In this document: positions 1 through 37,707 of the stretch, in pieces | Layout: every line of letters starts with the position of its first letter | How positions within the stretch are numbered: position 1 is the stretch's first letter | Program-made: the position numbers and the translations under genes | The notes under the pieces: model-generated | Told to the model about the DNA's origin: nothing | Seen by the model: the letters and a program-made list of their open reading frames with translations, nothing else | Databases searched by the model: none | Source of the DNA: a virus | DNA length: 37,707 bases | Direction: 5' to 3' (one strand) | Virus record (IMG/VR): IMGVR_UViG_3300045988_025481 | Span: 1-37,707 of that record

Positions 1-25
1 GTAAAGAACTTTTAAAGAAAACAGA

Positions 26-208
26 CTATTTTTTTTCAGTTTGCAAATCTTTTCTGATTAATTCTTTGATATACCCCATTTTAGAATCAACTTCATCTAA
101 TTTCTTTATAATGTCTGTGTCTGTATTGTAGTTCAAGCGAACACAAATTGTCTTTGTGTTCGCCTTGATGTACTTTTCATTAGCTTTTAATTTTGCTTCT
201 GAAGCCAT
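26..208 (-). CDS. small ribbon-helix-helix (Arc/CopG-like) DNA-binding protein, tentative
   Basis: Within ORF 26..229. The best start is ATG 208, preceded by TAGGAGGAA plus 5 nt (MASEAKLKANEKYIK...). A basic N-terminal strand followed by helices resembles RHH proteins. Last gene of the small post-lysis operon. Confidence 0.45.
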   Translation of the reverse strand: MASEAKLKANEKYIKANTKTICVRLNYNTDTDIIKKLDEVDSKMGYIKELIRKDLQTEKK

Positions 209-219
209 TAACATTCCTC

Positions 220-513
220 CTAATACCATTCATCATCATCGTCAAATTCATTTGTAAATTCAAATGTATGTCCATTATCTTCAAATGTTGCATATTCATA
301 CTGCCCAACATATAGCTTATCAAGCTTCAAATTTCGTACAAATCTAAGCTCACAACTATTTCGATACGTGTCAACTAATTCAGAAATATTGAATATTTCA
401 TATCCACAATCAATAGCTTTTTGTTCATCTTCCATGTCCTCAATTATATAAATTTTATGACATCCATCATATGCAAATTTATTTCCAACTACTTCTACAT
501 TATTAATTTTCAT
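220..513 (-). CDS. hypothetical protein with an acidic C-terminus (DDDDEWY)
   Basis: 97-aa ORF with RBS TAAGGAGGG 7 nt upstream of the ATG. No family recognised. Confidence 0.5.
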   Translation of the reverse strand: MKINNVEVVGNKFAYDGCHKIYIIEDMEDEQKAIDCGYEIFNISELVDTYRNSCELRFVRNLKLDKLYVGQYEYATFEDNGHTFEFTNEFDDDDEWY

Positions 514-534
514 TTCTTGCGCCCTCCTTATATA

Positions 535-624
535 TTACTTAACAAACCATACAATCAATATTGCAATTAATAATACAATAATAATTGCGTCTAAAATCAT
601 TTTAATTTTTTCTAGCTTTTCCAT
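535..624 (-). CDS. 29-aa hydrophobic single-TM peptide (MEKLEKIKMILDAIIIVLLIAILIVWFVK)
   Basis: Hand-translated; too short for the ORF track. AAAGGAGG lies 8 nt upstream of the ATG. Confidence 0.4.
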   Translation of the reverse strand: MEKLEKIKMILDAIIIVLLIAILIVWFVK

Positions 625-670
625 TTATTGTTCCTCCTTTTATGTGGTACAATCTAAGTGAGCTAGGGAA

Positions 671-790
671 TCAATTCCCTAAGCTCTTGATAAATGTTAT
701 TAATGCAACGATAAGCTCAATAACATCTTTAGCAATCTCTAGGTAGAATTTCACGTTGTCTACTTTGCGATTGCTTTTTTTGTGTGCCAT
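671..790 (-). CDS. 39-aa small protein (MAHKKSNRKVDNVKFYLEIAKDVIELIVALITFIKSLGN)
   Basis: Hand-translated. GAAAGGAG lies 8 nt upstream of the ATG. Followed by a TAGGGAA/TTCCCTA hairpin. Confidence 0.35.
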   Translation of the reverse strand: MAHKKSNRKVDNVKFYLEIAKDVIELIVALITFIKSLGN

Positions 791-838
791 ATTTAAACTC
801 CTTTCTTTTAATTCCTTGCCTTATCTGACCACATATAT

Positions 839-867
839 AGTATAACATACATGTATATACATGTAAA
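839..867 (-). promoter_or_regulatory. sigma70-like promoter (TTTACA-N17-TATACT) overlapped by an 18-bp perfect palindrome (848..865)
   Basis: On the minus strand, TTTACA is at 867..862 and TATACT at 844..839. TACATGTATATACATGTA fills the spacer and is a likely operator. Confidence 0.4.
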
Positions 868-880
868 GAACTTTTTTAGG

Positions 881-911
881 AAAATAAAAAAAAGCCCTGA
901 TAAACAGAGCT
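881..911 (-). terminator. rho-independent terminator downstream of the endolysin
   Basis: Minus strand reads AGCTCTG-TTTAT-CAGGGCT (one mismatch) followed by T8. Confidence 0.6.
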
Positions 912-987
912 TCCATAGATTAACATCAAAATGAATATTAACCTCAAACCTATTCAATTATAACATACATACACATAGGCTTTAATA

Positions 988-2730
988 TTATTTAAATAGT
1001 TTCGAAACCTTTTTTAATATTTTTAAAATCAAAGCGATAATACGATTGATTCCATTTACATTAATTTTATCATTTGAATCGCTTGTATCGTTTGAATCAT
1101 CTTTTTTAGGATTGCTCAACTCATCTAAATATTGTGATACTAATAATTTAAAATCATCCCAACCTTCATCAAGAATCTTGTGTGGGCAATATTTATAATT
1201 ACCACTTGTCATCTTGTAATCTTGGTGCTTTTTTAAGCAATCAATACTCAATCCATATTTATACAATAGCTCAGATGCAAGTCTTGCTCCATTCTCTCTA
1301 GCTTTTTTCCATTCATCTTGTGAATCGTTATCATTATCCTTGGCGATTTCGATTTGGATACCTGTTCTATTACCAAATCCATATGCTCCATCACCTGTTG
1401 CAAATGCATTACGATTCAATGGTAATGATTCGATGATGTCTTTATCATCCACCGAGAAATGCCAAGATTTATATTCCTTCGAATTGTGCAATGCATTATT
1501 TAAAGCTCTAGCAGTTCCATTTGGTGTTGCCGAGTTATGGATGATAATCGCTTGAGGTTTATTCATTAAATAAGGGCATTTGTAAGGATACAATCTCTTA
1601 TTAATTAAATCAACGATAATACCGTCATGTTCAAGAACTTCATCAGTTTTATCCTTTCCTTCGTAATCTCCTTCATTAACCGATGTAAATCCATTTGTAT
1701 TTACAATGGGTTTCGAAGGGGTTGTGGGTGTTTCGGTAGGTGTTGTCGTTGGCTTTGAGTCGTTCGGAGCAGTAAATGTTGCCCACATTTGCGTTCTATC
1801 CTCTGTTGCAGATACGGCAACGAATACTTTTTTATCTCCGTCTTTGCCTACTACATATCTGTGCCCATTTCCTACATACTTCCAATAATAGCGAATTGAA
1901 TCACCAGTGTTGTATGTTTTGCAAACATCACCTTTTGGCGAATCGTAACGTGCTCTCACACCGTCTACCGTGAATGTAGCGATACCATCTTCTTGTGTTA
2001 GGGTAATTGATTCGGTAGGTTTTTGTTCTTCAATAGAAGTAAATGTTGCCCACGGTTCTGTACCTTGCTCATTTCCATTCACTGCCACGAAATAACGATA
2101 GCTTGCACCATCTGCTTGATGTTCAACCCATGAAATATATCTGTGCCCATTTCCTACATATTTTTGCGTGTATTCTAGCTTTGCCCCTTTTTTCAATGTT
2201 TCTGCTACGATTCCATTTGGTGTATCTCTTCTTTTCTGAATGTCATACATTAATGTAGCATAAGCGTGTTCATCTATTAATTTAGATTCTATATAATCGC
2301 TATTTTGAGTTTGATTTACTAAACATTTAGGTCTAAAGCCTGTATCATATGTGGCACTGTATGGAAATTTACATAAATTAAATGCTCCTCCTGCACCACC
2401 TTGATTTTGTCCTAAGAACCAACCATATTTTCCATCAATATCAGAATCAAAAATTGCAATATGCGAATATGGTGTAACTCCTGGCACTACTTTGAACACG
2501 ACAATATCACCGGGTTGATATACAGATACTTCAACACTGTTTTCCAAGATTCCATTTGTCTTTCTGTATAGCCAAATGTCTTTAGCGTATTTACTGACTG
2601 TACAACTAATTCTTGGGTATCCTAGTTTCTCATACCAATACATTGCACCATCCCAACATTGAGGGCCGTAAGCTCCATCAATGTCAATTCTTTTGCCTAA
2701 TACATCGTTTTTAAAACTTTGATAATCTAT
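988..2730 (-). CDS. endolysin: CHAP peptidase, two SH3b-like repeats, Thr/Pro linker, Amidase_2 (N-acetylmuramoyl-L-alanine amidase), cationic amphipathic C-terminal helix
   Basis: ORF 988..2643 extended in frame to ATA 2730..2728 (GGAGG plus 9 nt). The CHAP catalytic motif GAYGPQCWD lies upstream of the first ATG, and the CHAP His is in YSHIAIF. Repeats carry KYVGNGHRY...WATFT twice. Amidase_2 motifs are IIIHNSAT...WHFSVDD...GIQIEIA...YCPHK. Confidence 0.85.
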   Translation of the reverse strand: MDYQSFKNDVLGKRIDIDGAYGPQCWDGAMYWYEKLGYPRISCTVSKYAKDIWLYRKTNGILENSVEVSVYQPGDIVVFKVVPGVTPYSHIAIFDSDIDGKYGWFLGQNQGGAGGAFNLCKFPYSATYDTGFRPKCLVNQTQNSDYIESKLIDEHAYATLMYDIQKRRDTPNGIVAETLKKGAKLEYTQKYVGNGHRYISWVEHQADGASYRYFVAVNGNEQGTEPWATFTSIEEQKPTESITLTQEDGIATFTVDGVRARYDSPKGDVCKTYNTGDSIRYYWKYVGNGHRYVVGKDGDKKVFVAVSATEDRTQMWATFTAPNDSKPTTTPTETPTTPSKPIVNTNGFTSVNEGDYEGKDKTDEVLEHDGIIVDLINKRLYPYKCPYLMNKPQAIIIHNSATPNGTARALNNALHNSKEYKSWHFSVDDKDIIESLPLNRNAFATGDGAYGFGNRTGIQIEIAKDNDNDSQDEWKKARENGARLASELLYKYGLSIDCLKKHQDYKMTSGNYKYCPHKILDEGWDDFKLLVSQYLDELSNPKKDDSNDTSDSNDKINVNGINRIIALILKILKKVSKLFK

Positions 2731-2777
2731 TAAAAAAAACCTCCTTTATATGCCAATTATAGCACATAAAAGAGGTT
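2730..2777 (-). terminator. 16-bp stem terminator hairpin plus T8; its 3' arm contains the endolysin SD and its loop contains TGCTATAAT
   Basis: Minus strand reads AACCTCTTTTATGTGC-TATAATTG-GCATATAAAGGAGGTT-TTTTTTTA. It starts 6 nt after the stop of gene 2783..3220. Confidence 0.6.
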
Positions 2778-2782
2778 TTTTA

Positions 2783-3220
2783 TCACTGATATACAGAGAA
2801 CATTTCTCTTAATTTATCTCTTACCATTTCTCTTTCTTCTTGAAAGTCGCTAGACGTTTTCATTTCTTCTAAGATTCCATACATAGCACTTAAAAAGGCT
2901 TCTAACTCACGAATTGAATTTTGTTTATCTAGTTCATTGTTGCCTTTTCGATATTCTTTTTTAGCTTCTATGTATTTCCTAAAATGAGAATTCATTAATG
3001 CGATATTATCATCAATTTCCGTTCCTTCAATATTTGTATCATTTGTTTTTAATGCGTTTATAGCAGTTCTTCCATCACTCATAGCTAGTATTGTATCAAT
3101 GTCTTTGATATTGTCTAAAGCTTGGCTCATGACTTTAAAATCTAAATCATTGTATCCTCTTTCTAATCCTCTCATCGCTTCCGTTAAGAGGTCTAGATTT
3201 CTTTTTCTAACCTCTTGCAT
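2783..3220 (-). CDS. hypothetical helical protein
   Basis: 145-aa ORF; TAGGTG lies 5 nt upstream of the ATG. Confidence 0.55.
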   Translation of the reverse strand: MQEVRKRNLDLLTEAMRGLERGYNDLDFKVMSQALDNIKDIDTILAMSDGRTAINALKTNDTNIEGTEIDDNIALMNSHFRKYIEAKKEYRKGNNELDKQNSIRELEAFLSAMYGILEEMKTSSDFQEEREMVRDKLREMFSVYQ

Positions 3221-3227
3221 GATACAC

Positions 3228-3647
3228 CTACGCTAACTTCTTAATGATGATATTTGCATTTTGAACAGATAAATCTAAGCCACTATTATTACCTAGCGTA
3301 ATTGTGTAAGACGCACCACAAGGTACTTGAATCAATGTAACTCCACTTACATTTCCATATGCGCTTGCAGTAGCTACATTATATAGAGATTCTGTTCCTC
3401 CTACTGCTTCTCCATTCTGTTCTAATTCTAAAGAAGCAACTCCTACCGTTGTGCTTGTGATGTCTGCCGTATATTCTACTTCATAGATTCCTTGTTTCGT
3501 TAATGTAAACAGCCCACTTCCTACATCATGAGCGAGCCAACCTTTACATGCACATTGGCATGATTTTGTTCTTACTCTGTCTGTTGGGAATAATACATTT
3601 TGTCCATTTGCTACTGTCTGAATTGCCGTTGCTATACTATTAATCAT
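3228..3647 (-). CDS. hypothetical beta-rich protein, possibly a BclA-C-terminal/C1q-like jelly roll (weak)
   Basis: 139-aa ORF with TAGGAGGAAAAGAAA upstream of the ATG. The alternating beta-strand pattern and CQCAC motif resemble that fold from memory only. Confidence 0.5.
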   Translation of the reverse strand: MINSIATAIQTVANGQNVLFPTDRVRTKSCQCACKGWLAHDVGSGLFTLTKQGIYEVEYTADITSTTVGVASLELEQNGEAVGGTESLYNVATASAYGNVSGVTLIQVPCGASYTITLGNNSGLDLSVQNANIIIKKLA

Positions 3648-3660
3648 TTTCTTTTCCTCC

Positions 3661-3694
3661 TATATAAAATAAATGGGTAGCCTTTCGACTACCC
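3661..3694 (-). terminator. terminator-like hairpin
   Basis: Minus strand reads GGGTAG-TCGAAAGG-CTACCC followed by ATTTATTTTAT. Confidence 0.4.
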
Positions 3695-3729
3695 TATAAT
3701 CCAAAGGCTATTGCCTAATCTCTTTCGAG

Positions 3730-4341
3730 CTAGATTTGGTTACATCCACAACCTGTCATATTATACGCATAATAAGGTGAGCAAGTAAGATATGCAGGTT
3801 TTGGCGTTGGTTGCAATGTATTGATAATATTTGCAGATTGTGCCTGTTGGCTCAATTGGAAGTTTGCAGTTAATAAATCTCTGTCTCTATCTGCTAATTT
3901 ATCACGCAATTCTTGCATTGTGTTAGCATTGATTAATGCTCTTGTTGCTTCGCCTTCTGAGTGAATTGCAGTGGTAATATCACACGTGTTTTTAAAACTT
4001 TGTGCGTTTACACCATCAATCGCTCTTTGTGTTGCACAACAACATTCTTGGTTTTGTTGACCTAGATTCTGCAAACCTAATTGTGTCGTGTATCGGCTTT
4101 CTAGAATGTCTCTTGAATTTTGGAAACCTTGGCTAGATACATTTTGATTTGTATTGAACAAATCACGCTTAATAAATTCTTGATTCATTAATTCGTCATT
4201 CTGTAGGTTGCCATTGTTACCCCAATTTCCACCAAATAGTAAAAATAACAGGATAATCCAAATCCAATATCCTCCACCAAATTCATTGTTGTTTCTGTCT
4301 GCTAAATCGTACATTGGTTGAATACCATTCATGCTTTCCAT
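3730..4341 (-). CDS. membrane-anchored Q/N- and Cys-rich protein, function unknown
   Basis: 203-aa ORF with a strong RBS (AAAGGAGGAAATATAA-ATG). One TM segment (YWIWIILLFLLFGG). Cys clusters ECCCA and CGCNQI. Confidence 0.6.
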   Translation of the reverse strand: MESMNGIQPMYDLADRNNNEFGGGYWIWIILLFLLFGGNWGNNGNLQNDELMNQEFIKRDLFNTNQNVSSQGFQNSRDILESRYTTQLGLQNLGQQNQECCCATQRAIDGVNAQSFKNTCDITTAIHSEGEATRALINANTMQELRDKLADRDRDLLTANFQLSQQAQSANIINTLQPTPKPAYLTCSPYYAYNMTGCGCNQI

Positions 4342-4365
4342 TTATATTTCCTCCTTTCAACGCAA

Positions 4366-4575
4366 TTAGCGTTTTAGCCCATATTGACTAGCCACATTTT
4401 CAAATTGTTGTTTTTGTTGTGGCGTTAAATTCCCCATCATATTATTCAATAATACTTTGGGATTCTGTCCACTTTGCATTAATTGTTGTACTTGATTAAA
4501 TGCTTGTGGATTTCTTTGTTGTAACATACCCAACAACATTTGTTGAGGGTTCATCATATTCATTAAAGGATTCAC
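4366..4575 (-). CDS. Q/M/N-rich small protein
   Basis: 69-aa ORF with a GTG start after AAGGAGC plus 7 nt. GTGA overlaps the upstream stop. Confidence 0.5.
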   Translation of the reverse strand: MNPLMNMMNPQQMLLGMLQQRNPQAFNQVQQLMQSGQNPKVLLNNMMGNLTPQQKQQFENVASQYGLKR

Positions 4576-5006
4576 GCTTTAAGCTCCTTCCTAGGCGTTT
4601 CTTTATCTACCTTTGTATTTATATTACTTCCGTTTGTTAGACCTAATATCATAGCTTCTAGCTTGTCTAAGCGTTGTTCTATGTTGTCTTTCTTCGGCTC
4701 TGTTTCTTCTTGGAATCTGTATTTCTTGAAACTGCCGTCTAAAGACTTCATGTAGAATACTGAATCATTTCTATCTAGCATAATACTAGGCAGACCGTTC
4801 ACCATCATATTCCTTGCTTCTTGTTCATTATTAACCCACTTACCATTAAAATCATTCAATGCCATGTTAGGTGTGATTTGGTTATTGATGTTAATAGGTG
4901 GAATATTCGCCATCTGTTGAATCGTCTGTAACTGTGATTCAATCATTTGCTTTTGATTCATTAAATTGTTAATTCTGTCATTAATTGGATTATACATTTC
5001 GCTCAC
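4572..5006 (-). CDS. hypothetical protein; first gene of the cassette
   Basis: 144-aa ORF. Start is GTG 5006 or ATG 4997, with AGAGGTG/GGAG upstream. Confidence 0.55.
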   Translation of the reverse strand: MSEMYNPINDRINNLMNQKQMIESQLQTIQQMANIPPININNQITPNMALNDFNGKWVNNEQEARNMMVNGLPSIMLDRNDSVFYMKSLDGSFKKYRFQEETEPKKDNIEQRLDKLEAMILGLTNGSNINTKVDKETPRKELKA

Positions 5007-5073
5007 CTCTTTACACTCCTAATTATATTCATAGGCAGTTTCAGTTTGTTTTCACATTAATGTCAAGTAAATG

Positions 5074-5101
5074 CCAAAAAAAAGAGGTTTTTCAACCTCT
5101 T
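5074..5101 (-). terminator. rho-independent terminator (bidirectional shape)
   Basis: Minus strand reads AAGAGGTT-GAAA-AACCTCTT followed by T8. It overlaps the stop of gene 5100..5384. Confidence 0.7.
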
Positions 5102-5384
5102 AATTCTTGTCTAGATACGTTTCTTTTTCACTGCTTTTTCTTGGTGGTAAAACTGCGCTATACTTTTCTACTTCATCATACTTGTTCTTTATTCTTTTGA
5201 TGATTCTATTCACACTAGAAACACTCATATTTAATCTGTCGGCTTGTTCTCTGACTGTCCATCCGTATATTCTTGTTCTTAGAATCATTTCTTCATCTTT
5301 AGTTAATAAAGCTAGATTAATAAATTCTTCAAGAATAATCTTATTCCAAGGTACTTGATTCGTCATTGTCTTGTTCTTCGTCAA
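5100..5384 (-). CDS. sigma-70 region-4-like HTH regulator
   Basis: 94-aa ORF. EEMILRTRIYGWTVREQADRLNMSVSSVNRIIKRIKNKY resembles a region-4 HTH. It overlaps the holin 3' end by 44 nt. Confidence 0.5.
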   Translation of the reverse strand: MTKNKTMTNQVPWNKIILEEFINLALLTKDEEMILRTRIYGWTVREQADRLNMSVSSVNRIIKRIKNKYDEVEKYSAVLPPRKSSEKETYLDKN

Positions 5385-5856
5385 TAAGTTTATCTGCTAC
5401 TTCTAATCCTTTAGTTAATACTTTTGGTACATTGTAACCACATTGTAATAAATTCTCCATAACGCTACGAGATTCATTAATACATAGCGAAGCTAACACA
5501 AACCAACCTAGCAATGTAGACACATGGAAATCAATCCCTAGAATTTCTCCTACTTCTACTAAAAATGCACTGAATGTGAACGCAACCACAATCATAATCC
5601 AATAGCCTAGCTTTTTTAAAACACCGGTCCAACCTTTGTTGCTATTGATTTTATGAGCAATAGCCGACTTCATGCACCCTGTAATATAATCCACTACATT
5701 CATAAATAAGAAGAACGCAAATAAATACCAATGCTCGCCTAATACGTATGTTAATACGGCTACGGCAACACCACACATTGCATTAATCTTATCTAGAAAA
5801 AACATACTTCTTGCTATTTGCTTAAATCCTCCATTTTTATTTTCTATTAAATTCAC
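5341..5856 (-). CDS. holin (TcdE/phage_holin_4-type, toxin secretion/phage lysis family)
   Basis: Multi-TM ORF with DYITG...KK...INESRSVMEN motifs typical of that family. GTG 5856 sits inside the SD; ATA 5847 lies 8 nt after GGAG and is the better-placed start. Confidence 0.75.
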   Translation of the reverse strand: MNLIENKNGGFKQIARSMFFLDKINAMCGVAVAVLTYVLGEHWYLFAFFLFMNVVDYITGCMKSAIAHKINSNKGWTGVLKKLGYWIMIVVAFTFSAFLVEVGEILGIDFHVSTLLGWFVLASLCINESRSVMENLLQCGYNVPKVLTKGLEVADKLIDEEQDNDESSTLE

Positions 5857-5859
5857 TCC

Positions 5860-6873
5860 TTACATGATTTTTAAATTATCAACCTCTAATTCTAAGGTTC
5901 TATATCCACTCTTAATAACTTCAAATATATTTCTAATTCTTGCAGTTATTACTAGTCCAATTTCTGCTACTATAACATCAACTTTATCACCTAAATCATA
6001 GTCCACCTTATACTCGTATGAATCCGTATTTAAATTAAAATTCACATTCTCTTTAATTTGATAATCTGCTAGTTTTTCAATTCCTTTTTGAATTAACACC
6101 TTCTTATATTCATCAAGTGTTGTACCTTCTCCCATACGCTCAGAACGTGCGTCTACATACAATTTCTTGATTCTTTCATTCTTATCTTTTCTAGCGTCAT
6201 ATTCAACGTAAATACGCTCTTCGCCTTGCCCCTCTCCACAAATGATTGCATAGTTCTTGTATTTACTAGAATCAATCATAACGTCCGGTTCTTCAACATT
6301 TCTGAATTCTGTTGAAAAGGTAACAAAATTGTTTCCGTCTGTATTGTTTTGAGTCAAATCACGTCCTCGATACAATACAAATGTGAACGTACTTGATACA
6401 TAGTCATATTCTATGCGAAAAGACAATTCTAACGGATATAACATCTCATAAAGCTTCTTATCAAGGCTTGCTCCTGTTTCTTGTAAGTCTACGGTATCTG
6501 TAATGGATTCATCATATCTATACCCCATTTCCCATGAACAATACCTATCTAATAATTTCTTTACGACATCAACAATATTTCCACTGCTTGAGAATGTAGG
6601 ATAAATACAATCATCTGCTAGAATCTTTTCAAAGAAAGAACCTCTAAGCAACATTTGTTTAGTGTTGTTTGAAACCGAATAATGCGGTATTTCTACAATC
6701 CCTAACTCTTTATCCTCAGTAGAATAGATATATTGGATGTCGCTTGAATACTGCCCTATATCAATATAAATCTCGAAATCTCCTGTTTCATAATATCTCC
6801 GATTCCACTGCACGTTATAAGGTGCTAGATGAGTTACGATATTGAAATCTTTATCTAATCCAAAGTAAGACAT
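5860..6873 (-). CDS. tail tip/baseplate protein (siphovirus Gp37-like family)
   Basis: 337-aa ORF directly after Dit. The N-terminus (W.RRYYETGDFEIYID) resembles ReqiPepy6 Gp37-like proteins. Confidence 0.55.
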   Translation of the reverse strand: MSYFGLDKDFNIVTHLAPYNVQWNRRYYETGDFEIYIDIGQYSSDIQYIYSTEDKELGIVEIPHYSVSNNTKQMLLRGSFFEKILADDCIYPTFSSSGNIVDVVKKLLDRYCSWEMGYRYDESITDTVDLQETGASLDKKLYEMLYPLELSFRIEYDYVSSTFTFVLYRGRDLTQNNTDGNNFVTFSTEFRNVEEPDVMIDSSKYKNYAIICGEGQGEERIYVEYDARKDKNERIKKLYVDARSERMGEGTTLDEYKKVLIQKGIEKLADYQIKENVNFNLNTDSYEYKVDYDLGDKVDVIVAEIGLVITARIRNIFEVIKSGYRTLELEVDNLKIM

Positions 6874-6874
6874 A

Positions 6875-7747
6875 CTATATACCTAAATACCTTTCGTTGT
6901 AGTAAACAGTGCAAGCTAGGTTCGTATCTCCATTATCTGCCGTATATCCTATGATATTCTCACCTAAATTAATAGTCATATCATTGAATGATGAAGTTCT
7001 ATCAACTTTGCCAATACAATTCACGCCATTCTTCTTTATTGAAATAGGTTCAGAAACTAAATCGATTTCTAATACATCACCATTGTGTAACGTATCTAAT
7101 ACACGAATATATTTATCTTTATTGAATAGTTTCGGATTTGTCACATCTCCAAATGCTTCAATGACGGCCCTGCAATATGTTTCTGTATCACCTTGATTAT
7201 CAATATAAATTTCTCTAGCGAATGTGAATGTTCCAAAGTTTACGCCTGTTTCCGGTATTTCGAAATTAAATGCTAAACCACCGCCGATTTCTGCAATATT
7301 CTTTGCAAAATCATCAAATGAAAGTAATAAAGGTTGCGTGCATAGAATCGTAAAATTAAGCTCTAAATCTTTGTAGATGTTAACAGTAGGCAAGCTATAC
7401 GCATATAAACGACCTCTGCAATACTTCTTTTCTCCCATGTACTCAACTATCACATCAAATACATGAGAATATTGGAAGAAGCGCCGTAGCTTCTCCCTTT
7501 CTTCTCTTTTTTCTTCTAGTGAACCTTTAAAGATAGCTTTCACGCTTCTTTCTTTCGTTGGAATACGTGAACCGATTAATCTAGCACCATTTCCAAATGC
7601 GTTGTCTTGCGTAGTGTATGAAGGTGCTACATAATCAAATCCATCTAAGCCATCATTTGAAGGAATCCTCCATCTTTTTTGGTTGTCAATTTCAAATTCT
7701 GTGCCATCATCCCTACGGACAATAACTCTTACTTTATTGATGTCTAT
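6875..7747 (-). CDS. distal tail protein (Dit)
   Basis: ORF 6875..7543 extends 68 codons upstream with no ATG/GTG/TTG, to ATA 7747..7745 (GGAGG plus 9 nt). The ATA overlaps the TMP stop as ATAG. Position directly after the TMP supports the call. Confidence 0.75.
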   Translation of the reverse strand: MDINKVRVIVRRDDGTEFEIDNQKRWRIPSNDGLDGFDYVAPSYTTQDNAFGNGARLIGSRIPTKERSVKAIFKGSLEEKREEREKLRRFFQYSHVFDVIVEYMGEKKYCRGRLYAYSLPTVNIYKDLELNFTILCTQPLLLSFDDFAKNIAEIGGGLAFNFEIPETGVNFGTFTFAREIYIDNQGDTETYCRAVIEAFGDVTNPKLFNKDKYIRVLDTLHNGDVLEIDLVSEPISIKKNGVNCIGKVDRTSSFNDMTINLGENIIGYTADNGDTNLACTVYYNERYLGI

Positions 7748-10323
7748 TGAATTACACCTCCATATCCATATCTTGCTTGCATACGTAACATTCTAGCGAT
7801 TTCATCCGGACTTTGAGCTTTATTGTAGAAGTTGATAGTCTGTCCATTGTTATTCGTTGTAACACTAGGCATAATTTGGACCATATCTTTTGCTACGGCA
7901 CGAATCCACGCTTTATTCTTTTCTAAAGGAACGACTGCTTCTGCTCCATTACCTTCTAACAATCCAATTTGACCGCGTTTCAATACACCACCACGCTCTA
8001 GTTTTGGAATCTTTCCAATGCTAACTCCGGGAATCTTATTGATGATACTGATTGCACCATTAATTCCACCGATAACACCATTTACCATTCCTTTTACACT
8101 TCCAACTAATGATTGCACTGCTCCTTCAATTCCATTGAATACACCATCTACAAAGCCTTTTAAACCGCTCCATGCATTCTGTATTCCATGTAGAACATTT
8201 GAAATCTTATTTCCTACTTTATCCATCACGATTTTTACTTTTGACCACACATCGTCAAATACATTTGAAATAGTATCTTTTACACCTGCGAAGCTAGAAT
8301 CAATTATATCAATCACATTTTGTACAATATTTCCAATATTATCGAATACACCTTTGATAACATTCCATATGCTTTCAAATATGCTTGAAATTGACTGGAA
8401 TAAACCACTTGCAAATTGAATGATTGCAGATACTACCTCACTTATCTTGCCCCAAATATTCGTTGCAACAGTTACGATTAAAGACCAAATATTAGATATG
8501 ATAGATGCAATGATTTGAACAATCGGCATGATGATAGACAATATTGTAGAAATTGCACTTCCAACATATGAAATCACCATACTAATGAACGAAATGATTC
8601 CACTTACAACACTTCCAACTATCGAAAGAATAGATGTGATTACAGGAATTAATCCAACTATGTTTGAAATCACCATCTTTATAATCGCTAGGATAGGTGG
8701 ACCAACCACGCTCAGAATCTTTTGTGCTTGGTTTACGATATTTTGAATAGCTTCAATAATCTTAGCTAATATATCTTTTGCAATAGGTTCAAGTGCAATC
8801 TTCATTTTGTCGATTGCGTCTTTTACCTTATCAAAAGCAGGAGCTAACACTTCAGAAACTTGGCTTGTGATTTTTGTGATTCCACTTGTATCAATCTTAC
8901 TTAATACATTTGAAATTACATCACCAACTTTAGCAAATCCTTGTTGAATACCTTGTATCGCTACTGTAATTAGTCCAATAATACCGGAAAGAATAGGAGT
9001 AATCGCTTCGCCTATTGGAGTAAATGAGTTTAAGAATGTACGCCCTAAGCCACTTAAAGCGTTCTTTAAACCACCATTTGCAATATCTTTAACCTTTTCC
9101 ATTGCTCCTTGTACATCTTTATATTTATTCCCTACTGTCGTTAAGGACTGAATGAATCCGGCGTTGAAATCTTCTCCCATTGTACCGAAAGCCGTTGCAG
9201 ATTTATTCAATTTTTCTTGTTCATTTGTAGTCTTTGAAATATCTTCTACAATCGCATTCACAACATCTTTTTGAGTTGCTCTTCCTTCTTGCCATGCCTT
9301 AAATACATCTTGTGTTTTGGTATCAAAACTATCTAAAGCTCCTTCAATAGTTCCATCAACTAACCTTGTGGTAACTTCGTTAATTGCGTCATTTACTTTG
9401 TCAAGGTTATAAGCTCCACCGTCTAAACCATTCTGCATTAATTGGAAGTATTCTTCTGCCGAATATCCTGCTTGCTTGAATTTACCGGAGTATTCTGAAA
9501 TGTTGTCGCCTAACTCATCTGATTTGTTTAAACCATTCTGAGCACCTGTAGCCATAAGGTCGAAAGCTTCTTGAGAAGTAATTCCGAACTGCTTCATTAA
9601 TTGTTGAGCACCTCTAAGAGTTTCGTTTTCGTCCATACCGAATGTGTCTCTTAATGTCAATAAATCCTCAGTTACATTCTTTAAATCAACATCACTTATG
9701 CCTTGCATTTGTTGCTTGACTCTGCCCATCATATCGGCAACATCTGAAACATCTTCACCGAAATTATTAGACCAAACATCACGAGCAATGCTTTTAAATT
9801 TGCTCATTTCATTGCTTGAAGCACCTGTTTGAGCTTGGAATTTAGCCATAGCGTCATCTAGCTCAACGGCTTGGTTAACACCTGTCTTAATTGCTAATGC
9901 CATCCCACCGATAGCTCCTGCTACGGCAGTAACGCCTACAACACCTCCAACGCCTAAACCTGTTAAGGTTTCAGTGATTGCAGAAGCTTCCGGACTAATA
10001 TTCTGAATCTTTCCTAATAGTCCATCAAATCCACCTTGAATTGATTCTAATGCACTGTTTCCTACTTGCTTAAATACATCAAATTTAGAACCTGTTTCTT
10101 GTGTTTCTGTTTGTGTATTTCTTTGCTCTTCGTTTAAATCTTTAAGTTTATCTTTAATCTTTGGCGGTGCTTTTGAACCATCAGAACCTAGCTTATCAAT
10201 CGCTTTTGAAGTATCTTTGATAGCATTTGTGGCTTCACTTGATACAACCTTTACAGATTTAATTCCATTCTCTAGACCACTTGTATCAATCTTTGTATCA
10301 AACTTTAATGTTCCGTCTGATAT
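7744..10323 (-). CDS. tape measure protein
   Basis: ORF 7744..9903 extends 140 codons upstream in frame with no canonical start. The first codon after an in-frame TGA is ATA 10323..10321, with AAAGGAGGTG upstream. Long helical/hydrophobic repeats are typical of TMPs. Confidence 0.85.
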   Translation of the reverse strand: MSDGTLKFDTKIDTSGLENGIKSVKVVSSEATNAIKDTSKAIDKLGSDGSKAPPKIKDKLKDLNEEQRNTQTETQETGSKFDVFKQVGNSALESIQGGFDGLLGKIQNISPEASAITETLTGLGVGGVVGVTAVAGAIGGMALAIKTGVNQAVELDDAMAKFQAQTGASSNEMSKFKSIARDVWSNNFGEDVSDVADMMGRVKQQMQGISDVDLKNVTEDLLTLRDTFGMDENETLRGAQQLMKQFGITSQEAFDLMATGAQNGLNKSDELGDNISEYSGKFKQAGYSAEEYFQLMQNGLDGGAYNLDKVNDAINEVTTRLVDGTIEGALDSFDTKTQDVFKAWQEGRATQKDVVNAIVEDISKTTNEQEKLNKSATAFGTMGEDFNAGFIQSLTTVGNKYKDVQGAMEKVKDIANGGLKNALSGLGRTFLNSFTPIGEAITPILSGIIGLITVAIQGIQQGFAKVGDVISNVLSKIDTSGITKITSQVSEVLAPAFDKVKDAIDKMKIALEPIAKDILAKIIEAIQNIVNQAQKILSVVGPPILAIIKMVISNIVGLIPVITSILSIVGSVVSGIISFISMVISYVGSAISTILSIIMPIVQIIASIISNIWSLIVTVATNIWGKISEVVSAIIQFASGLFQSISSIFESIWNVIKGVFDNIGNIVQNVIDIIDSSFAGVKDTISNVFDDVWSKVKIVMDKVGNKISNVLHGIQNAWSGLKGFVDGVFNGIEGAVQSLVGSVKGMVNGVIGGINGAISIINKIPGVSIGKIPKLERGGVLKRGQIGLLEGNGAEAVVPLEKNKAWIRAVAKDMVQIMPSVTTNNNGQTINFYNKAQSPDEIARMLRMQARYGYGGVIQ

Positions 10324-10343
10324 TCAATTTGCCACCTCCTTTT

Positions 10344-10907
10344 CTAAACATCAAAATATGAATCAAATTCATCTTTCATTTCTTGTTCCTCTATTGTTAA
10401 TTCAATTGGGAAAGACCACGCTTCTTTTGCTCTTTGATATGCTTTATCTTGTGTATCATTTTTTGAAGTTTTTTCATATCCTCTAACAATCTTTGCATAT
10501 CCCCACAATGTAGAATCACCAACGATATTATTCGCCAATGCTAAGAACTTATGCCAATGCATATCACATTCTGTTAAATCAATGCCGTAAAGTTGCATAA
10601 AAGCCGAATAAATATATTCCCCATCTTGCACATAGTCTAAAGTCTTAACGCCTGTAGAATCACTTCTAGGCGTACTAGAAGGGTTATATAAGAATCGTTC
10701 TAGCTCTTTTAAAATATGCCCATCTATGATAGGTGGTTCATATACAAATAAATAAGAACAATCTACTTCATCAATAACATGATTGTTGAATCGTTCTAAT
10801 TCTTCATAGAATCTTATCCACAAACGAAAATCTGTATTTAATAAAATAGGCTCGCCATCTAGCGATTGTATGCTATTTGGCAAGCCTTTTGTCCGTAAAT
10901 CAATCAT
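10344..10907 (-). CDS. tail assembly protein (Gp15-like), tentative
   Basis: 187-aa ORF between the chaperone-like gene and the TMP. ATGA overlaps the upstream stop. Confidence 0.5.
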   Translation of the reverse strand: MIDLRTKGLPNSIQSLDGEPILLNTDFRLWIRFYEELERFNNHVIDEVDCSYLFVYEPPIIDGHILKELERFLYNPSSTPRSDSTGVKTLDYVQDGEYIYSAFMQLYGIDLTECDMHWHKFLALANNIVGDSTLWGYAKIVRGYEKTSKNDTQDKAYQRAKEAWSFPIELTIEEQEMKDEFDSYFDV

Positions 10908-11266
10908 TTCTTTTCCGTAACCTTTGAAACTGCATTGCTTGCATCAATTAAGCTTTTGATTGCTTTATCGTTCATTAATGTTCTAGCTTTCTTCATTGCT
11001 TGTTCATTTGTTTTTCTTGAATATTCTTCATCAATTAAATTCACAATATATAACACTTCCATTAAATCTACTTGTTCAATATCTACGCTACCTAACATGC
11101 TTTCAATCTGTTCATCTGTTAATACTGTTTTCAGATAGTCGAATTTAGCTCGATATGCTTCTTCATGTGTAGCATGATATGCGTTACAAGCGTCCTCTGC
11201 TTTTAATACTTCAATTGTTTTAGGTGGGATTTCATACTGCTTCCCTTCATACGTGATTCTATTCAT
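10904..11266 (-). CDS. tail assembly chaperone-like protein
   Basis: 120-aa acidic ORF between the major tail gene and the TMP; assigned by position. Confidence 0.5.
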   Translation of the reverse strand: MNRITYEGKQYEIPPKTIEVLKAEDACNAYHATHEEAYRAKFDYLKTVLTDEQIESMLGSVDIEQVDLMEVLYIVNLIDEEYSRKTNEQAMKKARTLMNDKAIKSLIDASNAVSKVTEKK

Positions 11267-11284
11267 GATTTACCTCTTCTTTCT

Positions 11285-11791
11285 TTATACTTCTGATGTA
11301 CCTTCTGTAAATGTTACTGTTCCATCTGCTACCTTTGCAGTACCGACACGAATATCGCTTGCAAAGTTAATATTGAAGTTGATTTTTGAATCGACACCGC
11401 TTAATGTGTCAAAAATCAATTTAGCGTCAACTTCCCACGCTTTATAGCCTTTAGTTTTGTCTCCGTCAAACATAAATACAAGTAAAGCTTTTGTATTTAC
11501 TTCTTCATTGTTTGGTACGGATTTCATCATTTGTTCGTAAATGTATTCAAAGTCATCTTCACCTTTAATCATAGTCAAATCCTGTGAGATTTGAGGTGAA
11601 TAACTCTTTAATGATTCTGTTGGGTTCTTATCTGCGATAAAGTCATATGTTTCAGTTTCGCTATTAAATGCAATATCTAAAGTTGTAGACTTTTTAATTC
11701 GCTTGTATCCTGTTCCCATTTGTAAGAACAATCCAATCATATACTTTTTGACTGTCTGTCCTGTATTTACTTCAGTTCCTTGAGTTGCTAT
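11285..11791 (-). CDS. major tail protein
   Basis: ORF 11285..11740 extends 17 codons to ATA 11791..11789 (AAGGAGC plus 8 nt; TAATA overlap with the upstream stop). ATG 11740 has no SD. Position supports the call. Confidence 0.65.
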   Translation of the reverse strand: MATQGTEVNTGQTVKKYMIGLFLQMGTGYKRIKKSTTLDIAFNSETETYDFIADKNPTESLKSYSPQISQDLTMIKGEDDFEYIYEQMMKSVPNNEEVNTKALLVFMFDGDKTKGYKAWEVDAKLIFDTLSGVDSKINFNINFASDIRVGTAKVADGTVTFTEGTSEV

Positions 11792-12210
11792 TAATTAAGC
11801 TCCTTTCTGTATTTAATTTGAATAGTCAATGCATATACTGCTTGATTATCCTCATTTGTGTATAGATATAAACCACTTGAAACGGAAACATCCTCACAAT
11901 GTCTGTTTCCGTCTAGTTGTGGTAATTCTCCGCTTAAATTCTTTTCGTCAATCCAATTTTCTAATTCTTCTAGAAAAACATTGTTATCTTGTCTTTCTGG
12001 TTCAATTTGTGTATTCCTACGTGCTAGAAACGTGTAGTATTCAGTACGCATTTGAGAACCATCAATGTATGTATTTACAATTGCGTTAGGTTCTTTATAC
12101 AATGCATAAGAGATAGCTTGTTGCGCTAAAACATCCGTTTCAATACGTTCATCTATCTGTATATTTCCGTAGCCATAAAGCCACTGAATCAACGCTTTTG
12201 ATACTGTCAT
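11791..12210 (-). CDS. tail completion/terminator-type head-tail protein
   Basis: 139-aa ORF in the head-tail joining block. ATGA overlap with TAGGAGACGG upstream. Confidence 0.5.
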   Translation of the reverse strand: MTVSKALIQWLYGYGNIQIDERIETDVLAQQAISYALYKEPNAIVNTYIDGSQMRTEYYTFLARRNTQIEPERQDNNVFLEELENWIDEKNLSGELPQLDGNRHCEDVSVSSGLYLYTNEDNQAVYALTIQIKYRKELN

Positions 12211-12581
12211 TTTCCGTCTCCTATCATTTGTTGTGTCATTTGTTGTGCTTTCTTCAAGATTGCTTCTGCTCCGCCATTTCGCATAGCTTTGTCAAACCAA
12301 TGGTCTGTTTTACCACCAACGAAATGAGCACCCTCTTTGTTGTAATACCAACGTCTAGCATAAGGAGCACTTGGTCCACCTTGCTTTACTAATCCACTAC
12401 CGATTTGAGTATTTCTTGTAGCCGAGTTAATCAATGCTCCTGTGTCTCTCGGCGTATATGGGGCCATAAGCCTAATGACTTCAGAATCAATCATTTGTTG
12501 AACTTGTCCACGTTCTTCAAGTCCTCTTGATTGCTTAATTTGGGGAATTGATTCAACATCAAGTTTAACTTTGATACCTAT
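12207..12581 (-). CDS. HK97 gp10-like head-tail protein
   Basis: Frame of ORF 12207..12653. ATA 12581..12579 follows GGGAGG by 10 nt and overlaps the upstream stop as ATAG. ATG 12653 would overlap the upstream gene by 75 nt and has no SD. Confidence 0.55.
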   Translation of the reverse strand: MGIKVKLDVESIPQIKQSRGLEERGQVQQMIDSEVIRLMAPYTPRDTGALINSATRNTQIGSGLVKQGGPSAPYARRWYYNKEGAHFVGGKTDHWFDKAMRNGGAEAILKKAQQMTQQMIGDGK

Positions 12582-12997
12582 TGACCCACAACCTCCCAAT
12601 GTTTCAACATATCGACATTCGTACAATCTGTTACGCTTTGAACGGTTGTCCATTCGTATTTCTTTTTAGCTTCATTTATTGCTTTGATGTTAGATAAATC
12701 TTCTTTAACTTCTCCAAAGAATACGAAATCTGTCTTATCTGTATTTAATGTGAAGTGTTTTGATTTCTCATCATTTGAAAGTTTCGCATATGCGTAAGGT
12801 TCAACATATCCCTCACGATACAGAATGGTAATATTTGTGGATGTGGCTATGCTCAGAATATTACCGTTTGCAGTTCTAACAGTTGATTGTCTCCACATAC
12901 ATTTATCAAGAATAGAAGCTTGAAACCTATCTTCTCTTGTCAATGTGTCATAGTAGTGATTAACAAGTGTAATTGAATCCTCAAAGAATCCTATCAT
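12578..12997 (-). CDS. head-tail connector / minor capsid-type protein
   Basis: ORF 12578..13042. The likely start is ATG 12997, which overlaps the upstream stop as ATGA (MIGFFEDS...). Confidence 0.5.
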   Translation of the reverse strand: MIGFFEDSITLVNHYYDTLTREDRFQASILDKCMWRQSTVRTANGNILSIATSTNITILYREGYVEPYAYAKLSNDEKSKHFTLNTDKTDFVFFGEVKEDLSNIKAINEAKKKYEWTTVQSVTDCTNVDMLKHWEVVGQ

Positions 12998-13341
12998 AAT
13001 GCAATCCATCTTTCTTTCATTAAATCCGTATCTCCTAACCAAAAGGCTATAATATCCTCAAGCGTGTTTCTTTTATCCGTGTGTGAAGCGTTTATAAAGC
13101 TTTTGGAATATCCACCATTTGAAATACTTGATACACCATAAATTGAATCTTGAAAGATTACATTGTTTAAGACATCGCAAATACAATCTTTTAAAGTATC
13201 TTCGTTTTGTTCGTTAATTGAATCAACATTCACATACTTCAATACCATTGCTTCTGCTTTGTAAGAATACTGATTGAATTGATTTTCATCGAATTTAGGA
13301 AAATGGGAATTGTAATATTCCCAATCTAAAATATCGTTCAT
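12994..13341 (-). CDS. head-tail connector (gp6-like), tentative
   Basis: 115-aa ORF with AAAAGGGGGA plus 7 nt upstream of the ATG; assigned by position. Confidence 0.5.
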   Translation of the reverse strand: MNDILDWEYYNSHFPKFDENQFNQYSYKAEAMVLKYVNVDSINEQNEDTLKDCICDVLNNVIFQDSIYGVSSISNGGYSKSFINASHTDKRNTLEDIIAFWLGDTDLMKERWIAL

Positions 13342-13361
13342 TTTACAATCCCCCTTTTTAG

Positions 13362-13463
13362 CTATTTTTCATTTTGAGGTTTAGCTTCCTCTTTTGTTTT
13401 AGGTTTTCCTTTTTTAGGCTTTTCAACTTTAGAAGGATAACCCCAACCGATTTCCTTTGCCAT
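13362..13463 (-). CDS. 33-aa lysine-rich peptide (MAKEIGWGYPSKVEKPKKGKPKTKEEAKPQNEK)
   Basis: Hand-translated. TAATG overlaps the capsid gene stop. Confidence 0.35.
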   Translation of the reverse strand: MAKEIGWGYPSKVEKPKKGKPKTKEEAKPQNEK

Positions 13464-14332
13464 TACTTAGCACTAGCAGATAAATAAATACCTGCTACCT
13501 TATTTGCGTATACATCAACGATTCCATACTTACGATATTTCAAAACATCTGAATCTGATTCAATGTTATTGCTTGCGGGAATCACATTTGAAACAGTGTG
13601 CTTATCCCATTTCATAACGGCAGGTTTATGAACAATTAAGAAGTTGATTACGTGTCCATCTTCTGCCTTTTCGTATCCACCTTCTAACTCTGTGTCTTTT
13701 CCGCTCAACAATTTGATTTTTGTATAGAAACGACTAGCAGGTACAGGAACAACTTTTGCGAATCCTTGTAAAGCTTCACGAGATTTGTAAGTGTCCAACG
13801 CCTTAACGCCATTTAATAATGTAGGTGTAGCATACAAGATACGTTGTTCGCTAGGAACTTCATCTTCATCCATTTTAGTAGTTGCCGTTAATAATGCGCT
13901 CAAGAACTCTTCTGAAGTTGTATAATCTTCGGCAACTGTTGTGATTCCTGTTGTGCCTGCAATCTTAGCGAATGTGTAAGCGTCTGCTTCCGGCGCAACC
14001 TTTGTACGCATTAATTCTGCTCCTGCCATACCGAATGCAATGTTCATTGATTCTGCGTTATCTTGTGTATCAACTGAGATTTTAGTACCTCGGTCATAGT
14101 CGAATGTAGCAGTTTTCCATTCTAACTTAACTGAGTTACCTGTATAACCACTGTTTCTATCGTAGTTTCCTAAACCTTTAACAGAAATTTGTGGATAGAT
14201 GATTTCTTTTGCGTTTGCTCCTGCTCGTACCATTGTAGCGTCTGCATTTAAATCACCTGTAACTGAAGCTAACTTATATACCTCATCCAAATTTGAGACA
14301 TACGTTTTAGCTAATGCAATTTCATTTGGTAT
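13463..14332 (-). CDS. major capsid protein
   Basis: ORF 13463..14290 extends 14 codons to ATA 14332..14330 (AAGGAGG plus 9 nt). The extension restores a typical ...Y.S.LDEVYK N-terminus. The gene follows the scaffold gene. Confidence 0.8.
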   Translation of the reverse strand: MPNEIALAKTYVSNLDEVYKLASVTGDLNADATMVRAGANAKEIIYPQISVKGLGNYDRNSGYTGNSVKLEWKTATFDYDRGTKISVDTQDNAESMNIAFGMAGAELMRTKVAPEADAYTFAKIAGTTGITTVAEDYTTSEEFLSALLTATTKMDEDEVPSEQRILYATPTLLNGVKALDTYKSREALQGFAKVVPVPASRFYTKIKLLSGKDTELEGGYEKAEDGHVINFLIVHKPAVMKWDKHTVSNVIPASNNIESDSDVLKYRKYGIVDVYANKVAGIYLSASAK

Positions 14333-14346
14333 TAATTAAATCCTCC

Positions 14347-14931
14347 TTATTTCTTTTCTGTAGTTAAGCCCATTGCCTGTCGTAGCAATAAATCTTCTGC
14401 ATTTGGGTTTGCTCCTTGCCCACTGCTTCCAACGATATTTCCTGTTGCAGTAGGTCCTTTCTGTTCTTCTTCAAATAAGATTGGCTTATTCTCTTTTAAT
14501 GTTTTAAAAGCTTTGTCAATATCATTTGTTTGGTCTTTTGAATTTAGTAAATCATCATAATTGAATTGTGATTTTGCTAAATCGAAATCTTTACATCCGT
14601 ATTCTTTAGCTTTTGCACTTAATACAGAATCAAGATTCATTTTGCTAATCTGAGCTTCGTAGTTTGTCTTTTGAGTATCAATATCATTCGTCAATGTATT
14701 GATTTTTTTTCTTAACTCTTCTACATCAACTCCATCATAGTTTTCCTTGAATTTATCAAACTTTGTTTGAATATCCTTTGCGTTGTTCTCTGCTAAAGAT
14801 AGCTTTTCTTTTTGCTTGTCAAACTCTGCAATCGTCTTATAGTTGTCATTTACTAGCTTTGTAACTGAGTCCTCTTGTTCTTCGGTTAATTCAATGTTTG
14901 ATTCTTTTAAAATTTCAATAATGTTTTTCAT
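14347..14931 (-). CDS. capsid scaffolding protein (DUF4355-like)
   Basis: 194-aa helical, charged ORF upstream of the MCP, with TTAGGAGGGCAC-ATG. Confidence 0.7.
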   Translation of the reverse strand: MKNIIEILKESNIELTEEQEDSVTKLVNDNYKTIAEFDKQKEKLSLAENNAKDIQTKFDKFKENYDGVDVEELRKKINTLTNDIDTQKTNYEAQISKMNLDSVLSAKAKEYGCKDFDLAKSQFNYDDLLNSKDQTNDIDKAFKTLKENKPILFEEEQKGPTATGNIVGSSGQGANPNAEDLLLRQAMGLTTEKK

Positions 14932-15000
14932 GTGCCCTCCTAAAGTCTTTTGTAAACCGAATCTTCTCCGGTATGGTATTGGCTAACTATATTTTAGCTT

Positions 15001-15023
15001 GAATAATAGCTCACAATGTGAGC
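15001..15023 (-). terminator. weak terminator-like palindrome GCTCACATTGTGAGC plus a T-rich tail
   Basis: 15-bp palindrome at 15009..15023, 3 nt after the stop of gene 15027..16208. The same motif recurs at 26221..26235. Confidence 0.35.
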
Positions 15024-15026
15024 GTT

Positions 15027-16208
15027 TTATCCGATTCTAAGCCTATCGTTGTGAACTCTATCTCCCATTTCAGAACTGAAAGCTTTATATACTGCATTTG
15101 CGTGTTTTAGCTTGATTTTGGCTTCTGTACTTCCTAGTCCTTGATTATCCAATAAGATTACTTCCCTTTTTAACGCTCTGATGTTTCTTTCTAATTCTCT
15201 TTGATACTGCCTAGCTTCATATCCTTCATATTCTTTTCCTTGGAATGTGAAAGGCTTTGTATCAATATTCTTTAACTGCTCTTTTGTGTAGGCATAAGGC
15301 ATATCAACATCCCAAACAGGTTGAGCAAAATGTCTACATCCATAATCTTTTTCTTCTCCATGCGTTAATTCATACAAGCTAGGATATAGTTTCCCTTGCG
15401 TATCATATCGCTTCCCTTGCCACTTCTTATGACTTGGACGTGCGTTTGCGTGAGCATCAAACTCGAATACAGTAACTCCTATATCTTTTGCGCATTTATT
15501 GTTGATTTCTTGTGATGATTCCTTTTCTGCGTACTGCATTTGTTGTCTCACCCATACATCCACATTTCTTTTCACGCCTGTATCATATTCCACAATCTTT
15601 ACACCACTATCCGCCAATTTAGAGATAGCTTTTCTACAAGAATCATCAATTGTGCATTTACCACCTAATACATTTTTAACTTCTTCTTGAACTACCTTTG
15701 TAAAGAATACCGGTAATTTATCTTTACCGATTGCATACGTGTTAGCACTTGTCTTGATGTATTTCTTCCAATGCTTTGATGTGTCATTTTGTGGACTGAT
15801 ATATAAATCCATTTTGAGCTTCTTTTTGATAGGTTTCCCGCTTGCTACTTCGATTAAATCAAGCGTTCCTTGCTTACTTTCTTCAAAATCCTTTTTAGAT
15901 TCCTTGATTACATCTTTTTTAAGGCTTTTTGATTCTTTTTTCGTAAATTTACGCAAATCTACGAGTGATTTTGCCAATATCTCATTAAATTTTGCATTTT
16001 CTTCGGTGCTTTTCTCTAAAACTTCACGAATTTTATTAGATACGAATATTATCATTCCTAATTCAAATACACTAGCACGCTTTACACTTTTTCTTTCTCT
16101 TTCTTCAAGTTTTCTTCTTTTCTCAATCTGTCTTTGTAGACGTTCTTGCTTCCTTTGTTGTTGCCTTTTTTCACGCTCTTGTTCCCTTTGCTCTTCTTCA
16201 CCTAACAT
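15027..16208 (-). CDS. minor capsid / head morphogenesis protein (SPP1 gp7 / Minor_capsid_2-like)
   Basis: 393-aa ORF upstream of the scaffold gene. The conserved C-terminal half (ARPSHKKWQGKRY...) resembles minor capsid proteins. Confidence 0.6.
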   Translation of the reverse strand: MLGEEEQREQEREKRQQQRKQERLQRQIEKRRKLEERERKSVKRASVFELGMIIFVSNKIREVLEKSTEENAKFNEILAKSLVDLRKFTKKESKSLKKDVIKESKKDFEESKQGTLDLIEVASGKPIKKKLKMDLYISPQNDTSKHWKKYIKTSANTYAIGKDKLPVFFTKVVQEEVKNVLGGKCTIDDSCRKAISKLADSGVKIVEYDTGVKRNVDVWVRQQMQYAEKESSQEINNKCAKDIGVTVFEFDAHANARPSHKKWQGKRYDTQGKLYPSLYELTHGEEKDYGCRHFAQPVWDVDMPYAYTKEQLKNIDTKPFTFQGKEYEGYEARQYQRELERNIRALKREVILLDNQGLGSTEAKIKLKHANAVYKAFSSEMGDRVHNDRLRIG

Positions 16209-16221
16209 TTATATACCCCCT

Positions 16222-16247
16222 ATAGAAAAAGGGCTTAAATGCCCTTT
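16222..16247 (-). terminator. terminator-like hairpin inside the late region
   Basis: Minus strand reads AAAGGGC-ATTTAA-GCCCTTT followed by TTCT. It lies between the XkdX-like gene and the minor capsid gene. Confidence 0.5.
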
Positions 16248-16263
16248 AAAACGCTTTTAATGC

Positions 16264-16383
16264 CTATTTAATTAATTCTTTTCTCTGAGTTTCTGTAATC
16301 CACCCAATAGATACAAACATTTCTAAATCGCTCTTTGTAAATAATCCTAATTCATAATACGATTTGATTAATTCATAACTCAT
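16264..16383 (-). CDS. xkdX: XkdX-family small protein
   Basis: Hand-translated 39 aa: MSYELIKSYYELGLFTKSDLEMFVSIGWITETQRKELIK. It matches the XkdX motif (Y..G.yt..d...fV..g.IT). Confidence 0.6.
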   Translation of the reverse strand: MSYELIKSYYELGLFTKSDLEMFVSIGWITETQRKELIK

Positions 16384-16384
16384 A

Positions 16385-16723
16385 CTACTTCACCCCATTC
16401 AATTGAACTTTTAATTGTGCAATCTGTAACATCAATTGTGCGTTAATCTTCTGTTGCTCGGTTGGTACTGCTTTCTCTTCGATTGTAGGTTTGTCTCCTT
16501 CTGCAACCTCAACCGCTTTACCTTCTACATATTTGTAGTTGTATCTACCATGTTCGTCAATTAATCCTTTTTCTAGATATTGACTTTGAGCATGCACGTA
16601 TTTATCGCCTTGCCCTTGGTCAATTTCTGTCATAGCTTGAATTTCTTCTTCTGATAAAAAGATTTCTGAATTAATAGATGTGATACATTTATCATCGTTC
16701 AATTTAACATATACCTTATACAT
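16385..16723 (-). CDS. XkdW-like / fibre-associated small protein, tentative
   Basis: 112-aa ORF directly before the XkdX-like gene. Confidence 0.4.
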   Translation of the reverse strand: MYKVYVKLNDDKCITSINSEIFLSEEEIQAMTEIDQGQGDKYVHAQSQYLEKGLIDEHGRYNYKYVEGKAVEVAEGDKPTIEEKAVPTEQQKINAQLMLQIAQLKVQLNGVK

Positions 16724-16738
16724 TCTTTTTGCTCCCTT

Positions 16739-17635
16739 CTATGCTGCGTAAATTTCTGCGTCCAATTCAATGTAGCCGTCTGTATCAAATACCAATGTAC
16801 AGTTTTGTGTGGTACTATCCGGTGCTAGTAATATTGTGATTTCGTTATAATTTGTTAATGAAATTTCTCCCACACTACTGAAATTATATTTTTTATAAGA
16901 AGCCCAATAATACAACCAAAAACTGCCAGCGCCTTTTATTGTCGGTTTAGTTCTCATATTTGATAGTTCATCACTAGATATATACGTTTGAGTTGTGAAA
17001 TAGCCATTTAATGATGCTTGTAATTGCTTGTAGTACATCATGCACTTCTGCAATTCTTCCGCGTAGTTTGGCGCAACATAAGTTGTAGCTTTACTACCTT
17101 TCTCTAATTTAATCCATTCAATCGTGATTGACGCTCCTTGCTTCAATTCGATACTTGCTTCATTTAATAAAGATAAAGTTACGGTGTTTAAACCTTTTAC
17201 AATCTTCTTCCCATTTGCTTGATTGTATAAATACGCATTACCTGTCACTGCCGTAATATTGCACGATAATGTGCACGTATCATTGATTGCGTGTTCTAAG
17301 ATTTGTTTAAACCACGAACTTGTATCAGTAGTAGCTAATGATGTGATTGTGGCCGTGCCATCAATATTGTATACTACCTCAGTATTAATGCTAATCCATC
17401 TATCTAGTGTATACGTTGGTTTCGTAGTATTGTTCGTGTACGTTCCACGTCCTCTTTGGTCAACTTTGAAATTCGAGTTAAGCAATAAATTTGGATTACT
17501 GAATCTTTCTGCAATGTAATCCATTAGTTGCGACAATGTACCTTTTTTTAATCCTGCTCCGTTATGAACTGGTAATAAGCTTGTATCCGTAAATGTAGGC
17601 AATGCGTCTAATTCTGTTACTTGTTTCCCTGCCAT
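16739..17635 (-). CDS. receptor-binding / tail-fibre-like protein
   Basis: ORF 16739..17683. The best start is ATG 17635 after AAGGAGGA plus 5 nt (MAGKQVTELDALP...). The NLLLNSNF...DRW pattern is typical of fibre tips. Confidence 0.5.
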   Translation of the reverse strand: MAGKQVTELDALPTFTDTSLLPVHNGAGLKKGTLSQLMDYIAERFSNPNLLLNSNFKVDQRGRGTYTNNTTKPTYTLDRWISINTEVVYNIDGTATITSLATTDTSSWFKQILEHAINDTCTLSCNITAVTGNAYLYNQANGKKIVKGLNTVTLSLLNEASIELKQGASITIEWIKLEKGSKATTYVAPNYAEELQKCMMYYKQLQASLNGYFTTQTYISSDELSNMRTKPTIKGAGSFWLYYWASYKKYNFSSVGEISLTNYNEITILLAPDSTTQNCTLVFDTDGYIELDAEIYAA

Positions 17636-17636
17636 G

Positions 17637-17882
17637 TTATTCCTCCTTGACTTTATATTTCCAATCCGTGCCAACTTCTCCACTTGCTACTTCATAAGAC
17701 CAATCGGCTAGGATTGCATTTCCTTTTTCATCTACTAATTCTTGAGCGCTTGTTGCGTTCAAATTCGTGGTAAAGTGGTTGTTCATCACCATTTGATTCA
17801 ATGCATTATGTGATGTGGTTACAGACTTTATTTTCGAGACAAGCCACTGAATAGAAGCTTTGTCTTTGAATACGAAAGCCAT
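17637..17882 (-). CDS. 81-aa protein duplicating the C-terminal module of gene 19054..19863
   Basis: MNNHFTT...LVDE.G...LADW.YEV.SGEVG.DW.YKVK is shared with the C-terminus of the 269-aa upstream protein. Confidence 0.6.
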   Translation of the reverse strand: MAFVFKDKASIQWLVSKIKSVTTSHNALNQMVMNNHFTTNLNATSAQELVDEKGNAILADWSYEVASGEVGTDWKYKVKEE

Positions 17883-17885
17883 ATA

Positions 17886-18449
17886 CTAACCCCACATAGT
17901 ATTTAAATCATTTGTAGTAATCGCAGTTAATTCTGACTTCTTAACATACGCCGATAAATCAATGTCTGTATTACCAATCTTTTCGTATGTCTTTGTCTCT
18001 GAAAGCCAAATATACTCATCATAGATATCTTGTGTTCCATGTGAATGTGCTACCAAATAAATTACACCATTTGAACCTGTAGCAGGTAAGCTCGTTACCT
18101 TTTCATATCTAATAGATGCAATGTTTCCTACTGCCGAATTAATCAACGATTGTACTTGTGATTGCGTTTGGAATCCATTGTCATTTGTTAATTGTGATAC
18201 CTTTGTAGGCACTGTAACATCCACGGCTTTTGAGCTTGGCGTTAATTTCGTACCATTTACCTTTACAGATTCAATCACATTCACTTGAGCACCACTTGCG
18301 ATACCACTTAATTTTTGCTTTTCTTCGCTTGTGTAGTCATTTGTTGATAAGCCTTTACCACTTACGGCATCAACTTTCCCACCTAACGCCGTTTTAATCT
18401 TACTGATTAAGAGTGTCAATCCACTCTTATCTAAATATTCAATAGCTAT
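17886..18449 (-). CDS. tail-fibre-like protein
   Basis: ORF 17886..18419 extends 10 codons to ATA 18449..18447 (TAGGAGG plus 8 nt). GKGLSTNDYTSEEKQKL and SQLTNDNGFQT are typical fibre repeats. Confidence 0.6.
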   Translation of the reverse strand: MAIEYLDKSGLTLLISKIKTALGGKVDAVSGKGLSTNDYTSEEKQKLSGIASGAQVNVIESVKVNGTKLTPSSKAVDVTVPTKVSQLTNDNGFQTQSQVQSLINSAVGNIASIRYEKVTSLPATGSNGVIYLVAHSHGTQDIYDEYIWLSETKTYEKIGNTDIDLSAYVKKSELTAITTNDLNTMWG

Positions 18450-18461
18450 TCTTTTTTCCTC

Positions 18462-18761
18462 CTATAGACTATTCCATAATTCATCTAGTTCGGTTGTTGA
18501 TACACATGTTACAGAACCTTCTGCCATAGCTCCAACATCTTCCGGAGTATATACCGGTCTTGTTTCTGCTTTTGCCCACGTTGGAACTGTTGGGTCTATT
18601 TCTTCAACCTCTCCAATGATTTCATTACCATTTAATTTAGGTTTGTTCTTTAGCTTGTTGTAATCACTTGTACCTTCAACAAACTTCTCATCTGAGATTT
18701 CAATTTGAAGCTTGTCTGATTCATCTTGTATATTCATTTGAATATCTTGCATTAGAATCAT
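18462..18761 (-). CDS. fibre-associated protein (DYNKLKNKPKLNG motif)
   Basis: 99-aa ORF with AAGGAAGTG plus 5 nt upstream of the ATG. Confidence 0.5.
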   Translation of the reverse strand: MILMQDIQMNIQDESDKLQIEISDEKFVEGTSDYNKLKNKPKLNGNEIIGEVEEIDPTVPTWAKAETRPVYTPEDVGAMAEGSVTCVSTTELDELWNSL

Positions 18762-19057
18762 GTAATCACTTCCTTATTCAATACTCTATATACCTTTGTT
18801 GTCTTGACAGGAGAAGCAACAGCAACTCCTCCTTTTGTAATCATTCTTAATTGAATATTACAAGTACCCTCTTTGAAATTGAGCGTTTCTTCTTGACTTA
18901 ACAACACTGAAATAACATTTCCTTCAATGTCTAAATCACTTGATTCTTTTTTTAAGATATATCCGTTCTGTTCAAATACCACATAGATATTCTGCATTTC
19001 ATTTAAATCAATATCGTTTATTGTGATTTGAATTGTTGGCGTAGTTCCTTGTCTCAT
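18758..19057 (-). CDS. small structural-module protein
   Basis: ORF 18758..19078. The best start is ATG 19057 (AAGGTG plus 5 nt; ATGA overlap): MRQGTTPTIQITI... Confidence 0.5.
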   Translation of the reverse strand: MRQGTTPTIQITINDIDLNEMQNIYVVFEQNGYILKKESSDLDIEGNVISVLLSQEETLNFKEGTCNIQLRMITKGGVAVASPVKTTKVYRVLNKEVIT

Positions 19058-19863
19058 GATTTCACCTTGTAAGTCCAATCTTTGCCTACTTCACCCGACT
19101 CAACTTCATACGCCCAATCGGCTAGCATTTCATGACCGTTCTCATCTACCAGTGTTCCATCTTCTGTTAATAGAATCGTAGTGAAATGGTTATTCATAAG
19201 CATTTGTTCTACATTTGCAATTCGGTTCATTAACTTACCTGCGGTATTTGAATCCAACGTATCTTTTACGCTTGCGAACCATTCATTGAATTCATTTTCA
19301 TTTGCACTCATTTCAGATTGATTCTGCTCTTTTACTTCTTTGAATAATTCGGTCATTTGTGTAAATAAATCTAATGTTTCAACACTCTTTATGGCATTTG
19401 TAACTACTCCACAACGTGTTGAATCTAACCTTGTATCAGTGATGTTTGAGCCTTTGATTTCACTTGCGTTTCCTTCCACTGTTACCGTAGCTAATACCAT
19501 ATCATAAATAGAACCGCTTCTTGTGATTCCATCGTTGGTGTCGCTTGCTAATAAGGTAATGTTTCTATATGTGTCATTGTCATTCAATCTAAGAATAATA
19601 TTGTAGCTTTTAGTAGCGTTATTCTTTTCTAATGTGATGGTTTCGTCGTCTTTCTGCCAATAGAATGCTCCGTTAATATTTGCTCGTCCTGCCTTAACTG
19701 TAAGTGTTAAGCCTTGAGCCTTTTCAACTCTCAAATGGTCTGAACTAGAATCATCTATGAATACGCCATTTGTAAAGTAGCTTGAGAATAGCTTTCTGAA
19801 AGCGTCATATAAGACTAATCTATCACCATTTCGTGAGACAAATGGAAAATATGTAGTTGCTAT
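19054..19863 (-). CDS. fibre/baseplate-like structural protein
   Basis: ORF 19054..19734 extends 43 codons with no canonical start, to ATA 19863..19861 (GAGGGGGA plus 9 nt). The ATA overlaps the portal stop as ATAG. The FPFVSRNGDR...ITDTRLDSTRCGVV pattern resembles phage fibre proteins. Confidence 0.6.
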   Translation of the reverse strand: MATTYFPFVSRNGDRLVLYDAFRKLFSSYFTNGVFIDDSSSDHLRVEKAQGLTLTVKAGRANINGAFYWQKDDETITLEKNNATKSYNIILRLNDNDTYRNITLLASDTNDGITRSGSIYDMVLATVTVEGNASEIKGSNITDTRLDSTRCGVVTNAIKSVETLDLFTQMTELFKEVKEQNQSEMSANENEFNEWFASVKDTLDSNTAGKLMNRIANVEQMLMNNHFTTILLTEDGTLVDENGHEMLADWAYEVESGEVGKDWTYKVKS

Positions 19864-21263
19864 TCTTCGTCATCCCCCTCTCCATCATCTTGAATTTCTT
19901 CATTCAACAATTCCGTTGCTTCTTCTTCAGTGAAGCCGTATTGCTTCATGAAATACATAATCTTTAATCTTGGAATATCAAATGTTAATGCGTCATTTCT
20001 TAACGCTTGTGCCGTGCTTTGCTTATCCTCGATATATGTATCATCATAATCAATAGCAATATCTAATGAATTGATATTAAGCTTTCTGCCTTGTGTCAAT
20101 TCGTAGAAGTATGCAATAGCTTGAATAATGTCTTGAATATATGCAGTAGATTCTTTACGTTGTGAGTTTACTTCCTTCATAGCGTCTTGATTCTCACCAA
20201 TATATTCTGTAGCCGTCACAATTCTTCCACTTTCAAAGGTGTATTTCTTTGTACCAAATCCAAACATCATTGATAAGATACTTAATGCAGTTTCTAGTGA
20301 TTGCACAACTTCCGCCGTTCTTACTGTTGGATTGTATTCTTGCCATAAAGCTTTTTCTTCCGGAAGCTTGTCTCTACCTAACTGAACAAATATCTTTTTC
20401 ATTTGTGGATTCATCTTAATATTTCCATCCTTGTCTTTCTGCATTAATGCTTCATTCACAAGAACAATTTTATCAGACTTCAACAAATCACGATTCCACA
20501 TTGTCATTGTTAAATCAATTGTTTTCAAAGGAGCAATTGCACTCCAAATCTTCGGCAAGCCGTACCCTTGCATTTGTAAGTTGTTGACCTTTGCATTTCT
20601 CATAATTGCAAACGGCTTAACCACATCTAATTGAACTATCTGAGCACGCTCTTTTATTTCTTCGCCTGTATCTTTAAAGTAATGTGTTTCTGCAATATAT
20701 CTTTCGTCTTGTCCTTTTAAGAACATGACCATCACATATACTTTTTTCAACTTCTCATAATTTACTCCAACGAAAGCTACTTCCACAATTTCATCATTGA
20801 TAACAGTTAATGGAAGGATATTCATTGAATCACAATAGTTGATTCTTATTTCCCCTCCACTGAATGTACCATCTTCGTAAATCTCGGCATTTGATACCGT
20901 TACATAAGCTCCTACTGTACCGTTTGCAGACATTTGCTCAACTTGTTTCCTATACATTACATCAAACCTATTCTTCGTTAGAATGTCTGAAATAATATCA
21001 TTTGTTGTACTGTCCTCTGTTGCGTTTATATCTAGGATTTCAATAAGGTTTGCGTCATCCTCGCATAAACGCTTTGCAAAGTCTGTTTTATCTAGCGTGT
21101 ATTCCTCGTTGTTCAACGTGTATGCCGTATGAAATTCTGTTTCGGTATTCGTGTACCACTTATTACACAATTCAATAATCTCAATTGCGTTTGTGTCTAC
21201 ATAATACCCTCTGTCGTTTAGGTAATTCTGAAACCACGGTCTACGTGTGTTAGATGTTTCTAT
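19860..21263 (-). CDS. portal protein (SPP1 Gp6-like)
   Basis: ORF 19860..21170 extends 31 codons to ATA 21263..21261 (AAGGAGG plus 6 nt), two codons after an in-frame TAA. Its size and position after TerL support the call. Confidence 0.8.
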   Translation of the reverse strand: METSNTRRPWFQNYLNDRGYYVDTNAIEIIELCNKWYTNTETEFHTAYTLNNEEYTLDKTDFAKRLCEDDANLIEILDINATEDSTTNDIISDILTKNRFDVMYRKQVEQMSANGTVGAYVTVSNAEIYEDGTFSGGEIRINYCDSMNILPLTVINDEIVEVAFVGVNYEKLKKVYVMVMFLKGQDERYIAETHYFKDTGEEIKERAQIVQLDVVKPFAIMRNAKVNNLQMQGYGLPKIWSAIAPLKTIDLTMTMWNRDLLKSDKIVLVNEALMQKDKDGNIKMNPQMKKIFVQLGRDKLPEEKALWQEYNPTVRTAEVVQSLETALSILSMMFGFGTKKYTFESGRIVTATEYIGENQDAMKEVNSQRKESTAYIQDIIQAIAYFYELTQGRKLNINSLDIAIDYDDTYIEDKQSTAQALRNDALTFDIPRLKIMYFMKQYGFTEEEATELLNEEIQDDGEGDDEE

Positions 21264-21266
21264 TTC

Positions 21267-22604
21267 TTACCTCCTTAAATCTATATATCCACTATGGGTT
21301 ATAAATGTGTAGCAGAACGAATCCCAATCATCATTGATATTGTTTACGTTCTCATCTTTCGGAATGTCTTTCTTTTCATCCCATACCAATTCGCTCAATG
21401 CATTTATTAAGTTCTTACAATGTTCTTCTATCTTCAATCTACCTGTAACAAGTAAGCTATCAACTGTTATAGGACGGTCCGTTAGCTCATTCTTCTTAAC
21501 CGGTGCAATTATACTACCGTCCAATCCTTCGGCGTAGAAATAAGCTCTAAGCGTGTTTATGAGTGTGTTAGAAGCACTGTCCGGAAATATCCATTCTACA
21601 TATCCGTAACATTCAATACAACGCTTATAGAATCTTACAAATGCTTTGCAGAACTTTGTTGCGTATATGGAATTAGATTTAGCCATGTCTCCTTCATCAA
21701 GTGCCCACATATAATCCCAATCATTTGTAAACCCTGTTAAGTGCCATGAATATTTCGAGCCATTGTCTCCAAAATCAACGCCAATAATTAAATGACTGAA
21801 CCTTTTCCCTTCTTCCTTCATCTTTTCTTTTAGACTCTGATATTTGAATAGGTAAGGCTTGCAGTTATTGGCAAAATAAGGAAAGACTAGACCTTCGGCA
21901 ACCATTCTTTCCCCTAAAATATCTCGCTTGTACCATACTGAATTCTTGTCATATTTGTTTTGGATTTCTTCGATTCTTTCTTGGCTCATTGTAGCATTGT
22001 CAAAGATGTTGAAGTGCTCATATCTGTACCAATCTAACCCCATAAATTTATCTATGTAATTCTTATAGATGTCTGCGTTTGGGTTTGATGGGTTTAAATC
22101 CCATAATGTAAATGGATGTACACTTGCAATCTGTCTTGCCATCGCTACCTTGATAAAGCTTGTTCTAGAATCATCACAATCGTAATGCTCATTTATTTCG
22201 GTCGCTATCCATCCACCATATGAGTTACCTAATATGCTCTTATATGAATCGGACTTTCCACCGCCTGTAAATATAACTATCTTTTCGCCTGTCTTTGTTT
22301 GGACAAATAGTGCTTCGTTCGATTTGTATTTACCCCAACGACACCGCCCACGAAAGATATGTTCTAAGCCGAAACCATTGCAATCGCCTATGTTTAATTT
22401 CGCATTTGGTAAGCTTGACCCACTCGCTAAATGTATTTTATCTTCGCATGTTTCTAAATACATTGAAAAGATTATGCAGTGGTCAATCGTTTTGCCACTT
22501 CGTACCGCTCCTTCTGCTACACTTTGTTTGTAATTTAGGGCGGTCTTAATATAATTCTTATGTTTATCTGAAAATTTCCCCCAAGGAATCGTTCTAGTCA
22601 TCAT
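21267..22604 (-). CDS. terL: terminase large subunit
   Basis: 445-aa ORF with Walker A EGAVRSGKT, PBSX/Terminase_3-like. The ATG overlaps the TerS stop. Confidence 0.9.
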   Translation of the reverse strand: MMTRTIPWGKFSDKHKNYIKTALNYKQSVAEGAVRSGKTIDHCIIFSMYLETCEDKIHLASGSSLPNAKLNIGDCNGFGLEHIFRGRCRWGKYKSNEALFVQTKTGEKIVIFTGGGKSDSYKSILGNSYGGWIATEINEHYDCDDSRTSFIKVAMARQIASVHPFTLWDLNPSNPNADIYKNYIDKFMGLDWYRYEHFNIFDNATMSQERIEEIQNKYDKNSVWYKRDILGERMVAEGLVFPYFANNCKPYLFKYQSLKEKMKEEGKRFSHLIIGVDFGDNGSKYSWHLTGFTNDWDYMWALDEGDMAKSNSIYATKFCKAFVRFYKRCIECYGYVEWIFPDSASNTLINTLRAYFYAEGLDGSIIAPVKKNELTDRPITVDSLLVTGRLKIEEHCKNLINALSELVWDEKKDIPKDENVNNINDDWDSFCYTFITHSGYIDLRR

Positions 22605-22942
22605 TTTAATAAATCTGCCAAAGGTGTTAAGTCCTCAATCTCATGTGTCATTGTCTGCTCAACCTTTTCGCTCTGTCCAAGCATTTGTTTACCTAACCAA
22701 ATAAGCATGGTCGTATTCCCTTTTGACGCTTTGTCAAATTGCATACGTCTTAAACTTCTTTTTGAGTGGCTTATACCTTTTTTATATGTCTGACAAAACT
22801 TTCTATTTCTTAATAATGTTCTTACCGAACATCCTAGGAAATCTGCAATTTCTTCTTGAGTACATCCAATAGAAGCAAGCTTTTCAACTGCTTCATAATC
22901 AATCTTTATTCTTGGGCGTCCTCCTGCGTGTTTCTCTGCTAT
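22601..22942 (-). CDS. terS: terminase small subunit (HTH)
   Basis: Not in the ORF track. The frame is open from TAG 22957 to TGA 22601 and encodes (M)AEKHAGGRPRIKIDYEAVEKLASIGCTQEEIADFLGCSVRTL... The first ATG is 66 codons in. ATA 22942..22940 lies 6 nt after a G7 run. Confidence 0.7.
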   Translation of the reverse strand: MAEKHAGGRPRIKIDYEAVEKLASIGCTQEEIADFLGCSVRTLLRNRKFCQTYKKGISHSKRSLRRMQFDKASKGNTTMLIWLGKQMLGQSEKVEQTMTHEIEDLTPLADLLK

Positions 22943-23094
22943 TTTAATCCCCCCCTATAACAATCATATTGATTCAATTGCTTTTTAAGCCTTTGTAATC
23001 TTTTTCTTAAATCTCTTTTTCTATATTCTGATGTCGTGTTTTCTAATTCTTCTTCAACGCTTTTCATTTGGCGTAAATGTTCTTCTCTAGACAT
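22939..23094 (-). CDS. 51-aa coiled-coil ORF ending at the G7 tract
   Basis: Hand-translated: MSREEHLRQMKSVEEELENTTSEYRKRDLRKRLQRLKKQLNQYDCYRGGLK. It overlaps the radical SAM stop. It could fuse to TerS by a -1 shift on the G7 run. Confidence 0.35.
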   Translation of the reverse strand: MSREEHLRQMKSVEEELENTTSEYRKRDLRKRLQRLKKQLNQYDCYRGGLK

Positions 23095-24394
23095 GTCTTG
23101 CTTCTTCTGTTTCAAGTTCTGTAATCTCCTCTGTTCTTTTTAAGAATGTTACTGAATTATCATATTCGTAAATGATGTCATTGTTTTCATCAAATCCTAC
23201 AGGCTTTAGAACCTTTTCAAAAATCTTATAAGGTGATTGTCCTGCTTTTGGTGAATTCCATAAATAATGAAGATAATCTTTCATTGTCATTCCTTTGAAT
23301 TTTGCTCTATTCTCTGATGAATTAGTGTTGAACCCAATAGCTTTATTAAATTGAAAATCTAAGAAATACATATCCTTTTCAATATCTTTCCAATGTACTC
23401 TTCCATGTTTCTTTGCAATTTGTAAAGCGCCACTAAAATTTCCTCTTGAGTAATCCCAATTCTTGTCTAATGCGCAACAACAACAATTATTTGAGCATTC
23501 TTTAAAGTGTGCGTCGGATACATAGAATCGCATACCTAATTCATCACATAGCTCTTTCATCTTTTGAATGTATTTAGCCTTTACTTTTCTGTTAAGTCTT
23601 AAATATCCACTTCCATTTGAATGTTTTCTATAGAAATCTACAATATCAAATCCTGCACATTCACTAATCACATCATAATGCTCCTTAGCTTGTTTAATAG
23701 AACGCATTTCTAAGCAAAAGAACTCCGTAGTAACTGCCGTTGCTCCTGCCTTTTTGGCTTCTCTAATTAAATCTAGATAGGTTTTATCTGATACTCCTAC
23801 AATAAATGGACGCAATCTTAAAGTTGCACCACCTTTAGATAGTTCAGTATATTTTTTCATTGCTTCAAGTCTTTTTCTTGGACTTGGCACACCTACTTCG
23901 ATTTTTCTTGCGTCCTCTTCATCTAGCGTGATGATACTAAACTTAACATTCCAATTGTCTGCGCCTTTGAACAATTCTTGATATTTAGGGTCATTAAATA
24001 CCCATGCCGATTTCGTACTAAAACAAATAGGATAGTTAATAGATTTCAAATACTTAAGCATTTCATAGGTTTTGCCATATTTCTTTTCGTATCCGTCGAA
24101 TTGGTCTGATAATCCACCATATTGAATAGGACGTCTGTCTTTAATGTATTTATAGAATTGTGATTTTGTATCTTCTCCACTGAAAATCTTTTTGCATTTC
24201 TCAACATTGATACATTTCACATCTTTATTAAGATATGCTTCTTTACTTGCACCAATACCTCTTTGATATTGGCTAAAACAATAAACGCACCCAAATGAAC
24301 AATTGGAATATGTATCAAATGTCACCGGTAATGAGCAATCTGCGATTTCTCCTGTCCATCTCGGTGATTGATATGTCTCACTGATTTTATTCAC
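23087..24394 (-). CDS. radical SAM enzyme (SplB/COG1533-like), substrate unknown
   Basis: 435-aa ORF with the CX3CX2C motif CSFGCVYC near the N-terminus and a second Cys cluster CSNNCCCC. GTG start after GGAGGATATAAG. Confidence 0.75.
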   Translation of the reverse strand: MNKISETYQSPRWTGEIADCSLPVTFDTYSNCSFGCVYCFSQYQRGIGASKEAYLNKDVKCINVEKCKKIFSGEDTKSQFYKYIKDRRPIQYGGLSDQFDGYEKKYGKTYEMLKYLKSINYPICFSTKSAWVFNDPKYQELFKGADNWNVKFSIITLDEEDARKIEVGVPSPRKRLEAMKKYTELSKGGATLRLRPFIVGVSDKTYLDLIREAKKAGATAVTTEFFCLEMRSIKQAKEHYDVISECAGFDIVDFYRKHSNGSGYLRLNRKVKAKYIQKMKELCDELGMRFYVSDAHFKECSNNCCCCALDKNWDYSRGNFSGALQIAKKHGRVHWKDIEKDMYFLDFQFNKAIGFNTNSSENRAKFKGMTMKDYLHYLWNSPKAGQSPYKIFEKVLKPVGFDENNDIIYEYDNSVTFLKRTEEITELETEEARHV

Positions 24395-24395
24395 C

Positions 24396-25157
24396 TTATA
24401 TCCTCCATTTTCTTTTCAACAATACTGTTCTATCTTTTTTTGTTACCATATCCGGATATTTCTTTACTAGGCGTCTAAGCCATAGTTCTTGTTCTCCTCT
24501 TTGGTATCTGTCATACATTCCGCCTTTTTCCTTTCCCATTAAAGATTTATTTGGCACAATGTTATTTGCTCTAGCTATGATATACCCTTGCCTAATCATT
24601 CTTAGATTCAATTCATAATCCTCTAACATATCCCATTTCTCATCAAATTTGATTTCTTCACTTTTAATAACAAAACACAATCCACCTTGTACGAGTGTAT
24701 TGAATGAATATGTTTCACCTTTCTTAACATAGCTAGCTATATTCATATTATTGGTTGTGGGTAGACATCCCATGAAGTGAATATTGTTCTTTTGCATAAA
24801 TGAGAATACCTCATTAAATGTCTTATCCAATTCAGTGATTTTTTTCTGCGCTCCACATTTATTTCCTTGCTTTTCTTCCCATTTCCTAAAATCTCTGATG
24901 TCATCATCTAGTAAGATGATTTTTGCCCCATTTTCAAAATAATTTAGAATGTTATTTCTATTCGAAGCTACGTTATTTCCACGCCTAGTAATGATTTGAG
25001 CTTGACTTCCTAATGTTTCAACATAAGTTTTGAAATCATTTGAATCATTTAAGCTAATAACAATTCTTTCATCTTCAATTCCACATTCTTTTAGTGCGTA
25101 ATACGTTTTACATTTTGGTCTATGGTAACTAGCTATTGCATAATAGATGTTATTCAT
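24396..25157 (-). CDS. GT-A-type glycosyltransferase-like protein
   Basis: 253-aa ORF with a Rossmann-like N-terminus and the DXD motif ILLDDDIRD. Confidence 0.5.
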   Translation of the reverse strand: MNNIYYAIASYHRPKCKTYYALKECGIEDERIVISLNDSNDFKTYVETLGSQAQIITRRGNNVASNRNNILNYFENGAKIILLDDDIRDFRKWEEKQGNKCGAQKKITELDKTFNEVFSFMQKNNIHFMGCLPTTNNMNIASYVKKGETYSFNTLVQGGLCFVIKSEEIKFDEKWDMLEDYELNLRMIRQGYIIARANNIVPNKSLMGKEKGGMYDRYQRGEQELWLRRLVKKYPDMVTKKDRTVLLKRKWRI

Positions 25158-25731
25158 GCATTAATTCCTCGATGTCGTAGCACACTTTCAATTCAGTTAC
25201 CTGCAATAGTTTCTCTAAGAATAGTTGTTCTTCCTCTGTTTCATATGTAATGATTACACGTTGCTTTTTTAGCATATCTTCTGAATGTTCGCTAAATGCG
25301 TCCATAAGCTCGTTGTCATATCCTTCTGCATCCATGTCCTCAGTTAATGCACTAATTTCAAAATCGCCGAATCCGAATTCTCTCATATCGATTCCGTCAA
25401 TTTCTTCAAGCTCTTCCATTTCTGTTTTTAATGCGTCTAAATCCCAAGACGCTTTTTCTGCCGTTTTATTATCTGCAATTCTAAATGCTTTTACTTGCTC
25501 ATCTGTTAAATCATCTGCAACCACGCAAGGAACAGTTTCTAAGCCTAATTCTTGACTAGCTTTATATCGTGTATGACCTGCAACAATCACTCCATTTTTA
25601 TCAATAACAATAGGCACTTTGAAGCCGAATTCCTCAATAGAATTTTTAACAAATTTCACTGCTCCATCATTGATTCTAGGATTATTCTCATAAGGTTTTA
25701 GCTCATTTAATCTTTTTTCAACAATATTCAT
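25150..25731 (-). CDS. ParB N-terminal (ParB/Srx) domain protein
   Basis: 193-aa ORF. L.PYENNPR...IVIDKNGVIVAGHTRYKA...VPCVV is the ParBc motif. The C-terminus is acidic and there is no methyltransferase domain. Confidence 0.75.
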   Translation of the reverse strand: MNIVEKRLNELKPYENNPRINDGAVKFVKNSIEEFGFKVPIVIDKNGVIVAGHTRYKASQELGLETVPCVVADDLTDEQVKAFRIADNKTAEKASWDLDALKTEMEELEEIDGIDMREFGFGDFEISALTEDMDAEGYDNELMDAFSEHSEDMLKKQRVIITYETEEEQLFLEKLLQVTELKVCYDIEELMHE

Positions 25732-25749
25732 ATTCTCCTCCTTTTAAGC

Positions 25750-25995
25750 TCATAGAGCGTCATTTACATTTAGACAAGTATTTGTATTCTTTATGTATTC
25801 ATCAACGTATAACTCCTTTTTATCGCCGTTATACGTTACTTCGTAATAGTTATCTGTGCTTTGAGCACTAATCAATGCTTTATTGTTTTGAAGCACTTTA
25901 ACCATCCATACAACGAACATTTCACTGATTGCAATATTTGGATTCACTTGAAATACTGCATTCATTGCTAATTCTTGAAATTCTTTTGAACCCAT
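25750..25995 (-). CDS. hypothetical protein; first late ORF
   Basis: 81-aa ORF with AAGGAGGAGAAT-ATG. Confidence 0.55.
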   Translation of the reverse strand: MGSKEFQELAMNAVFQVNPNIAISEMFVVWMVKVLQNNKALISAQSTDNYYEVTYNGDKKELYVDEYIKNTNTCLNVNDAL

Positions 25996-26010
25996 ATTCT
26001 CCTCCTTATT

Positions 26011-26038
26011 ATTAAAAGAACCGAGACAAACGCTCGGT
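26011..26038 (-). terminator. terminator-like hairpin 20 nt upstream of the first late ORF
   Basis: Minus strand reads ACCGAG-CGTTTGT-CTCGGT followed by TCTTTT. Confidence 0.45.
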
Positions 26039-26120
26039 AATATATCAAAGCCTAATTGTATGCCATTGTTGGTATTTAATATCTAATTTTGGAAGGACTT
26101 ACTGATAGGCTTTGTAAACA

Positions 26121-26196
26121 TGGTTGCAGGAGAAGGAATTGCACCATTCGACCTCTAGCTAATAAGACTAGTGAGCTACTACTGCTCTATCCTGCT
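26121..26196 (-). tRNA. initiator-like tRNA with anticodon UAU (predicted to read AUA); CCA encoded
   Basis: Hand-folded cloverleaf. Acceptor stem G2-A7/U66-C71 with A1xA72 unpaired; U8; D stem GAGC/GCUC (A11:U24). Anticodon stem CUAGU/GCUAG with loop CUUAUUA. Variable loop AGGUC. T stem GAA(U)GG/CCUUC with loop UGCAAUU. The 3' end is A73-CCA. Confidence 0.6.
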
Positions 26197-26212
26197 AAAA
26201 CAATTATTACAT

Positions 26213-26236
26213 GAAAAAATGCTCACATTGTGAGCA
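26213..26236 (-). terminator. rho-independent terminator ending the early operon
   Basis: Minus strand reads TGCTCACA-A-TGTGAGCA followed by T6. It overlaps the stop codon of gene 26223..26549. Confidence 0.65.
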
Positions 26237-26549
26237 CTTTCTTCAAGTTCTTATTTATTTTTCTTGGAATCTCTTCTCGTGCATAACCTACAATATTAGA
26301 TGTTTTTTCTGCACTGAATCCCTTTATATATCTATACTCAATCATGGCTCTAGTCGTATCATCAAGTTGGCTTAATTTGTCTTTTACATAATTCATTCTT
26401 CTTGCATAATCTGCATGAGCCAAGAATAGCTCGGCTTTTAAAGGATAAATTGCTTCATCCCTTTGTAGCTCTGCTATCTTTTGCTCATAGTATGTATAAG
26501 ATTGACATTCGCATAGAAAATGTTTTTTAACTTCTTCATATGTACTCAT
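26223..26549 (-). CDS. late-gene transcriptional activator (RinA/ArpU/DUF1492-like, sigma region-4-type HTH)
   Basis: 108-aa ORF. IEYRYIKGFSAEKTSNIVGYAREEIPRKINKNLKK resembles a region-4 HTH. It is the last early gene before the packaging genes. Confidence 0.55.
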   Translation of the reverse strand: MSTYEEVKKHFLCECQSYTYYEQKIAELQRDEAIYPLKAELFLAHADYARRMNYVKDKLSQLDDTTRAMIEYRYIKGFSAEKTSNIVGYAREEIPRKINKNLKKVLTM

Positions 26550-26749
26550 GATGTATACATCCTCATTAATCTATTTTCTAATTCGCCAACTTTATTTTTT
26601 AATCTATTAATCTCGTGTGTTTGATTATGAATTGTTGCATTTCTTTCTTTTAAAGTCTGATTAAGCTCAATGTTCGCCCTTCCTAATATGTTATTCTTAG
26701 AAATTAACTCTTTAATCCTTTCTTCATAATTCATTTCTATTAGTGCCAC
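26546..26749 (-). CDS. small coiled-coil protein
   Basis: 67-aa ORF, translationally coupled to its neighbours. Confidence 0.5.
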   Translation of the reverse strand: MALIEMNYEERIKELISKNNILGRANIELNQTLKERNATIHNQTHEINRLKNKVGELENRLMRMYTS

Positions 26750-26752
26750 CTC

Positions 26753-27235
26753 CTAGAATGGTAAATCGTCTGAAGCAATATCTAAATCATTTTCACCGTT
26801 ATATTCTTGTTGTGCAATCTGTTGTGTTAAACTAGGTTGCGTATATGTGTTTTGAACGCCGTAAGCGTTGCTATTTGCTTGATTTGGATATTGATATGCA
26901 TTTACATTAGAACTATAATTCTGCCCATTAGAAGCGTTTTTAGGCGGTAATTGCACGTTATTAGCCACAACCTCAGTGATATACACTTTCTGCCCTTGTT
27001 GATTCTCATAATTTCTAACACTAATTCTTCCTTTGACTGTAACTAAATCACCTTTTTTGCAATACATATTTACAATATCTGCTAATTTATTCCATGCCAC
27101 ACAATTAATAAAATCTGTATTATCATTGATTCCATTTACTGCTACCGTAAACTTTGCTACGCTATTTCCATTTTGTGTTTTTGCTAACTCAACGTCTTTA
27201 GTTAAGTGCCCTGCTATTACTGCTACATTAATCAT
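26753..27235 (-). CDS. ssb: single-stranded DNA-binding protein
   Basis: OB-fold N-terminus, Q/N/Y-rich linker, and the C-terminal acidic tip DDLPF. Confidence 0.9.
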   Translation of the reverse strand: MINVAVIAGHLTKDVELAKTQNGNSVAKFTVAVNGINDNTDFINCVAWNKLADIVNMYCKKGDLVTVKGRISVRNYENQQGQKVYITEVVANNVQLPPKNASNGQNYSSNVNAYQYPNQANSNAYGVQNTYTQPSLTQQIAQQEYNGENDLDIASDDLPF

Positions 27236-27956
27236 TTTTTATTACCTCTTTTCTATCTTCAATTACTTCACATTTTGCTAGGATATCTCCAATTATTTCA
27301 TTATCATCAATGCCTTTAAAATATCCTTTTTCCTTCATCCCTCTTAAAGAATTAAATACTTTAAAACTGTATATACCCGGATAGCATTGTAATAATTCTT
27401 TTTCAAATTTAGTTAATTTGTATGCTGGCTTTTCGTGTGGTTGCTTTAGCCAATCTTTTGCCTTTTCACGACATCCTATTTGATTGATTTTAAAGTCACA
27501 GTCATTGCAATTAGTTTTATAACATAGCGTAGGTCTTCCTTTGACTACCGCTAAATTCTGCGCGTAATCTTCTAGAATTTCATCTTTGTAATGTTCAAAA
27601 TTCGTTTCCTGTTTTGTTTCTTGCTTTTCTTCTTCAAACATTTCTCTAGCAGTCATCTTTATCTTCCTCCATACTGTTAACTTCTGCCCACAGAATGGAC
27701 ATCGTGGATAATACCTGTTTCCATGATATGTTGGAATTGGAACAACTCCATGCTCGCAATTTGGACAACATAACATCAAATCACCGCATGGGCCAATTTC
27801 AACATCTATTGGTTTCTTTGGCGTTTCTTTATCCGTAAGATTTTCCAACAATCGAAAATATAACTTGGCACGGTCAGTCTCTTCTATCCCTGCTACATCA
27901 CACGTAACTTGATATTCCTTTTCAAGAACTTGCAACACTTCTTGATATTTATTCAT
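27228..27956 (-). CDS. zinc-ribbon protein, function unknown
   Basis: 242-aa ORF with CPNC...CPFC. Confidence 0.5.
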   Translation of the reverse strand: MNKYQEVLQVLEKEYQVTCDVAGIEETDRAKLYFRLLENLTDKETPKKPIDVEIGPCGDLMLCCPNCEHGVVPIPTYHGNRYYPRCPFCGQKLTVWRKIKMTAREMFEEEKQETKQETNFEHYKDEILEDYAQNLAVVKGRPTLCYKTNCNDCDFKINQIGCREKAKDWLKQPHEKPAYKLTKFEKELLQCYPGIYSFKVFNSLRGMKEKGYFKGIDDNEIIGDILAKCEVIEDRKEVIKND

Positions 27957-28209
27957 ATGCCTTTATCTCCATTTTTAAATCGTTAATAGCCTGTTTAACT
28001 TGTTTCAAGTCTAAATCTACATTAGAAACTAAATCCGCCATACGATTGTTAGAATAGCTCTGTAAAGCTGATTCTAGCGTTGTATGGTATGAGATAGGCT
28101 TTTGTACGTCTATCTCATTTCCTTCTTTATCCTTACCCTTCGCAAATGTTACAAGGGCGAATGAACCACCACTAGAAGTGATTGCATAATTGTTTTGTAA
28201 TCTAATCAT
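27949..28209 (-). CDS. hypothetical protein
   Basis: 86-aa ORF in the coupled early operon. Confidence 0.5.
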   Translation of the reverse strand: MIRLQNNYAITSSGGSFALVTFAKGKDKEGNEIDVQKPISYHTTLESALQSYSNNRMADLVSNVDLDLKQVKQAINDLKMEIKAYE

Positions 28210-28451
28210 TTGTTGTCCTCTTTCATCATTTTTAAATCGAGCAAAAATCTTTTCATCAAAAAGATTTCGTTTGCCATTCTGTCTACTATTCTATGTAAAC
28301 TCCATATTCTGCTATTATCAACTTCTGACAAACAGTCCGATTCTTTTAAAACATTCTCTAACTCATCTTTATATTTTTTTAGATTTTTTGTTTCATCTTT
28401 AATCCATAAAGTGTACATTTCAATTAAAGATTCAAGTTTTTCTTCAATCAT
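28206..28451 (-). CDS. hypothetical protein
   Basis: 81-aa ORF in the coupled early operon. Confidence 0.5.
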   Translation of the reverse strand: MIEEKLESLIEMYTLWIKDETKNLKKYKDELENVLKESDCLSEVDNSRIWSLHRIVDRMANEIFLMKRFLLDLKMMKEDNK

Positions 28452-28463
28452 TTTAATTCTCCT

Positions 28464-28739
28464 TTAAACTAGCCATAAAATCATGAGTACAATATAGTGC
28501 AAGATTTGGTCTGTCTTGTAATCAATCTTCTTATATCTTGCTTTTAACAAATCAATAATCACATGAGTTGCAAATACAAATAGCAACTTTAACGAAATAC
28601 CAAATAGAAAATAAAACGGAACACAATACAACGCACAATGTACAAACATGTGATAGAAATTATCTCCTTTTGACTTTGCAATAAAATCACATTGCAGTAC
28701 ATAATCACCAATTAAATGACACAAGATTAATTCAATCAT
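28464..28739 (-). CDS. DUF3307-like membrane protein
   Basis: 91-aa ORF with HLIGDYVLQ and 2-3 TM segments. Confidence 0.5.
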   Translation of the reverse strand: MIELILCHLIGDYVLQCDFIAKSKGDNFYHMFVHCALYCVPFYFLFGISLKLLFVFATHVIIDLLKARYKKIDYKTDQILHYIVLMILWLV

Positions 28740-29022
28740 TGTTCTCCTCCTTTAGCTTTTTAACAAATTCATCAGTTTCTTTTTTGATTTGCACTATTTT
28801 CTTTAGTTTCCTCAAGCTTGCGTTTTGCTTTTTTCTTAGCTCTTTTTCGAGTTCTTCTTGTTCTTTTTTTGAATCATTCTCAAATATTTGATTCCAAACC
28901 TTATTAATTTTTTCTTCATACTCTTCTCTTGAAACATACTTAATCGGCTTACCATTAAATGCACTTGGACGCAATGTGAATCCGTACTTTTGTTTTATTT
29001 CTTCTAAATCTTTTTCTTTCAT
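28732..29022 (-). CDS. hypothetical charged protein
   Basis: 96-aa ORF. ATGA overlaps the upstream interrupted gene. Confidence 0.5.
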   Translation of the reverse strand: MKEKDLEEIKQKYGFTLRPSAFNGKPIKYVSREEYEEKINKVWNQIFENDSKKEQEELEKELRKKQNASLRKLKKIVQIKKETDEFVKKLKEENND

Positions 29023-29288
29023 ACTTCCACCTCATCATCTTGTGGCATTTGATAAACTTGAGGACCTCTCTTTAATGCGTAAGTACCTAAACAAAAATTG
29101 TCGATATTGTAATAGTTCGTATTTTCAACGGCATTTTGAATTTCATCTAAAACCTTTAAAGCTTTTTCTTTGGTAGAATATTTTCCTAGCAATGTAGCAT
29201 TTCCAAATCCCTATATTTCACATTCTCCATCCATTTCTATATTCTGTACATTTACTAGTGCTTTCAAATCCTGACTTCTAATCCACAT
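29019..29288 (-). pseudogene. small early gene interrupted by one in-frame TAG (29211..29213)
   Basis: Hand-translated: MWIRSQDLKALVNVQNIEMDGECEI*GFGNATLLGKYSTKEKALKVLDEIQNAVENTNYYNIDNFCLGTYALKRGPQVYQMPQDDEVEV. Coupled overlaps are kept at both ends. Confidence 0.55.
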
Positions 29289-29664
29289 CTTTATTTCTCC
29301 TTTGCTTTTCTGTAACTAATCGCATATTGATTTTTGTTAATTCTTGGATTCTCTTTTTACTTTCCAAATCCATGTATGTTTCTAAATCAATTGAATCAAA
29401 ATAATCATCCATATTACTTAATCCATATTTCTCTTGTTCTTCCTTAGTATAGGTAAGATTGTTTTGATTATGTCCTTGCTCATCTAACACAAATTCATAA
29501 TCACCTTCAGTAGTTCCACAATTCTGTAAATTCATATATTGGATGTTTCCATTATCATCTAGATATAATCTATCGTGTTGGTCTGTTCCTACAATGTGAA
29601 TATATCCTGTTTGTTTATCTCTTACATAAATAAGAATTGCTTTTAAATAGTTAGGGTTGTACAT
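29278..29664 (-). CDS. hypothetical protein
   Basis: 128-aa ORF. Confidence 0.5.
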   Translation of the reverse strand: MYNPNYLKAILIYVRDKQTGYIHIVGTDQHDRLYLDDNGNIQYMNLQNCGTTEGDYEFVLDEQGHNQNNLTYTKEEQEKYGLSNMDDYFDSIDLETYMDLESKKRIQELTKINMRLVTEKQRRNKDVD

Positions 29665-29665
29665 T

Positions 29666-30181
29666 TTAATACCCTTCTTTCAATCTCTGATAGTTGATTT
29701 TGTTCTTTTCACAATAAGCTTCATAAACACGCTCAATCGTGAAGCCTAGGTATTCATTTATTGCGGTTAATCTTTCCAACTTGTTCCATTTCCATGAAAC
29801 TAAATCAGAAAAAGCTACCGTTAACCCAAACTCGTTATTTCTCATAAGGCTTAATATATTTTTTGAATTTCTTTTAAACGTACAAGTATATTCAATCCCC
29901 TTTTCTCCGTTAATGAAGTGATTCTGATAACTTAACACGAAATGCCAAACATCGACTAATTCTTCCATAACTTTTTCTTTGTCGACTGGTGGTTGCGTTT
30001 TTTTCCACCAACACCAGTTTCCTTTTAATTCATGAGTCAATTCACCGACTTCATCTAGAATAGCGAAACACAACTTCTCTTCATCAATCTCATCCAATCC
30101 ATATTCTTTCATAATTGCTTCATCCAATTTGGCTTGCATTTGAAGCATTTCTTTAATTAAATCGTATTCTTTACTTTTCAT
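29666..30181 (-). CDS. all-alpha dimeric dUTPase / MazG-like NTP pyrophosphohydrolase
   Basis: 171-aa ORF. ILDEVGELTHE...W...EELVDVWHFVLS matches the dUTPase_2/MazG metal-binding helices. Confidence 0.6.
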   Translation of the reverse strand: MKSKEYDLIKEMLQMQAKLDEAIMKEYGLDEIDEEKLCFAILDEVGELTHELKGNWCWWKKTQPPVDKEKVMEELVDVWHFVLSYQNHFINGEKGIEYTCTFKRNSKNILSLMRNNEFGLTVAFSDLVSWKWNKLERLTAINEYLGFTIERVYEAYCEKNKINYQRLKEGY

Positions 30182-30240
30182 TTGTTTCTCCTTTTTTCTT
30201 GTAATCCATTTATTTCATTTCCACAAATCCAATTAATCAT
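30178..30240 (-). CDS. 20-aa micro-ORF (MINWICGNEINGLQEKRRNK)
   Basis: Hand-translated. It exactly fills the gap: TAAATG at its start and an ATGA overlap at its end. Confidence 0.2.
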   Translation of the reverse strand: MINWICGNEINGLQEKRRNK

Positions 30241-30576
30241 TTAATCCCCTTCTAGCTCTAATTTATCGATTGAAAGTTTCAATTTTTCTGCGTATAGCGT
30301 AATGTATATCATTCTGTCTAAATCAGTTTCACTTAAATCATAAATATATGATTGTAATTCGCTTGATAGACAGTTTAGTAAAGTCTCTTTATTTATGAAA
30401 TCATCTGATATTCTTTCAATTCGCTCAGTAAGTTCTGATGTCATTTGTAATACATCTCTTATTCCTTCAAACATCATTTTTTCTTCTTGAGGTTCTTTAT
30501 ACAAAATAGATTTAATACGTTCATTTACTTTATTGTTGATTATGATTAAAGCTTTTATTTTGTTATCCATATTCAT
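30241..30576 (-). CDS. hypothetical protein
   Basis: 111-aa ORF. Confidence 0.5.
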   Translation of the reverse strand: MNMDNKIKALIIINNKVNERIKSILYKEPQEEKMMFEGIRDVLQMTSELTERIERISDDFINKETLLNCLSSELQSYIYDLSETDLDRMIYITLYAEKLKLSIDKLELEGD

Positions 30577-30583
30577 TCCCTTT

Positions 30584-31324
30584 CTACGCTCTTAATATTT
30601 CTTTCCTTACTCGTTCCATTTCTTTATGTACATCTGCATACGATTGATTGCTTTCTTGTGCATAGAATTTAGAATCAAGTTTTACAGGATTGTTCTTATT
30701 TCTTTTTGTCCATTCATCATGTACCCACTTCTGAATCACTAGTGAATGGTTCTTGTATTTTTTTCCACTTGTTTCAATGTACTCATCTAATATCTTTATA
30801 TGTTCATCTAATGAATCACCATATAAATCTAATAGGTGTGTGTGTTCTTTATCTGTAAGTAACACGTGTGAATATTCTCCGTATTTATGTTTGTGCGTAC
30901 ATACATTAATATTATTTTTATTTAATTCATTTTTAGTTGAATTATTATTTAATTTAATAGGGTTTAGATTTTCTAATTTTAGATTTTCTATTTTTAGAAT
31001 TTCTATTTTTAGATTTTCTAAATTCCGAGGATTGTCTATTAATGTATATTGCCAATCAACAATTAAATTACCTTCTCTAATAGGTTCACGAATTAAATAT
31101 CCTTTATTCATTAATTCTTTTAACCCGGAACGAACACTTGATATTCCATCTGTAGCTAATGCTTTAATACTGTTTTCCTTAAAGTCCCAATTATCCGGAA
31201 GGCTTAACATTTGGCAAAACAAGCCTTTTGCTTTATAGGATAGTTCTCTATCGTGAAATATTTCATTGTTAACGTGTGTATACCCACTTTGTAGGCTTTT
31301 CTTTAGTTCTGCTATTCTAATCAC
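30584..31324 (-). CDS. replication initiator / replisome organizer (wHTH N-terminus, DnaD-like C-terminus)
   Basis: 246-aa ORF. The N-terminal wHTH has the SVRSGLKELMNKGYLIR pattern. Iterons are embedded mid-gene. Confidence 0.65.
   Translation of the reverse strand: MIRIAELKKSLQSGYTHVNNEIFHDRELSYKAKGLFCQMLSLPDNWDFKENSIKALATDGISSVRSGLKELMNKGYLIREPIREGNLIVDWQYTLIDNPRNLENLKIEILKIENLKLENLNPIKLNNNSTKNELNKNNINVCTHKHKYGEYSHVLLTDKEHTHLLDLYGDSLDEHIKILDEYIETSGKKYKNHSLVIQKWVHDEWTKRNKNNPVKLDSKFYAQESNQSYADVHKEMERVRKEILRA
30963..31022. repeat. four tandem 15-bp iterons (TTTAGATTTTCTAAT-like); putative origin
   Basis: Units are at 30963, 30978, 30993 and 31008, next to a very AT-rich stretch (30905..30960). 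They are translated as ENLKIEILKIENLKLENL. Confidence 0.7.
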
Positions 31325-31661
31325 CCCCTAGAATTTCTACCTCTATTCTTGGATTTTGTTTATCTGTAAATACTGAATGATTCACTTGATTAATGTATTT
31401 CCTTGAATCATCCTCAAGTATTCCTGTTCTAACTAATGAATCTTGAATGAATTTAGTTGCGAATGTTACGTTATCAACATCACGCCTTGAATTCGGTTCA
31501 TACCAATTAATATTTAATTTAATTGGGTAGTTCTTAACTTCGTAAATTTCACCAAAGTTTACTGCCTGTAAGATATAAGCCATAACTAATCGCTCATTCT
31601 TTTTCTTCATTTCTGCTCCTTTGTAGCGGTTCGTTCTGCAAGCATTAATATATTCATTCAA
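31317..31661 (-). CDS. rusA: RusA-family Holliday junction resolvase
   Basis: 114-aa ORF. RRDVDNVTFATKFIQDSLVRTGILEDD matches the RusA catalytic Asp pattern. Confidence 0.7.
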   Translation of the reverse strand: MNEYINACRTNRYKGAEMKKKNERLVMAYILQAVNFGEIYEVKNYPIKLNINWYEPNSRRDVDNVTFATKFIQDSLVRTGILEDDSRKYINQVNHSVFTDKQNPRIEVEILGGD

Positions 31662-31677
31662 TCCATCTAGTTTTCCT

Positions 31678-32229
31678 TTAATTACAAACTTTATTTTCTT
31701 CCACCTTGATTCCTTTATCTAAATAATATTGGGTACTAATTCCTAATTGTTCTGCATAATCTAATATGCAATCAATTAAGACTCCCATTTGTTTTGTGTC
31801 CATTTGTGAGCTACCCAAAAACAATCTACAATTCACAAATTCATTTCCATTGTCTCTTATCTCAGTGCCCAATATTTGAACTGCTCTAACTCCATGAGCT
31901 TGAGCCAACGAATCAACACCATCTTTCAAAACTGAAACATATGTATATAACGCTTTTGCCATTCTCAAGAATTCGCAATACATATCCCATGTATCGTTGT
32001 AGCTTGCGTTTTCGTTTTCACTTATTTCCTTGATTAATGCCCACATAAGCCGATTCTGATTGTTAGTACGTAAATGCTTAACAGAATCTATAATCACGCT
32101 ATATGCCCCTTTTTCGAGTGTCTGAGCGTATGATTCGTATATTGGCTCAGTCAATTCAAATGTTATTTCTAGGTTTCCATCTTCATTTCTTGATTTTCTG
32201 ATGAAATTACCTATTAATTTTGTTTTCAA
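31678..32229 (-). CDS. hypothetical protein (possible NinB/HNHc_6-like, weak)
   Basis: 183-aa ORF. RTNNQNRLMWALIKEIS resembles the QN..lw motif of those families. Confidence 0.4.
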   Translation of the reverse strand: MKTKLIGNFIRKSRNEDGNLEITFELTEPIYESYAQTLEKGAYSVIIDSVKHLRTNNQNRLMWALIKEISENENASYNDTWDMYCEFLRMAKALYTYVSVLKDGVDSLAQAHGVRAVQILGTEIRDNGNEFVNCRLFLGSSQMDTKQMGVLIDCILDYAEQLGISTQYYLDKGIKVEENKVCN

Positions 32230-32456
32230 AATCTCATTTGCTCCATTTCTTCAAATTTTTGGATTCTGAAAAGTGCTTTTTGTTCTTCTGTAATTCCCAA
32301 TTCTTCCATTTTTTTAACATCCGTCCATGAATCTTGATACGGATTGAAGTTTTCATCCATGATGTAATTTTCTAAATCCTCAATCCTTTTAGCCTGTGAA
32401 TAATAAATATCACGAGGGTATGATTCTTGATTCTTTATAACATTGTATGAATGCAT
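32226..32456 (-). CDS. hypothetical protein
   Basis: 76-aa ORF. Confidence 0.5.
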   Translation of the reverse strand: MHSYNVIKNQESYPRDIYYSQAKRIEDLENYIMDENFNPYQDSWTDVKKMEELGITEEQKALFRIQKFEEMEQMRF

Positions 32457-32465
32457 ATTTACCTC

Positions 32466-32762
32466 CTATAGATAGTTTTTATGAAATATCTTCATAAATT
32501 CATTTCTTGTGTGTACTTCTTCAAATGCCTTTTGGCATTCCTTTTTAAGTTTCATGTCTAATTTGTGATTGAAATGTACTCCTTCACTGCTCATGTTGTG
32601 ATGTCTAGCACATAAACGTACATAGCAACCATGCTCAATTGATTTCTTTCGGTTAGCAGTACCGAAATAAATTTCATGCGTGTGTAAATCTAAAGTTGAA
32701 CCACATACATAACATTTAGACATGTCTTTTTGTAAAATTGACTTATCTCGTTTTATTTCCAA
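32466..32762 (-). CDS. zinc-finger/HNH-like small protein (NinG-like), tentative
   Basis: 98-aa ORF with CYVCG...HTHEIYFG..NR...LCARHHN...H. Confidence 0.4.
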   Translation of the reverse strand: MEIKRDKSILQKDMSKCYVCGSTLDLHTHEIYFGTANRKKSIEHGCYVRLCARHHNMSSEGVHFNHKLDMKLKKECQKAFEEVHTRNEFMKIFHKNYL

Positions 32763-33058
32763 GTTACCTTAACACTAGATTTAACTTGTGTTTCCTTTGA
32801 TAATTGGTGCATAAGACCTAATTCATTCACTAACTTTGTATCAATAGTTGTTCTTGTGTATGGTTCTACATACGAAATTTTCACAACATCATTTTCAAAT
32901 GATTTGATACCGTTATTTTCCATAGCTTCTAAGATATTTTTCTTAATATCTTTTTCTAATTTGTCCATTTCCTTTTTGTATTCTTGAAATGATTTTAATT
33001 TACTTAATGCTTCCTGTTGAATTTCAATTTGTCCATTTGTTACGTTTACTAATTCCAT
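32753..33058 (-). CDS. hypothetical protein
   Basis: ORF 32753..33106. The best start is ATG 33058 after AAGGAGGAAAGAAAA. Confidence 0.5.
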   Translation of the reverse strand: MELVNVTNGQIEIQQEALSKLKSFQEYKKEMDKLEKDIKKNILEAMENNGIKSFENDVVKISYVEPYTRTTIDTKLVNELGLMHQLSKETQVKSSVKVTWK

Positions 33059-33071
33059 TTTTCTTTCCTCC

Positions 33072-33734
33072 TTATGCTTTCGCATTTTCTTTGTAAATAG
33101 CTCCATATGCTTTAATTAATGCCACTAGACCGTTTCCATTTAGATTAGGAATATCTTGTGAGCTGATTTTATATTCGGCTTTTAAATGCTCACAAAACGC
33201 TTCTGAATGCGTATCAATTCCTAGCTTCTGTAATTCATTTTGTGCTTTAAAACAACGCATACGAATTTCATCTAACTTGTCATTTTTTTCGGCTTTCTGT
33301 TGTTTTGTTTGTGCATTTTGAATTGCTTCATGTTGCTCGTCTGTATCTGCGTCTTTTGTATCATCTAAATTGAATAAACCATTTAACGCATATTTTCTAG
33401 CATATGAACTGCATGAACCTGTAACTTGTGAAGCGTCCATACCTTTTTTATTTTCTTCTTCTCTAGCCATTGCGGTAACCTCTACCGTTATATGAGAATC
33501 CCAATCCATTAATATTGCATTTGCTACAACGTAATATCTAGCTTCTGCAACTTTAATATCATCTGTAAGAATTAATGTTGTTCTATGCTTGCAACAAATC
33601 TTTTTAGCTTCTGCAAGAATATCTTCGGCAGAACGATAGTTATATTTCCCAAATTTGTTGTAATTGTTTTTTCCGACTTTCATTTCATTCTGAATTAATG
33701 AAAGTTTCTCATAAATGCTTTTCTTTTCTTCCAT
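33072..33734 (-). CDS. erf: ERF-family single-strand annealing recombinase
   Basis: 220-aa ORF. IYEKLSLIQNEMKVGKNNYNKFGKYNYRSAEDIL matches the ERF N-terminal signature. Confidence 0.8.
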   Translation of the reverse strand: MEEKKSIYEKLSLIQNEMKVGKNNYNKFGKYNYRSAEDILAEAKKICCKHRTTLILTDDIKVAEARYYVVANAILMDWDSHITVEVTAMAREEENKKGMDASQVTGSCSSYARKYALNGLFNLDDTKDADTDEQHEAIQNAQTKQQKAEKNDKLDEIRMRCFKAQNELQKLGIDTHSEAFCEHLKAEYKISSQDIPNLNGNGLVALIKAYGAIYKENAKA

Positions 33735-33832
33735 CTTCCGTTTCTCCTTTTAATCTGCTATAATGTATGTGTTCTTATTTTAAGAACGTCATTTCTTGTG
33801 TGTGCGTGCTTTGTCGAGTGCGCACCTCTTTT

Positions 33833-34063
33833 TTATAGAAATAACATTGCATACGACTTACTTAAACAAGCTATTGAAATTAACAGAATCACAATCGTTG
33901 TAATTAGAATTACATTTACGCAATTTGTGATTCTTTTTTGATACCTTTTTTCTCTGCGTATCTCTTTTTCTTCTTTCGATAGATATTTTCTTTTTGGATT
34001 GAATGGATAAATGCTCAACTCCATATCATCCTCCTGTATTGCATTCATTCTTATATCTTCCAT
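33833..34063 (-). CDS. small C-terminally TM-anchored protein
   Basis: 76-aa ORF with the TM segment VNVILITTIVILLISIACL. Confidence 0.45.
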   Translation of the reverse strand: MEDIRMNAIQEDDMELSIYPFNPKRKYLSKEEKEIRREKRYQKRITNCVNVILITTIVILLISIACLSKSYAMLFL

Positions 34064-34065
34064 TT

Positions 34066-34359
34066 TTATCTCCTAAAGCTTTTTTTGAACTCAGGAGCAC
34101 ACTTCAAGAATGTTTCTGTAGGAATCACCTTCTGATGAATATTTCTTTGTGTAAATGAATCTTCCCATTCAGTTCCTGTTTCTTTTTTGTAAGCTTCTTT
34201 TACTGCCTTCATAATACTGTAGCAGTAGTTTTTTTTCGTTTGTGGCTTGTATCTATCTAAGTCATAAAGAGCGATTATATCGTCTTTATTTAGAAGTGCT
34301 TTATACTCAATAATCACTTGCATACACCTCCATTCTAGATTCGCAAGTATTGATTTCAT
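34066..34359 (-). CDS. hypothetical protein
   Basis: 97-aa ORF. An alternative start is ATG 34323. Confidence 0.45.
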   Translation of the reverse strand: MKSILANLEWRCMQVIIEYKALLNKDDIIALYDLDRYKPQTKKNYCYSIMKAVKEAYKKETGTEWEDSFTQRNIHQKVIPTETFLKCAPEFKKSFRR

Positions 34360-34495
34360 TTACTTCTTGTAAATCTCTTACGTTTAATTGATTTGCGATT
34401 TCTTGCGCTTCAACTTCATCATGTGCTTCAACCTTGAACGTAACATTTGCAGTTACGTCGAAGGTTACGAAATACGTTCTAGTCATGCTCATCAC
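34307..34495 (-). CDS. hypothetical protein
   Basis: 62-aa ORF with a GTG/ATG start cluster. Confidence 0.45.
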   Translation of the reverse strand: MMSMTRTYFVTFDVTANVTFKVEAHDEVEAQEIANQLNVRDLQEVNEINTCESRMEVYASDY

Positions 34496-34644
34496 CTCTT
34501 TTCTTCTTTTTTGGATTCGTTAAGGATACAAGCGATATACCCTTTATCGAATTCAGATAGCTCATAGCCTTTCTTTTCAAGTAAGCCTAGAGCTTCAAAA
34601 ATTCTCTTGTCTAGTATTGTTTCACCTCCATGACCTGTCATCAT
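34492..34644 (-). CDS. 50-aa ORF (MMTGHGGETILDKRIFEALGLLEKKGYELSEFDKGYIACILNESKKEEKR)
   Basis: Hand-translated. It fills the 200-nt gap and its stop overlaps the next start. The only good SD (GGAGGTG) precedes an internal ATA at 34617. Confidence 0.35.
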   Translation of the reverse strand: MMTGHGGETILDKRIFEALGLLEKKGYELSEFDKGYIACILNESKKEEKR

Positions 34645-34693
34645 CAGTGCTAGTAGGTCAACTCTAGCAGACTAGCCTATTGGCTAGTTTCGA

Positions 34694-34912
34694 CTAATTG
34701 AATATTTCTAGTTTTTCTATATCTTCTTTTCTTACTGCGTGTGATGTTCTTCTGTCATCTTCTAAAAAGTTGTATTCATTTTGAACACCCCATGCGTATC
34801 CGTTACGCAATCTACTGATTTCTACAATATTTTTAAATCTTTCTACTCGCCCATCTTTTAAATAGACATATACAGTGTGCTTTTCACCTTTTGGTGTCTG
34901 ATAAATTAACAT
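34694..34912 (-). CDS. hypothetical protein
   Basis: 72-aa ORF with TAGGAGGAACAAGTA-ATG. Confidence 0.5.
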   Translation of the reverse strand: MLIYQTPKGEKHTVYVYLKDGRVERFKNIVEISRLRNGYAWGVQNEYNFLEDDRRTSHAVRKEDIEKLEIFN

Positions 34913-34927
34913 TACTTGTTCCTCCTA

Positions 34928-35209
34928 TTAATTCATTAATGGTTCTGCATTTTGATTGATTCGCTCAACTTGATTTAATTTAAATAAGTAAGCTTTTGCT
35001 AAGAAGAAATTGTTCTCAACTTTTTCTTCTCCGTTTTCATCTGTGAATTTCTTTGCTTTAGGTTTCCATAACTTTGTACAAGTTACTGCATGCTCACCTT
35101 TCTTAACTTTGAACCCCATTTCTTTCCATTTTTGGAATGTGTGGAGAGGTTCAAACTCTCCCATGCCTAGTACCTTTTTTTCATTTTGGATAATTTCTTC
35201 GTTTGTCAT
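34928..35209 (-). CDS. first early gene; ArdC-N-like ssDNA-binding domain, tentative
   Basis: 93-aa ORF. HTFQKWKEMGFKVKKGEHA resembles the ArdC_N motif. RBS is ACGGAGGACAAGAA-ATG. Confidence 0.4.
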   Translation of the reverse strand: MTNEEIIQNEKKVLGMGEFEPLHTFQKWKEMGFKVKKGEHAVTCTKLWKPKAKKFTDENGEEKVENNFFLAKAYLFKLNQVERINQNAEPLMN

Positions 35210-35225
35210 TTCTTGTCCTCCGTTT

Positions 35226-35262
35226 AGTACTCATTTGTACTTTACGAGTACATTATAGTACT
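35226..35262. promoter_or_regulatory. two 16-bp operators AGTAC-N6-GTACT (35226..35241 and 35247..35262)
   Basis: AGTACTCATTTGTACT and AGTACATTATAGTACT. The second overlaps the -10 of the early promoter. Confidence 0.6.
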
Positions 35263-35280
35263 TTTGAATGACATTGTAAA
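35252..35280 (-). promoter_or_regulatory. early lytic promoter TTTACA-N17-TATAAT
   Basis: On the minus strand, the -35 is at 35280..35275 and the -10 at 35257..35252. Confidence 0.65.
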
Positions 35281-35299
35281 GTATTTTTTGTCCTTTTAA

Positions 35300-35327
35300 T
35301 TTACAAGTTTATTCTTTGTGATATTAT
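35300..35327 (+). promoter_or_regulatory. repressor promoter TTTACA-N16-TATTAT with TG extension
   Basis: The -35 is at 35300..35305 and TGATATTAT at 35319..35327. The predicted transcription start lies just before the SD. Confidence 0.45.
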
Positions 35328-35349
35328 GAATATAGAGGAGGTAAAACAT

Positions 35350-35727
35350 TTGACTATAGGTGAAAGAATAAATGCTATTAGGTCTAACTTGAACCTAAGC
35401 ATGGAAAAGTTCGGAAAGAAAATTGGTATAACTCGAAGTAGTGTCAATTCACTCGAAAAAGGTGTAAACAATCCTAGTGACCAAACAATCAAATTAATTT
35501 GTAAAGAATATAATGTTGATTACTTTTGGTTAACTGAGGGTAAAGGCAATATGTTTCTAGAATTGCCGGATAACACTATTGATGAATTAATTGATGAATA
35601 CCAAATCAACCCAAATCAAAAGCCACTTATCAAGGCTTACTTAAAATCAAGTGAAGAAACAAAGGAAAGGTTATTGGATTTCATTTATGGAATCATTAAG
35701 GAATTAGACAATGCGGAACAAAACTAA
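35350..35727 (+). CDS. XRE/cI-type HTH repressor
   Basis: ORF 35326..35727. TTG 35350 lies 8 nt after GAGGAGG and gives MTIGERINAIRSNLNLSMEKFGKKIGITRSSVNSLEKG. There is no S24 peptidase domain. Confidence 0.8.
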   Translation: MTIGERINAIRSNLNLSMEKFGKKIGITRSSVNSLEKGVNNPSDQTIKLICKEYNVDYFWLTEGKGNMFLELPDNTIDELIDEYQINPNQKPLIKAYLKSSEETKERLLDFIYGIIKELDNAEQN

Positions 35728-36355
35728 AACACCACCTATTAAGAAAGGTGGAAGTAAGAAGAAAAAGATATTTTTATGGTGTGCAATTATTATTGTCGTT
35801 TTTTATGCAATTATTGCTATTGCTCCTAGTGAACCACAAAAGAAGTTAACATATACTGAAGAAATAGCAGAAAATTGGGAAGTACCGGAAAAAGAAGTAA
35901 AATCTATTGTATCTGTTGCTAAAGAACTAGGAATTAAAAAATCAAAACTTCATATCACTCATTTAGATGAGGATTCTTGCACAATTAAATATATAGACAC
36001 TGATATTACTTTTAATATTAAAGATGATACTGTAAGCACTGTTAAAAAGGATGAAACAGTATTCTATGAAAATGGTTCAGTTACTAGAATGCCTAGAACT
36101 GTTATTATGACACCAGCAGAAAAAGAAGCTTTATATGATTGGGTGAACATGGCAATAGCAGTTCATTCAGATTTCAATATATCTGAATTAGATAAAACAT
36201 CAAATTTTGATTGGATTAAACAAGATAATTCATATGCAGTAAAAGGATACGCATATGTAGATGATAAGAAACTTGGCTTTGTCATTACTTGTGATTGGAC
36301 AGGAAACACTGATGAAGCGCCAACATTTAAAGAAATTCAATGGTTTCCAAACTAA
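35711..36355 (+). CDS. membrane-anchored protein co-transcribed with the repressor (possible superinfection exclusion)
   Basis: 214-aa ORF with a basic N-terminus and one TM segment (IFLWCAIIIVVFYAIIAIA). Confidence 0.5.
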   Translation: MRNKTKTPPIKKGGSKKKKIFLWCAIIIVVFYAIIAIAPSEPQKKLTYTEEIAENWEVPEKEVKSIVSVAKELGIKKSKLHITHLDEDSCTIKYIDTDITFNIKDDTVSTVKKDETVFYENGSVTRMPRTVIMTPAEKEALYDWVNMAIAVHSDFNISELDKTSNFDWIKQDNSYAVKGYAYVDDKKLGFVITCDWTGNTDEAPTFKEIQWFPN

Positions 36356-36358
36356 AAA

Positions 36359-36381
36359 AGAGCGAAATTAATCGCTCTTTT
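36359..36381 (+). terminator. rho-independent terminator (bidirectional shape)
   Basis: AGAGCGA-AATTAA-TCGCTCT followed by TTT, with an A run upstream. Confidence 0.6.
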
Positions 36382-36496
36382 CATCTGTGGAATCTATCCA
36401 AATCCGTTGAGTATACTCATAAACTCTTGCCACTTCTTTTTCTTCTAACTCTTCTAGCATTCTATTAATTAATACATACATTTCATACTTCGTCAC
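36368..36496 (-). CDS. 42-aa acidic ORF downstream of int
   Basis: Hand-translated with a GTG start after AAAGGGGGAAG: (M)TKYEMYVLINRMLEELEEKEVARVYEYTQRIWIDSTDEKSD. Confidence 0.25.
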   Translation of the reverse strand: MTKYEMYVLINRMLEELEEKEVARVYEYTQRIWIDSTDEKSD

Positions 36497-36579
36497 GTGG
36501 CTTCCCCCTTTCTTTATAGTTTTTTAATACCTCTAAGGTTATAACGAATATAACTATATTTCAAGGGTAATTTTTAGTG

Positions 36580-37677
36580 CTAAAATTTGTCTTTCTCCAT
36601 AAATTGTACAATACCTTTATCGGCTTGAGGTAGCCAATGAGCGTATACTGAAAGCACTGTATCAAGGTTATCACCTAATCTTTTTGCAATGTCATATACT
36701 GAGAAATTCACTGTTCCATTTGTAACCATATTATTAATCATATAAGAAGCGCATGAGTGCCTTAAATCATGTATTCTAATATAAGGTATTTGCTCATTCC
36801 GTTGTAGCTTGATATTCGTTCTCTTAATCGTTTCGTTCATTTCTTTTCTAACTGAGCTTCGATAAAAAGGAACTGTCATACCGAATATATAGTCATTATC
36901 ATTTGCGTGCATATTATCTTTAAAAGCTTTATATTCATCAGATAGAAACTGTGGCATAGTAATTAATCTATAACTGTTGCTTGTCTTTGGTGTAGTCGCT
37001 TTTCTTAACGTGTCTGCCCATGTTTTTTGTATGTTGATGGTATTGTTTATTAAATCAATATCTTTCCATTGTAGAGCCAATGTTTCGCCTATTCTCATGC
37101 CCATGTAGAATTGATTCATAAATAATAAATGATATACAGGTTTATTTTCATTTGCTATAAACTTATTAAATTGCTCTACTGTCCAATACATCATGTCTTT
37201 CTTTTTTTTGTTTGGGTCTTTCTTCAAATCAATTTTATTGCATGGATTCACTTGAATATATCCTTGTCTTACTGCATAGTTAAGAACTGCTCTGAATTTC
37301 GTATAATAGTTAAGTACTGAATCAAATAACATTGATTTCATTAATCTATTAATAACCTTTTCTATATTGTTTGCAGTAAGCTTTTTAATTTCGCATTCTC
37401 CTAGCTCATCTTCCCATACTTTCAATATTGCTCTTTGTGTCAAGTAAGTACTTTCCTTAATTCTCTTTTCACTGTATACTTGATATTGATAAGATAGTTG
37501 ATTAAATGTGATGGTTGCGTTTGGTTCTTTTAGATTCTCTTTGAATAGAATCTCGGCTTTTATAGCGTCCTTCTTTTTTTCGAAGCCACGCTTCTTATAT
37601 TGCTTGGTTTTACCATTCAATTTATATGAACCATAATACATCCATTTTCCTGTTGCTTCATCTTTTTTGACTGCCAT
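36580..37677 (-). CDS. int: tyrosine recombinase / phage integrase
   Basis: ORF 36580..37707. The best start is ATG 37677 after AAAGAGGTG. MAVKKDEATGKWMYYGSYK is an arm-binding N-terminus. Catalytic motifs are GMRIGETLAL, HDLRHS and VLSVYAHW. Confidence 0.9.
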   Translation of the reverse strand: MAVKKDEATGKWMYYGSYKLNGKTKQYKKRGFEKKKDAIKAEILFKENLKEPNATITFNQLSYQYQVYSEKRIKESTYLTQRAILKVWEDELGECEIKKLTANNIEKVINRLMKSMLFDSVLNYYTKFRAVLNYAVRQGYIQVNPCNKIDLKKDPNKKKKDMMYWTVEQFNKFIANENKPVYHLLFMNQFYMGMRIGETLALQWKDIDLINNTINIQKTWADTLRKATTPKTSNSYRLITMPQFLSDEYKAFKDNMHANDNDYIFGMTVPFYRSSVRKEMNETIKRTNIKLQRNEQIPYIRIHDLRHSCASYMINNMVTNGTVNFSVYDIAKRLGDNLDTVLSVYAHWLPQADKGIVQFMEKDKF

Positions 37678-37707
37678 TTCTTGCACCTCTTTTTTATCAT
37701 CATACAC

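Follow-up and report, generated by a model that had tools for sequence, protein, structure and literature searches.

In a prophage of Holdemanella, a human-gut bacterium, ATA rather than ATG opens about one quarter of the genes, the main virion and lysis genes included. Are these codons true starts and, if so, what reads them? The window considered here is the whole stretch of DNA that was analysed, 37,707 nucleotides in length.

ATA codons at gene heads

All 11 ATA start codons listed in a first-pass annotation of this DNA were found on the minus strand at the coordinates given for them. Three more candidates, at 26740, 31315 and 31694, were absent from that list. The genes concerned are as follows.

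22601..22942, minus strand: TerS (small terminase), ATA 22942; ATA in 21 of 21 relatives; homologs start just 5' of a conserved GRP motif
19860..21263, minus strand: portal protein, ATA 21263 (AAGGAGG, spacing 6); ATA in 39 of 39 relatives; homologous to annotated portals, with N-terminal homology
19054..19863, minus strand: 269-aa protein downstream of the portal, ATA 19863; ATA in 39 of 39 relatives
17886..18449, minus strand: 187-aa protein (the earlier 'fibre'), ATA 18449; at the same position 17 relatives have ATA and 4 have ATG
13463..14332, minus strand: major capsid protein, ATA 14332; exact N-terminal alignment to ATG-started homologs; ATA in 34 of 34 relatives
12207..12581, minus strand: Minor_capsid_2-like (gp10-like) protein, ATA 12581; Pfam profile from residue 3; homolog starts agree; ATA in 32 of 32 relatives
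11285..11791, minus strand: putative major tail protein, ATA 11791; ATA in all relatives but L036 (ATG)
7744..10323, minus strand: tape measure protein, ATA 10323; first canonical start 140 codons downstream; PhageMin_Tail match; ATA in 7 of 7 relatives
6875..7747, minus strand: Dit (distal tail protein), ATA 7747; same start in relative L197
5341..5847, minus strand: holin, probable ATA 5847; GTG 5856 lies within the SD; same context in L197
988..2730, minus strand: endolysin (CHAP + Amidase_2), ATA 2730
26546..26740, minus strand: 64-aa coiled-coil protein of the early/middle region, probable ATA 26740 (AGGAGG, spacing 8, A-ATA-G); ATA in 38 of 38 relatives
30584..31315, minus strand: HTH_36 protein of the replication region, probable ATA 31315; ATA in 14 of 14 relatives
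31317..31694, minus strand: RusA-like resolvase, possible ATA 31694 with a weaker SD (GGTG); ATA in 27 of 28 relatives

An SD-like motif precedes each of the 11 ATA codons first listed, as had been claimed, at a spacing of 6 to 11 nt. The distances to the first canonical start could be reproduced: 66 codons for TerS, 31 for the portal, 43 for the post-portal gene, 10 for the 187-aa protein, 14 for the major capsid protein, 17 for the major tail protein, 140 for the tape measure, 68 for Dit and 29 for the endolysin. The TerS HTH was said to lie upstream of the first ATG, and a weak HTH match is indeed found at residues 17-47. The same was said of the CHAP cysteine of the endolysin: the cysteine of its QCW motif precedes the ATG at residue 30, and in the ATA-started protein the Pfam match to CHAP spans residues 19-105, which means that the domain begins before that ATG. 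The 'fibre' labels given to the genes at 19863 and 18449 are without a supporting Pfam family. Nor does the statement hold that every early or lysogeny gene checked has a normal start, in view of the three probable ATA starts in the early region (26740, 31315 and 31694). For the HTH_36 protein, the ATG of the L041 homolog aligns exactly with ATA 31315, and for the resolvase, coverage of the Pfam RusA profile is better with the longer, ATA-started protein.

ATA behind an SD at ORF heads is above chance. In the window, ORF heads with a strong SD carry ATG in 10 cases, ATA in 10, ATT in 2 and ATC in none; in relatives that lack the tRNA described below, the counts are 146, 13, 9 and 9, and ATA is at background level only. 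The motif GGAG-N3-11-AATAG occurs 11 times (the 26740 start among them), always on the coding strand, for an expected 3.2 +/- 2.0, and its ATT and ATC counterparts occur as often as expected. The base preceding the ATA is A in all 14 genes and is invariant across relatives; the same base precedes about 17 of 36 canonical starts (p = 3e-4 for the difference) and, among internal ATA codons, 61 of 149 (p = 9e-6). As a separate observation, position +4 of the ATA starts shows a strong preference for G, which we counted against the explanation favored below.

Judged by comparison with homologs, the ATA codons are true gene starts. Major capsid proteins of about 69% identity open with MPNxIALAKNY, a residue-for-residue match to IPNEIALAKTY in the window. 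A comparison with tRNA-less phages, as suggested in the first-pass annotation, places the canonical starts of TerS, portal, gp10 and major tail protein homologs 0 to about 10 codons from the ATA, and exchange between ATG and ATA at the identical start position was seen in four genes among the relatives. ATA at homologous starts is kept in about 40 independently assembled contigs, drawn from relatives taken mostly from a single virus catalogue and not mutually independent; sequencing error is therefore not the cause. The odd look of the gene starts, and nothing more, would speak for sequencing or assembly errors, pseudogenes or another genetic code, a reading to which we give practically no credence. 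The identical codons come from different samples and pipelines, the code 11 reading frames are intact (the listed genes have no in-frame stop) and the N-terminal regions before the first canonical start are kept as protein. The artefact reading is refuted by these comparative data. As to whether ATA starts might be equally common in the host, all 10 host genes of a 10-gene sample open with ATG.

A tRNA gene with anticodon UAU

Between the early and late modules lies a tRNA gene with the following surroundings.

26121..26196, minus strand: initiator-type tRNA, anticodon UAU, encoded CCA end (Rfam RF00005, 48 bits)
26203..26211, minus strand: candidate extended -10 promoter TGtAATAAT, predicted from the sequence; ends 7 nt before A1 of the tRNA
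26214..26237, minus strand: intrinsic-terminator-like hairpin (GTGCTCAC-AAT-GTGAGCA + T-run), read from the sequence; kept in all relatives
26020..26038, minus strand: terminator-like hairpin downstream of the tRNA, from a hairpin scan

The tRNA and its anticodon, noted in the first pass, are borne out by the Rfam match (26124-26196, minus strand, with CCA reaching to 26121); an ARAGORN run missed the tRNA at 26121-26196. It is present at 32 of 32 family loci that reach far enough upstream. The upstream ORF ends in a stop codon that overlaps the hairpin at 26214..26237; this hairpin, also listed in the hairpin scan, stands directly before the tRNA. The candidate promoter has the form TGnRATAAT in all A1-type lineages; it has no -35 box, which is why it was not listed in the promoter scan.

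The acceptor stem has an A1xA72 mismatch followed by G2:C71 and C3:G70 and ends in A73-CCA, the D-stem has A11:U24 (R11:Y24), and the anticodon stem, CUAGU/GCUAG (A29:U41, G30:C40, U31:G39), closes a loop CUUAUUA with U34 and U37. The 1x72 mismatch, G2:C71, C3:G70, R11:Y24, G30:C40 and A73 are shared with bacterial tRNA-fMet, and the initiator determinants are those named in PMC5389676 and PMC9976931. The phage tRNA departs from tRNA-fMet in its anticodon (UAU, not CAU), at position 37 (U for A), at 31:39 (U:G for G:C) and mostly at position 1 (A for C); its elbow is aberrant (the D-loop has 7 nt and lacks GG, position 55 is G and not U, a U bulges from the T-stem and the T-loop reads UGCAAUU), and it is phage-encoded, alongside the normal initiator of the host. 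By known rules, an anticodon UAU rather than CAU makes it no substrate for MetRS, which should reject it.

The gene for the host initiator tRNA is found 5 kb beyond the prophage. A minor variant of the phage tRNA is 82% identical to this host tRNA and the major variant 74%, compared with 54-64% to other host tRNAs and 61% to the elongator tRNA-Ile(UAU) of a sister phage. The anticodon arm of the minor variant departs from that of a canonical initiator only at positions 31, 34, 37 and 39; of the three G:C pairs canonical for this stem, the major variant lacks two, and 31:39 is U:G in all variants but one. Natural initiators with fewer than three such pairs are known in mycoplasmas and rhizobia, and in E. 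coli G30:C40 is sufficient, an au/GC/gu stem sustaining the cell (PMC5389676); the phage stem, au/GC/ug, resembles these still-working variants. By these features, and by the descent that the alignments indicate, the phage tRNA is initiator-type. Among the tRNA variants, eight pairs of the cloverleaf show double changes. Three compensatory double changes in the anticodon stem, next to an invariant loop, indicate that it is under selection.

Two other tRNA bodies were seen, of the L171/L178 type and the L174/L179 type (the latter with C1xA72). In both the anticodon arm is the same, UUGGU-CUUAUUA-GCCAA. These initiator-type tRNAs also co-occur with ATA starts, which brings the association to three lineages: in L179, with a portal 61% and a major capsid protein 54% identical to those of the window, TerS, portal and major capsid protein open with A-ATA-G.

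Reading of the ATA starts

In our opinion the prophage probably, and with good confidence, carries a second initiator tRNA, specific to the phage, that serves AUA starts, with matching ATG to ATA changes in its genes. At least 11 phage genes, and probably 14, appear to have switched their start in this way. The idea of an alternative initiator, put forward in the first-pass annotation, gains support from the initiator determinants, the closeness to the host initiator tRNA, the match of U37 to A(-1), the recurrence of the arm on two bodies, and elongator-type sister phages without ATA-dependent genes.

We infer initiation at ATA by the phage tRNA from this pattern, and the following steps are proposed. 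A host-like bacterial initiator tRNA would have changed its anticodon from CAU to UAU. The retained acceptor-stem and D-stem determinants may ensure recognition by the formyltransferase, the retained 1x72 mismatch would bar the tRNA from elongation, and the retained G30:C40 would supply the '3GC' part required for entry into the 70S initiation complex; together they suggest direct delivery to the P-site. There, U34-A35-U36 would pair with AUA, and U37, which complements the A found before each ATA start, with A(-1), giving a four-base pairing on A-AUA. Pairing between positions 37 and -1 was shown by experiment in E. coli, including for an engineered A37U variant that favours the complementary -1 base (PMC10018350). 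In that system, however, A37 and U(-1) bring about a modest modulation, whereas here the pair is inverted (U37/A(-1)) and invariant at 14 starts, which suggests that A-AUA may be a near-obligatory four-base start signal. The amino acid carried is most likely isoleucine. With U37, however, the tRNA loses t6A37, on which bacterial IleRS relies strongly (PMC9976931), so that isoleucylation may be inefficient. This, the lost anticodon-stem G:C pairs and the unusual elbow count against the proposal.

Alternatively, this could be an ordinary codon-compensation elongator tRNA-Ile(UAU) of an AT-rich phage, the host fMet-tRNA(CAU) reading ATA poorly with the help of strong SDs, for example as an expression throttle. 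Within genes, the phage uses ATA about 2.5 times as often as the host sample does (14 against 5.5 per 1000, the latter from a small sample, n = 10 genes), as such compensation would have it, and the host decodes AUA by a CAU-type tRNA (MetB), probably lysidine-modified, an assignment presumed on the model of E. coli ileX. At the same genomic position, sister phages even have a tRNA-Ile(UAU) of elongator type, with 1:72 paired, U11:A24 and A37. However, these phages with the true elongator version, when examined for ATA-dependent genes, yielded none. The body of the tRNA studied here is initiator-type (1x72 mismatch, R11:Y24) and descended from an initiator tRNA, and Seong and RajBhandary are reported to have found in 1987 (listed in PMC9976931) that in E. 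coli the 1x72 mismatch excludes initiator tRNA from elongation. The U37/A(-1) match, moreover, is found at starts only and is absent from internal ATA codons. Throttling also makes little sense, given that ATA opens the genes of the most abundantly needed proteins, those of capsid and tail; at rpoS of E. coli, a change of ATG to ATA lowers expression (PMC12864459). In phages and in certain Firmicutes (lactic acid bacteria; cited in PMC9976931), an elongator tRNA-Ile likewise has the anticodon UAU, cognate to AUA, but differs in its paired 1:72, Y11:R24, A37 and elongation role, and its carrier phages have canonical starts. We therefore hold the elongator reading to be very improbable.

If a phage-specific initiator tRNA is indeed at work, known systems resemble it in part. 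For AUA initiation in mitochondria, a single tRNA-Met carries f5C34. AUA is a genuine start codon in animal mitochondria too (PMC11775629); there, one modified CAU tRNA both initiates and elongates at AUG and AUA, whereas the phage has a separate, dedicated UAU initiator beside the normal CAU initiator. Also similar are initiators whose anticodon was engineered for non-AUG starts (PMC11744186), among them an amber initiator tRNA(CUA) on which phiX174 was made dependent (bioRxiv 10.1101/2024.07.29.605542): a changed anticodon on an initiator body meets a matching non-AUG codon, and capsid genes become tRNA-dependent. Those are man-made, with the tRNA supplied by the host strain, while the present one is natural, phage-carried, directed at the sense codon AUA and provided with an evolved matching -1 base. 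In the literature that could be searched, we found neither a natural precedent nor a prior description of a phage initiator tRNA reading ATA starts.

Possible purposes of the tRNA

Insulation from the host, as put forward in the first-pass annotation, would be a plausible purpose. Two further ones are considered, both leaving the mechanism, an AUA-reading initiator tRNA, unchanged. First, and tentatively, the tRNA may serve counter-defence or host shut-off, the ATA starts being a co-evolved consequence: an altered anticodon loop would escape VapC-type host nucleases, and phage translation would continue while host initiation is disabled. The anticodon stem-loop is where VapC toxins cut initiator tRNA, and phage tRNAs often have changes in the anticodon loop by which they evade such nucleases (PMC10264068). 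The derived changes here cluster at positions 31, 34, 37 and 39, phages also carry a wider family of initiator-like tRNA(CAU), and the ATA starts extend beyond the late genes, all of which fits. However, a nuclease targeting initiator tRNA was identified in neither host nor phage, and most phage genes use ATG, GTG or TTG and would stay vulnerable unless U34 wobble-reads AUG.

Second, with the same reserve, the tRNA might act as a translational timer or a safety lock on lysogeny, in line with the late switch suggested in the first-pass annotation. Structural and lysis proteins would be made only after the tRNA has accumulated, and leaky late transcripts would stay silent in the lysogen. The location of the tRNA gene between the early and late modules is consistent with such a role, and packaging, virion and lysis genes, holin and endolysin included, account for 11 of the 14 ATA starts. 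Against it, the three probable ATA starts in early or replication genes fall outside this set, and many genes of the late region retain ATG, such as those for TerL, scaffold and minor capsid protein 2 and several tail genes. Moreover, an extended -10 promoter of sigma-A type, directly after a terminator, seems to belong to the tRNA itself and might be constitutive. A timer would parallel the stop-codon recoding of late and lysis genes by phages (10.1101/2021.08.26.457843). In that system too (see also PMC9523058), a tRNA of gut phages, there a suppressor tRNA, alters codon reading, the affected codons concentrate in late, structural and lysis genes, and standard gene callers mis-annotate the genes; there, in contrast, TAG or TGA is read as an amino acid, which concerns termination and elongation, whereas here it is initiation that is changed.

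ATA codons at gene starts

A temperate siphovirus-like prophage fills the window and is contained in it almost completely; its genes lie nearly all on the minus strand. The first-pass annotation had proposed that at least 11 of the late genes open at ATA, and that a phage tRNA with anticodon UAU licenses them. The 11 ATA codons are all present, 6 to 11 nt past an SD-like motif, and the number of codons counted from each ATA to the first canonical start was reproduced throughout. The early region had been regarded as free of ATA starts; this did not hold, as three more probable ones, all conserved, lie there.

Positions of the ATA start codons in the window
22942, TerS
21263, portal
19863, post-portal gene
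18449, 187-aa gene
14332, major capsid protein (MCP)
12581, gp10
11791, major tail protein (MTP)
10323, tape measure protein (TMP)
7747, Dit
5847, holin
2730, endolysin
26740, gene of the early or replication region, probable
31315, gene of the early or replication region, probable
31694, gene of the early or replication region, probable

Homologs of the MCP are counted in thousands, and those about 69% identical are 289 to 291 aa long with the N-terminus MPNxIALAKNY, which aligns residue for residue with IPNEIALAKTY, read from the window ATA; the three closest homologs are N-terminally truncated in gene-caller output. In phages devoid of the tRNA, homologs of TerS, portal, gp10 and MTP start canonically at, or a few codons from, the window ATA. 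For the early HTH_36 protein, whose ATA is that at 31315, the ATG of the tRNA-less homolog aligns to the ATA exactly. Use of the first downstream canonical codon of the window would remove conserved N-terminal sequence from TerS, portal, gp10, MTP and the HTH_36 protein. The endolysin read from its ATA has a Pfam CHAP match at residues 19 to 105, its first ATG being residue 30, and the Minor_capsid_2 profile match of gp10 begins at residue 3.

A TerL-anchored search of IMG/VR gave 61 loci, of which roughly 39 belong to the phage family of the window. Across these, ATA is kept at the starts of TerS, portal, post-portal, 187-aa gene, MCP, gp10, MTP and TMP, and the same ATA starts are found in further sub-lineages, as in the relative L197. 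Such conservation rules out sequencing error. Four genes of the family are polymorphic between ATG and ATA exactly at the start position (four ATG alleles among relatives for the 187-aa gene, one for the MTP, two ATA alleles for gene 17635, and ATA in L197 for gene 4341), as expected if this family can start a gene with either codon. Translational coupling or re-initiation is rejected as a general cause, because several ATA starts (endolysin, TMP, MCP) follow real intergenic gaps. Taken from these comparisons of sequence, the ATA codons are shown to be the positions at which the genes start.

Start census: codons at ORF heads behind a strong SD
Family of the window: ATG 228, ATA 150, ATT 19, ATC 0
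Distant relatives without the tRNA: ATG 146, ATA 13, ATT 9, ATC 9
ATG-type relatives: ATG 24, ATA 5, ATT 6, ATC 0

The window has 11 copies of the motif GGAG-N3-11-AATAG where 3.2 +/- 2.0 would be expected, and each of them is on the coding strand; the ATT and ATC counterparts show no excess over expectation there. Host genes start with ATG in 10 out of 10 cases sampled, five of them from the search with the host SseB homolog. Two sorts of apparent start were discarded: a 'TTA' start of the MTP in the relatives L014 and L016 is an alignment artefact, the alleles actually having ATA and a one-codon deletion, and GTA or GAA 'starts' of TerL in a clade of 66% identity are extrapolation artefacts, TerL of this clade probably starting at a TTG.

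Public gene calls in this phage family (proteins P0001 to P0004; loci L151, L157 and L197) are systematically truncated at the N-terminus: 275 or 256 aa versus 289 for the MCP, 719 versus 859 for the TMP, 222 versus 290 for Dit, and 551 versus 580 for the endolysin. TerS is absent from them altogether. Both effects arise because gene callers do not count ATA among the possible starts. In the MCP cluster nearest to the window, with 1224 member sequences, the representative is truncated. Semi-tryptic N-terminal peptides predicted for ATA-started proteins include [I/M]PNEIALAK and [I/M]ATQGTEVNTGQTVK.

The phage tRNA and its relatives

The existence of the tRNA (26121..26196, minus strand) was confirmed: the Rfam tRNA model matches 26124-26196 (-) with 48 bits, the CCA is encoded, and the anticodon UAU lies in the loop CUUAUUA. 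ARAGORN misses it, both in a scan of the full window and in the isolated 76-nt tRNA sequence; the bulged T-stem and odd D- and T-loops are the likely cause, and we do not read this as absence. Besides the Rfam match, covariation attests to a real tRNA: over 12 distinct sequences, cloverleaf pairing is 98.8%, with compensatory double changes at eight pairs versus at most one in slid controls. The tRNA is present in 32 of the 32 family loci that reach far enough upstream, and its anticodon is UAU in all 83 loci that bear it.

The body of this tRNA (A1xA72, G2:C71, C3:G70, A11:U24, variable loop AGGUC, A73) is unlike that of an isoleucine elongator. Features of this kind define bacterial initiators and their recognition by the formyltransferase, among them G2:C71 and C3:G70 with A73 (PMC5389676) and a purine 11:pyrimidine 24 pair (PMC9976931). 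The formyltransferase determinants G2:C71 and C3:G70 with A73 are invariant in the 12 aligned sequences, as are the anticodon loop and A11:U24, whereas a sister-phage elongator has U11:A24. No variant has a 1:72 pair: most lineages, that of the window included, show A1xA72, and the lineage of L174 and L179 shows C1xA72. At 29:41, 30:40 and 31:39, the major sequence variant of the tRNA has A:U, G:C and U:G, and the minor variants G:C, G:C and U:G, so that G30:C40 is the only one of the three anticodon-stem G:C pairs always kept. This pair is reported to be the essential and sufficient one of the three, and an au/GC/gu stem, found in some mycoplasmas, supports E. coli (PMC5389676). Of the features of an elongator tRNA-Ile(UAU), only the anticodon fits, 1:72 being mismatched, 11:24 A:U and position 37 U. 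Given its UAU rather than CAU anticodon, the phage tRNA is no strict tRNA-fMet, and is initiator-like in its body only.

The host tRNA cluster used for comparison lies in the locus L158.

16480-17113 of L158, host tRNA cluster, in the order Arg-Pro-Met(CAU)-Met(CAU)-Ser-Met(CAU)-Phe

Of the three Met(CAU) tRNAs, MetC is the host initiator; MetA resembles an elongator tRNA-Met and MetB a lysidine-type tRNA-Ile2, in comparison with the E. coli sequences. The host initiator, 5 kb outside the prophage, is of the C1xA72 type, and its anticodon stem is GGG/CCC. Identity of the phage tRNA to this initiator is 74% for the major variant and 82% for the minor one, as compared with 54 to 64% to other host tRNAs and 61% to the sister-phage elongator tRNA-Ile(UAU). 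Between the anticodon arm of the minor variant, GUCGGU-CUUAUUA-GCCGA, and that of canonical initiators, GUCGGG-CUCAUAA-CCCGA, only four positions differ, 31, 34, 37 and 39. Together, the aligned tRNAs show initiator-type features and initiator descent.

We then scanned IMG/VR with the D-arm of the phage tRNA, leaving the anticodon free. About 45 unrelated viral contigs from many environments (L071 to L149, for example L134, L127, L088, L081 and L072) share the scaffold and carry an initiator-like tRNA(CAU), all with loop CUCAUAA, mostly with a 1:72 mismatch (often AxA), and universally with G30:C40. Their D-arm is GAGC-AGUAGUA-GCUC, without G18G19, and their T-loop UGCRAWU, with G55 replacing U55; these tRNAs appear to form a family of their own, phage-borne initiators whose elbow is altered. 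UAU was found in the Holdemanella-phage family only. A looser scan and a metagenome scan added two further tRNA bodies with the identical arm UUGGU-CUUAUUA-GCCAA, one having canonical D- and T-loops and the other the classic C1xA72. The C1xA72 lineage, represented by L179, stands clearly further off (61% identity for the portal, 54% for the MCP, and a TerS of another family), and its TerS, portal and MCP open with A-ATA-G immediately past the upstream stop.

Relatives with an ATG-started MCP carry at the same genomic position an elongator tRNA-Ile(UAU), detected by ARAGORN, with a paired 1:72, U11:A24 and A37. These phages have no ATA-dependent genes.

3362-3436 of L152 and L154 (ATG-type relatives), elongator tRNA-Ile(UAU) with all elongator features, between early genes and TerS
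about 3360-3430 of L153 (another relative), a different tRNA-like sequence in the same slot

The slot looks like a hot spot of tRNA cargo exchange.

A probable four-base start signal and a proposed initiation channel

All 14 ATA starts have an A at position -1, invariant in all relatives. Among the canonical starts of the same phage, A is found there in about 17 of 36, the base drifting between relatives (Fisher p = 3e-4 versus ATA starts), and internal ATA codons, with A in 61 of 149, have no -1 bias (Fisher p = 9e-6 versus ATA starts). Position 37 of the phage tRNA is U, where initiators have A. In the P-site, position 37 pairs with the mRNA base at -1, a quadruplet interaction demonstrated in E. 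coli, including for an A37U initiator (PMC10018350). Since no comparable pairing is expected at internal codons, the U37/A(-1) covariation fits a role in initiation.

A G at +4 is seen in 11 of the 14 ATA starts (22942, 21263, 19863, 18449, 12581, 11791, 7747, 5847, 2730, 26740 and 31315), against 6 of 36 canonical starts, which mostly have A there, and 50 of 149 internal ATA codons. Pairing of this G with U33 or C32 of the tRNA was considered and rejected as structurally implausible: the U-turn stands against it, and so does the kink that separates the codons of the P-site and the A-site.

The co-occurrence of the tRNA with ATA starts, the anticodon match and the 37/-1 match are all observed in the sequences. 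In the mechanism that we propose on computational grounds, the initiator-type tRNA supplied by the phage would pair with A-AUA in the P-site and start translation of 11 to 14 genes. By its determinants, the tRNA would be formylated, delivered to the P-site by IF2 and kept away from EF-Tu and elongation. As to charging, MetRS requires C34. The UAU anticodon points to IleRS, though U37 would remove the t6A37 determinant; an IleRS of a lactic acid bacterium accepts UAU, according to references in PMC9976931. On balance we lean towards a natural orthogonal initiation channel, in which a second, virus-encoded initiator tRNA, carrying a non-methionine amino acid, probably (formyl-)isoleucine, would read A-AUA via U34-A35-U36-U37. 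In an abundant family of human-gut prophages, the first residue of major virion and lysis proteins would then be one other than methionine, and synthesis of these proteins would be uncoupled from host fMet-tRNA.

The purpose suggested in the first-pass annotation, a translational late switch, is possible, yet it is not established: probable ATA starts lie in early genes as well, ATG is kept by many late ones, and the promoter of the tRNA might be constitutive. As a rationale, it would be just as good to suppose that the tRNA serves to evade host shut-off or nucleases that target initiator tRNAs (PMC10264068).

Several known systems come close to such a channel. Engineered orthogonal initiators, such as the one making phiX174 dependent on an amber initiator tRNA (10.1101/2024.07.29.605542), are man-made, whereas the system of the window is natural. 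Among the closest are also AUA initiation in mitochondria, phage stop-codon recoding with suppressor tRNAs (10.1101/2021.08.26.457843), and initiators that naturally have a reduced number of G:C pairs (PMC5389676). Stop-codon recoding does not match the window, where the ORFs, read under code 11, are unbroken and closely spaced and the sole tRNA has a sense anticodon. Non-AUG starts can also be served by the host initiator (infC-type AUU, occasionally AUA), sporadically, in single genes, at low efficiency and without a dedicated tRNA. In the window, 11 to 14 genes of a single 38-kb genome are of this sort, the major structural genes among them; there is no enrichment of ATT or ATC, and a dedicated cognate tRNA is present. 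In open-access papers and bioRxiv, we found no earlier description of a natural dedicated non-CAU initiator tRNA with reassigned starts, and none of the closest systems is of this kind.

Bacterial initiation is viewed as the work of one initiator tRNA, reading AUG, GUG or UUG. If the proposed channel is real, it would be the first natural start-codon reassignment, brought about by a mobile element, and the initiation counterpart of phage stop-codon recoding, so that viruses would alter initiation besides termination. It would explain the truncated annotation of the main structural genes in a very common gut prophage family, and offer a natural experiment on the features that an initiator requires (G30:C40 alone, a 1x72 mismatch, an altered elbow, 37/-1 quadruplet pairing). 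Moreover, it would provide synthetic biology and phage biocontainment with a ready orthogonal pair of initiator and start codon, so far only engineered. It would also raise the questions of how formyltransferase, deformylase, IF2 and IF3 deal with an initiator that does not carry Met, and whether the channel serves timing, lysogeny safety or escape from initiator-tRNA nucleases.

Genomic setting of the prophage

The source of the window is a human-gut metagenome scaffold of 44.7 kb (ENA ERZ28576195, scaffold_600), whose ends are host DNA: SseB, TldD/PmbA, NanE and a tRNA cluster on one side, a CCA-adding enzyme on the other. The latter shares a cluster of at least 90% identity with proteins of Holdemanella porci, which identifies the host as Holdemanella, family Erysipelotrichaceae. 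Integration is between the host SseB and CCA-adding enzyme genes, with a 13-bp att core, TTCTTATATAATA. An empty attB, in which SseB is directly followed by the CCA-enzyme gene, was found in L196, a locus obtained through the host SseB homolog search, all contigs of which were short.

Evidence for the integration site
L196, 4669-4711
L158, about 12000-12130
L157, about 10870-10900

The relative L163 is integrated elsewhere, beside a methyltransferase gene and rplQ. Metagenome assemblies consistently end at the host tRNA cluster, and in an integrase-based search for further host DNA every contig breaks there. Megablast of the late region against GenBank phages gave no match, and cultured relatives found by protein search are distant only (29% identity at most).

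Features around the tRNA and candidate regulators
26203-26237 (-), intrinsic terminator overlapping the stop of ORF 26223-26549, then conserved TGnRATAAT
26223-26549 (-), small protein encoded immediately before the tRNA, weak match to sigma-70 region 4 or an HTH
5100-5384 (-), small protein, weak match of the same kind
23087-25731 (-), between tRNA and TerS: ParB_N protein, TET-associated glycosyltransferase (TAGT, PF20691), 435-aa protein with a weak radical-SAM match

The TGnRATAAT element ends 7 nt before A1 of the tRNA, and another hairpin lies downstream of the tRNA. A sigma-70 promoter scan found none directly upstream of the tRNA; the element was recognized by eye and by its conservation, and would be an extended -10 promoter. 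This arrangement suggests a stand-alone transcription unit starting at the mature 5' end; the tRNA may be a primary transcript without need for RNase P cleavage at its 5' side. Transcription from the mature 5' end might explain A rather than C at position 1; the C1-type lineage lacks the arrangement and has a TATAAT box further upstream instead.

The two small proteins are candidate late-gene regulators, and 23087-25731 may be a DNA-modification module. Its genes are missing from some tRNA-bearing relatives (such as L181) and are therefore not needed by the tRNA system. In the tail region of a related phage, L155, a group I intron (9687-9910; Rfam RF00028, 79.5 bits) has HNH, NUMOD4 and GIY-YIG homing-endonuclease genes as neighbours.

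What the first reader, a model, noticed from the sequence alone, without database searches (positions are those of the whole stretch)
2727..22943. All ATA start candidates share A at -1 (AATA), complementary to U37 of the phage tRNA
All 11 sites read A-ATA:
- TTA-ATA: endolysin, holin, major tail, MCP
- TCA-ATA: Dit, gp10-like
- TGA-ATA: TMP
- AGA-ATA: both fibre genes
- GAA-ATA: portal
- AAA-ATA: TerS

Nine of the 11 are followed by G at +4. The tRNA has an unusual pyrimidine at position 37 (U instead of A). U37 could pair with A(-1), giving a 4-bp codon-anticodon helix (5'-AAUA-3' with 3'-UUAU-5').

Extended pairing between mRNA position -1 and initiator nucleotide 37 has been proposed for prokaryotic-type initiation. 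A fourth pair would help stabilise an all-A:U interaction. This co-variation between start context and tRNA is hard to explain if the tRNA is only an elongator.
Basis: inference. Interest (0 to 1): 0.85.

Follow-up and report, generated by a model that had tools for sequence, protein, structure and literature searches.

The report
AAUA start sites matching phage tRNA U37
In this gut phage, about a quarter of the genes start with ATA instead of ATG, every such ATA is preceded by an A, and that A is complementary to an unusual U next to the anticodon of the phage's own initiator-like tRNA, which suggests a natural four-base start signal read by a private tRNA.

Summary
All 11 listed sites read SD–spacer–A-ATA. 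I found 4 more in the window, giving 15/15 with A at -1. That compares with 22/44 for ATG/GTG starts and 39% for internal in-frame ATA codons (Fisher p=2e-4).

Across 64 related contigs:
- 117 distinct ATA-start contexts in at least 18 gene families all have A(-1). The 9 exceptions are spurious calls.
- Within ATA-start families, -1 never changes while -2 to -10 change 5-13 times. In ATG families, -1 changes 23 times.

ATA is the true start. Distant major capsid protein (MCP) orthologs carry ATG at the same codon, mostly with T at -1.

The tRNA (26196-26121, minus strand) is initiator-derived. It has an A1xA72 mismatch, G2:C71, C3:G70, A73 and A11:U24. All its CAU-anticodon relatives have A37. 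Every UAU copy (>60 contigs, three different anticodon stems) has loop CUUAUUA, so U37.

An A(-1):U37 fourth base pair is the best explanation. It mirrors published E. coli tRNAfMet A37U compensatory experiments. It remains inferred: position 37 shows no natural variation, so the "co-variation" is one fixed event. The +4 G enrichment is not robust.

The parts
26121..26196 (-). Phage initiator-derived tRNA with encoded CCA. The anticodon UAU is at 26164-26162 and U37 is at 26161. It has A1xA72, G2:C71, C3:G70, A73 and A11:U24. Its anticodon stem is CUAGU/GCUAG. There is a bulged nucleotide in the T stem, and the T loop is UGCAAUU.
   Evidence: Rfam tRNA hit, 48 bits. Structural alignment A1. 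The copy is conserved in more than 60 contigs.
22940..22943 (-). A-ATA start of TerS (GGGGGG ATTAA A ATA GCA).
   Evidence: The Pfam HTH domain at aa 17-47 lies upstream of the first ATG, which is 66 codons downstream of the ATA.
21261..21264 (-). A-ATA start of the portal gene (AGGAGG TAAGA A ATA GAA).
   Evidence: 45 orthologous loci all read A-ATA.
19861..19864 (-). A-ATA start of the 269-aa structural gene (first 'fibre' gene).
18447..18450 (-). A-ATA start of the 187-aa fibre-region gene. Some clade members have A-ATG at the same codon.
14330..14333 (-). A-ATA start of the major capsid protein.
   Evidence: 45 distant orthologs have ATG at exactly this codon (M-P-N...), with -1 = T26/C9/A10.
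12579..12582 (-). A-ATA start of the Minor_capsid_2 protein ('gp10-like'). The ATA overlaps the TAG stop of the upstream ORF (ATAG).
   Evidence: Pfam profile position 1 aligns to residue 3.
11789..11792 (-). A-ATA start of the major tail protein.
   Evidence: One relative (L050) has A-ATG.
10321..10324 (-). A-ATA start of the tape measure protein. The first canonical start is 140 codons downstream.
7745..7748 (-). A-ATA start of Dit (distal tail protein).
5845..5848 (-). A-ATA start of the holin. A second SD + A-ATA lies 10 codons downstream at 5815-5818.
2728..2731 (-). A-ATA start of the endolysin. The QCWD motif lies upstream of the first ATG.
31692..31695 (-).
   Evidence: Pfam RusA profile position 19 aligns to residue 22.
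31313..31316 (-). A-ATA start of the 243-aa HTH_36 protein (early region).
26738..26741 (-). A-ATA start of a 64-aa coiled-coil protein. An ATG two codons downstream makes this one slightly ambiguous.
34615..34618 (-). Possible A-ATA start of a 41-aa ORF (SD -13.6 kcal/mol). This is the least certain site.

Best explanation
**What it is.** The phage encodes an initiator-derived tRNA whose anticodon loop changed from CUCAUAA to CUUAUUA (C34U and A37U). About 15 of its roughly 60 genes start with ATA behind a normal Shine-Dalgarno sequence. These include TerS, portal, MCP, major tail, TMP, Dit, holin and endolysin.

**How it most likely works.** On the 30S P site the anticodon U34-A35-U36 pairs with A(+3)-U(+2)-A(+1). 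The neighbouring U37 then pairs with the mRNA base at -1, which is always A. This gives a contiguous four-pair helix, 5'-AAUA-3' with 3'-UUAU-5'.

The fourth pair compensates for two weaknesses: an all-A:U triplet, and the loss of purine-37 stacking. It also makes these sites a poor match for the host initiator (CAU, and A37 if the host is typical). As a result, ATA-start genes depend on the phage tRNA.

**Shown.**
- The ATA starts.
- The invariance of A(-1) and selection on it.
- The initiator-like identity of the tRNA and its invariant U37.
- The complementarity between A(-1) and U37.

**Inferred.**
- The physical pair.
- That it is the reason for the invariance.
- Charging and formylation of the tRNA.
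For: 1. **ATA is the start codon.**
 - There is a strong SD at normal spacing and no canonical start for up to 140 codons.
 - MCP orthologs at 54-66% identity have ATG at the identical codon.
 - ATG and ATA alleles alternate at the same codon within the clade.
 - Pfam domains begin upstream of the first ATG in TerS, RusA and Minor_capsid_2.

2. **A(-1) is invariant.**
 - Window: 15/15 versus 22/44 canonical starts and 39% before internal ATA.
 - Clade: 117 unique ATA contexts have A(-1). The 9 with another base are spurious, being internal codons or 'ATA ATG'.
 - Per family: 18/18 versus 43/68 for ATG families, p=8.6e-4.

3. **Negative control.** The same start-calling pipeline on 45 non-clade relatives gives spurious ATA picks with -1 = A15/C21/G21/T17.

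4. **Selection is specific to ATA starts.** There are 0 changes at -1 against 5-13 at each of -2 to -10 in 16 ATA families (Poisson P about 8e-4). In ATG families, -1 changes 23 times, like its neighbours.

5. **Polarity.** Outgroup MCP and minor-capsid orthologs are mostly T-ATG. The clade is A-ATA. TerS ATG alleles have C or T at -1, while ATA alleles always have A.

6. **The tRNA.**
 - It has A1xA72, G2:C71, C3:G70, A73 and A11:U24.
 - All CAU-type homologs found have A37: 10 diverse sequences, plus 4 viral contigs carrying one CAU tRNA (two near-identical versions) with the same acceptor stem.
 - 120 of 121 canonical initiator genes on viral contigs have A37.
 - All UAU copies keep the loop CUUAUUA although the anticodon stem was replaced twice by compensated changes.
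 - All 36 loci holding the neighbouring gene carry the tRNA.

7. **Precedent.** E. coli tRNAfMet A37U and A37G raise translation of mRNAs whose -1 base is complementary (PMC10018350).

8. **The host initiator alone would be too weak.** Native tRNAfMet uses AUA at only 0.1-1% of AUG in E. coli (PMC11744186).

9. **Energetics.** ViennaRNA duplex energies are AUA/UAU +2.7, AAUA/UAUU +1.8 and AUG/CAU +1.4 kcal/mol.
Against: - Position 37 shows no natural variation among UAU-type tRNAs, so there is no true co-variation. The C34U/A37U switch with A-ATA contexts is one evolutionary event.
- The baseline for A(-1) is already 50-63% in this AT-rich clade. The statistics are good (p about 1e-3 to 1e-4) but not overwhelming.
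- In E. coli the -1:37 effect was modest (about 23% for U(-1)). That does not by itself predict absolute invariance.
- G(-1), which could wobble with U37, is never seen.
- The mRNA kinks between the E and P sites. No structure shows a -1:37 pair for this tRNA, and U37 might be modified.
- The anticodon stem lacks the three G:C pairs of canonical initiators, so P-site behaviour may differ from tRNAfMet.
- The host and its initiator tRNA are unknown.
Confidence: 0.6

Rival explanations
1. A(-1) is required for initiation at AUA for a reason other than pairing with U37. Candidates are stacking on the weak first A:U pair, a ribosome or IF contact with the E-site nucleotide, or simply denying the host tRNAfMet (A37) the U(-1) it prefers. 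Under this view U37 exists for another reason, such as escaping t6A37 modification, synthetase identity, or an anticodon-loop nuclease.
For: The invariance and selection at -1 do not by themselves identify the partner. G(-1), which could wobble with U37, is absent. Outside the clade, T is the commonest -1 base at ATG starts: 35%, against 21-26% T at -2 to -6. That pattern fits host A37 initiators preferring U(-1).
Against: This view needs two unrelated explanations for two rare, exactly complementary features that arose together. A 5' dangling A adds little stacking energy. The E. coli compensatory experiments show that the -1 preference follows the identity of nucleotide 37.
Confidence: 0.22
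2. There is no selection. A(-1) is a legacy of composition and ancestry, meaning ATA starts arose by G-to-A change from ATG starts that happened to have A(-1) in an A-rich spacer.
For: 60-63% of ATG starts in the clade have A(-1). ATG and ATA alleles with identical A(-1) contexts coexist.
Against: 18/18 independent families at a 63% baseline gives p about 2e-4. There are zero changes at -1 versus 5-13 at neighbouring positions within ATA families. Outgroup orthologs of MCP and minor capsid are mostly T-ATG, so -1 had to change.
Confidence: 0.04
3. The tRNA is only an elongator tRNA-Ile(UAU) supplying AUA codons. ATA starts are read, weakly, by the host initiator, and the A(-1) context is unrelated to the tRNA.
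For: The anticodon UAU reads the Ile codon AUA, and the phage has 151 internal ATA codons. The anticodon stem lacks the three G:C pairs.
Against: The tRNA has a 1x72 mismatch, A11:U24, G2:C71, C3:G70 and A73, and it is homologous to CAU initiator-type tRNAs. A host initiator with the usual A37 should prefer U(-1), not A. AUA works at 0.1-1% of AUG with native tRNAfMet, which is implausible for MCP, portal and tail genes. ATA starts are found only in the clade that carries this tRNA.
Confidence: 0.06
4. The ATA codons are not start codons. The true starts would lie elsewhere, for example through frameshifting, introns, or truncated proteins starting at downstream ATGs.
For: Standard ORF callers place starts downstream.
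Against: SD placement, ATG at the same codon in orthologs, and Pfam domains upstream of the first ATG all argue against this.
Confidence: 0.02

Closest known systems
Quadruplet pairing of E. coli initiator tRNAfMet A37 with mRNA U(-1) (Hollerer & Jeschek, NAR 2023, PMC10018350). The earlier chloroplast work of Esposito et al. 2003 is as cited there.
   Same: The geometry is the same: mRNA -1 pairs with the nucleotide 3' of the anticodon. The engineered A37U initiator prefers A(-1), exactly the pair seen here.
   Different: There the pair is U:A, the effect is modest and not obligatory, and the A37U tRNA was man-made. Here the reversed pair A:U is natural. It is fixed at every site, is tied to a non-AUG codon, and sits on a virus-encoded tRNA.
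Engineered anticodon mutants of initiator tRNA that start translation at non-AUG codons, such as the CUA amber initiator (reviewed in PMC11744186; the original RajBhandary-lab work is from my own knowledge).
   Same: An initiator body with a changed anticodon starts translation at the cognate non-AUG codon. The acceptor-stem formylation determinants are retained.
   Different: Those are laboratory constructs that keep A37 and the three G:C pairs. This one is natural, has U37, and has an altered anticodon stem.
Phage-encoded suppressor tRNAs with stop-codon recoding of late genes (crAss-like and Lak phages; own knowledge, not checked here).
   Same: A phage tRNA changes the meaning of a codon, and many late or structural genes depend on it.
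   Different: That system recodes stop codons during elongation. Here the recoded signal is the start codon.
Mitochondrial AUA initiation by tRNA-Met with modified C34 (own knowledge).
   Same: AUA serves as a start codon.
   Different: In mitochondria one tRNA with a CAU anticodon reads AUG and AUA through a base modification. There is no U37, no -1 rule and no SD.
Unconventional bacterial initiator tRNAs with fewer than three G:C pairs in the anticodon stem (mycoplasma and rhizobial types; own knowledge).
   Same: The CAU-type relatives found here have AU/GC/GC stems.
   Different: Those still have CAU and A37.

Membership tests
Bacterial initiator tRNA (tRNAfMet type) | Mismatch or weak pair at 1:72 | tested here: met
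   A1xA72 is flagged as non-canonical in the Rfam alignment. The same holds in all UAU copies and in the nearest CAU relatives.
Bacterial initiator tRNA (tRNAfMet type) | Formylation determinants G2:C71, C3:G70 and A73 | tested here: met
   The sequence AGCAGGA...UCCUGCA-A-CCA shows them. Formylation itself was not tested.
Bacterial initiator tRNA (tRNAfMet type) | A11:U24 in the D stem (elongators have Y11:R24) | tested here: met
   D stem GAGC/GCUC. Columns 11:23 of alignment A1 are A:U in 10/10 sequences.
Bacterial initiator tRNA (tRNAfMet type) | Three consecutive G:C pairs at 29-31:39-41 | tested here: not met
   The stem is CUAGU/GCUAG, so only G30:C40 is G:C. Variant stems UCGGU/GCCGA and UUGGU/GCCAA have one or two G:C pairs plus U31.G39.
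Bacterial initiator tRNA (tRNAfMet type) | Anticodon CAU with A37 | tested here: not met
   The loop is CUUAUUA, giving UAU and U37. By contrast, 120/121 canonical initiators on viral contigs have CAU-A.
Extended (quadruplet) codon-anticodon pairing at initiation | Watson-Crick complementarity between mRNA -1 and tRNA nucleotide 37 at the start sites | tested here: met
   A(-1) with U37 at 15/15 window sites and in 117/117 genuine contexts in relatives.
Extended (quadruplet) codon-anticodon pairing at initiation | Enrichment over background, and selection on -1 | tested here: met
   p=2.3e-4 in the window and p=8.6e-4 per family. There are 0 changes at -1 versus 5-13 at neighbouring positions. 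The control pipeline shows no bias.
Extended (quadruplet) codon-anticodon pairing at initiation | Co-variation of -1 with nucleotide 37 across lineages | tested here: inconclusive
   There is only one switch: CAU/A37 relatives versus UAU/U37. Outside the clade, T(-1) is the commonest base at ATG (35%). One phage with a G37 initiator-like tRNA (L093) has -1 = T5/C5/G3/A2, n=15.
Extended (quadruplet) codon-anticodon pairing at initiation | Loss of initiation on mutating -1, and rescue by the compensatory change at 37 | not testable with these tools
   This needs reporter experiments.
Elongator tRNA-Ile(UAU) | Paired 1:72, Y11:R24 and purine (t6A) 37 | tested here: not met
   The tRNA has A1xA72, A11:U24 and U37.

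The most novel reading that the evidence does not exclude
A natural, virus-encoded orthogonal initiation channel. An initiator tRNA is re-targeted from AUG to AUA and re-tuned at position 37, so that it reads a four-base start signal, AAUA. The host initiator (CAU, and A37 if typical) matches neither the third codon base nor -1. This makes translation of about a quarter of the phage genes, including all major virion and lysis proteins, dependent on the phage's own tRNA. It may also give those proteins a non-methionine N-terminus.
Probability: 0.5. Interest if true: 0.92.

Novelty: new variant of a known kind. Interest (0 to 1): 0.8.

Why it matters
- **The -1:37 pair in nature.** This pair has so far been inferred from weak statistical preferences and from engineered tRNAs. 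Here evolution appears to have run the compensatory experiment itself. It flipped both partners (U:A to A:U) and made the pair obligatory at a weak, all-A:U start codon. That gives a clean natural system for testing how much a fourth base pair contributes to start-site selection.
- **Practical consequences.** Standard gene callers truncate or miss about 25% of the genes of this phage group, and ARAGORN misses the tRNA. The tRNA/AAUA pair is also a ready-made candidate for orthogonal initiation in synthetic biology.
- **Prior reports.** I found no description of a natural phage AUA-initiator tRNA in the searchable literature.

Tried and rejected
- **ARAGORN on the window** found no tRNA. Rfam was needed to detect it.
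- **A crude count of SD motifs upstream of every trinucleotide** was uninformative. I replaced it with per-ORF SD energy ranking.
- **GenBank phages.** There is no close relative. The nearest TerL is 50% identical, and the tRNA's only hits are the two records of one mycobacteriophage (Phabba) tRNA-Met at 78%.
- **Search for variation at position 37.** I used exact and degenerate pattern scans of IMG/VR, metagenomes and genomes, plus the neighbouring-gene route. No UAU-type copy had anything but U37, so a real co-variation test was impossible.
- **Host identification via prophages** failed. The only genome hit is a Kaiserbacteria initiator tRNA.
- **Possible second ATA-using lineages were rejected.**
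  - L069 uses canonical starts.
  - The SD+ATA pick in L088/L089 is an internal Ile codon, and the L089 tRNA(tat) is elongator-like and odd.
- **Phages with the CAU/A37 homolog** (L030, L032-35, L141) have too few SD-led genes to test a U(-1) preference.
- **A canonical initiator with CAU and U37** was found once (L265). Its 6-kb locus has no clear SD-led starts, so it could not serve as a test.
- **+4 G** as part of the signal is not supported at the family level.

Full report
**What the window is.** The window is a roughly 34% GC tailed-phage genome with nearly all genes on the minus strand. Pfam identifies the following:
- a TerS-like HTH protein
- a tape measure protein
- Dit
- a holin
- an amidase endolysin
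- a Minor_capsid_2 protein
- RusA
- a ParB / TET-associated glycosyltransferase / radical-SAM cluster

The nearest GenBank phages are only 45-50% identical in TerL. They are human faecal phages and Clostridioides difficile phages.

**The observation.** Many minus-strand ORFs run 30-140 codons from the upstream stop to the first ATG, GTG or TTG. In each case a strong Shine-Dalgarno sequence sits at normal spacing in front of an ATA (crude core-to-start spacing about 7-13 nt).

I found four more with the same anatomy in the early region (26740, 31315, 31694, 34617) and a second one inside the holin gene (5817).

All 15 have A at -1. For comparison:
- 22 of 44 canonical starts in the same genome have A(-1) (Fisher one-sided p=2.3e-4).
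It gives 3e-5 for 11/11 and 7e-7 for 15/15.

**ATA really is the start codon.**
- MCP: 40 close relatives read AGGAGG-N8-A-ATA-CCA-AAT. 45 relatives at 54-66% identity read ATG-CCN-AAY at exactly the same codon.
- Within the clade, ATG and ATA alleles alternate at the same codon in a fibre gene, the major tail gene and the holin.
- The TerS HTH domain, the start of the RusA profile and the start of the Minor_capsid_2 profile all lie upstream of the first canonical start.
- Native E. coli tRNAfMet uses AUA at only 0.1-1% of AUG (PMC11744186). That is implausible for capsid and tail genes.

**Is A(-1) more than chance and ancestry?** I called starts de novo by SD energy, with no condition on -1, in the window plus 64 clade loci.
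- 117 distinct ATA contexts have A(-1) and 9 do not. All 9 are evident false calls. They are codons internal to ParB, TerL, a fibre protein and a glycosyltransferase, or 'ATA ATG' where the ATG is the start.
- The genuine sites fall into at least 18 unambiguous gene families, several of them absent from the window. That is 18/18 with A(-1) versus 43/68 ATG families (p=8.6e-4).
- The same pipeline on 45 non-clade relatives, which use ATG, GTG and TTG, picks only spurious ATA codons. Their -1 bases are A15/C21/G21/T17, so the method does not create the bias.
- Within ATA-start families, -1 shows zero changes while each of -2 to -10 shows 5-13. In ATG-start families, -1 changes 23 times, like its neighbours at 18-28. 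The Poisson P for zero is about 8e-4.
- Polarity supports an actual change at -1. Outgroup MCP and minor-capsid orthologs are mostly T-ATG. TerS ATG alleles have C or T at -1, whereas ATA alleles always have A.

**The tRNA.** ARAGORN misses it. Rfam finds it at 26196-26124 on the minus strand (48 bits), and CCA is encoded. A 10-sequence alignment with relatives gives a cloverleaf in which 12 pairs carry compensatory changes. That alignment places the loop as C32-U33-U34-A35-U36-U37-A38.

Initiator hallmarks present: the A1xA72 mismatch, G2:C71, C3:G70, A73 and A11:U24.

Features that depart from canonical initiators:
- It lacks the three G:C pairs of canonical initiators.
- It has a bulged T-stem nucleotide.
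- It has an unusual UGCAA T loop.

Relatives with the same D arm, or with the same acceptor stem, all have CAU and A37. They come from phages, a Kaiserbacteria MAG and metagenomes. Of 121 canonical initiator genes sampled on viral contigs, 120 have A37.

Every UAU-type copy has the loop CUUAUUA. That covers more than 60 contigs from IMG/VR and human-gut metagenomes. The anticodon stem exists in three fully compensated versions (CUAGU/GCUAG, UCGGU/GCCGA, UUGGU/GCCAA), and one version has canonical D and T loops. All 36 loci that hold the neighbouring gene carry the tRNA. ATA starts were found only in this clade.

**Mechanism.** The codon 5'-A(-1)A U A-3' pairs with 3'-U37 U36 A35 U34-5'.

The idea has direct experimental support in another system. 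In E. coli, tRNAfMet A37U and A37G shift the favoured -1 base to the complementary one, both across about 44,000 reporter variants and in the proteome. The authors call this quadruplet pairing, and earlier chloroplast work pointed the same way (PMC10018350).

In-solution nearest-neighbour energies from ViennaRNA:

| Duplex | Energy (kcal/mol) |
|---|---|
| AUA/UAU | +2.7 |
| AAUA/UAUU | +1.8 |
| AUG/CAU | +1.4 |

So the fourth pair recovers most of the deficit of an all-A:U triplet. A(-1) would also deny a host initiator with the usual A37 its preferred U(-1), adding insulation. In the non-clade relatives, T is the commonest -1 base at ATG (35%, against 21-26% T at -2 to -6).

**Limits.** The pair is inferred, not seen. 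Position 37 never varies among UAU-type tRNAs, so the 'co-variation' is a single fixed, complementary state that arose once. The baseline of A(-1) is high in this AT-rich clade. The E. coli effect is modest, whereas here the rule is absolute. G(-1), which could wobble with U37, is absent. The host, the charged amino acid, formylation and possible modification of U34 and U37 are all unknown.

A rival in which A(-1) matters for another reason, and U37 serves another purpose, cannot be excluded. I rate it at about 0.2.

The +4 G enrichment holds in the window (p=7e-4) but not per family (p=0.13). A depletion of A and excess of G at -2 is unexplained.

**Novelty.** The -1:37 pair is known as a weak, engineered or statistical effect. 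A natural, obligatory, reversed pair on a virus-encoded AUA-reading initiator tRNA is, as far as the searchable literature shows, undescribed. I file it as a new variant of a known kind. The wider system, a phage-private start codon, is the more novel reading.

Noticed in passing
window 23087-25731 (minus strand): Three genes lie downstream of the tRNA, beyond a small DUF6275 gene (25750-25995): a ParB_N protein, a TET-associated glycosyltransferase (TAGT) and a radical-SAM protein. They look like a DNA-hypermodification cassette.
   Followed up: partly
window 5815-5848 (minus strand): The holin has two SD + A-ATA starts 10 codons apart, both conserved in relatives. This may be a holin/antiholin dual-start arrangement built on ATA codons.
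   Followed up: partly
clade loci L001-L070 vs non-clade L069-L115: GTG and TTG starts are rare in the ATA-using clade (18 of 420 unique SD-led contexts). Outside it they account for 127 of 583. ATA seems to have replaced the usual alternative start codons.
   Followed up: partly
L099 (about 8189) and L110 (about 5667): Two non-clade relatives have T-ATA at the codon where orthologs of the minor-capsid-2 gene have ATG. There is no canonical start within 14 codons. These may be host-read ATA starts with the U(-1) that an A37 initiator would favour.
   Followed up: partly
L076, L085, L093, L102-L109, L112: Non-clade relatives carry initiator-like tRNA-Met(CAU) genes next to their structural genes, with a 1x72 mismatch and three G:C pairs. 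Some have unusual loops: C33 in L076/L085, G37 in L093 and C38 in L102-L109. Carrying an initiator tRNA seems to be a trait of the whole phage group.
   Followed up: partly
L116 (Kaiserbacteria MAG), L030, L032-35, L120-L148: A family of initiator-type tRNAs shares a 7-nt D loop AGUAGUA (no GG) and a T loop UGCAA (G at the position of psi55). It occurs in a CPR bacterium, in large (about 190 kb) viral contigs and in metagenomes. Some members also have a bulged T-stem base.
   Followed up: no
L089 987-1058: ARAGORN calls a tRNA-Ile(tat) with G1:C72, a 4-bp anticodon stem and loop AAUAUAU (A33, A37). It is not initiator-like, and this phage does not use ATA starts.
   Followed up: partly
L265 (IMGVR_UViG_3300003882_000001): This is the single canonical initiator tRNA (three G:C pairs, CAU) with U37 among 121 sampled on viral contigs. 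It would be a natural A37U case if more of the genome were available.
   Followed up: partly
window, ATA starts, positions -2 and +4: At ATA starts, A is depleted at -2 (3/15 vs 30/44). G is enriched at -2 at the family level (8/18 vs 7/68). G at +4 is enriched in the window only. No explanation was found.
   Followed up: partly
window 22601-22634: The TerL ATG (22604) has no recognisable SD and overlaps the end of TerS, which suggests translational coupling to the ATA-started TerS.
   Followed up: no

Follow-up and report, generated by a model that had tools for sequence, protein, structure and literature searches.

A candidate self-contained late-expression unit with a C1q-like BclA_C protein in phages of anaerobic gut microbes

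Several described systems come close to the phage gene module analyzed here. GerE is a 74-aa stand-alone HTH protein of the LuxR/sigma region 4 (r4) class, and Alt of the lactococcal phage TP901-1 activates late genes by way of phased direct repeats at a promoter that has no -35 element. Morons are autonomous promoter-gene-terminator insertions in phage late regions, such as bor/lom of lambda and gp15 of HK97, and dec of phage L is a transferable decoration gene. The PaLoc is arranged as tcdR, which encodes a complete sigma factor, the holin gene tcdE, the toxin genes and the endolysin remnant tcdL, and type 10 secretion depends on holins and endolysins. C1q/TNF-like knobs on coiled-coil shafts are a common fiber design. 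A further parallel is offered by the filaments that BclA and F-BclA of the Bacillus cereus group make up in the exosporium nap and at endospore appendage tips (PF18573; PDB 1WCK and 9H38), 9H38 being the C1q-like domain that sits as a trimer at the tip of the F-ENA appendage (10.1101/2025.02.11.637640). ENA subunits are reported to self-assemble in the cytoplasm of E. coli, and those of S- and L-ENA to have Cys-containing N-terminal connectors (10.1101/2025.02.11.637640).

The window studied here is a stretch of viral DNA of 37,707 nt (IMG/VR record IMGVR_UViG_3300045988_025481), and it carries at positions 2783..5384 of its minus strand a six-gene unit with the order HTH–A–B–C–D–E (Table 1). 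The original prediction, made from the letters of this stretch, had singled out these six ORFs as a distinct unit; all of them are present on the minus strand where it had placed them, and the unit is borne out by about 100 fetched loci of related and other phages that conserve the gene order at varied genome positions. Among the carriers are prophages of Holdemanella, Solobacterium, Waltera, Megasphaera, and Phascolarctobacterium, phages of C. perfringens and Butyrivibrio, crAss-like and other Bacteroides phages, and predicted viruses of methanogens, and the sampled carriers are of animal gut origin (human, lemur, woodrat, pig, deer, and rumen). In all, the unit probably occurs with its genes in this order in thousands of phages of gut anaerobes. 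Homologs are found in Sipho-, Podo-, and Myoviridae-labeled viruses as well as crAss-like phages, with monoderm and diderm hosts alike, and the module thus appears to be independent of tail type and envelope type. Within the window lineage all six genes are under purifying selection (dN/dS of 0.01-0.15), while the cassette is deleted in some relatives and occurs as in-frame deletion and fusion variants in others that are otherwise intact, so it appears to be dispensable. We tentatively propose that the module is a horizontally mobile, self-contained late-expression unit of phages that infect strictly anaerobic gut microbes, a proposal that we make jointly with the regulation and the fibril described below.

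Table 1. Coordinates of the module and its neighbors in the window
Feature	Coordinates	Strand	Basis or remark
Endolysin (context), 580 aa	988..2730	-	N-terminal CHAP-like domain with QCWD, C-terminal Amidase_2
Cassette-ending hairpin	2736..2779	-	20-22 bp stem then T8
Gene E, 145-aa helical protein	2783..3220	-	weak match to phrog_28802
Gene D, stand-alone C1q/TNF-like BclA_C domain, 139 aa	3228..3647	-	PF18573
Internal C/D hairpin, attenuator or partial terminator	3675..3694	-	8-bp stem and T-rich tail
Gene C, 203-aa cysteine-rich coiled coil	3730..4341	-	most conserved module component
Gene B, 69-aa Met/Gln-rich helical protein	4366..4575	-	position conserved in 90/100 loci
Gene A	4572..5006	-	Q/N-rich N-terminal helix, small four-stranded beta domain, C-terminal coiled coil
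TATAAT -10 element of cassette promoter	5022..5027	-	sequence scan
Phased direct repeats, presumed operator of regulator	5037..5076	-	read from sequence
Intrinsic-terminator-like hairpin ending late operon	5082..5101	-	8-bp stem then T8
Module regulator, stand-alone sigma-70 region-4/GerE-type HTH	5100..5384	-	Pfam and family profile
Holin (context, outside module)	5341..5856	-	Phage_holin_4_1 3.2e-31; TIGR01593 3.8e-20

In size and fold class the regulator fits the GerE/Alt-type activators. It matches HTH_23 of Pfam at 27 bits, above the cut-off, and Sigma70_r4_2 at 24.3 bits (cut-off 25.7), and its family profile matches region 4 of sigma-F at 2.4e-7 and GerE at 9e-7. Its start is most likely ATG 5366, giving 88 aa, the ORF length of related loci; TTG 5384 would give 94 aa. 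That it belongs to the cassette, as first claimed, is confirmed by an r4-type HTH directly upstream in 82 of 100 loci (HMM), and distant lineages, including L107 and L111, also have an HTH by inspection, Pfam or a broader profile. The label "sigma-like" holds for the region-4-type HTH but not beyond it, as the protein is without region 2 and is not a sigma factor but probably an activator-type DNA binder. Domain and family searches placed it by sequence in none of the ArpU, RinA, and Alt families, and its operator binding is predicted. In contrast to GerE/Alt-type activators, it has its own gene at the late operon's end, and it would control a single short accessory unit instead of that operon as a whole.

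The presumed operator is the only such site in the window and consists of the units TGGCATT (5070..5076), TGACATT (5059..5065), TGAAAAC (5048..5054), and TGAAACT (5037..5043), whose starts are 11 nt apart; the TGrCATT pair occurs nowhere else in the window when up to one mismatch is allowed. Five lineages, whose repeats are unrelated in sequence, have direct repeats exactly 11 bp apart, the nearest of which starts 27-28 bp upstream of a TATAAT -10 box, and L107 has four 11-bp units. This box is kept in all intergenic regions of the window lineage, the L047 lineage, and L010. A TTGACA does lie at 5061..5066, as reported earlier, but the TATAAT was placed one base off and the spacer is 33 nt, not 32; no -35 hexamer is found at 16-18 nt from the TATAAT. 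Just as with GerE/Alt-type activators, the repeats follow helical phasing and overlap the -35 region, and the promoter has only a good -10 box. Phased repeats at a constant distance from the -10 box, together with the missing -35 element, therefore support control by the adjacent regulator, and the fixed geometry in five lineages upholds the idea of a promoter that is atypical for sigma-70 and depends on the neighboring protein. We infer that the regulator binds and activates this promoter. In L111, where the repeats are directly beside the RBS, repression rather than activation is conceivable, while L005 has no HTH and a consensus sigma-A promoter (TTGACT-17-TATAAT).

The hairpins that had been called in the window were all reproduced, and the region 500..7000 contains seven terminator-like sites versus 2.3 expected. 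The one that ends the late operon (dG -9.8 kcal/mol) overlaps the stop codon of the regulator gene, and a hairpin with a T run occupies the equivalent site in L011, L016, L018, L019, L081, and L111. Just upstream of the hairpin between C and D there are two smaller ones, reaching to about 3730 (z = -3.9 for 3660..3745), and a C/D hairpin with a T-tract but different stem sequences is also present in the L045, L010, L081, and L011 lineages. The cassette-ending hairpin (dG -28 kcal/mol, z = -8) is conserved in 19 loci of the window lineage; its loop contains a conserved extended -10 element (TGCTATAAT, 2756..2764), and its 3' arm contains the RBS of the endolysin gene (AAAGGAGG, 2740..2747).

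Bracketed by terminator-like hairpins and equipped with its own promoter, the module resembles morons, and as with morons its position varies between conserved phage genes and it is present, absent, or partly deleted among close relatives. It lies before the holin gene in L001 and L047, after the lysis genes in L011, L015, L016, L109, and Ceridwen, between Phage_min_cap2 and the scaffold/MCP genes in L107 and L111, far from the lysis genes, and among RecT, YqaJ, and resolvase genes in Bacteroides phage C3_41T2LP. The observation that it splits the holin from the endolysin is thus true of the window but accidental to this lineage. Ahead of gene A, a promoter-like region and a terminator-like hairpin recur in all lineages examined. 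Cotranscription as ordinary late genes is seen in a single lineage, L109, whose cassette starts 22 nt after the endolysin gene and has no regulator; otherwise, the cassette is a separate unit. This arrangement in L109 and the overlap of the regulator ORF with the 3' end of the holin gene, the last recognizable gene of the late operon, support late expression. Unlike morons, the module comprises six to eight genes, has an activator of its own and an attenuator inside, and is conserved between phages of different host phyla; it seems to be turned on late during lytic growth and not from a repressed prophage. The absence of replication and integration genes makes the small nested mobile element that was also suggested unlikely.

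The protein with the clearest relatives is D, and the cautious description of it as possibly C1q/BclA-C-like was right. It scores 38.2 bits against BclA_C, at the 38-bit cut-off, and matches phrog_20016; its 109 homologs of about 138 aa were already annotated with PF18573, and the family profile matches solved C1q-like domains, the best being 9H38, the F-BclA C-terminal domain, over its full length at 1.5e-5, with BclA at 0.02-0.1. D is a true BclA_C domain; A, B, and E match nothing characterized. Like BclA, D lacks a signal peptide and would have to be assembled inside the producing cell, in its cytoplasm. Its cysteines form an N-terminal cluster (SCQCAC) with a second conserved Cys (VPCG), and this Cys-rich connector recalls the coupling logic of S- and L-ENA (10.1101/2025.02.11.637640). 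Domain searches found no DUF3992 or DUF4183 ENA subunit in the module. In contrast to BclA and F-BclA, D is a bare domain of about 139 aa without a collagen-like GXX stalk or an exosporium leader, a different protein, the coiled-coil C, would provide the stalk, and the genes are borne by phages, with relatives in Bacteroides phages. The host of the window phage, Holdemanella, does not sporulate, which excludes a spore or exosporium role. The head position appears exchangeable between lineages, being filled by a protein of the BclA_C type or by another small Cys-rich beta protein.

Gene C has 5,256 homologs, no match in Pfam or the PDB, and a counterpart in phrog_16490, to which that database assigns no function. 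The protein begins with a GIxPxY(D/N)(L/M) peptide and then a short hydrophobic segment of aromatic character flanked by glycine runs, continues with a Q/N-rich helical region in which the alignment shows an invariant CCC followed by C120, H127, E129, and E131, and ends with PxPAYxTCSPY and a Gly/Cys tail; its AF2 model is all-helical but poor (pLDDT 49). It had been called TM anchored and Cys-rich, and although it is Cys-rich, a membrane-spanning helix is not established because the apolar core between the glycines comprises only 10-13 residues and the Kyte-Doolittle 19-residue maximum is low (1.5 in the window protein, 0.95-2.0 across the family). Gene A most likely starts at ATG 4997, so that the Q/N-rich protein reported with 144 aa has 141 aa, as in its homologs. 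No Pfam domain was found among 55 homologs of A, and its AF2 model (pLDDT 72) has no significant PDB fold match but many uncharacterized matches in BFVD from Sipho-, Podo-, and Myoviridae-labeled gut viruses. The GTG start of gene B overlaps the stop codon of gene A by 4 nt, and domain and family searches returned no match for B. In 75 of 100 loci, and also in CPD1, L107, and L111, the cassette ends with a homolog of E, which has no PDB match. AGGAGG-type or AGAGG Shine-Dalgarno sequences precede A to D, and only a weak one (TAGGTG) precedes E. By inspection, none of the five proteins A to E has a signal-peptide-like N-terminal region, and no cassette component has a lipobox or sortase motif.

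The makeup of these proteins, none of which has a characterized function, suggests a stalk-and-head fibril that is built inside the dying cell, and a late-made, secretion-independent fibril of this kind is our tentative reading. The regulator, whose gene is coupled to that of the holin, would be expressed with the last part of the late operon, would bind the repeats just downstream of its own gene, and would activate the promoter in a class-II-like geometry in which the nearest repeat covers about -39 to -33. From this promoter A to E would be expressed, with the attenuator keeping the levels of D and E below those of A, B, and C. C could then form an oligomeric stalk as a Cys-rich Q/N coiled coil and D an exchangeable, trimeric head, the two perhaps being joined via their cysteine clusters, while A, B, and E might be adaptors, chaperones, or assembly factors. 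Assembly would take place in the cytoplasm without secretion machinery, as for exosporium BclA filaments and endospore appendages, and lysis would release the product. Sequence and comparison establish the genes, their synteny, the autonomy of the unit, the promoter architecture, and the folds assigned to D and the HTH. The fibril and its final location are speculative: it would most likely end up on the virion as an accessory that serves adhesion or protection, or on membrane remnants, held by the short hydrophobic segment of C. Two observations fit less well, as an attenuator leads one to expect less D than C, which suits a 1:1 stalk-and-head complex poorly, and the location among recombination and replication genes in C3_41T2LP suggests earlier expression, which sits less easily with a virion accessory. 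Our literature search found no virion proteome, transcriptome, or image for any carrier phage.

We consider it unlikely, though worth weighing, that the proteins form an intracellular membrane complex, with C embedded in the membrane, that acts on the infected cell by tuning lysis as an accessory of the holin or endolysin, or by excluding superinfection through a block on the DNA entry of other phages. The module is usually 0-3 kb from holin or endolysin genes, and in the window it lies between the two, followed by an endolysin gene that has an unusual ATA start codon and an RBS buried in the cassette terminator hairpin; the hydrophobic segment of C and the apparent dispensability of the cassette would fit as well, and the early-type region in a virulent Bacteroides phage suits exclusion. 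However, closeness to lysis genes weighs little because accessory genes of Firmicute siphophages are as a rule inserted at the end of the late region, and in L107 and L111 the module is placed between head genes. The short apolar core of C and the lack of a PADLOC match for the cassette also speak against such a complex. To our knowledge, known exclusion and antiholin functions reside in single small proteins, unlike five to eight abundant proteins of structural type with a C1q-like trimer.

The order in the window of a TcdE-family holin, a small sigma-related regulator, signal-less cargo, and an endolysin mirrors tcdR/tcdE/toxins/tcdL, and it is this likeness, along with the toxin-secretion family of the holin (TIGR01593) and the gut origin of the sampled carriers, that brings up cargo leaving through holin lesions or lysis in the style of type 10 secretion and acting outside through the C1q-like domain, on other bacteria or the animal host. 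This seems quite improbable to us, as a TcdE-type holin is not a constant neighbor of the module (in other lineages there is an r1t-type, an LL-H-type or no adjacent holin), and domain and family searches found no toxin or enzyme domain in any component. The regulator consists of region 4 only, unlike TcdR. The idea moreover overlaps with the fibril, since both would be released at lysis and only the target differs.

A tail fiber or receptor-binding module, supplying an adsorption device that seems to be missing here, is highly doubtful. The tail genes of the window (TMP, Dit, and a 337-aa Sipho_Gp37-like protein, then the holin) do end without an obvious receptor-binding protein, a C1q/TNF-like knob on a coiled-coil shaft fits the fiber design, and crAss homologs of C are labeled "viral fiber" or "spike protein", but these labels are database annotations for which we found no experimental or family-level support. 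L001 and L047 have full sets of baseplate and fiber genes in addition to the module. The module is found across all tail morphotypes, lies among recombination genes or between head genes in some phages, and has internal deletions in otherwise intact relatives that have the same minimal tail module. C also varies far less between phages of different host phyla than is normal for receptor-binding proteins.

Our findings make it very improbable that the module is a lysogenic-conversion cassette remodeling the surface or envelope of the lysogen, the main idea of the original prediction, since translation of the regulator gene is coupled to that of the holin gene where the late operon ends. The moron-like anatomy near the prophage end, the variable location, the surface-protein-like fold of D, and the sigma-A promoter of L005 would suit it, but the promoter in the window has no -35 element, motifs for export or surface attachment are absent as described above, L109 cotranscribes the module with the endolysin, and plaque-isolated, presumably virulent phages (C3_41T2LP, crAss-like) carry it. 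A surface or envelope assembly in a broader sense, as also proposed, is possible.

The cassettes of some relatives contain an extra ferritin-like member (profile versus ferritins 4.4e-6, full length), and together with this optional partner the invariant H, E, E and CCC of C could point to metal chemistry instead. Least probable of all, however, is a redox or metal-handling module that protects the infected anaerobe or the progeny from oxidative damage, for although B is Met-rich, C and D are Cys-rich, and the identified hosts are all strict anaerobes, the window and most lineages lack the ferritin-like gene, the alignment of its product has no evident canonical ExxH ferroxidase motif, A to E matched no known redox or metal-binding family in domain and family searches, and the C1q-like trimer would be left unexplained.

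The neighboring endolysin gene starts with a conserved ATA codon (2728..2730), and the N terminus of its product aligns with the MNYNDFK N terminus of the L001 lysin. A 580-aa protein at NCBI, WP_353954342.1, falls into the same 90%-identity cluster as this endolysin.

The six-gene cassette of the window, an HTH regulator gene followed by genes A to E, is on solid grounds an accessory module of several proteins, mobile, late and non-secreted, with regulation of its own. It sits in a temperate siphovirus-type genome of 37.7 kb (GC about 34%) that carries nearly all of its genes on the minus strand, with the genes for an integrase and a Cro/CI-type repressor at its right end. The layout described in the original prediction, an HTH gene and a terminator followed by five packed genes with hairpins, is accurate apart from small corrections (see the table), and the strong ribosome-binding sites proposed for the five genes were found for A to D (AGGAGG-type or AGAGG), E having a weak one (TAGGTG). 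Terminator-like sites in the cassette stretch number 7, against 2.3 expected, and the hairpin that closes the cassette is extreme (dG -28 kcal/mol, z = -8). The five genes are indeed without a recognisable phage function, as none of the proteins A to E matched a known defence, lysis-accessory or tail family. A defence system of the kinds in PADLOC-DB was likewise not found, with no match for A to E and a weak, generic HTH as the sole match of the regulator. Elsewhere in the window, the end of the tail module (5860..7543) is without a recognisable receptor-binding or fibre gene ahead of the holin, a minimal Dit/Gp37 tail arrangement common to the relatives L103-L106, and a 435-aa ORF in the early/middle region (23087..24394, minus strand) gave a weak Radical_SAM match (5.8e-4, below cut-off).

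Coordinates of the cassette and its neighbours, and of related features in other loci
Feature	Genome or locus	Position	Strand	Remark
Tape-measure protein	window	9903..7744	minus	
Dit	window	7543..6875	minus	222 aa
Sipho_Gp37-like protein	window	6873..5860	minus	337 aa
TcdE-family holin	window	5856..5341	minus	
HTH gene	window	5384/5366..5100	minus	
Hairpin then T8	window	5101..5082	minus	
Gene A	window	5006/4997..4572	minus	
Gene B	window	4575..4366	minus	
Gene C	window	4341..3730	minus	
Gene D	window	3647..3228	minus	
Gene E	window	3220..2783	minus	
Hairpin, 20-22 bp, then T8	window	2779..2736	minus	endolysin gene next
Ferritin-like gene	L107	7433..8032		
Ferritin-like gene	L111	7437..8021		
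Ferritin-like gene	L109	7421..7966		
Ferritin-like gene	L019 (CPD1)	8334..8861		
Deletion/fusion	L103	6001..6492		
Deletion/fusion	L104-L106	6001..6597		
Deletion/fusion				proteins P0063-65, P0196, P0227
Promoter repeats	L047 lineage			GGGTATT/GAGTATT/GAGTATT
Promoter repeats	L010			GAGTAT/TAGTAT/TAGTAT
Promoter repeats	L081			GATACTA x2
Promoter repeats	L011			GTTTATCA x2

A check for the cassette in related phages and at other loci found the module recurring in many lineages and at varied positions. Protein C has 5256 homologues in a large protein collection, mostly on phage-sized contigs of 35-50 kb and none of them with a Pfam domain, and public metagenomes contain more than 5000 sequence clusters of this one component; the homologue counts for D and A are 109 and 55. 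About 113 loci were fetched, and in the first 100, which the gene-content counts cover, iterated HMMs detected C in all 100, D in 91, B in 90, A in 84, the HTH protein in 82 and E in 75, always in the order HTH-A-B-C-D-E and in nearly all loci with a gap of 89-102 nt between HTH and A. In the window's own lineage, dN/dS lies between 0.01 and 0.15 for all six genes. HTH, A, B and C make up the core of the module. Occupants vary at two positions: at D, a BclA_C protein or another, small Cys-rich beta protein; at the end, a helical protein of the E type (g145) or the DUF7841 type, two types that show no detectable relationship (hhalign probability 0.1). Some lineages have an extra helical protein of ~77 aa or an extra ferritin-like protein of ~175-199 aa, the latter absent from the window. 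A profile of the ferritin-like proteins from the loci L107, L111 and L109 and from phage CPD1 (CPD1_043) matches the T. maritima ferritin 1Z4A at 4.4e-6, profile positions 7-174 aligning with 4-153 of 164, as well as about 20 further ferritins; this full-length match points to membership of the ~190-aa protein in the ferritin-like superfamily, and neither Pfam nor PHROGs recognised it.

Holdemanella is the prophage host for the window's lineage and for the L001 lineage, and further prophage hosts are Solobacterium, Waltera, Phascolarctobacterium, Megasphaera and unnamed Bacilli. Distant collinear modules were found in cultured C. perfringens phages (CPD1_036-043), in Butyrivibrio virus Ceridwen and Bacteroides uniformis phage C3_41T2LP, and in many crAss-like phages and viruses assigned to Methanomassiliicoccales. 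Phages with hosts from at least three bacterial phyla have the six genes in this one order. C homologues with the same architecture (phrog_16490) are present in Caudoviricetes sp. vir215 (L101, 4878..5759) and in vir335, gut viruses with a putative host in the archaeal order Methanomassiliicoccales, and the vir215 gene has as neighbours the reverse transcriptase of a DGR and a repeat surface protein of Flg_new-like type. No match to C was found in the plasmids of PLSDB by tblastn, nor to window 1..9000 in the INPHARED phages by megablast.

Placement of the module between holin and endolysin is limited to the window's lineage, about 24 loci. It lies between tail-fibre genes and holin in L001 and L047, at the prophage end after the lysis genes in L011, L015 and L016, likewise after the lysis genes in Ceridwen, directly after the endolysin (22-nt gap, no HTH gene) in L109, with Phage_min_cap2 on one side and the scaffold and major capsid genes on the other in two lineages (L107/108 and L111/112), and among RecT, YqaJ and resolvase genes in Bacteroides phage C3_41T2LP. 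Since other lineages place the module elsewhere, the splitting of holin from endolysin to which the original prediction drew attention is incidental and is not to be over-interpreted. With the exception of L109, every lineage examined has a terminator-like hairpin and a promoter-like region ahead of gene A. The module thus has a moron's own promoter and terminator, its insertion between conserved genes and its variable presence or position among related phages; with its regulator encoded in the late operon, expression from a repressed prophage is doubtful. Close relatives carry several independent in-frame deletions inside the cassette, with HTH::D, A::C, A::D and C::D fusions as products, in prophages that are otherwise intact, and the module is therefore accessory and dispensable at least for prophage maintenance. 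The suggestion of a nested mobile element did not hold, as the cassette contains no integrase, replication or packaging gene.

Homing-endonuclease genes are associated with gene C in three unrelated lineages: C is split by a GIY-YIG-like ORF in L016 (8510..10330), an HNH ORF separates B from C in CPD1 (L019, 6017..6667), and in C3_41T2LP (L102, 4270..4890), C has an I-HmuI-like gene immediately upstream. Their presence fits a highly conserved target common to phages co-infecting one cell. In L109, genes for an arylsulfotransferase-like protein and an MFS transporter (1755..4248), which may be auxiliary metabolic genes, lie just upstream of the block of holin, endolysin and cassette.

The regulator had been called sigma-like, and a sigma factor of the sigma-70 family it is not: the protein has only 88-94 aa and lacks region 2, which serves core binding and -10 recognition, and the sigma models of Pfam and NCBIfam match it by their region-4 part only (e.g., TIGR02937, 107-160 of 165). 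It scores 27 bits with HTH_23, above the cut-off, and 24.3 bits with Sigma70_r4_2 against a cut-off of 25.7 bits, and a profile of 11 lineage representatives finds sigmaF region 4 (2.4e-7), VpsT (2.4e-7) and GerE (9.1e-7). By these matches, it is a stand-alone HTH of the region-4 or LuxR-GerE type that fills essentially the whole protein. After the HTH stop and the hairpin, the window carries the repeats TGGCATT, TGACATT, TGAAAAC and TGAAACT, one starting every 11 nt, and 3' of them a TATAAT that lacks a -35 box at 16-18 nt; at up to 1 mismatch, the TGrCATT pair has no second occurrence in the window. Other repeats take this place in other lineages. In five lineages (that of the window, L047, L010, L081 and L011) the 11-bp spacing is exact and the distance from the start of the nearest repeat to the -10 box is 27-28 bp. 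Four 11-bp TTTTAACTCG units are present in L107 and three AGTCAT units in L111. We infer from the fixed geometry and the differing repeats over the -35 region that this has the look of an activator-dependent (class-II-like) promoter.

The HTH ORF overlaps the 3' end of the holin gene and lies within the late operon, and very late expression of the cassette is therefore likely: the late operon would make the HTH protein, which would in turn switch on the cassette. Lineages without an adjacent HTH gene each have another solution. In L005 (6950..7105), a consensus sigma-A promoter (TTGACT-17-TATAAT) is followed by a leader of ~110 nt ending in a terminator-like hairpin, which could be an attenuator or an unfamiliar riboregulator; in cr116_1, a Bacteroides-type TAnnTTTG motif precedes the cassette; and in L109, the cassette is predicted to be co-transcribed with the endolysin. 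Within the cassette, a hairpin with a T-rich tail stands between C and D at the same position in five lineages. Because this position is kept while the stem sequences differ, the hairpin argues for a conserved attenuator that would keep A, B and C above D and E. Upstream of it, the C-D spacer (window 3695..3730) holds two more small hairpins and a TTAGG...CCTTTGGATT motif, and the C-D spacers of L045 and L081 match it, with the motif kept and the stems differing but still paired. A search of window 2600..5500 against Rfam gave nothing near a gathering score.

Protein D is a bare BclA_C (C1q/TNF-like) domain, in agreement with the C1q/BclA-C-like character proposed for the 139-aa protein. It scores 38.2 bits with BclA_C (PF18573) against a cut-off of 38 bits, residues 3-139 aligning with 5-128 of the 128 model positions, and most of its full-length homologues (~138 aa) carry PF18573. 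The D profile finds 9H38 at 1.5e-5 (5-136 against 18-147 of 148), with BclA entries at 0.02-0.13 and ExsF/BxpB similarly weak. According to its depositors, 9H38 shows the C-terminal domain of F-BclA as a trimer, F-BclA being the fibrillum at the tip of F-type endospore appendages (10.1101/2025.02.11.637640). Conserved Cys clusters lie near the N-terminus of D and in a late strand, and collagen repeats are absent.

Protein C is predicted to be all-helical at low confidence (AF2 pLDDT 49, for which reason the model was left out of the fold search). Its invariant residues are a CCC and, beyond it, C, H, E and E; it also has a PxPAYxTCSPY motif and ends in a tail of Gly and Cys. The transmembrane anchor ascribed to C is unproven because the hydrophobic segment is short, with 10-13 apolar residues between glycine runs, and its hydropathy is low, with a Kyte-Doolittle 19-residue maximum below 1.6 in most members. 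A fusion of B to the N-terminus of the Bacteroides-phage C, which would fix the topology of C, found no support (B HMM ~0 bits). In protein A (AF2 pLDDT 72), a small beta domain is combined with a Q/N-rich helix and a coiled coil; its model had no significant fold match in the PDB (best, polo-box PB3, E = 0.04, TM 0.19) and in BFVD matched by Foldseek only uncharacterised proteins of gut viruses with the labels Sipho-, Podo- and Myoviridae. B, a peptide rich in Met and Gln, and E are both helical. Profiles of C, A, E and the DUF7841-type E gave no meaningful match among PDB sequences, and inspection of all five proteins revealed no signal peptide, lipobox or sorting motif.

We tentatively favor, as plausible though short of probable, a stalk-and-head fibril that would be produced shortly before lysis and would leave the cell together with the progeny, probably bound to virions or to membrane remnants. 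We do so because a Cys-rich coiled coil and an exchangeable trimeric head, both with Cys-rich termini, are combined with cytoplasmic assembly and with independence from tail morphotype and envelope type. The abundant Cys-rich coiled coil would form the stalk, and the exchangeable trimeric C1q-type head would be of the kind found at the tips of spore fibrils. A bolder proposal, which taken with all its parts we consider unlikely, is a horizontally moving, secretion-independent 'nap' system in phages of non-sporulating, strictly anaerobic gut microbes, its carriers comprising Bacillota, Negativicutes, Bacteroidota (including crAss-like phages) and possibly methanogen viruses. Such a nap would consist of a dedicated activator, a cysteine-cross-linked coiled-coil stalk and exchangeable heads of C1q-like or other type; assembled in the cytoplasm in the last minutes of infection, it would coat virions or lysis debris, and the coat would aggregate, anchor or shield progeny in the gut.

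As an alternative to the fibril, an intracellular function at the level of the membrane, in lysis control or exclusion, is less likely, with a small chance of being correct. A cargo released PaLoc-style, by holin-dependent (type 10) secretion, is improbable: linkage to holin or endolysin is found in some lineages only; in L107 and L111 the module has head genes on both sides, and in C3_41T2LP it belongs to a recombination region. It is quite improbable that the module is a missing receptor-binding device or tail fibre, given its variable placement, its deletion variants and its occurrence in all morphotypes, and lysogenic conversion, with the regulator in a late operon, we regard as very improbable. 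Redox or metal handling has hardly any claim.

Among known systems, BclA-like glycoproteins of the exosporium or of ENA tips have a collagen-like stalk of GXX repeats, an N-terminal docking motif and a spore-forming host, whereas D has no GXX repeats and Holdemanella is non-sporulating. A spore-surface, exosporium or spore-coat role is excluded by this host and by relatives that infect Negativicutes and Bacteroides, homologous modules being present in phages of Megasphaera, Phascolarctobacterium and Bacteroides. No cassette protein matched the ENA subunit families DUF3992 (PF13157) and DUF4183 (PF13799) at E values up to 0.1, and the alternative D-position proteins, considered as DUF3992-type ENA, had no such Pfam match either and a profile that found no ENA chain in the PDB. 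Spanins of the Rz/Rz1 type, in which an i-spanin with an N-terminal TM helix and a periplasmic coiled coil pairs with a lipoprotein of the outer membrane in diderm hosts, were rejected, as there is no lipobox protein and no lipoprotein partner, the Erysipelotrichaceae host is monoderm and the hydrophobic segment spans 10-13 residues.

No published description of the six-gene module was found in the literature on BclA/C1q prophage proteins, DUF7841, the crAss 'spike protein' and C. perfringens virion proteomes. All PHROG matches of module proteins are of 'unknown function', and in the databases each component is either 'hypothetical' or named by misleading guesses that contradict each other ('spike protein', 'phosphoprotein', 'terminase small subunit'). 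The regulator type, the C1q-like fold and the 'moron' category are known; the six-gene system matches nothing characterised. It may represent a new kind of phage accessory system and may prove to be a variant of virion decoration. If the nap proposal is true, phages would have their own equivalent of the fibrils of exosporium and endospore appendages, and accessory structures, virion-associated or virion-extrinsic, would gain a new class. Whatever its function, the module would, in the gut phages sampled here, be a widely shared accessory trait beside DGRs and Ig-like decorations, and there is a possible evolutionary link from phage genes to the C1q-like fibrils of spore surfaces. The compact set of activator, operator and promoter, with its lineage-specific specificities, could be of use in anaerobes as orthogonal switches for late expression. 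The question is directly testable because the module is present in three phage-host pairs in culture, those of the C. perfringens CPD1-like phages, Butyrivibrio virus Ceridwen and Bacteroides phage C3_41T2LP.

A last observation concerns the junction of cassette and endolysin (window 2728..2779, minus strand), where the endolysin start is a conserved non-canonical ATA, replaced by TTG in one relative. The endolysin ribosome-binding site is part of the 3' arm of the 22-bp terminator hairpin that closes the cassette, the T8 run forms the spacer from this site to the start, and the hairpin loop contains a conserved perfect extended -10 box, TGCTATAAT (2756..2764). This arrangement suggests that read-through transcripts would hide the ribosome-binding site and that a transcript begun inside the hairpin would expose it, a possible lysis-timing device.

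Follow-up and report, generated by a model that had tools for sequence, protein, structure and literature searches.

The window, as we call the whole 37,707-nucleotide stretch of viral DNA analysed here (IMG/VR record IMGVR_UViG_3300045988_025481), carries a tape measure protein (TMP) gene in the tail-module position, flanked immediately by a Gp15-family gene (PF06854) on its upstream side and by SPP1_Dit (PF22768) on its downstream side (Table 1). Residues 185-380 of the TMP match PF10145 PhageMin_Tail (E 1.8e-23; 83.9 bits vs a curated cut-off of 33.2). Within the 20 nt that separate the TAG stop of the Gp15-family gene (10346-10344) from an ATA codon in the TMP frame lies an extended Shine-Dalgarno (SD) sequence, AAAGGAGGTG, which at 10 nt is longer than its GGAGG core, has the strongest anti-SD duplex energy in the window (-17.3 kcal/mol) and is identical in 47 of 48 sequences, the exception carrying a single G>T. 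The spacer GCAAA follows directly 3' of it, and the ATA itself is followed by TCA GAC GGA. The TGA that directly precedes the ATA leaves no in-frame translation possible upstream of it; this TGA is a stop codon here, since 16 further open frames of the window terminate in TGA. By comparison with AAAGGAGGTG, the SD of the first in-frame ATG, at 9903, is weak (-7.8 kcal/mol). Re-reading of the sequence confirmed an earlier, sequence-only reading in that the frame upstream of ATG 9903 stays open for 420 nt with no ATG, GTG or TTG and opens with TGA-ATA.

Two canonical codons close to the ATA are absent from that earlier account. An in-frame GTG (10335-10333) sits within the SD, and a better-spaced TTG lies 7 nt past GGAGG in the -1 frame, where its short ORF stops at TGA 10300-10298. 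This TTG is invariant in 34 IMG/VR relatives. Relatives differ in the peptide that it would open (R>W, R>G), and one of them (L028) lacks the stop of this ORF, so that the peptide itself is not conserved; the TTG may be a competing decoy start for the TMP. The distance of the ATA from GGAGG is the longest among the ATA starts of the window, and the TTG stands at the usually preferred 7 nt, in the other frame, where most ribosomes might start.

Table 1. Features of the TMP start region and genes with proposed or probable ATA starts, in order of window coordinate.
Feature	Coordinates	Strand	Remarks
CHAP + amidase endolysin	988..2730	-	ATA 2730; ATA in 22/22 relatives
Holin-family gene	5341..5847	-	Probable ATA 5847; listed GTG 5856 inside SD
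Dit (distal tail protein)	6875..7747	-	Proposed ATA 7747-7745 overlaps TMP stop as ATAG; ATA in 32/32 relatives
Full TMP ORF	7744..10323	-	859 aa + TAG stop (7746-7744)
ATG (Met141)	9901..9903	-	Earliest in-frame canonical codon; start of public gene callers (719 aa)
TMP N-terminal codons without canonical start	9904..10323	-	140 codons, 420 nt; contain DGTLKFDTKIDT motif and hydrophobic GLGVGGVVGVTAVAGAIGG segment
Out-of-frame TTG and 9-codon ORF MNIRRNIKV*	10298..10327	-	Overlaps TMP start; TTG = 10327-10325
ATA, proposed TMP initiation codon	10321..10323	-	11 nt after GGAGG, 9 nt after end of extended SD
In-frame TGA	10324..10326	-	Abuts ATA on 5' side; closes TMP frame; kept in all relatives
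Extended SD AAAGGAGGTG	10333..10342	-	Complementary to 16S rRNA 3' end; GGAGG core 10339-10335
Gp15-family gene (putative tail assembly protein)	10344..10907	-	PF06854, E 5e-17; normal ATG start
Putative major tail protein	11285..11791	-	ATA 11791; ATA in 33 relatives, ATG in 1, same position
Major head protein	13463..14332	-	ATA 14332; ATA in 32/32 relatives
Structural gene, role unassigned	17886..18449	-	ATA 18449; ATA in 13 relatives, ATG in 5, same position and context
Head protein	19054..19863	-	ATA 19863 overlaps portal stop as ATAG; ATA in 26/26 relatives
Portal protein	19860..21263	-	ATA 21263; phrog_533; ATA in 5/5 relatives
Small-terminase-like HTH protein	22601..22942	-	ATA 22942
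Early HTH_36 protein	30584..31315	-	Probable ATA 31315; listed GTG 31324 inside SD
RusA-like gene	31317..31694	-	Probable ATA 31694

The coding status of TMP codons 1-140 was assessed in 48 sequences from independent assemblies. Codons 2-140 are under purifying selection only in the TMP frame (pN/pS of 0.16, vs 2.9 and 1.5 for the two alternative frames), the 152 variable sites of the region are distributed 33/19/100 over codon positions 1/2/3, and neither an indel nor a stop interrupts codons 1-140 in any of the sequences, 25 of which have this stretch entirely without a canonical start. While the synonymous diversity of the region is 0.26, the ATA is retained in 40 of 40 BLAST-aligned relatives and never switches, so that it is not a sequencing error, and the changes found just 3' of it (TCA>TCG, GAC>GAT) are synonymous in the TMP frame. 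These sequence comparisons indicate that codons 1-140 are translated.

Relatives of the phage were recovered through protein-based searches; neither the region nor 25 kb of the window gave a megablast match in the phage collection, and a scan of genome contigs returned distant TMPs only, which are usable for start-position homology. Every related contig (six from Logan/ENA/NCBI and 34 from IMG/VR, together with prophage copies in host contigs) has the arrangement AGGAGGTGG-(5 nt)-TTGA-ATA, which therefore does not reflect an assembly error. Further afield, the N-terminal motif M-x(1-3)-DG[ST]LKFDTKIDT is common to about 40 unrelated TMPs, and their ATG or TTG, located 1-3 codons before DG, aligns with ATA 10323. 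Distant TMPs open with ATG GCA GAT GGA (MADGSLKFDTKIDT) or with TTG GCT TAY GAT, and one unrelated phage (L084) has an independent ATA GCT TAT GAT behind AAAGGGGTGA with no TTG nearby. The region that the earlier account had taken for a typical TMP N-terminus is not missing in homologues, which begin MA(x)DG and carry an N-terminal extension of similar or greater length before the domain, and aligned distant TMPs (e.g. P0009, P0010) have no Met at the position of Met141.

The sequence-only reading had presented this gene as the cleanest single case for ATA initiation. Initiation at the ATA is supported by our analysis, but the case is not a single one: about 12 of the approximately 60 phage genes (~20%, and roughly a third of the late module) have an ATA 6-11 nt after a strong SD, and the best explanation for the sequence pattern is that such starts are a habit of the whole phage group, of which the TMP would be one instance. 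Most of the N-termini lay beyond the resolution of Pfam and were resolved by PHROG profiles and PDB CHAP domains. That the other ATA starts are real is argued by the endolysin, in which the first ATG comes only after the CHAP motif GPQCWD (located at the QC position conserved in solved CHAP domains) and PDB CHAP domains align from residue 9, and by two head proteins whose profiles align from residue 3: residues 3-288 of the major head protein match phrog_422 profile positions 3-294 of 297, and phrog_1220 aligns to the head protein at 19054..19863, from which the first canonical start would cut 43 aa. The phrog_3099 alignment to the putative major tail protein begins at residue 10, the major tail assignment being made by gene position as its PHROG family is without annotated function. 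In the small-terminase-like protein the first ATG is codon 67, and HTH hits, which are weak and below Pfam curated cut-offs, fall at residues 17-47. The ATA genes have stronger SDs, a difference that is partly circular because SD strength helped to choose these starts.

At three orthologous start sites, relatives carry either ATA or ATG within the same context: two of them, 18449 and 11791, are listed in Table 1, and the third, 17635, has 27 ATG and 2 ATA. The preference is specific to one codon: when each long open frame was represented by its first strong-SD candidate, the count was 13 ATA, 1 ATT and 0 ATC in the window and 256 ATA, 7 ATT and 2 ATC in close relatives, while the same count in unrelated phages showed no excess of ATA over ATT, ATC or CTG. 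The host is probably Holdemanella. All 24 sampled host genes, which flank the prophages, start with ATG; ATA starting is a trait of the phage that these sampled host genes do not show.

The coding character of the N-terminal codons, the adjacent TGA, the start position of homologues and the ATA/ATG interchange elsewhere in the group together point to ATA 10323-10321 as the start, and the TMP is very probably made as an 859-aa protein translated from this codon, ATG 9903 being read as an internal Met. It is very unlikely that ribosomes instead start at TTG 10327-10325 and enter the TMP frame by a +1 shift, either in the first codons or, in a prfB-like manner, at GTT TGA (10303-10298), even though this TTG has typical start spacing and is invariant as described, and its frame terminates at a TGA preceded by GTT-T. 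TTG-AAT-A offers no slippery re-pairing, whereas a shift at GTT TGA would skip DGTLKF, a segment under purifying selection and common to distant TMPs. The TTG frame is the one with a pN/pS of 2.9, its peptide varies and its TGA is gone in L028, the ATA start of L084 has no TTG nearby, and the eleven other ATA starts of the window require no frameshift. A prfB-like +1 frameshift was accordingly rejected: a strong SD followed by a short TGA-terminated ORF resembles prfB, but neither geometry nor conservation fits, as the SD lies ~29 nt upstream of GTT TGA, a shift there would delete DGTLKF and the stop is lost in L028. Use of the in-frame GTG 10335-10333, with TGA 10326-10324 read as Trp under code 4 or by leaky read-through, would give the N-terminus MANWISDG, and public gene callers produced exactly such a MANW-type protein for the two relatives P0001 and P0006, whose DNA has the TGA there. 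We consider this highly improbable, as the GTG is part of the SD, is without a ribosome-binding site of its own and is GTT in L037, while the two codons between it and the TGA change non-synonymously (GCA AAT > GAA CAT). In the window TGA terminates 16 of 64 open frames and splits no gene, so code 4 is not applicable, and read-through of TGA would have very low efficiency. UGA-to-Trp recoding was likewise rejected, TGA being used as a terminator and the codons before it not being conserved.

Just as improbable is the reading adopted in the IMG and ENA annotation, in which the real TMP is the 719-aa product of ATG 9903 and the upstream 420 nt are untranslated or a decaying remnant. ATG 9903 is the first canonical start and the one used by most public gene calls, but it lies within the hydrophobic segment behind its weak SD, and with a start there the operon, tightly packed as it is, would have a gap of 440 nt without coding sequence. 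The low pN/pS, third-position bias, uninterrupted frame and widely conserved motif of the 140 codons upstream also stand against it. The least probable of the readings is that sequencing, assembly or DNA modification made a true ATG appear as ATA. Modified DNA is conceivable, since a protein of the window matches a PHROG family annotated as DNA glucosyltransferase; however, more than 40 assemblies, produced independently in different studies, show the same ATA, as do prophage copies lying within host contigs, which refutes an artefact. ATG starts in comparable surroundings are read as such, and the ATA/ATG differences among relatives are ordinary polymorphisms. TadA edits a tRNA-like UACG loop, and A-to-I editing of AUA to AUI was set aside because the sites (A-AUA-G/N) are unlike that loop.

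For translation from the ATA, the 30S subunit would be held by AAAGGAGGTG while the ordinary initiator fMet-tRNA would pair with AUA as a near-cognate codon carrying a third-position mismatch. We infer that fMet-tRNA initiates at the AUA of the TMP, with an efficiency that, by analogy with Staphylococcus aureus, would be reduced to roughly 10-30% of AUG, and that the competing out-of-frame TTG would lower TMP output further. The window contains no tRNA gene, so there is no support for an AUA-reading initiator tRNA encoded by the phage. Folding of the RNA around the TMP start gave no significant structure (z = -0.95), so neither masking of the TTG nor exposure of the ATA by structure is supported, and a scan for promoters and terminators near the start found nothing exceeding shuffled controls. 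A weak start would be odd for the abundant major capsid and major tail proteins, suggesting that AUA is efficient in the host or that some additional factor assists. Both of these proteins are required in hundreds of copies.

Initiation at AUA or AUU by an extended SD has been described in S. aureus for infC, ccpN, citZ and cvfC1, the AUA of infC, ccpN and citZ reaching 10-30% of AUG efficiency (PMC13009471), and the mechanism is therefore a known one. In Listeria the order of starts is ATG > ATA > ATT, with non-canonical starts in <0.3% of core genes (PMC13068326). The TMP shares with the S. aureus cases conserved upstream coding, an in-frame AUA in SD range, an extended SD and alignment with canonical starts; more broadly, both involve a low-GC Bacillota host and a conserved AUA behind an unusually long SD that is missed by canonical gene callers, and by analogy initiation here is likely attenuated, condition-sensitive and carried out by the normal initiator tRNA. 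The two differ in extent, which in S. aureus amounts to a few host genes with regulatory or metabolic roles and here to ~20% of the phage genes, and, relative to both S. aureus and Listeria, in that ATA stands at the major capsid, major tail, portal, TMP and endolysin genes while the neighbouring host genes (24/24) have ATG. The gene infC, encoding IF3, is autoregulated through its AUU/AUA start codon, the use of which depends on IF3 discrimination. The non-canonical AUN start is shared, but this autoregulatory logic is inapplicable to a structural protein. In mitochondria, where AUA is a routine start, a modified tRNA-Met also reads it as a sense codon for Met; the likeness would end with AUA as a start, since the window, which lacks a tRNA gene, offers nothing to suggest such decoding in the phage. 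Single non-canonical starts have been annotated in phages, an example being the AUU start, confirmed by re-sequencing with terS primers, of orf28 in Streptococcus thermophilus phage TP-J34 (PMC3952083). Like the phage studied here, TP-J34 is a temperate siphovirus that infects a Gram-positive host and has an AUN start at a late gene, but it has one such gene per genome, and that with AUU, whereas here the codon is exclusively ATA, in ~12 genes, conserved across at least 40 related phages. A literature search of incomplete coverage returned no report of phage-wide ATA starts, which is weak evidence of novelty; phage-wide, conserved AUA initiation appears to be new.

It is conceivable, though we think it doubtful, that the ATA starts form a phage-encoded layer of translational control rather than tolerated weak codons, being poorly read in the uninfected or lysogenic cell and efficient only in lytic growth. 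A flood of strong-SD late mRNA might titrate IF3, or a phage product might relax start-codon discrimination; the start codon would be common to the major capsid, major tail, portal, TMP, Dit, endolysin and holin genes, and, in the case of the TMP, the conserved TTG in the other frame would serve as a decoy start setting a low copy number. If true, such a regulatory switch would prevent leaky expression in lysogens and tie virion production to host physiology.

For annotation, ATA starts would mean errors at a dozen genes of a common human-gut phage group in the calls of IMG, ENA and Logan. For the TMP these calls give 719 aa, 839 aa or a code-4 artefact that opens with MANW, and for the Dit 187 to 288 aa instead of the 290 aa from its ATA, while the endolysin lacks its CHAP catalytic cysteine and the head protein is short by 43 aa; tail length estimated from the called TMP would be ~16% too short. 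Gene callers that accept only ATG, GTG and TTG will truncate such genes again. The natural coexistence of ATA and ATG alleles at the same sites makes the effect on expression directly measurable, and the proposal that the most abundant virion proteins start with AUA would challenge the view of this codon as a merely attenuating or accidental start.

The gene for the tape measure protein (TMP) lies on the minus strand, directly downstream of a Gp15-family gene (PF06854) with the stop codon TAG 10346-10344. Beyond this TAG the sequence runs AAAAGGAGGTGGCAAATTGA-ATA-TCA-GAC-GGA and, as the sequence-only reading had described, the TMP frame opens with TGA (10326-10324) directly abutting ATA (10323-10321), behind the Shine-Dalgarno sequence (SD) AAAGGAGGTG at 10342-10333. 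From the ATA the frame is open for 859 codons to TAG 7746-7744. Frame reading likewise confirmed that its first 420 nt contain no ATG, GTG or TTG, ATG 9903 being the first. The TMP SD is the strongest of the window, and its distance to the ATA lies near the upper limit of the 6-11 nt spacing range. A GTG (10335-10333) in the TMP frame falls within the SD itself, while a TTG (10327-10325) in the -1 frame, 7 nt downstream of GGAGG and thus at typical start-codon spacing, begins a 9-codon ORF ending at TGA 10300-10298. No RNA structure singling out the TMP start site was found.

Megablast against the phage collection returned zero relatives; these were obtained instead by protein-based searches and comprise 6 contigs in Logan/ENA/NCBI, 34 IMG/VR contigs (85-98% amino-acid identity) and prophage copies within host contigs. 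All relatives recovered have the start region in common (...AGGAGGTGG-(5 nt)-TTGA-ATA-(TCA/TCG/GCA)-GAY-GGA). Across the 140 codons upstream of ATG 9903, 48 sequences (42 distinct) show 0 indels; variable sites number 33 at first, 19 at second and 100 at third codon positions, and pN/pS is 0.16 when the TMP frame is read, versus 2.9 and 1.5 for the alternative frames. From the absence of indels, the third-position bias and the low pN/pS, the 140 codons are judged to be translated in the TMP frame. In 25 of the 48 sequences a canonical start is absent throughout. Because synonymous diversity is high here (pS = 0.26), conservation of the ATA carries weight; the substitutions adjoining it (TCA>TCG, GAC>GAT) leave the encoded TMP residues unchanged, and the spacer upstream varies freely (GCAAA, GCACA, GCAGA, GAACA).

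The residues following the ATA (SDGTLKFDTKIDTSG) are part of an N-terminal motif, DG[ST]LKFDTKIDT, also present in ~40 otherwise distant TMPs from Lachnospiraceae-type genomes and IMG/VR, which bears out the proposal that the start-less stretch encodes a typical TMP N-terminus. In these proteins only 1-3 codons separate the ATG or TTG from the motif (e.g. ATG GCA GAT GGA, MADG). Alignment with TMPs of related phages, the check that had been suggested, showed that homologues have N-terminal extensions and that ATA 10323 aligns with their ATG/TTG start codons. An unrelated phage, L084 (IMGVR_UViG_3300042934_000280, 39% GC), independently carries AAAGGGGTGAGTTAA-ATA-GCT-TAT-GAT-GGT at the position of TTG-GCT-TAY-GAT in its homologues, suggesting that ATA at the TMP start arose more than once. 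The L084 ATA is at 9992, behind AAAGGGGTGA and immediately after an in-frame TAA; other ATA/ATT candidates flagged in this locus have an ATG directly after or weak support. We conclude that TMP translation very probably begins at ATA 10323.

Initiation at GTG 10335-10333 with UGA read-through would yield MANWISDG, the N-terminus that two public gene calls gave by using code 4 (P0001 on contig L001, 175-1443, and P0006 on L002, 626-1270; TGA translated as Trp). These database proteins are artefacts, apparently of a caller changing to code 4 when contigs are short and low in GC. The GTG sits inside the SD and is absent in the relative L037, the codons separating it from the TGA change non-synonymously among relatives, and 16 of the window's open frames end in TGA, making read-through highly improbable. 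A start at TTG 10327-10325 followed by a +1 shift into the TMP frame is very unlikely, as a shift at GTT-TGA would remove the conserved motif, slippery re-pairing is lacking at the first codons, and the stop of the TTG-frame peptide, itself unconserved, is missing in the relative L028. Initiation at ATG 9903, at odds both with the purifying selection seen across the first 140 codons and with the homologues' N-terminal extensions, deserves hardly any credence. That the ATA is a sequencing or DNA-modification artefact is vanishingly improbable and was ruled out by its recovery in >40 independent assemblies, integrated prophages included.

If ATA 10323 is the start, the out-of-frame TTG, whose distance from the SD is ideal, may be a decoy. 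Within 10298-10327 (minus strand) neither the TTG nor the TTGA tetranucleotide varies among the 34 IMG/VR relatives, although 3 of the 5 spacer bases before the TTG do and pS is 0.26 in the region; the 9-codon peptide is not conserved. Competition of this TTG with the ATA may keep TMP synthesis low; a tail requires only few TMP copies.

Every open frame was examined for a start-less 5' stretch; reading these stretches and scoring their SD pairing placed an ATA 6-11 nt downstream of a strong SD at the beginning of ~12 genes, TMP included.

Candidate ATA starts in the window, each behind a strong SD
Gene	ATA start	Strand	Further observations
Small-terminase-like	22942	-	
Portal	21263	-	PHROG profile aligns from residue 22
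Head protein	19863	-	PHROG profile from residue 3; ATA in 26/26 relatives
Structural gene, role unassigned	18449	-	ATA/ATG alternate in relatives
Major head protein	14332	-	PHROG profile from residue 3; ATA in 32/32 relatives
Putative major tail protein	11791	-	Profile from residue 10
TMP	10323	-	ATA in 40/40 relatives
Dit	7747	-	ATA in 32/32 relatives
Holin-family gene	5847	-	
Endolysin	2730	-	CHAP evidence; ATA in 22/22 relatives
Early HTH_36 protein	31315	-	
RusA-like gene	31694	-	

In the endolysin the CHAP motif GPQCWD precedes the first ATG, and alignments to solved CHAP domains begin at residue 9; this position, together with the profiles that align from residues 3, 3, 10 and 22 in the genes tabulated, gives independent protein support for several ATA starts. 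In the 11 genes proposed besides TMP the spacing from the SD is 6-10 nt, with ATT/ATC showing no such use, and public calls are shortened or start at a GTG within the SD. The base preceding ATA is A in 12/12 starts versus ~60% of canonical starts (hand count of contexts), and the following base is G in 9/12; AUA initiation may require this context, or the bias may simply come from A-rich spacers and second codons for Ala, Asp or Glu. At 7744-7747 and 19860-19863 (minus strand) the ATA overlaps the upstream TAG stop as ATAG, an ATA version of the well-known ATGA overlap; this suggests translational coupling. At 10904-10907 (minus strand) the TGA of a 120-aa gene overlaps the Gp15-family ATG as ATGA; these two genes sit where the tail assembly chaperone pair belongs.

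At three sites some relatives have ATA and others ATG at one and the same position, with nearly identical sequence around it: 18449 (13 ATA, 5 ATG), 17635 (27 ATG, 2 ATA) and 11791 (33 ATA, 1 ATG). Scoring the first strong-SD candidate per long open frame gave 13 ATA, 1 ATT and 0 ATC in the window, 256, 7 and 2 (with 344 ATG) in 35 close relatives, and 36, 23 and 68 (with 39 CTG) in 42 unrelated TMP loci, where ATA does not rise above the noise set by ATT, ATC and CTG. The excess of strong-SD candidates is therefore a property of ATA alone and of this phage group.

Exact-sequence look-ups found the window within a 44.7-kb ENA/IMG contig, one of whose proteins matches the Holdemanella sp. protein WP_337618913.1 exactly; clusters holding the contig's proteins reach ~1,400 members, which makes the phage group a common one. 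At four distinct integration sites the flanking host genes start with ATG behind an SD in 24/24 cases, with 0 ATA candidates, and the late module (10 ATA to 22 canonical) differs from the first 18 host genes (Fisher's exact test, p = 0.009). As far as sampled, ATA starts are a trait of the phage, not the host. The window contains no tRNA genes, and no translation factor appeared among the ORFs covered by the family searches and by the Pfam hits of the contig look-ups, a set that takes in only part of the small ORFs. Related contigs are of two kinds (L086, L088 versus L087, L089, L090, L092): some pass from endolysin directly into integrase, a junction that indicates a circular or excised genome, and the rest are integrated at four or more different host sites (beside cca/SseB-PmbA-TldD, a DeoR/PTS locus, a cysteine/methionine locus and a methyltransferase/L17 locus). 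A 253-aa product (24396-25157, minus strand) matches phrog_842 'beta-glucosyl-HMC-alpha-glucosyltransferase' (E 7e-20), and the phage may glycosylate its own DNA or another substrate; the only match of the 435-aa neighbour (23087-24394) is a PHROG of unknown function.

Initiation at ATA is permitted by translation table 11 and is an already known kind of event. In the simplest reading, AUA would be read as a near-cognate start by the ordinary initiator tRNA, enabled by long SD pairing; SD pairing is -13.0 kcal/mol for ATA-start versus -8.8 kcal/mol for canonical-start genes, a partly circular comparison since SD strength helped pick the starts. Such initiation is documented in S. aureus, in which infC, ccpN and citZ have AUA starts behind extended SDs, with 10-30% of AUG efficiency depending on medium (PMC13009471). 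In Listeria, start efficiency follows ATG > ATA > ATT, and <0.3% of core genes have non-canonical starts (PMC13068326). Use of ATA by the major capsid and tail proteins would mean either that AUA is efficient in the host or that late-infection conditions favour AUA. Our literature search, incomplete in coverage, found no report of conserved, phage-specific ATA use at ~20% of genes. It is this phage-wide pattern, covering ~20% of genes and the most abundant virion proteins among them, that matters more than the single TMP gene.

Follow-up and report, generated by a model that had tools for sequence, protein, structure and literature searches.

A gut prophage clade with a probable tail-tip adhesion cassette between its portal and minor capsid genes

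Why should a siphophage have fibre-type genes in the middle of its head genes? In siphophages of Gram-positive hosts the genes which determine host range are usually located by position: they are whatever follows Tal. The locus studied here departs from this rule. It belongs to a gut prophage, available as a stretch of 37,707 nt (the window, IMG/VR record IMGVR_UViG_3300045988_025481), with all genes on the minus strand, to which all coordinates below refer. The portal gene (19860..21263; phrog_533, E 9.7e-54) ends at 19860 and the gene for minor capsid protein 2, a head morphogenesis protein (mincap2, Phage_min_cap2; 15027..16208; PF06152, E 3.5e-35), starts at 16208. Eight co-oriented open reading frames lie between them (16264–19863): genes A to G and an XkdX-family gene. 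The sequence-only reading had placed a fibre-type module of seven genes in this interval; the positions of the reading frames and the domain searches bear out the module, with eight genes instead of seven. The module boundary at 19863 is the ATA codon which serves as start of gene A, and the TAG stop codon of the portal overlaps it (ATAG). A module of 2.2–4.6 kb is present at this place in all 34 independent contigs which have a complete portal-to-mincap2 interval, so that an assembly artefact is ruled out.

The tail module consists of TMP (PF10145), the distal tail protein Dit (6875..7747; PF22768, E 2.4e-11) and a Tal of the Sipho_Gp37 type (337 aa, 5860..6873; PF14594, E 5.4e-37), which is its last gene. 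With SPP1_Dit and Sipho_Gp37 domains encoded one after the other downstream of TMP, the module has the core of a siphophage tail tip. Next comes the holin (5341..5847; PF05105, E 3.2e-31), which occupies the slot of the A-type genes in other phages. The tail module has no fibre gene between Tal and holin, which bears out the claim made from the sequence, and Tal is directly followed by the holin in 27 of the 27 paired relatives whose contigs reach it. The eight-gene module is the only set of adhesion type in the genome.

Gene A (19054–19863, 269 aa) is a candidate anchor or adaptor fibre protein. It matches phrog_1220 over residues 3–232 (E 1.1e-43). Its AlphaFold2 model, with a core pLDDT of 86–95, has an N-terminal beta-sandwich of the type found in receptor-binding proteins (RBPs; approximately residues 30–155), a long helical stalk and a small C-terminal domain. 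The top Foldseek matches in the PDB are the tail fibre of cyanophage A-1(L), SPP1 gp22, Mtd and the baseplates of phi812 and 80alpha. In BFVD there are 60 matches at E<=0.001, down to E 5e-28, and the top-ranked named ones are mostly called "Receptor Binding Protein". No head protein appears among the fold matches in either collection. A tblastn search with gene A gives matches in 164 phage records, which include annotated RBPs in the Lactococcus phages 50101, 86501 and 63301, as well as baseplate or tail proteins. Its N-terminal domain is thus homologous to the RBP-type anchor proteins that follow Tal. An identification of A as BppU was rejected: it has no match to Pfam BppU_N and no significant sequence match in the PDB, either as a single sequence or as a profile, and BppU is absent from the top Foldseek matches. 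The label "head protein" attached to phrog_1220 is also rejected, since it is contradicted by the members of this family which adjoin Tal and by the fold matches of A; the adhesion genes of the whole clade are at risk of receiving this label.

The position of the homologues of A in other phages is uniform. Outside the clade they are found immediately downstream of Dit-Tal in every lineage examined (at least 16 loci). This is the case in Lactococcus phage 50101, in C. difficile phiCD6356, in Paenibacillus phages, in Acutalibacter phage Fontainebleau and in the loci L048 and L049. Among prophages in Clostridia genomes, eight out of nine have the order Dit-Tal-A, and the ninth shows only TMP and Dit upstream. 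The window departs from this adjacency: A follows the portal and the holin follows Tal. The closest A outside the clade (L059) is 64% identical, has the same N-terminus and follows a Tal which is 48% identical to that of the window. In the two sister lineages, L094 (portal 62% identical) and L095 (portal 55%, MCP 69%), the portal overlaps mincap2 and the N-terminus of an A protein comes next after Tal.

The displaced order could in principle be the normal or ancestral one for such phages, so that nothing would have moved. It is indeed common to all 34 close relatives in which the interval is complete, as well as to a further contig with an 84% identical portal. However, the nearest outgroups whose structural modules are homologous and collinear go directly from the portal to mincap2 or MuF (L094, L095, L048 and L001; L049 judging from the gene order after mincap2), four of them (L094, L095, L048 and L049) have A after Tal, and no locus outside the clade shows the order portal-A...XkdX-mincap2. 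An ancestral origin is therefore very unlikely. The synteny comparison, which the sequence-only reading had called for, limits the displaced order to the immediate clade, with portals identical to 84% or more, and does not extend it to related phages generally.

Three loci from uncultured gut phages (L040–L042) carry the complete set of eight genes directly after Tal, without a change of order. Compared with the window, the identities are 43% for A, 46% for B, 51% for C, 68% for D, 88% for E, 45–76% for F and 75–79% for G, while Dit and Tal are only 26–28% identical. These loci share with the window the duplicate of the A C-terminus in gene E, the XkdX gene and a hairpin after it. They differ by the position of the cassette after Tal, by an ATG start in A and by the rest of the phage, which is unrelated (SU10-type MCP). 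Lactococcus phages of the P335 group provide a second comparison: A is 30–31% identical over about 220 N-terminal residues to proteins of r1t, phiLC3 and 50101 that carry receptor binding, baseplate or structural annotations. These phages have the same type of hub, Dit followed by a short Tal, in the order Dit-Tal-RBP-NPS-holin. In them the RBP gene overlaps the end of Tal. Here it is the portal whose end overlaps with A, some 13 kb upstream of Tal, and the distal components B–G and XkdX are not shared with this group.

From these data we consider that the eight genes are a host-adhesion device of the tail tip, whose cassette has been moved or re-acquired into the junction of portal and mincap2; we give this reading a probability of roughly 80%. 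It is based on the homologues of A after Dit-Tal in every outside lineage examined, on the overlap of portal and mincap2 in L094 and L095, and on the fold of A, whose matches are RBPs, tail fibres and proteins of the baseplate, with none from the head. One of the two alternatives offered from the sequence, a relocation of receptor-binding genes into the head module, is thus supported. Tails assemble independently of heads, so the position of a gene has no effect on where its protein ends up.

The other alternative was that the proteins are head or neck (collar or whisker) fibres which attach near the portal, the position beside the portal gene reflecting the site of assembly. The contact between the two genes agrees with it, and so do the label of phrog_1220 and a weak match of the C-terminus of A and of gene E to phrog_25620, "tail collar fiber" (E 1e-6 to 7.5e-5; the latter value is that of gene E). 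On the other hand, in other lineages Dit-Tal always precedes the homologues of A and, in L040–L042, the entire cassette, at odds with the "head protein" label; the fold of A matches only tail fibre, RBP and baseplate proteins; and the tail would be left without any adhesion device. With the phi29 head fibres (gp8.5) and the lactococcal neck passage structures the module shares only the idea of fibre-like proteins on the head or neck, besides the weak match of gene E; comparisons of sequence and fold revealed no likeness to head-fibre proteins. The eight module proteins match no capsid decoration or head-fibre family in Pfam, and head-decoration homologues, which would have spoken against a fibre set, did not appear. 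The place of a gene says little in either direction: the tail-tip cluster of Lactococcus phage 50101 includes a gene with the annotation neck passage structure.

Sequence variation within the clade also bears on this point, and is an indirect sign that A may attach to the Dit/Tal hub. The pairwise divergence of residues 1–160 of A tracks that of Tal (rho 0.49, Mantel p 0.0015) and Dit (rho 0.46, p 0.0035), whose genes are 13 kb away, and does not track the adjacent portal (rho 0.06, p 0.34), although the portal is too invariant to be a fair comparator and the signal is modest. Without the outlier L030 the values are 0.39 for Tal and 0.33 for Dit, versus 0.29 for MCP and 0.26 for mincap2. Taken with the synteny and the fold, this makes fibres of the head or neck an unlikely explanation. 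A variant of it is that the cassette, instead of being a displaced tail-tip device, now serves for adhesion at the neck or collar and assembles on the portal-connector region, with the N-terminal domain of A retargeted from Dit/Tal to the neck. We consider it improbable; if true, a siphophage with a bare Dit-Tal tip would first bind its host through neck fibres.

Gene B (18758–19057, 99 aa; phrog_15594, E 1.5e-20) is a small protein restricted to the long form of the module and 95–99% conserved in 21 relatives; a homologue comes after A in L059 and L040. Gene C (18462–18761, 99 aa) bears the motif DYNKLKNKPKLNG; in P0047 it is fused to the end of an A-type protein. Gene D (17886–18449, 187 aa; phrog_24103, E 4e-25) is fibre-shaft-like, with weaker matches to tail and tail-fibre PHROGs, and contains the motifs GKGLSTNDYT..EEKQKL, as GKGLSTNDYTSEEKQKL, and SQLTNDNGF. 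Gene E (17637–17882, 81 aa) is a free-standing paralogue of the C-terminal domain of A: the two genes share a direct repeat of 89 nt (17647–17735 and 19061–19149, 74% identical) and give tblastn cross-matches. In the long form of the module E is always immediately upstream of F. Gene F (16739–17635, 298 aa) matches phrog_4492, "tail fiber protein" (E 1.8e-15), at its C-terminal end and carries NPNLLLNSNF...LDRW; its structure model has a pLDDT of 40. All the motifs recorded in the sequence-only reading are thus present, in genes C, D and F.

The last two genes had been described as an XkdW/XkdX-like pair, of which one half stands. The 39-aa protein (16264–16383) scores 35.3 bits against PF09693, above the gathering threshold of 23.5 (E 1.2e-8), and on this score it is a true member of the Pfam XkdX family. 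Gene G (16385–16723, 112 aa; phrog_24451, E 9e-28) has the position of XkdW in PBSX, but a Pfam search at E<=0.01 gave no family for it and a PDB sequence search no relevant match; the likeness is positional only and we have rejected its identification as XkdW. As in PBSX, an XkdX-family gene preceded by a gene of about 110 aa closes the fibre cluster; in PBSX, however, XkdV-XkdW-XkdX stand last in a late operon and are followed by lysis genes, while the cluster of the window precedes head genes. The equivalent pair in C. difficile phiCD6356 is gp20 and gp21, after its fibre gene.

The cassette site is a hotspot where sequences are swapped in and out, with at least four architectures; alternative cassettes contain collagen-like, GDSL-esterase and collar-type domains. 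Gene F has a median identity of 41% (range 37–83%) among relatives with portals 96–99% identical, as compared with medians of 98% for the portal and 95.5% for MCP. It behaves in sequence like a determinant of host range, and its variability together with its PHROG match suggests that it is probably the receptor-binding head. Such diversification of F next to conserved flanking genes also argues against an assembly chimera or a passenger (moron-like) insertion not used by the phage, an idea which the hairpin at the boundary and the resemblance of the cassette to one in an unrelated phage might suggest. The reading frames are all intact, there is no other set of adhesion genes in the genome, and the module recurs in dozens of assemblies, independent of each other, from IMG/VR, ENA, Logan and NCBI. 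We find this idea hardly credible. The clade is an abundant one in the gut, with 1,406 member sequences in its portal cluster.

The hairpin lies after XkdX (16222..16247) and had been described as a terminator-like end of the module. It has a stem of 7 bp with four GC pairs (16241–16247 with 16228–16234), a stability of -10 kcal/mol when considered alone, and a U-tract (UUUUUCU); it is kept in relatives. The hairpin and its U-tract are thus confirmed, but as a terminator it is weak at best: essential head genes are found downstream, a scan for consensus terminators does not call it, and it competes with another fold (-12.8 kcal/mol), in which its 3' arm pairs with the Shine-Dalgarno sequence of mincap2 and sequesters it.

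If the cassette works at the tail tip, as we favour, it would be transcribed with the late operon, and the tail module would be reduced to a bare TMP-Dit-Tal core. Gene A would trimerise and dock by its N-terminal beta-sandwich on the Dit/Tal hub, with Dit as the proposed platform. Its helical stalk and C-terminal domain, or the free domain copy E, would carry the distal proteins, with F as the variable receptor-binding head. B, C and D may form an optional second branch; G and XkdX may be conserved accessory or assembly factors. In baseplates of the TP901-1, Tuc2009 and NF5 type a core of a Dit hexamer and a Tal trimer bears trimeric anchors, followed by separate receptor-binding heads (PMC12917162). 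BppU, RBP or side fibres are anchored there on Dit, and the logic proposed here is alike; the differences are that A has no match to BppU_N, that we infer its docking on Dit, and that the genes are located elsewhere. A complete adhesion cassette would then work from inside a block of head genes and still evolve, which makes this clade a natural test of whether gene order in the late operon matters. As the clade breaks the after-Tal rule, annotation by position, host prediction and designs for swapping RBPs would miss its adhesion genes.

A separate observation concerns start codons. In this group of phages, ATA appears to be the start codon of roughly one in four genes which have a strong Shine-Dalgarno site; among them are portal, major capsid, TMP, Dit, holin and lysin. 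With ATA as a routine start, standard gene callers truncate about this fraction of the strongly Shine-Dalgarno-led genes. These starts point to an unusual start-codon recognition in the host, a lead which may merit more attention than the displaced cassette. The portal likely starts at the ATA at 21263 (467 aa), with a strong Shine-Dalgarno sequence AAGGAGGT 5 nt before it, and not at the first TTG at 21170 (436 aa); the ATA start is found in 43 related loci. Dit is likely 290 aa long, from the ATA at 7747 with a strong Shine-Dalgarno site, and not 222 aa from the GTG at 7543: the extension at its N-terminus has homology to the beginning of Dit in L048 and L053. Gene A starts at ATA in 38 of 38 relatives, with ATG at that position in L059. 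Gene D also starts at ATA; its relatives have ATA in 15 cases and ATG in 4, with no change of position, and the holin of relatives starts at either ATA or ATG, again at the same position.

The window holds the genome of a temperate siphophage, which is read along the minus strand in the order integrase, early genes, terS/terL, portal, module, mincap2 (minor capsid protein 2, Phage_min_cap2), scaffold, MCP, tail genes, TMP, Dit (distal tail protein), Tal, holin and lysin. The lysin domains are closest to those of Streptococcus phages, and the nearest named prophage relative is found in an Amedibacillus sp. The window has no tRNA genes. From the portal stop at 19860 to the Phage_min_cap2 start at 16208 there are eight ORFs, all of them on the minus strand: A (19054–19863, 269 aa), B (18758–19057, 99 aa), C (18462–18761, 99 aa), D (17886–18449, 187 aa), E (17637–17882, 81 aa), F (16739–17635, 298 aa), G (16385–16723, 112 aa) and XkdX (16264–16383, 39 aa), the last one above the Pfam threshold. 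The sequence-only reading had placed seven fibre genes between the portal and the minor capsid gene; the place is right, the number is eight. All the fibre motifs it quoted are found in these ORFs. Its XkdW/XkdX-like pair stands for XkdX and falls for G, which has no detectable similarity to XkdW. The tail module consists of TMP, Dit (PF22768) and Tal (PF14594, Sipho_Gp37) followed by the holin (PF05105), so that a Gp37-like protein does run straight into the holin with no fibre gene.

The position of the module is constant in close relatives. A megablast of positions 14000–23000 against the phage collection gave zero matches and the portal found no relatives in genome contigs; 38 IMG/VR contigs have portals 96–99% identical to that of the window. 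In these relatives the interval between portal and mincap2 holds a module of 2.2–4.6 kb in all 34 contigs which have it complete, and Tal is directly followed by the holin in all 27 which could be paired by contig name and reach the holin. Many independent assemblies thus carry the module, which refutes an assembly chimera as its origin. One contig whose portal is 84% identical also has the portal-ATAG-A junction.

Outside this clade the order is different. The sister lineages L094 (portal 62%, MCP 53%, Dit 49% and Tal 42% identical to those of the window) and L095, a prophage of Amedibacillus sp. YH-ame6 (55%, 69%, 50% and 40%), have structural modules collinear and homologous to those of the window, with the canonical order: the portal overlaps mincap2 and an A-type N-terminus comes directly after Tal. 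The outgroup loci L048 and L049 have the same order, and in MT837573 MuF directly follows the portal. It had been left open that related phages commonly share the order of the window, as the normal one for this kind of phage; the canonical sister lineages refute it. Outside the clade the closest A is that of the locus L059, with 64% identity and no difference in the first 15 residues; it is preceded by a Tal 48% identical to that of the window and followed by a B homologue. In the uncultured gut phages L040–L042 the complete set of eight stands immediately behind Tal, with its gene order unchanged (A 43%, B 46%, C 51%, D 68%, E 88%, F 45–76% and G 75–79% identical). These phages are otherwise unrelated, and their Dit and Tal are only 26–28% identical to those of the window. 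The order Dit-Tal-A is also found in eight of nine further prophages in Clostridia genomes; in the ninth only TMP and Dit are seen upstream. This linkage is therefore general and the clade of the window is the exception. Synteny is the decisive evidence for relocation: of the two possibilities raised from the sequence, the transfer of receptor-binding genes into the head block is the one supported. The module is of a known kind; its place in the genome is unreported, and is fixed in a clade that is abundant (its portal cluster has 1,406 member sequences). The open-access literature we searched has no precedent for such an order.

The other possibility was that the module codes for neck or head fibres. 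Only the position of the genes and a weak PHROG match to a 'tail collar fiber' speak for it, and we consider it improbable. A matches phrog_1220 (E 1e-43), which carries the label 'head protein'. This label is misleading for A, because the phage genes found with A by tblastn have annotations as receptor binding, baseplate, tail or structural proteins and lie directly after Tal, as in the Lactococcus phages 50101, r1t and LC3, in C. difficile phiCD6356 and in Paenibacillus, Butyrivibrio and Acutalibacter phages. The name has been copied into RefSeq phage records such as NC_004302, NC_031040 and NC_015262, while the original GenBank records describe RBP, baseplate or structural proteins; it looks like a propagated misannotation.

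The AF2 model of A has a confident beta-sandwich core (pLDDT 86–95, approximately residues 40–150); long helices and a small domain at the C-terminus come after it. With Foldseek the model matches in the PDB the cyanophage A-1(L) tail fibre, SPP1 gp22, a phi812 baseplate protein, Bordetella phage Mtd and the 80alpha baseplate. It has 60 matches in BFVD at E<=0.001; among the named ones at the top of the ranking 'Receptor Binding Protein' predominates, and minor tail protein and tail fiber also occur. Among PHROGs, D and F have tail or tail-fibre matches. Searched by sequence against the PDB, A, F, D and G had no significant match, and a profile of A homologues had only a weak one, to an 'RBP' chain (E 0.36). 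The AF2 model of F is poor (pLDDT 40), as it could draw only on homologues at least 81% identical. E is a free-standing copy of the C-terminal domain of A, with which it shares an 89-nt direct repeat of 74% identity. D and E together span 813 nt (17637–18449), A spans 810 nt (19054–19863); the ATA start context (AAGAATAGC) and the C-terminal domain recur in A and in D-E at an identical spacing of 1414 nt (repeat families D1 and D8). D-E appears to be a paralogue of an A-type protein, split in two and with another N-terminal part. In the protein P0047 an A protein is joined to a C-like tail.

The cassette is probably the tail-tip adhesion device. A would anchor on Dit/Tal, as do the peripheral baseplate proteins of other Gram-positive siphophages (PMC12917162), F would be an exchangeable receptor-binding head and B, C and D an optional second branch. 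Tails and heads are assembled separately, so that relocation of the genes would be neutral for assembly. Among the relatives median identity is 98% for the portal, 95.5% for MCP and 93% for mincap2, but only 41% for F (range 37–83%). The architecture A-B-C-D-E-F-G-X is found in 17 of the 34 complete intervals, plus one locus with a partial E; 13 have A-F-G-X, some of them with extra DNA that separates A from F, and three have A with a collar-type C-terminus and unrelated genes, without F, G and X. The extra DNA can encode a collagen-like protein of 687 aa, once with a GDSL esterase domain. At the same site L002 (11308–14450) and L021 (12093–14156) have alternative cassettes: one is an A variant with the collar-type C-terminus (relatives bear PF21939) together with a collagen-like protein of 687 aa, another a collagen-like protein of 687 aa with a GDSL/SGNH esterase domain (E 4e-12) at its end; such domains are typical of enzymes which modify surface polysaccharides. 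The upstream neighbour of F is always the C-terminal domain of A or its free copy E, which suggests that this domain is the docking partner of F. Pairwise divergence of A(1–160) correlates with that of Tal (rho 0.49, Mantel p 0.0015) and of Dit (0.46, p 0.0035), both encoded far away, but not with that of the portal next to it (0.06, p 0.34). Once the outlier L030 is left out, rho is 0.39 for Tal and 0.33 for Dit, against 0.29 for MCP and 0.26 for mincap2: the signal is suggestive and not decisive.

The 5' joint of the module lies at the start codon of A, in the sequence GAAGAAT/AGCAACT. In L094 we find ATGAAT/AGCGATA ahead of A and GAAGAAT/GAGG at the portal/mincap2 overlap; a crossover at the GAAT microhomology may have made the joint, which is plausible but speculative. 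A fusion of portal and A by frameshifting was rejected: there is no slippery site, an in-frame TGA lies three codons upstream and the L059 homologue has ATG at the same residue. The close relatives (L002–L039, portals 96–99% identical) have two terL alleles, 97–99% or about 64–68% identical to that of the window, which places a recombination boundary between terL and portal. Mincap2, too, has two versions of its first 23 residues among relatives.

The start codon of A is ATA in all 39 genomes. We scored start sites by a Shine-Dalgarno (SD) match of at least 6 nt, a start-like codon 4–12 nt later and an ORF of at least 60 codons; the 36 strong sites of the window are 22 ATG, 3 GTG, 10 ATA and 1 ATT. 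ATA codons have their first bases (minus strand) at 22909, 21263, 19863, 18449, 14332, 12581, 11791, 10323, 7747, 5847, 2730 and 26740, and start among others portal, MCP, major tail protein, TMP, Dit, holin and lysin. Gene callers shorten such genes: A is called at 236 aa. With ATA the portal has 467 aa (not 436), Dit 290 aa (not 222), the major capsid protein 289 aa, TMP 859 aa and lysin 580 aa, and homologues which start with ATG have N-termini homologous to the extensions gained in this way. ATG is found at the homologous position for D in 4 of 19 cases, for the holin in some relatives, for MCP in L048 and L049 and for A in L059. ATA makes up 6 of 14 strong sites in L094 and 5 of 16 in L095, none of 19 in L040 and none of 18 in L041, which are unrelated phages; it is rare elsewhere. 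This phage seems to use ATA routinely to start its genes, which would imply a host that initiates well on AUA. The literature we searched reports no ATA starts in bacteria or phages. Two other explanations were discarded: a deliberate low-expression start for A, as the major capsid gene also begins with ATA, and sequencing errors caused by a modified base, as ATG codons inside genes are read correctly and ATA is also present in a prophage of an isolate genome.

A hairpin at 16222–16247, after XkdX, has a 7-bp stem and a U-tract (−10 kcal/mol). It is terminator-like, as proposed from the sequence; a consensus terminator scanner did not call it. A rival fold is more stable (−12.8 kcal/mol): the 3' arm and the U-tract pair with the mincap2 Shine-Dalgarno and start codon, and the two folds of the spacer (16205–16252) are mutually exclusive. 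A hairpin with a different sequence also follows XkdX in L040–L042. Among the relatives L002–L039 the loop of the hairpin between XkdX and mincap2 reads either ATTTAA or its reverse complement, TTAAAT.

Just upstream of the small ORFs which precede terL there are three consecutive genes on the minus strand (23087–25731), in a region which varies among relatives. They code for a ParB_N-domain protein (25150–25731), a TET-associated glycosyltransferase family protein (24396–25157; PF20691, E 4.5e-12) and a 435-aa protein with a weak radical-SAM match (23087–24394), and may form a DNA hypermodification cassette.

Follow-up and report, generated by a model that had tools for sequence, protein, structure and literature searches.

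How might a phage glycosylate its DNA when no source of a hydroxymethylated base can be recognised in its sequence? The question is posed by three genes on the minus strand of a 37,707-nucleotide viral sequence (IMG/VR record IMGVR_UViG_3300045988_025481; hereafter, the window), which encode a ParB-like protein (25150-25731, 193 aa), a TAGT-family GT-A glycosyltransferase (24396-25157, 253 aa) and a radical SAM enzyme of the SplB/COG1533 clade (rSAM; 23087-24394, 435 aa). A first-pass annotation, made from the letters alone, had described them as coupled, and the gene structure bears this out: the ORFs agree exactly, the ParB stop overlaps the glycosyltransferase start by 8 nt, 1 nt separates the glycosyltransferase stop from the rSAM start, and every motif it named is present (GHTRY and an acidic tail in ParB, DDD in the glycosyltransferase, CSFGCVYC and CSNNCCCC in rSAM). 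Because rSAM and ParB have thousands of homologues and the glycosyltransferase a handful, these are genuine genes rather than chance ORFs.

The trio lies between a tRNA and the terminase genes, as that annotation had it. The tRNA (anticodon UAU; 26124-26196, minus strand; Rfam RF00005, 48 bits; gathering score, 29) stands two genes upstream and shows an A1:A72 mismatch; ARAGORN missed it and reported no tRNA. It is context only, outside the modification system. Downstream, the large terminase subunit gene TerL (21267-22604, minus strand) is, by tblastn, 45-50% identical to TerL of C. difficile phages and a human faecal phage. Between TerL and the trio lies a remnant of the small subunit gene TerS (~22601-22967, minus strand), which marks the downstream boundary of an island directly upstream of the terminase genes; alignment with related loci L003, L007 and L009, where the TerS ORF is intact at 121 aa, shows that the window copy is interrupted by one surplus G, within the G7 run at 22949-22955. 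The window spans integrase through lysis genes, and we somewhat favor a temperate siphovirus of a gut anaerobe in which the island would serve post-replicative DNA hypermodification.

Neither a hydroxymethylase nor a thymidylate synthase had been visible to the first-pass annotation, and this remark is correct. Among the matches listed from a Pfam scan of 60 window ORFs (the first 25 of 38 families) and from scans of individual early genes, there is no Tet_JBP, thymidylate synthase or DNA methyltransferase, and a local ThyA-seeded search found no ThyA-like gene in the window. This missing hydroxymethylase is the key clue. DndACDE, DpdA (TGT-like) and 7-deazaguanine synthesis genes are also absent from the Pfam matches listed for the 60 ORFs, and we rejected a Dnd/Dpd system, of whose ParB-like partners (DndB, DpdB) the first-pass annotation had been reminded.

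The glycosyltransferase matches Pfam family PF20691 (TAGT) over residues 7-213 (46.8 bits against a cutoff of 27.5; E = 4.5e-12) and PHROG 842, 'beta-glucosyl-HMC-alpha-glucosyltransferase', at 7e-20; it carries a GT-A DxD motif (LLDDDI), and its homologues fall into 15 clusters only. In L009 and L022, 8 bp stand in place of window positions 24417-25130 between flanks that are ~95% identical, and a second allele (58% amino acid identity) occupies the slot in L003, L010, L011, L013, L015 and L017. The TAGT is a swappable accessory and the conserved core is ParB plus rSAM, so the trio is not fixed; the conservation across phages that the first-pass annotation had proposed checking extends to this core and not to the glycosyltransferase. 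With no Tet_JBP in the window, the TAGT here stands without a TET/JBP partner and has rSAM as its partner. Its family membership suggests that it would glycosylate a hydroxymethyl base in DNA.

The ParB protein has a single Pfam domain, ParB_N, at residues 10-88 (36.3 bits against a cutoff of 26.3; E = 5.7e-9), and no methylase domain; it matches PHROG 620 at 1.5e-57 and contains an AGHTRYKA box and an acidic C-terminal half. In its AF2 model (mean pLDDT 72), an acidic helical stretch lies between the N-terminal domain and a short element at the C-terminus. It is a small stand-alone ParB/Srx nucleotide-binding protein without an HTH DNA-binding domain. Its best PDB matches are M. xanthus ParB (7bnr), Noc (7nfu), C. 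crescentus ParB (7bm8) and KorB (8qa9). For the AF2 model of rSAM (mean pLDDT 84), Foldseek, another check proposed at first pass, returned only generic rSAM barrels (LIAS, HemN, NosL and PFL-AE at probability ~1.0). ParBs adjoining Tet_JBP genes, mostly 190-240 aa long with one of 387 aa, share 30-43% identity with the window ParB.

The third protein belongs to the radical SAM superfamily by its CX3CX2C motif (CSFGCVYC, residues 32-39) and partial TIM-barrel fold, with a weak match to Pfam Radical_SAM PF04055 (20.5 bits, below the gathering score). C32, C36 and C39 are conserved at 93-96% in 57 sequences, and further conserved cysteines lie at positions 20, 227, 283, 306 and 307, the last two within CSNNCCCC (residues 300-307). 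The NCBIfam models PA0069 (E = 1.3e-19; 70.4 bits, cutoff 360) and Rv2578c (E = 8e-13; 48.1 bits, cutoff 430) both match it, though far below their cutoffs, as they do 45/45 diverse homologues (COG1533-type). These matches point to a phage-specific family in the SplB/COG1533 clade, related to PA0069/Rv2578c and a member of neither: it shares the CX3CX2C core with them and with SplB, but has an extra C-terminal domain of ~140 aa and the extra conserved cysteines. Its homologues fall into 2239 clusters (1510 representatives at the 50% level), and no cultured phage was found to carry this rSAM. The spore photoproduct lyase (SPL) model TIGR04070 does not match the window protein and matches 2/45 diverse homologues; SPL 4k9r, the best PDB sequence match in a profile search, is not significant (E = 0.32), and none of the top 50 Foldseek matches is SPL. 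We therefore rejected SPL as its identity.

We then compared ~140 related loci; most are covered for ~7-10 kb on each side, and it is for this stretch that the absence of a hydroxymethylase from relatives holds. Among 66 de-duplicated rSAM loci, some of them on related contigs and so not independent of each other phylogenetically, ParB lies upstream of rSAM wherever upstream sequence suffices; the five rSAM loci without ParB have <2 kb of upstream sequence each. ParB and rSAM form a constant frame around a variable cassette immediately before the terminase genes. The interval between them is empty in some loci and in 22 is filled by a TAGT, of which there are several divergent types; elsewhere it holds a lone 5-hmdU DNA kinase (PF18748), that kinase together with an amino-acid:DNA transferase (PF18724; AADT) with or without a GNAT, a SAM-dependent methyltransferase, a GNAT alone, or a GATase or cytidylyltransferase with further genes; PF18748 and PF18724 matches exceed the Pfam cutoffs in many rSAM islands. 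A hydroxyl is a possible target for each of these enzyme types: the kinases, the glycosyltransferases, the O-methyltransferase-like enzymes and the acetyltransferases. Some cassette enzymes are fused to rSAM itself, as TAGT-rSAM (P0136, P0139, P0151, P0153), kinase-rSAM-TAGT, rSAM-TAGT and rSAM-FkbM methyltransferase proteins. Bacillota-type and Bacteroidota-type phages have terminases with hardly any relationship, yet their rSAMs remain 57-99% identical; rSAM identity is 68.5% within cassette classes versus 67.3% between them. That rSAM does not track its cassette and is conserved across phages argues for a common substrate. Together, the TAGT family, the synteny with hmdU kinase/transferase cassettes, the fusions and a ParB of the T-dioxygenase-activator type support functional coupling of ParB, glycosyltransferase and rSAM and, among the candidate substrates named at first pass, DNA. 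Which base is modified and into what, how the reaction runs, what ParB contributes and what the modification is for are inferences from these genes, set out below.

Of 74 loci found through the transferase, 15 carry ParB and rSAM, 23 carry Tet_JBP, in 17 cases alongside ParB, and 18 carry a ThyA-like gene without ParB; no two of ParB-rSAM, Tet_JBP and the ThyA-like hydroxymethylase are combined in any of the 74. For rSAM versus Tet_JBP this gives a one-sided Fisher p = 0.0017, over loci whose contigs are in part related, so that the counts lack phylogenetic independence. Similarly, a Tet_JBP HMM built from Pfam-verified neighbors matches 23 other loci and none of 79 rSAM loci. The gene orders mirror each other: ParB-transferase-kinase-Tet_JBP-terminase in one kind of island, ParB-kinase-transferase-rSAM-terminase in the other. 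These data suggest that rSAM may be a non-orthologous displacement of Tet_JBP in syntenic islands. Its position in the slot of an O2-dependent TET/JBP thymine hydroxylase suggests O2-free synthesis of a hydroxymethyl base, followed by glycosylation. A SAM synthetase homologue accompanies 18/79 rSAM loci versus 0/23 Tet_JBP loci, which fits stoichiometric use of SAM on an abundant substrate, and the genome matches for rSAM islands are gut, rumen or termite anaerobe assemblies in 20/20 cases.

The closest known system has been described, in part contrary to the first-pass annotation, which knew of no system with this composition: it is the ParB-dependent 5mYOX (TET/JBP) islands (O'Toole et al., PNAS 2026, PMC13229309; Burke et al., PNAS 2021, PMC8256090), and the architecture is close to published ones (PMC13229309, PMC8256090, PMC8989533). 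In those islands, ParB-like proteins activate phage T-dioxygenases on dsDNA beside glycosyltransferases, kinases and AADTs (PMC13229309), and neighboring glycosyltransferases glycosylate the phage TET products (PMC8256090). They have in common with ours a small ParB that binds nucleotides through its N-terminal domain, ends in a C-terminal element and lacks a DNA-binding domain, and whose reported best PDB matches, MxParB and CcParB, are also those of the window ParB (PMC13229309); a place beside the terminase genes; a post-replicative scheme, with one enzyme to install a handle and others to decorate it; and the accessories, namely glycosyltransferases including TAGT, P-loop 5-hmdU kinases, AADTs, GATases, GNATs and O-methyltransferases (here, TAGT in the window, whereas its relatives supply the kinase, AADT, GNAT, GATase and methyltransferase). 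By contrast, the Fe(II)/2-oxoglutarate/O2 dioxygenase Tet_JBP (PF12851) is missing from our islands, where rSAM stands in its stead, often with the added SAM synthetase homologue; the hosts are gut and rumen anaerobes, and the product is predicted from genes. The rSAM half of the first-pass statement stands, as full-text searches turned up no paper that describes an rSAM version of the ParB-dependent island.

We lean towards the view that rSAM and ParB replace the phage T-dioxygenases without O2, producing a 5-hydroxymethyl-pyrimidine in DNA that the TAGT then glycosylates. By analogy with the ParB-dependent dioxygenases, ParB would be an activator or DNA-loading partner that helps rSAM to engage double-stranded phage DNA, and rSAM the O2-free maker of the 5-hydroxymethyl handle. 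It would split SAM to yield a 5'-deoxyadenosyl radical, which would abstract hydrogen from the thymine C5-methyl group and leave an allylic thyminyl radical. A thymine allylic radical is an intermediate in the SPL mechanism, a point that the proposed rSAM reaction shares with SPL. One-electron oxidation of this radical, probably via the extra conserved cysteines or a putative auxiliary cluster, and quenching by water would, on chemical grounds, give 5-hydroxymethyl-deoxyuridine in DNA with no O2. The TAGT would then place a sugar on the hydroxyl, and the resulting base-J-like glycosylated hmU may shield the DNA from restriction and other nucleases. The predicted route from thymine through 5hmU to O-glycosylation resembles that of kinetoplastid base J, which is made by the thymidine hydroxylase JBP1/2 and a glucosyltransferase; unlike base J, it would use unrelated proteins (rSAM and TAGT), in a phage and anaerobically.

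No example of an rSAM that hydroxylates a DNA base was found in the literature, and M6 gp53 is, to our knowledge, the only characterised phage DNA-modifying rSAM. We give even chances to a stronger proposal: that with this family comes the first enzyme to hydroxylate 5-methylpyrimidines in DNA independently of O2, an 'anaerobic TET/JBP' that would convert thymine in double-stranded phage DNA to 5hmU with a ParB-like clamp, SAM and water. If so, many thymidine hypermodifications that have so far gone unrecognised, among them glycosyl, aminoacyl, phospho, methyl and acetyl forms, would start from it in the phages of gut and rumen anaerobes, and the DNA of the window phage would bear base-J-like glycosylated hmU.

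M6 gp53 raises the alternative that rSAM is instead a late tailoring enzyme, rearranging or trimming a group that the glycosyltransferase or transferase has put in place beforehand, on a hydroxymethyl base that comes from an unrecognised enzyme or the host. The gp53 protein is a distantly related SplB-like ('DNA repair photolyase') phage rSAM that acts on thymidine derivatives in DNA, isomerising N-alpha-glycinyl-T as a tailoring and not an initiating enzyme (PMC8989533), and it is encoded beside a 5-hmdU DNA kinase and a transferase. The window rSAM has weak homology to it (18% identity over the core, BLASTP E = 0.002; hhalign probability 54%, E = 1.3e-4), Lee et al. count rSAMs as tailoring genes in metavirome clusters, and our rSAM is the last gene of the cassette, a position that fits a final tailoring step too and counts against initiation. 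We nonetheless consider this alternative unlikely: one highly conserved rSAM accompanies chemically unrelated cassettes, in a sequence independent of cassette type; it is strictly exclusive with both known hydroxymethyl sources, in a window that has no such source; and the near-identical, glycosyltransferase-less loci L009, L012, L018 and L022 carry ParB and rSAM with no other recognisable modification gene in the sequence covered. An optional short paralogue, rSAM2, is the better tailoring candidate. Unlike the window rSAM, gp53 has its own N-terminal extension, lacks the region of the conserved CC motif, and needs three further enzymes that the window does not encode, namely a dUMP hydroxymethylase, a glycine transferase and a PLP decarboxylase; we found no mention in the literature of a ParB partner for gp53. 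An assignment of the window rSAM as a gp53-type aminoacyl-thymidine isomerase was rejected, given the low identity and the lack of an AADT or PLP enzyme in the window.

Slightly more doubtful still is that ParB and rSAM initiate the pathway on another atom or with another product, leaving a group for the cassette enzymes to decorate. The conserved CC pair (C306, C307), with C20 and C227, recalls class A radical SAM methylases, which use paired catalytic cysteines, and the product of ParB and rSAM is predicted rather than observed. TAGTs were also first described beside 5mC-acting enzymes (PMC8256090). Yet many islands encode PF18748 and PF18724 proteins, whose characterised substrates are 5-hmdU and 5-PmdU in DNA (PMC8989533), the displaced partner in syntenic islands is of the ParB-dependent T-dioxygenase type (PMC13229309), and a C5-cytosine methyltransferase is absent from the window. 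Among the options for another product are cytosine or uracil hydroxymethylated at C5 with a carbon taken from SAM, a non-hydroxyl adduct of the thymine methyl group, and a modified purine.

That rSAM serves with ParB in DNA repair or packaging, for example as an SPL-like lesion lyase unlinked to the cassette genes at a permissive insertion site beside the terminase, is improbable. One database source does name a homologue 'DNA repair photolyase', all 45 diverse homologues match COG1533-type models, and the terminase genes follow directly; but the fusions to TAGT, kinase and methyltransferase and a ParB of the dioxygenase-activating type place this rSAM, unlike SplB, in a context of DNA modification, the SPL match is not significant, the gut habitat is UV-free, and the kinase/transferase cassettes would be left without a substrate source. 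Least credible is modification of the phage tRNA or a virion protein, both entertained at first pass: rSAM enzymes commonly modify tRNA and the tRNA (UAU) is real and nearby, but a search of nine diverse rSAM islands (132 kb) found no tRNA, nothing was found that points to a virion protein, and all partner families (ParB, TAGT, 5-hmdU DNA kinase, amino-acid:DNA transferase) act on DNA.

The first-pass annotation had also noted that the trio occupies a slot where phages usually carry DNA methyltransferases. At the DNA level cultured phages are matched by the N-terminal part of ParB only, and in the Streptococcus phages among them this domain lies inside genes mostly annotated 'DNA modification methylase'. 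The ParB-fused methyltransferases of Streptococcus and other Firmicute phages share with the window the ParB N-terminal domain (~72% nucleotide identity) and the slot upstream of the terminase genes; in the window, by contrast, ParB stands alone with no methyltransferase domain and is followed by the glycosyltransferase and rSAM.

The three ORFs lie on the minus strand where the first-pass annotation had placed them, and its domain assignments hold in Pfam, PHROG and NCBIfam searches. The 193-aa ParB-like protein (25150-25731, minus strand; ParB_N, 36.3 bits, over the Pfam cutoff) overlaps, stop to start, by 8 nt with a 253-aa glycosyltransferase (GT; 24396-25157, minus strand) that matches PF20691, the "TET-Associated Glycosyltransferase" (TAGT) family, at 46.8 bits, again over the cutoff, and PHROG 842, annotated as beta-glucosyl-HMC-alpha-glucosyltransferase, at 7e-20. 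The GT stop is 1 nt from the start of a 435-aa radical SAM enzyme (rSAM; 23087-24394, minus strand), which has a weak Pfam match and, in the SplB/COG1533 clade, NCBIfam matches to PA0069 (1e-19) and Rv2578c (8e-13) that both fall far under their cutoffs. The motifs AGHTRY, LLDDDI, CSFGCVYC and CSNNCCCC are all present in the translations. An AF2 model of the window ParB is best matched by M. xanthus ParB, C. crescentus ParB, Noc and KorB; the first two are also the closest structures to the ParBs associated with 5mYOX, the phage TET/JBP T-dioxygenase (O'Toole et al., PMC13229309). The window ParB shares 30-43% identity with ParBs linked to Tet_JBP, the Pfam domain of that dioxygenase, most of which are similar in size.

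The rSAM stands outside the named families SPL, PA0069, Rv2578c and M6 gp53, the last a phage rSAM acting on DNA. PDB sequence searches with narrow and broad profiles gave no significant match, and Foldseek against PDB and BFVD returned generic rSAM barrels and unnamed viral proteins only; the modelled fold does not reveal the chemistry. Its family is large, with 2239 clusters (all 120 matches listed are 77-98% identical) and, at the 50% level, 1510 representatives; the GT is rare (15 clusters found). Member sequences in the closest homologue clusters number 523 for the rSAM, 288 for the GT and 436 for ParB. Among cultured phages, the only DNA-level match is to the N-terminal part of ParB, a 25-kb megablast found nothing, the GT has no match and the rSAM has two weak matches in faecal phages. 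The earlier remark that the trio occupies a slot where phages usually carry methylases proves apt, because in the Streptococcus phages matched this ParB part sits within genes for which DNA modification methylase is the usual annotation.

By its Pfam content the window is a temperate siphovirus, with integrase, ERF, SSB, dUTPase, RusA, NinB, tail genes, holin and amidase. Tet_JBP, a thymidylate-synthase-like gene and a DNA methyltransferase are all absent from the Pfam matches listed, and a ThyA-seeded local search of the window found none. On the 3' side of the rSAM come a 58-aa ORF, the small-terminase gene (~22601-22967, minus strand) and TerL (21267-22604). A single additional G within a G7 run (22949-22955) deprives the small-terminase gene of its start, through either an assembly error or a true frameshift; three relatives (L003, L007, L009) have G5T at this homopolymer and an intact 121-aa ORF. 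A tRNA near the trio, as had been noted, is borne out by Rfam (48 bits; 26124-26196, minus strand; anticodon UAU, reading the Ile codon AUA; A1:A72 mismatch), whereas ARAGORN called no tRNA in the window; it is flanked by a sigma-like gene and DUF6275. Just upstream of the SSB gene lies a 242-aa early protein (27228-27956, minus strand) with several CxxC pairs (CPNCEHG, CPFCG) and no Pfam match.

For comparison, IMG/VR, metagenome assemblies and MAGs supplied 138 related loci, which we annotated with local HMMs and Pfam spot-checks. They follow one pattern: ParB, a variable cassette, rSAM, sometimes a SAM synthetase homologue, then TerS/TerL. In 63 loci, 3 kb or more of sequence upstream of the rSAM is available, and 60 of these have ParB there; of the three exceptions, two had received a wrong label because of a short rSAM paralogue, and in the third the rSAM is truncated. 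Across 66 de-duplicated loci, the cassette holds a TAGT of one of several divergent types (22 loci), a 5-hmdU DNA kinase with an amino-acid:DNA transferase, with or without a GNAT (~20), the kinase alone (4) or a GNAT alone (2); further versions carry a SAM-dependent methyltransferase, a cytidylyltransferase with an unknown protein and a TAGT, or a TAGT with a SPASM rSAM, and in others ParB is followed directly by the rSAM. Matches to PF18748 ("5-hmdU DNA kinase") and PF18724 ("Amino acid:DNA transferase") both exceed the Pfam cutoffs. The rSAMs are 72-99% identical within Firmicute-type phages and 57-62% identical to those of Bacteroidota-type phages; the terminases beside these strongly conserved enzymes are barely related.

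The trio had been described as a coupled unit, which holds for ParB and the rSAM as its core and fails for the GT as a fixed member, because near-identical relatives lack the GT or carry another allele. In L009 and L022, relatives of ~95% nucleotide identity, window positions 24417-25130 (714 bp, GT) give way to 8 bp, a clean removal; other near-identical phages (e.g. L003, 6001-6768) hold a second TAGT allele of 58% protein identity in the same slot. We rejected the idea that the GT-less relatives hide another modification enzyme, since their unique small ORFs show none; L009 has a sub-threshold methyltransferase hint at 6349-6861. The GT polymorphism suggests counter-selection by modification-dependent defences. 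With the gene present, absent or swapped for another allele in phages that share ~95% identity, it gives the picture of a current arms race with such defences of the host.

With the amino-acid:DNA transferase as an independent probe, we recovered 74 new viral loci. Fifteen carry ParB with the island rSAM, 23 carry a Pfam-verified Tet_JBP dioxygenase (17 of them with ParB) and 18 carry a ThyA-like gene, a candidate dUMP hydroxymethylase, without ParB. Overlap among these three classes is zero; the other 18 loci, several of them short contig fragments, have none of the three gene types in the available sequence. Of 33 ParB-bearing islands, 15 have the rSAM, 17 have Tet_JBP and one ends at a contig edge. 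The rSAM/Tet_JBP exclusivity has a one-sided Fisher p = 0.0017, calculated on loci that are not phylogenetically independent. The two gene orders mirror each other: ParB-transferase-kinase-Tet_JBP-terminase and ParB-kinase-transferase-rSAM-terminase. The rSAM is as similar between cassette classes (67.3% identity) as within them (68.5%) and is therefore not co-evolving with the decorating chemistry, which argues that it meets the same substrate everywhere. A different gut-phage group (L095-L105, L117), from the same IMG/VR sample as the window's closest relatives (3300045988), carries an amino-acid:DNA transferase, a 5-hmdU kinase and a ThyA-like gene without ParB, rSAM or Tet_JBP, so that both thymidine hypermodification routes appear in one metagenome.

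The locus is very probably a DNA hypermodification island. Non-orthologous displacement is the most economical reading of the rSAM/Tet_JBP pattern, and we lean towards the rSAM as the initiating equivalent of the hydroxylase. In phages of anaerobes, an O2-dependent Fe/2OG dioxygenase would be unable to work, and the rSAM would supply the hydroxymethyl handle. A 5'-deoxyadenosyl radical would take a hydrogen from the thymine C5-methyl group to give an allylic thyminyl radical, the accepted intermediate of spore photoproduct lyase. An auxiliary cluster or a cysteine could take one electron from this radical, the candidates being the conserved C20, C227, C283, C306 and C307, and addition of water would yield 5hmdU. 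ParB may load or hold the rSAM on dsDNA, by analogy with 5mYOX176/ParB176 (5mYOX is reported to lie between ParB domains), and the TAGT would then O-glycosylate 5hmdU, where relatives would use kinases, transferases, methyltransferases or acetyltransferases instead. It fits that the cassette kinases, GTs, O-methyltransferase-like enzymes and acetyltransferases are all able to use a hydroxyl. The likely purpose of the modification is escape from restriction and other nucleases.

The link to anaerobes comes from the rSAM side, from 20 hits in a species-representative genome collection, all 20 of which are MAGs of gut, rumen or termite-gut anaerobes (Lachnospiraceae, Eubacteriales, Atopobiaceae, Prevotella, Phocaeicola, Segatella, Azobacteroides and a Methanobrevibacter bin). 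SAM synthetase homologues of 263-351 aa with MetK N, M and C domains (e.g. L001, 4065-4856; L057, 4492-5547) occur in 18 of 79 rSAM loci versus 0 of 23 Tet_JBP loci and are absent from the window. Several rSAM homologues are fusions: TAGT-rSAM (P0136, P0139), P-loop kinase-rSAM-TAGT (P0151), rSAM-TAGT with an intein (P0153) and rSAM-FkbM methyltransferase (P0142). Inteins lie inside P0141, P0143, P0153 and P0248, some with LAGLIDADG or DUF559 endonuclease domains.

The rSAM could instead be a late tailoring enzyme like M6 gp53, another SplB-like enzyme, whose substrate in DNA is aminoacyl-thymidine (PMC8989533). We consider this unlikely: it fails for cassette-less ParB and rSAM phages without another recognisable modification gene in the available sequence, and does not explain why the rSAM excludes both known 5hmU sources. 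Orthology to M6 gp53 was rejected at 18% identity to the window rSAM and an hhalign probability of 54%. Slightly less likely is that ParB and the rSAM initiate by a different chemistry or on a different base; the association with 5-hmdU kinases favours hmU. That the rSAM is an SPL-like repair enzyme or a packaging accessory is very improbable: the idea conflicts with the fusions and the habitat, and SPL itself was not matched significantly. An SPL-type repair enzyme was rejected on the fusions, Foldseek and the PDB profile search. A tRNA or protein substrate is the least credible, and the tRNA option of the first-pass annotation was rejected, as no tRNA turned up in nine diverse rSAM islands.

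In architecture the trio island matches published ParB-dependent T-dioxygenase islands, except that the defining dioxygenase is absent and replaced. The earlier remark that no such system was known stands for the rSAM; the architecture has a close published analogue. Openly available full-text literature yielded no rSAM replacing TET/JBP or sourcing DNA hydroxymethyl bases: O'Toole et al. (PMC13229309) mention neither rSAM enzymes nor anaerobes, and in Lee et al. rSAMs appear only as tailoring enzymes. What is potentially new is the enzymology, in an rSAM version of a known island type. Should the rSAM prove to form 5hmU, or a different hydroxymethyl base, in DNA in the absence of O2, radical SAM chemistry would gain a new reaction, and hydroxymethyl-pyrimidine DNA would have a third, independent route in addition to those through dUMP/dCMP hydroxymethylases and TET/JBP dioxygenases. 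It would explain hypermodified DNA in phages of strict anaerobes, where TET/JBP cannot work, and the role of ParB-like proteins as activators, a recent finding for enzymes that modify DNA bases, would then cover a second and unrelated class of enzyme. On this model, thymidine hypermodifications, base-J-like ones among them, are predicted in abundant human and animal gut phages; these would influence restriction and CRISPR evasion and also the bias of sequencing and of viromes, since library preparation and nanopore base-calling go differently with modified DNA. A DNA hydroxylase that is driven by SAM and independent of O2 could become a useful enzymatic tool.

Some islands also hold an optional short paralogue of the rSAM, mostly 277-285 aa, with Radical_SAM and Fer4_12 domains and without the C-terminal domain; its score with the family HMM is ~88-118 bits, and it possibly acts in tailoring (L002, 2710-3543; L026, 9349-10191; L029, 11833-12669; L037, 908-1750; L049, 5889-6731; L066, 2019-2876; L076, 4989-5693; L083, 4947-5804). 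The early region of L002 contains, in addition, two Type-P5 twister ribozymes on the plus strand (515-578 and 1130-1182; 59 and 47 bits).
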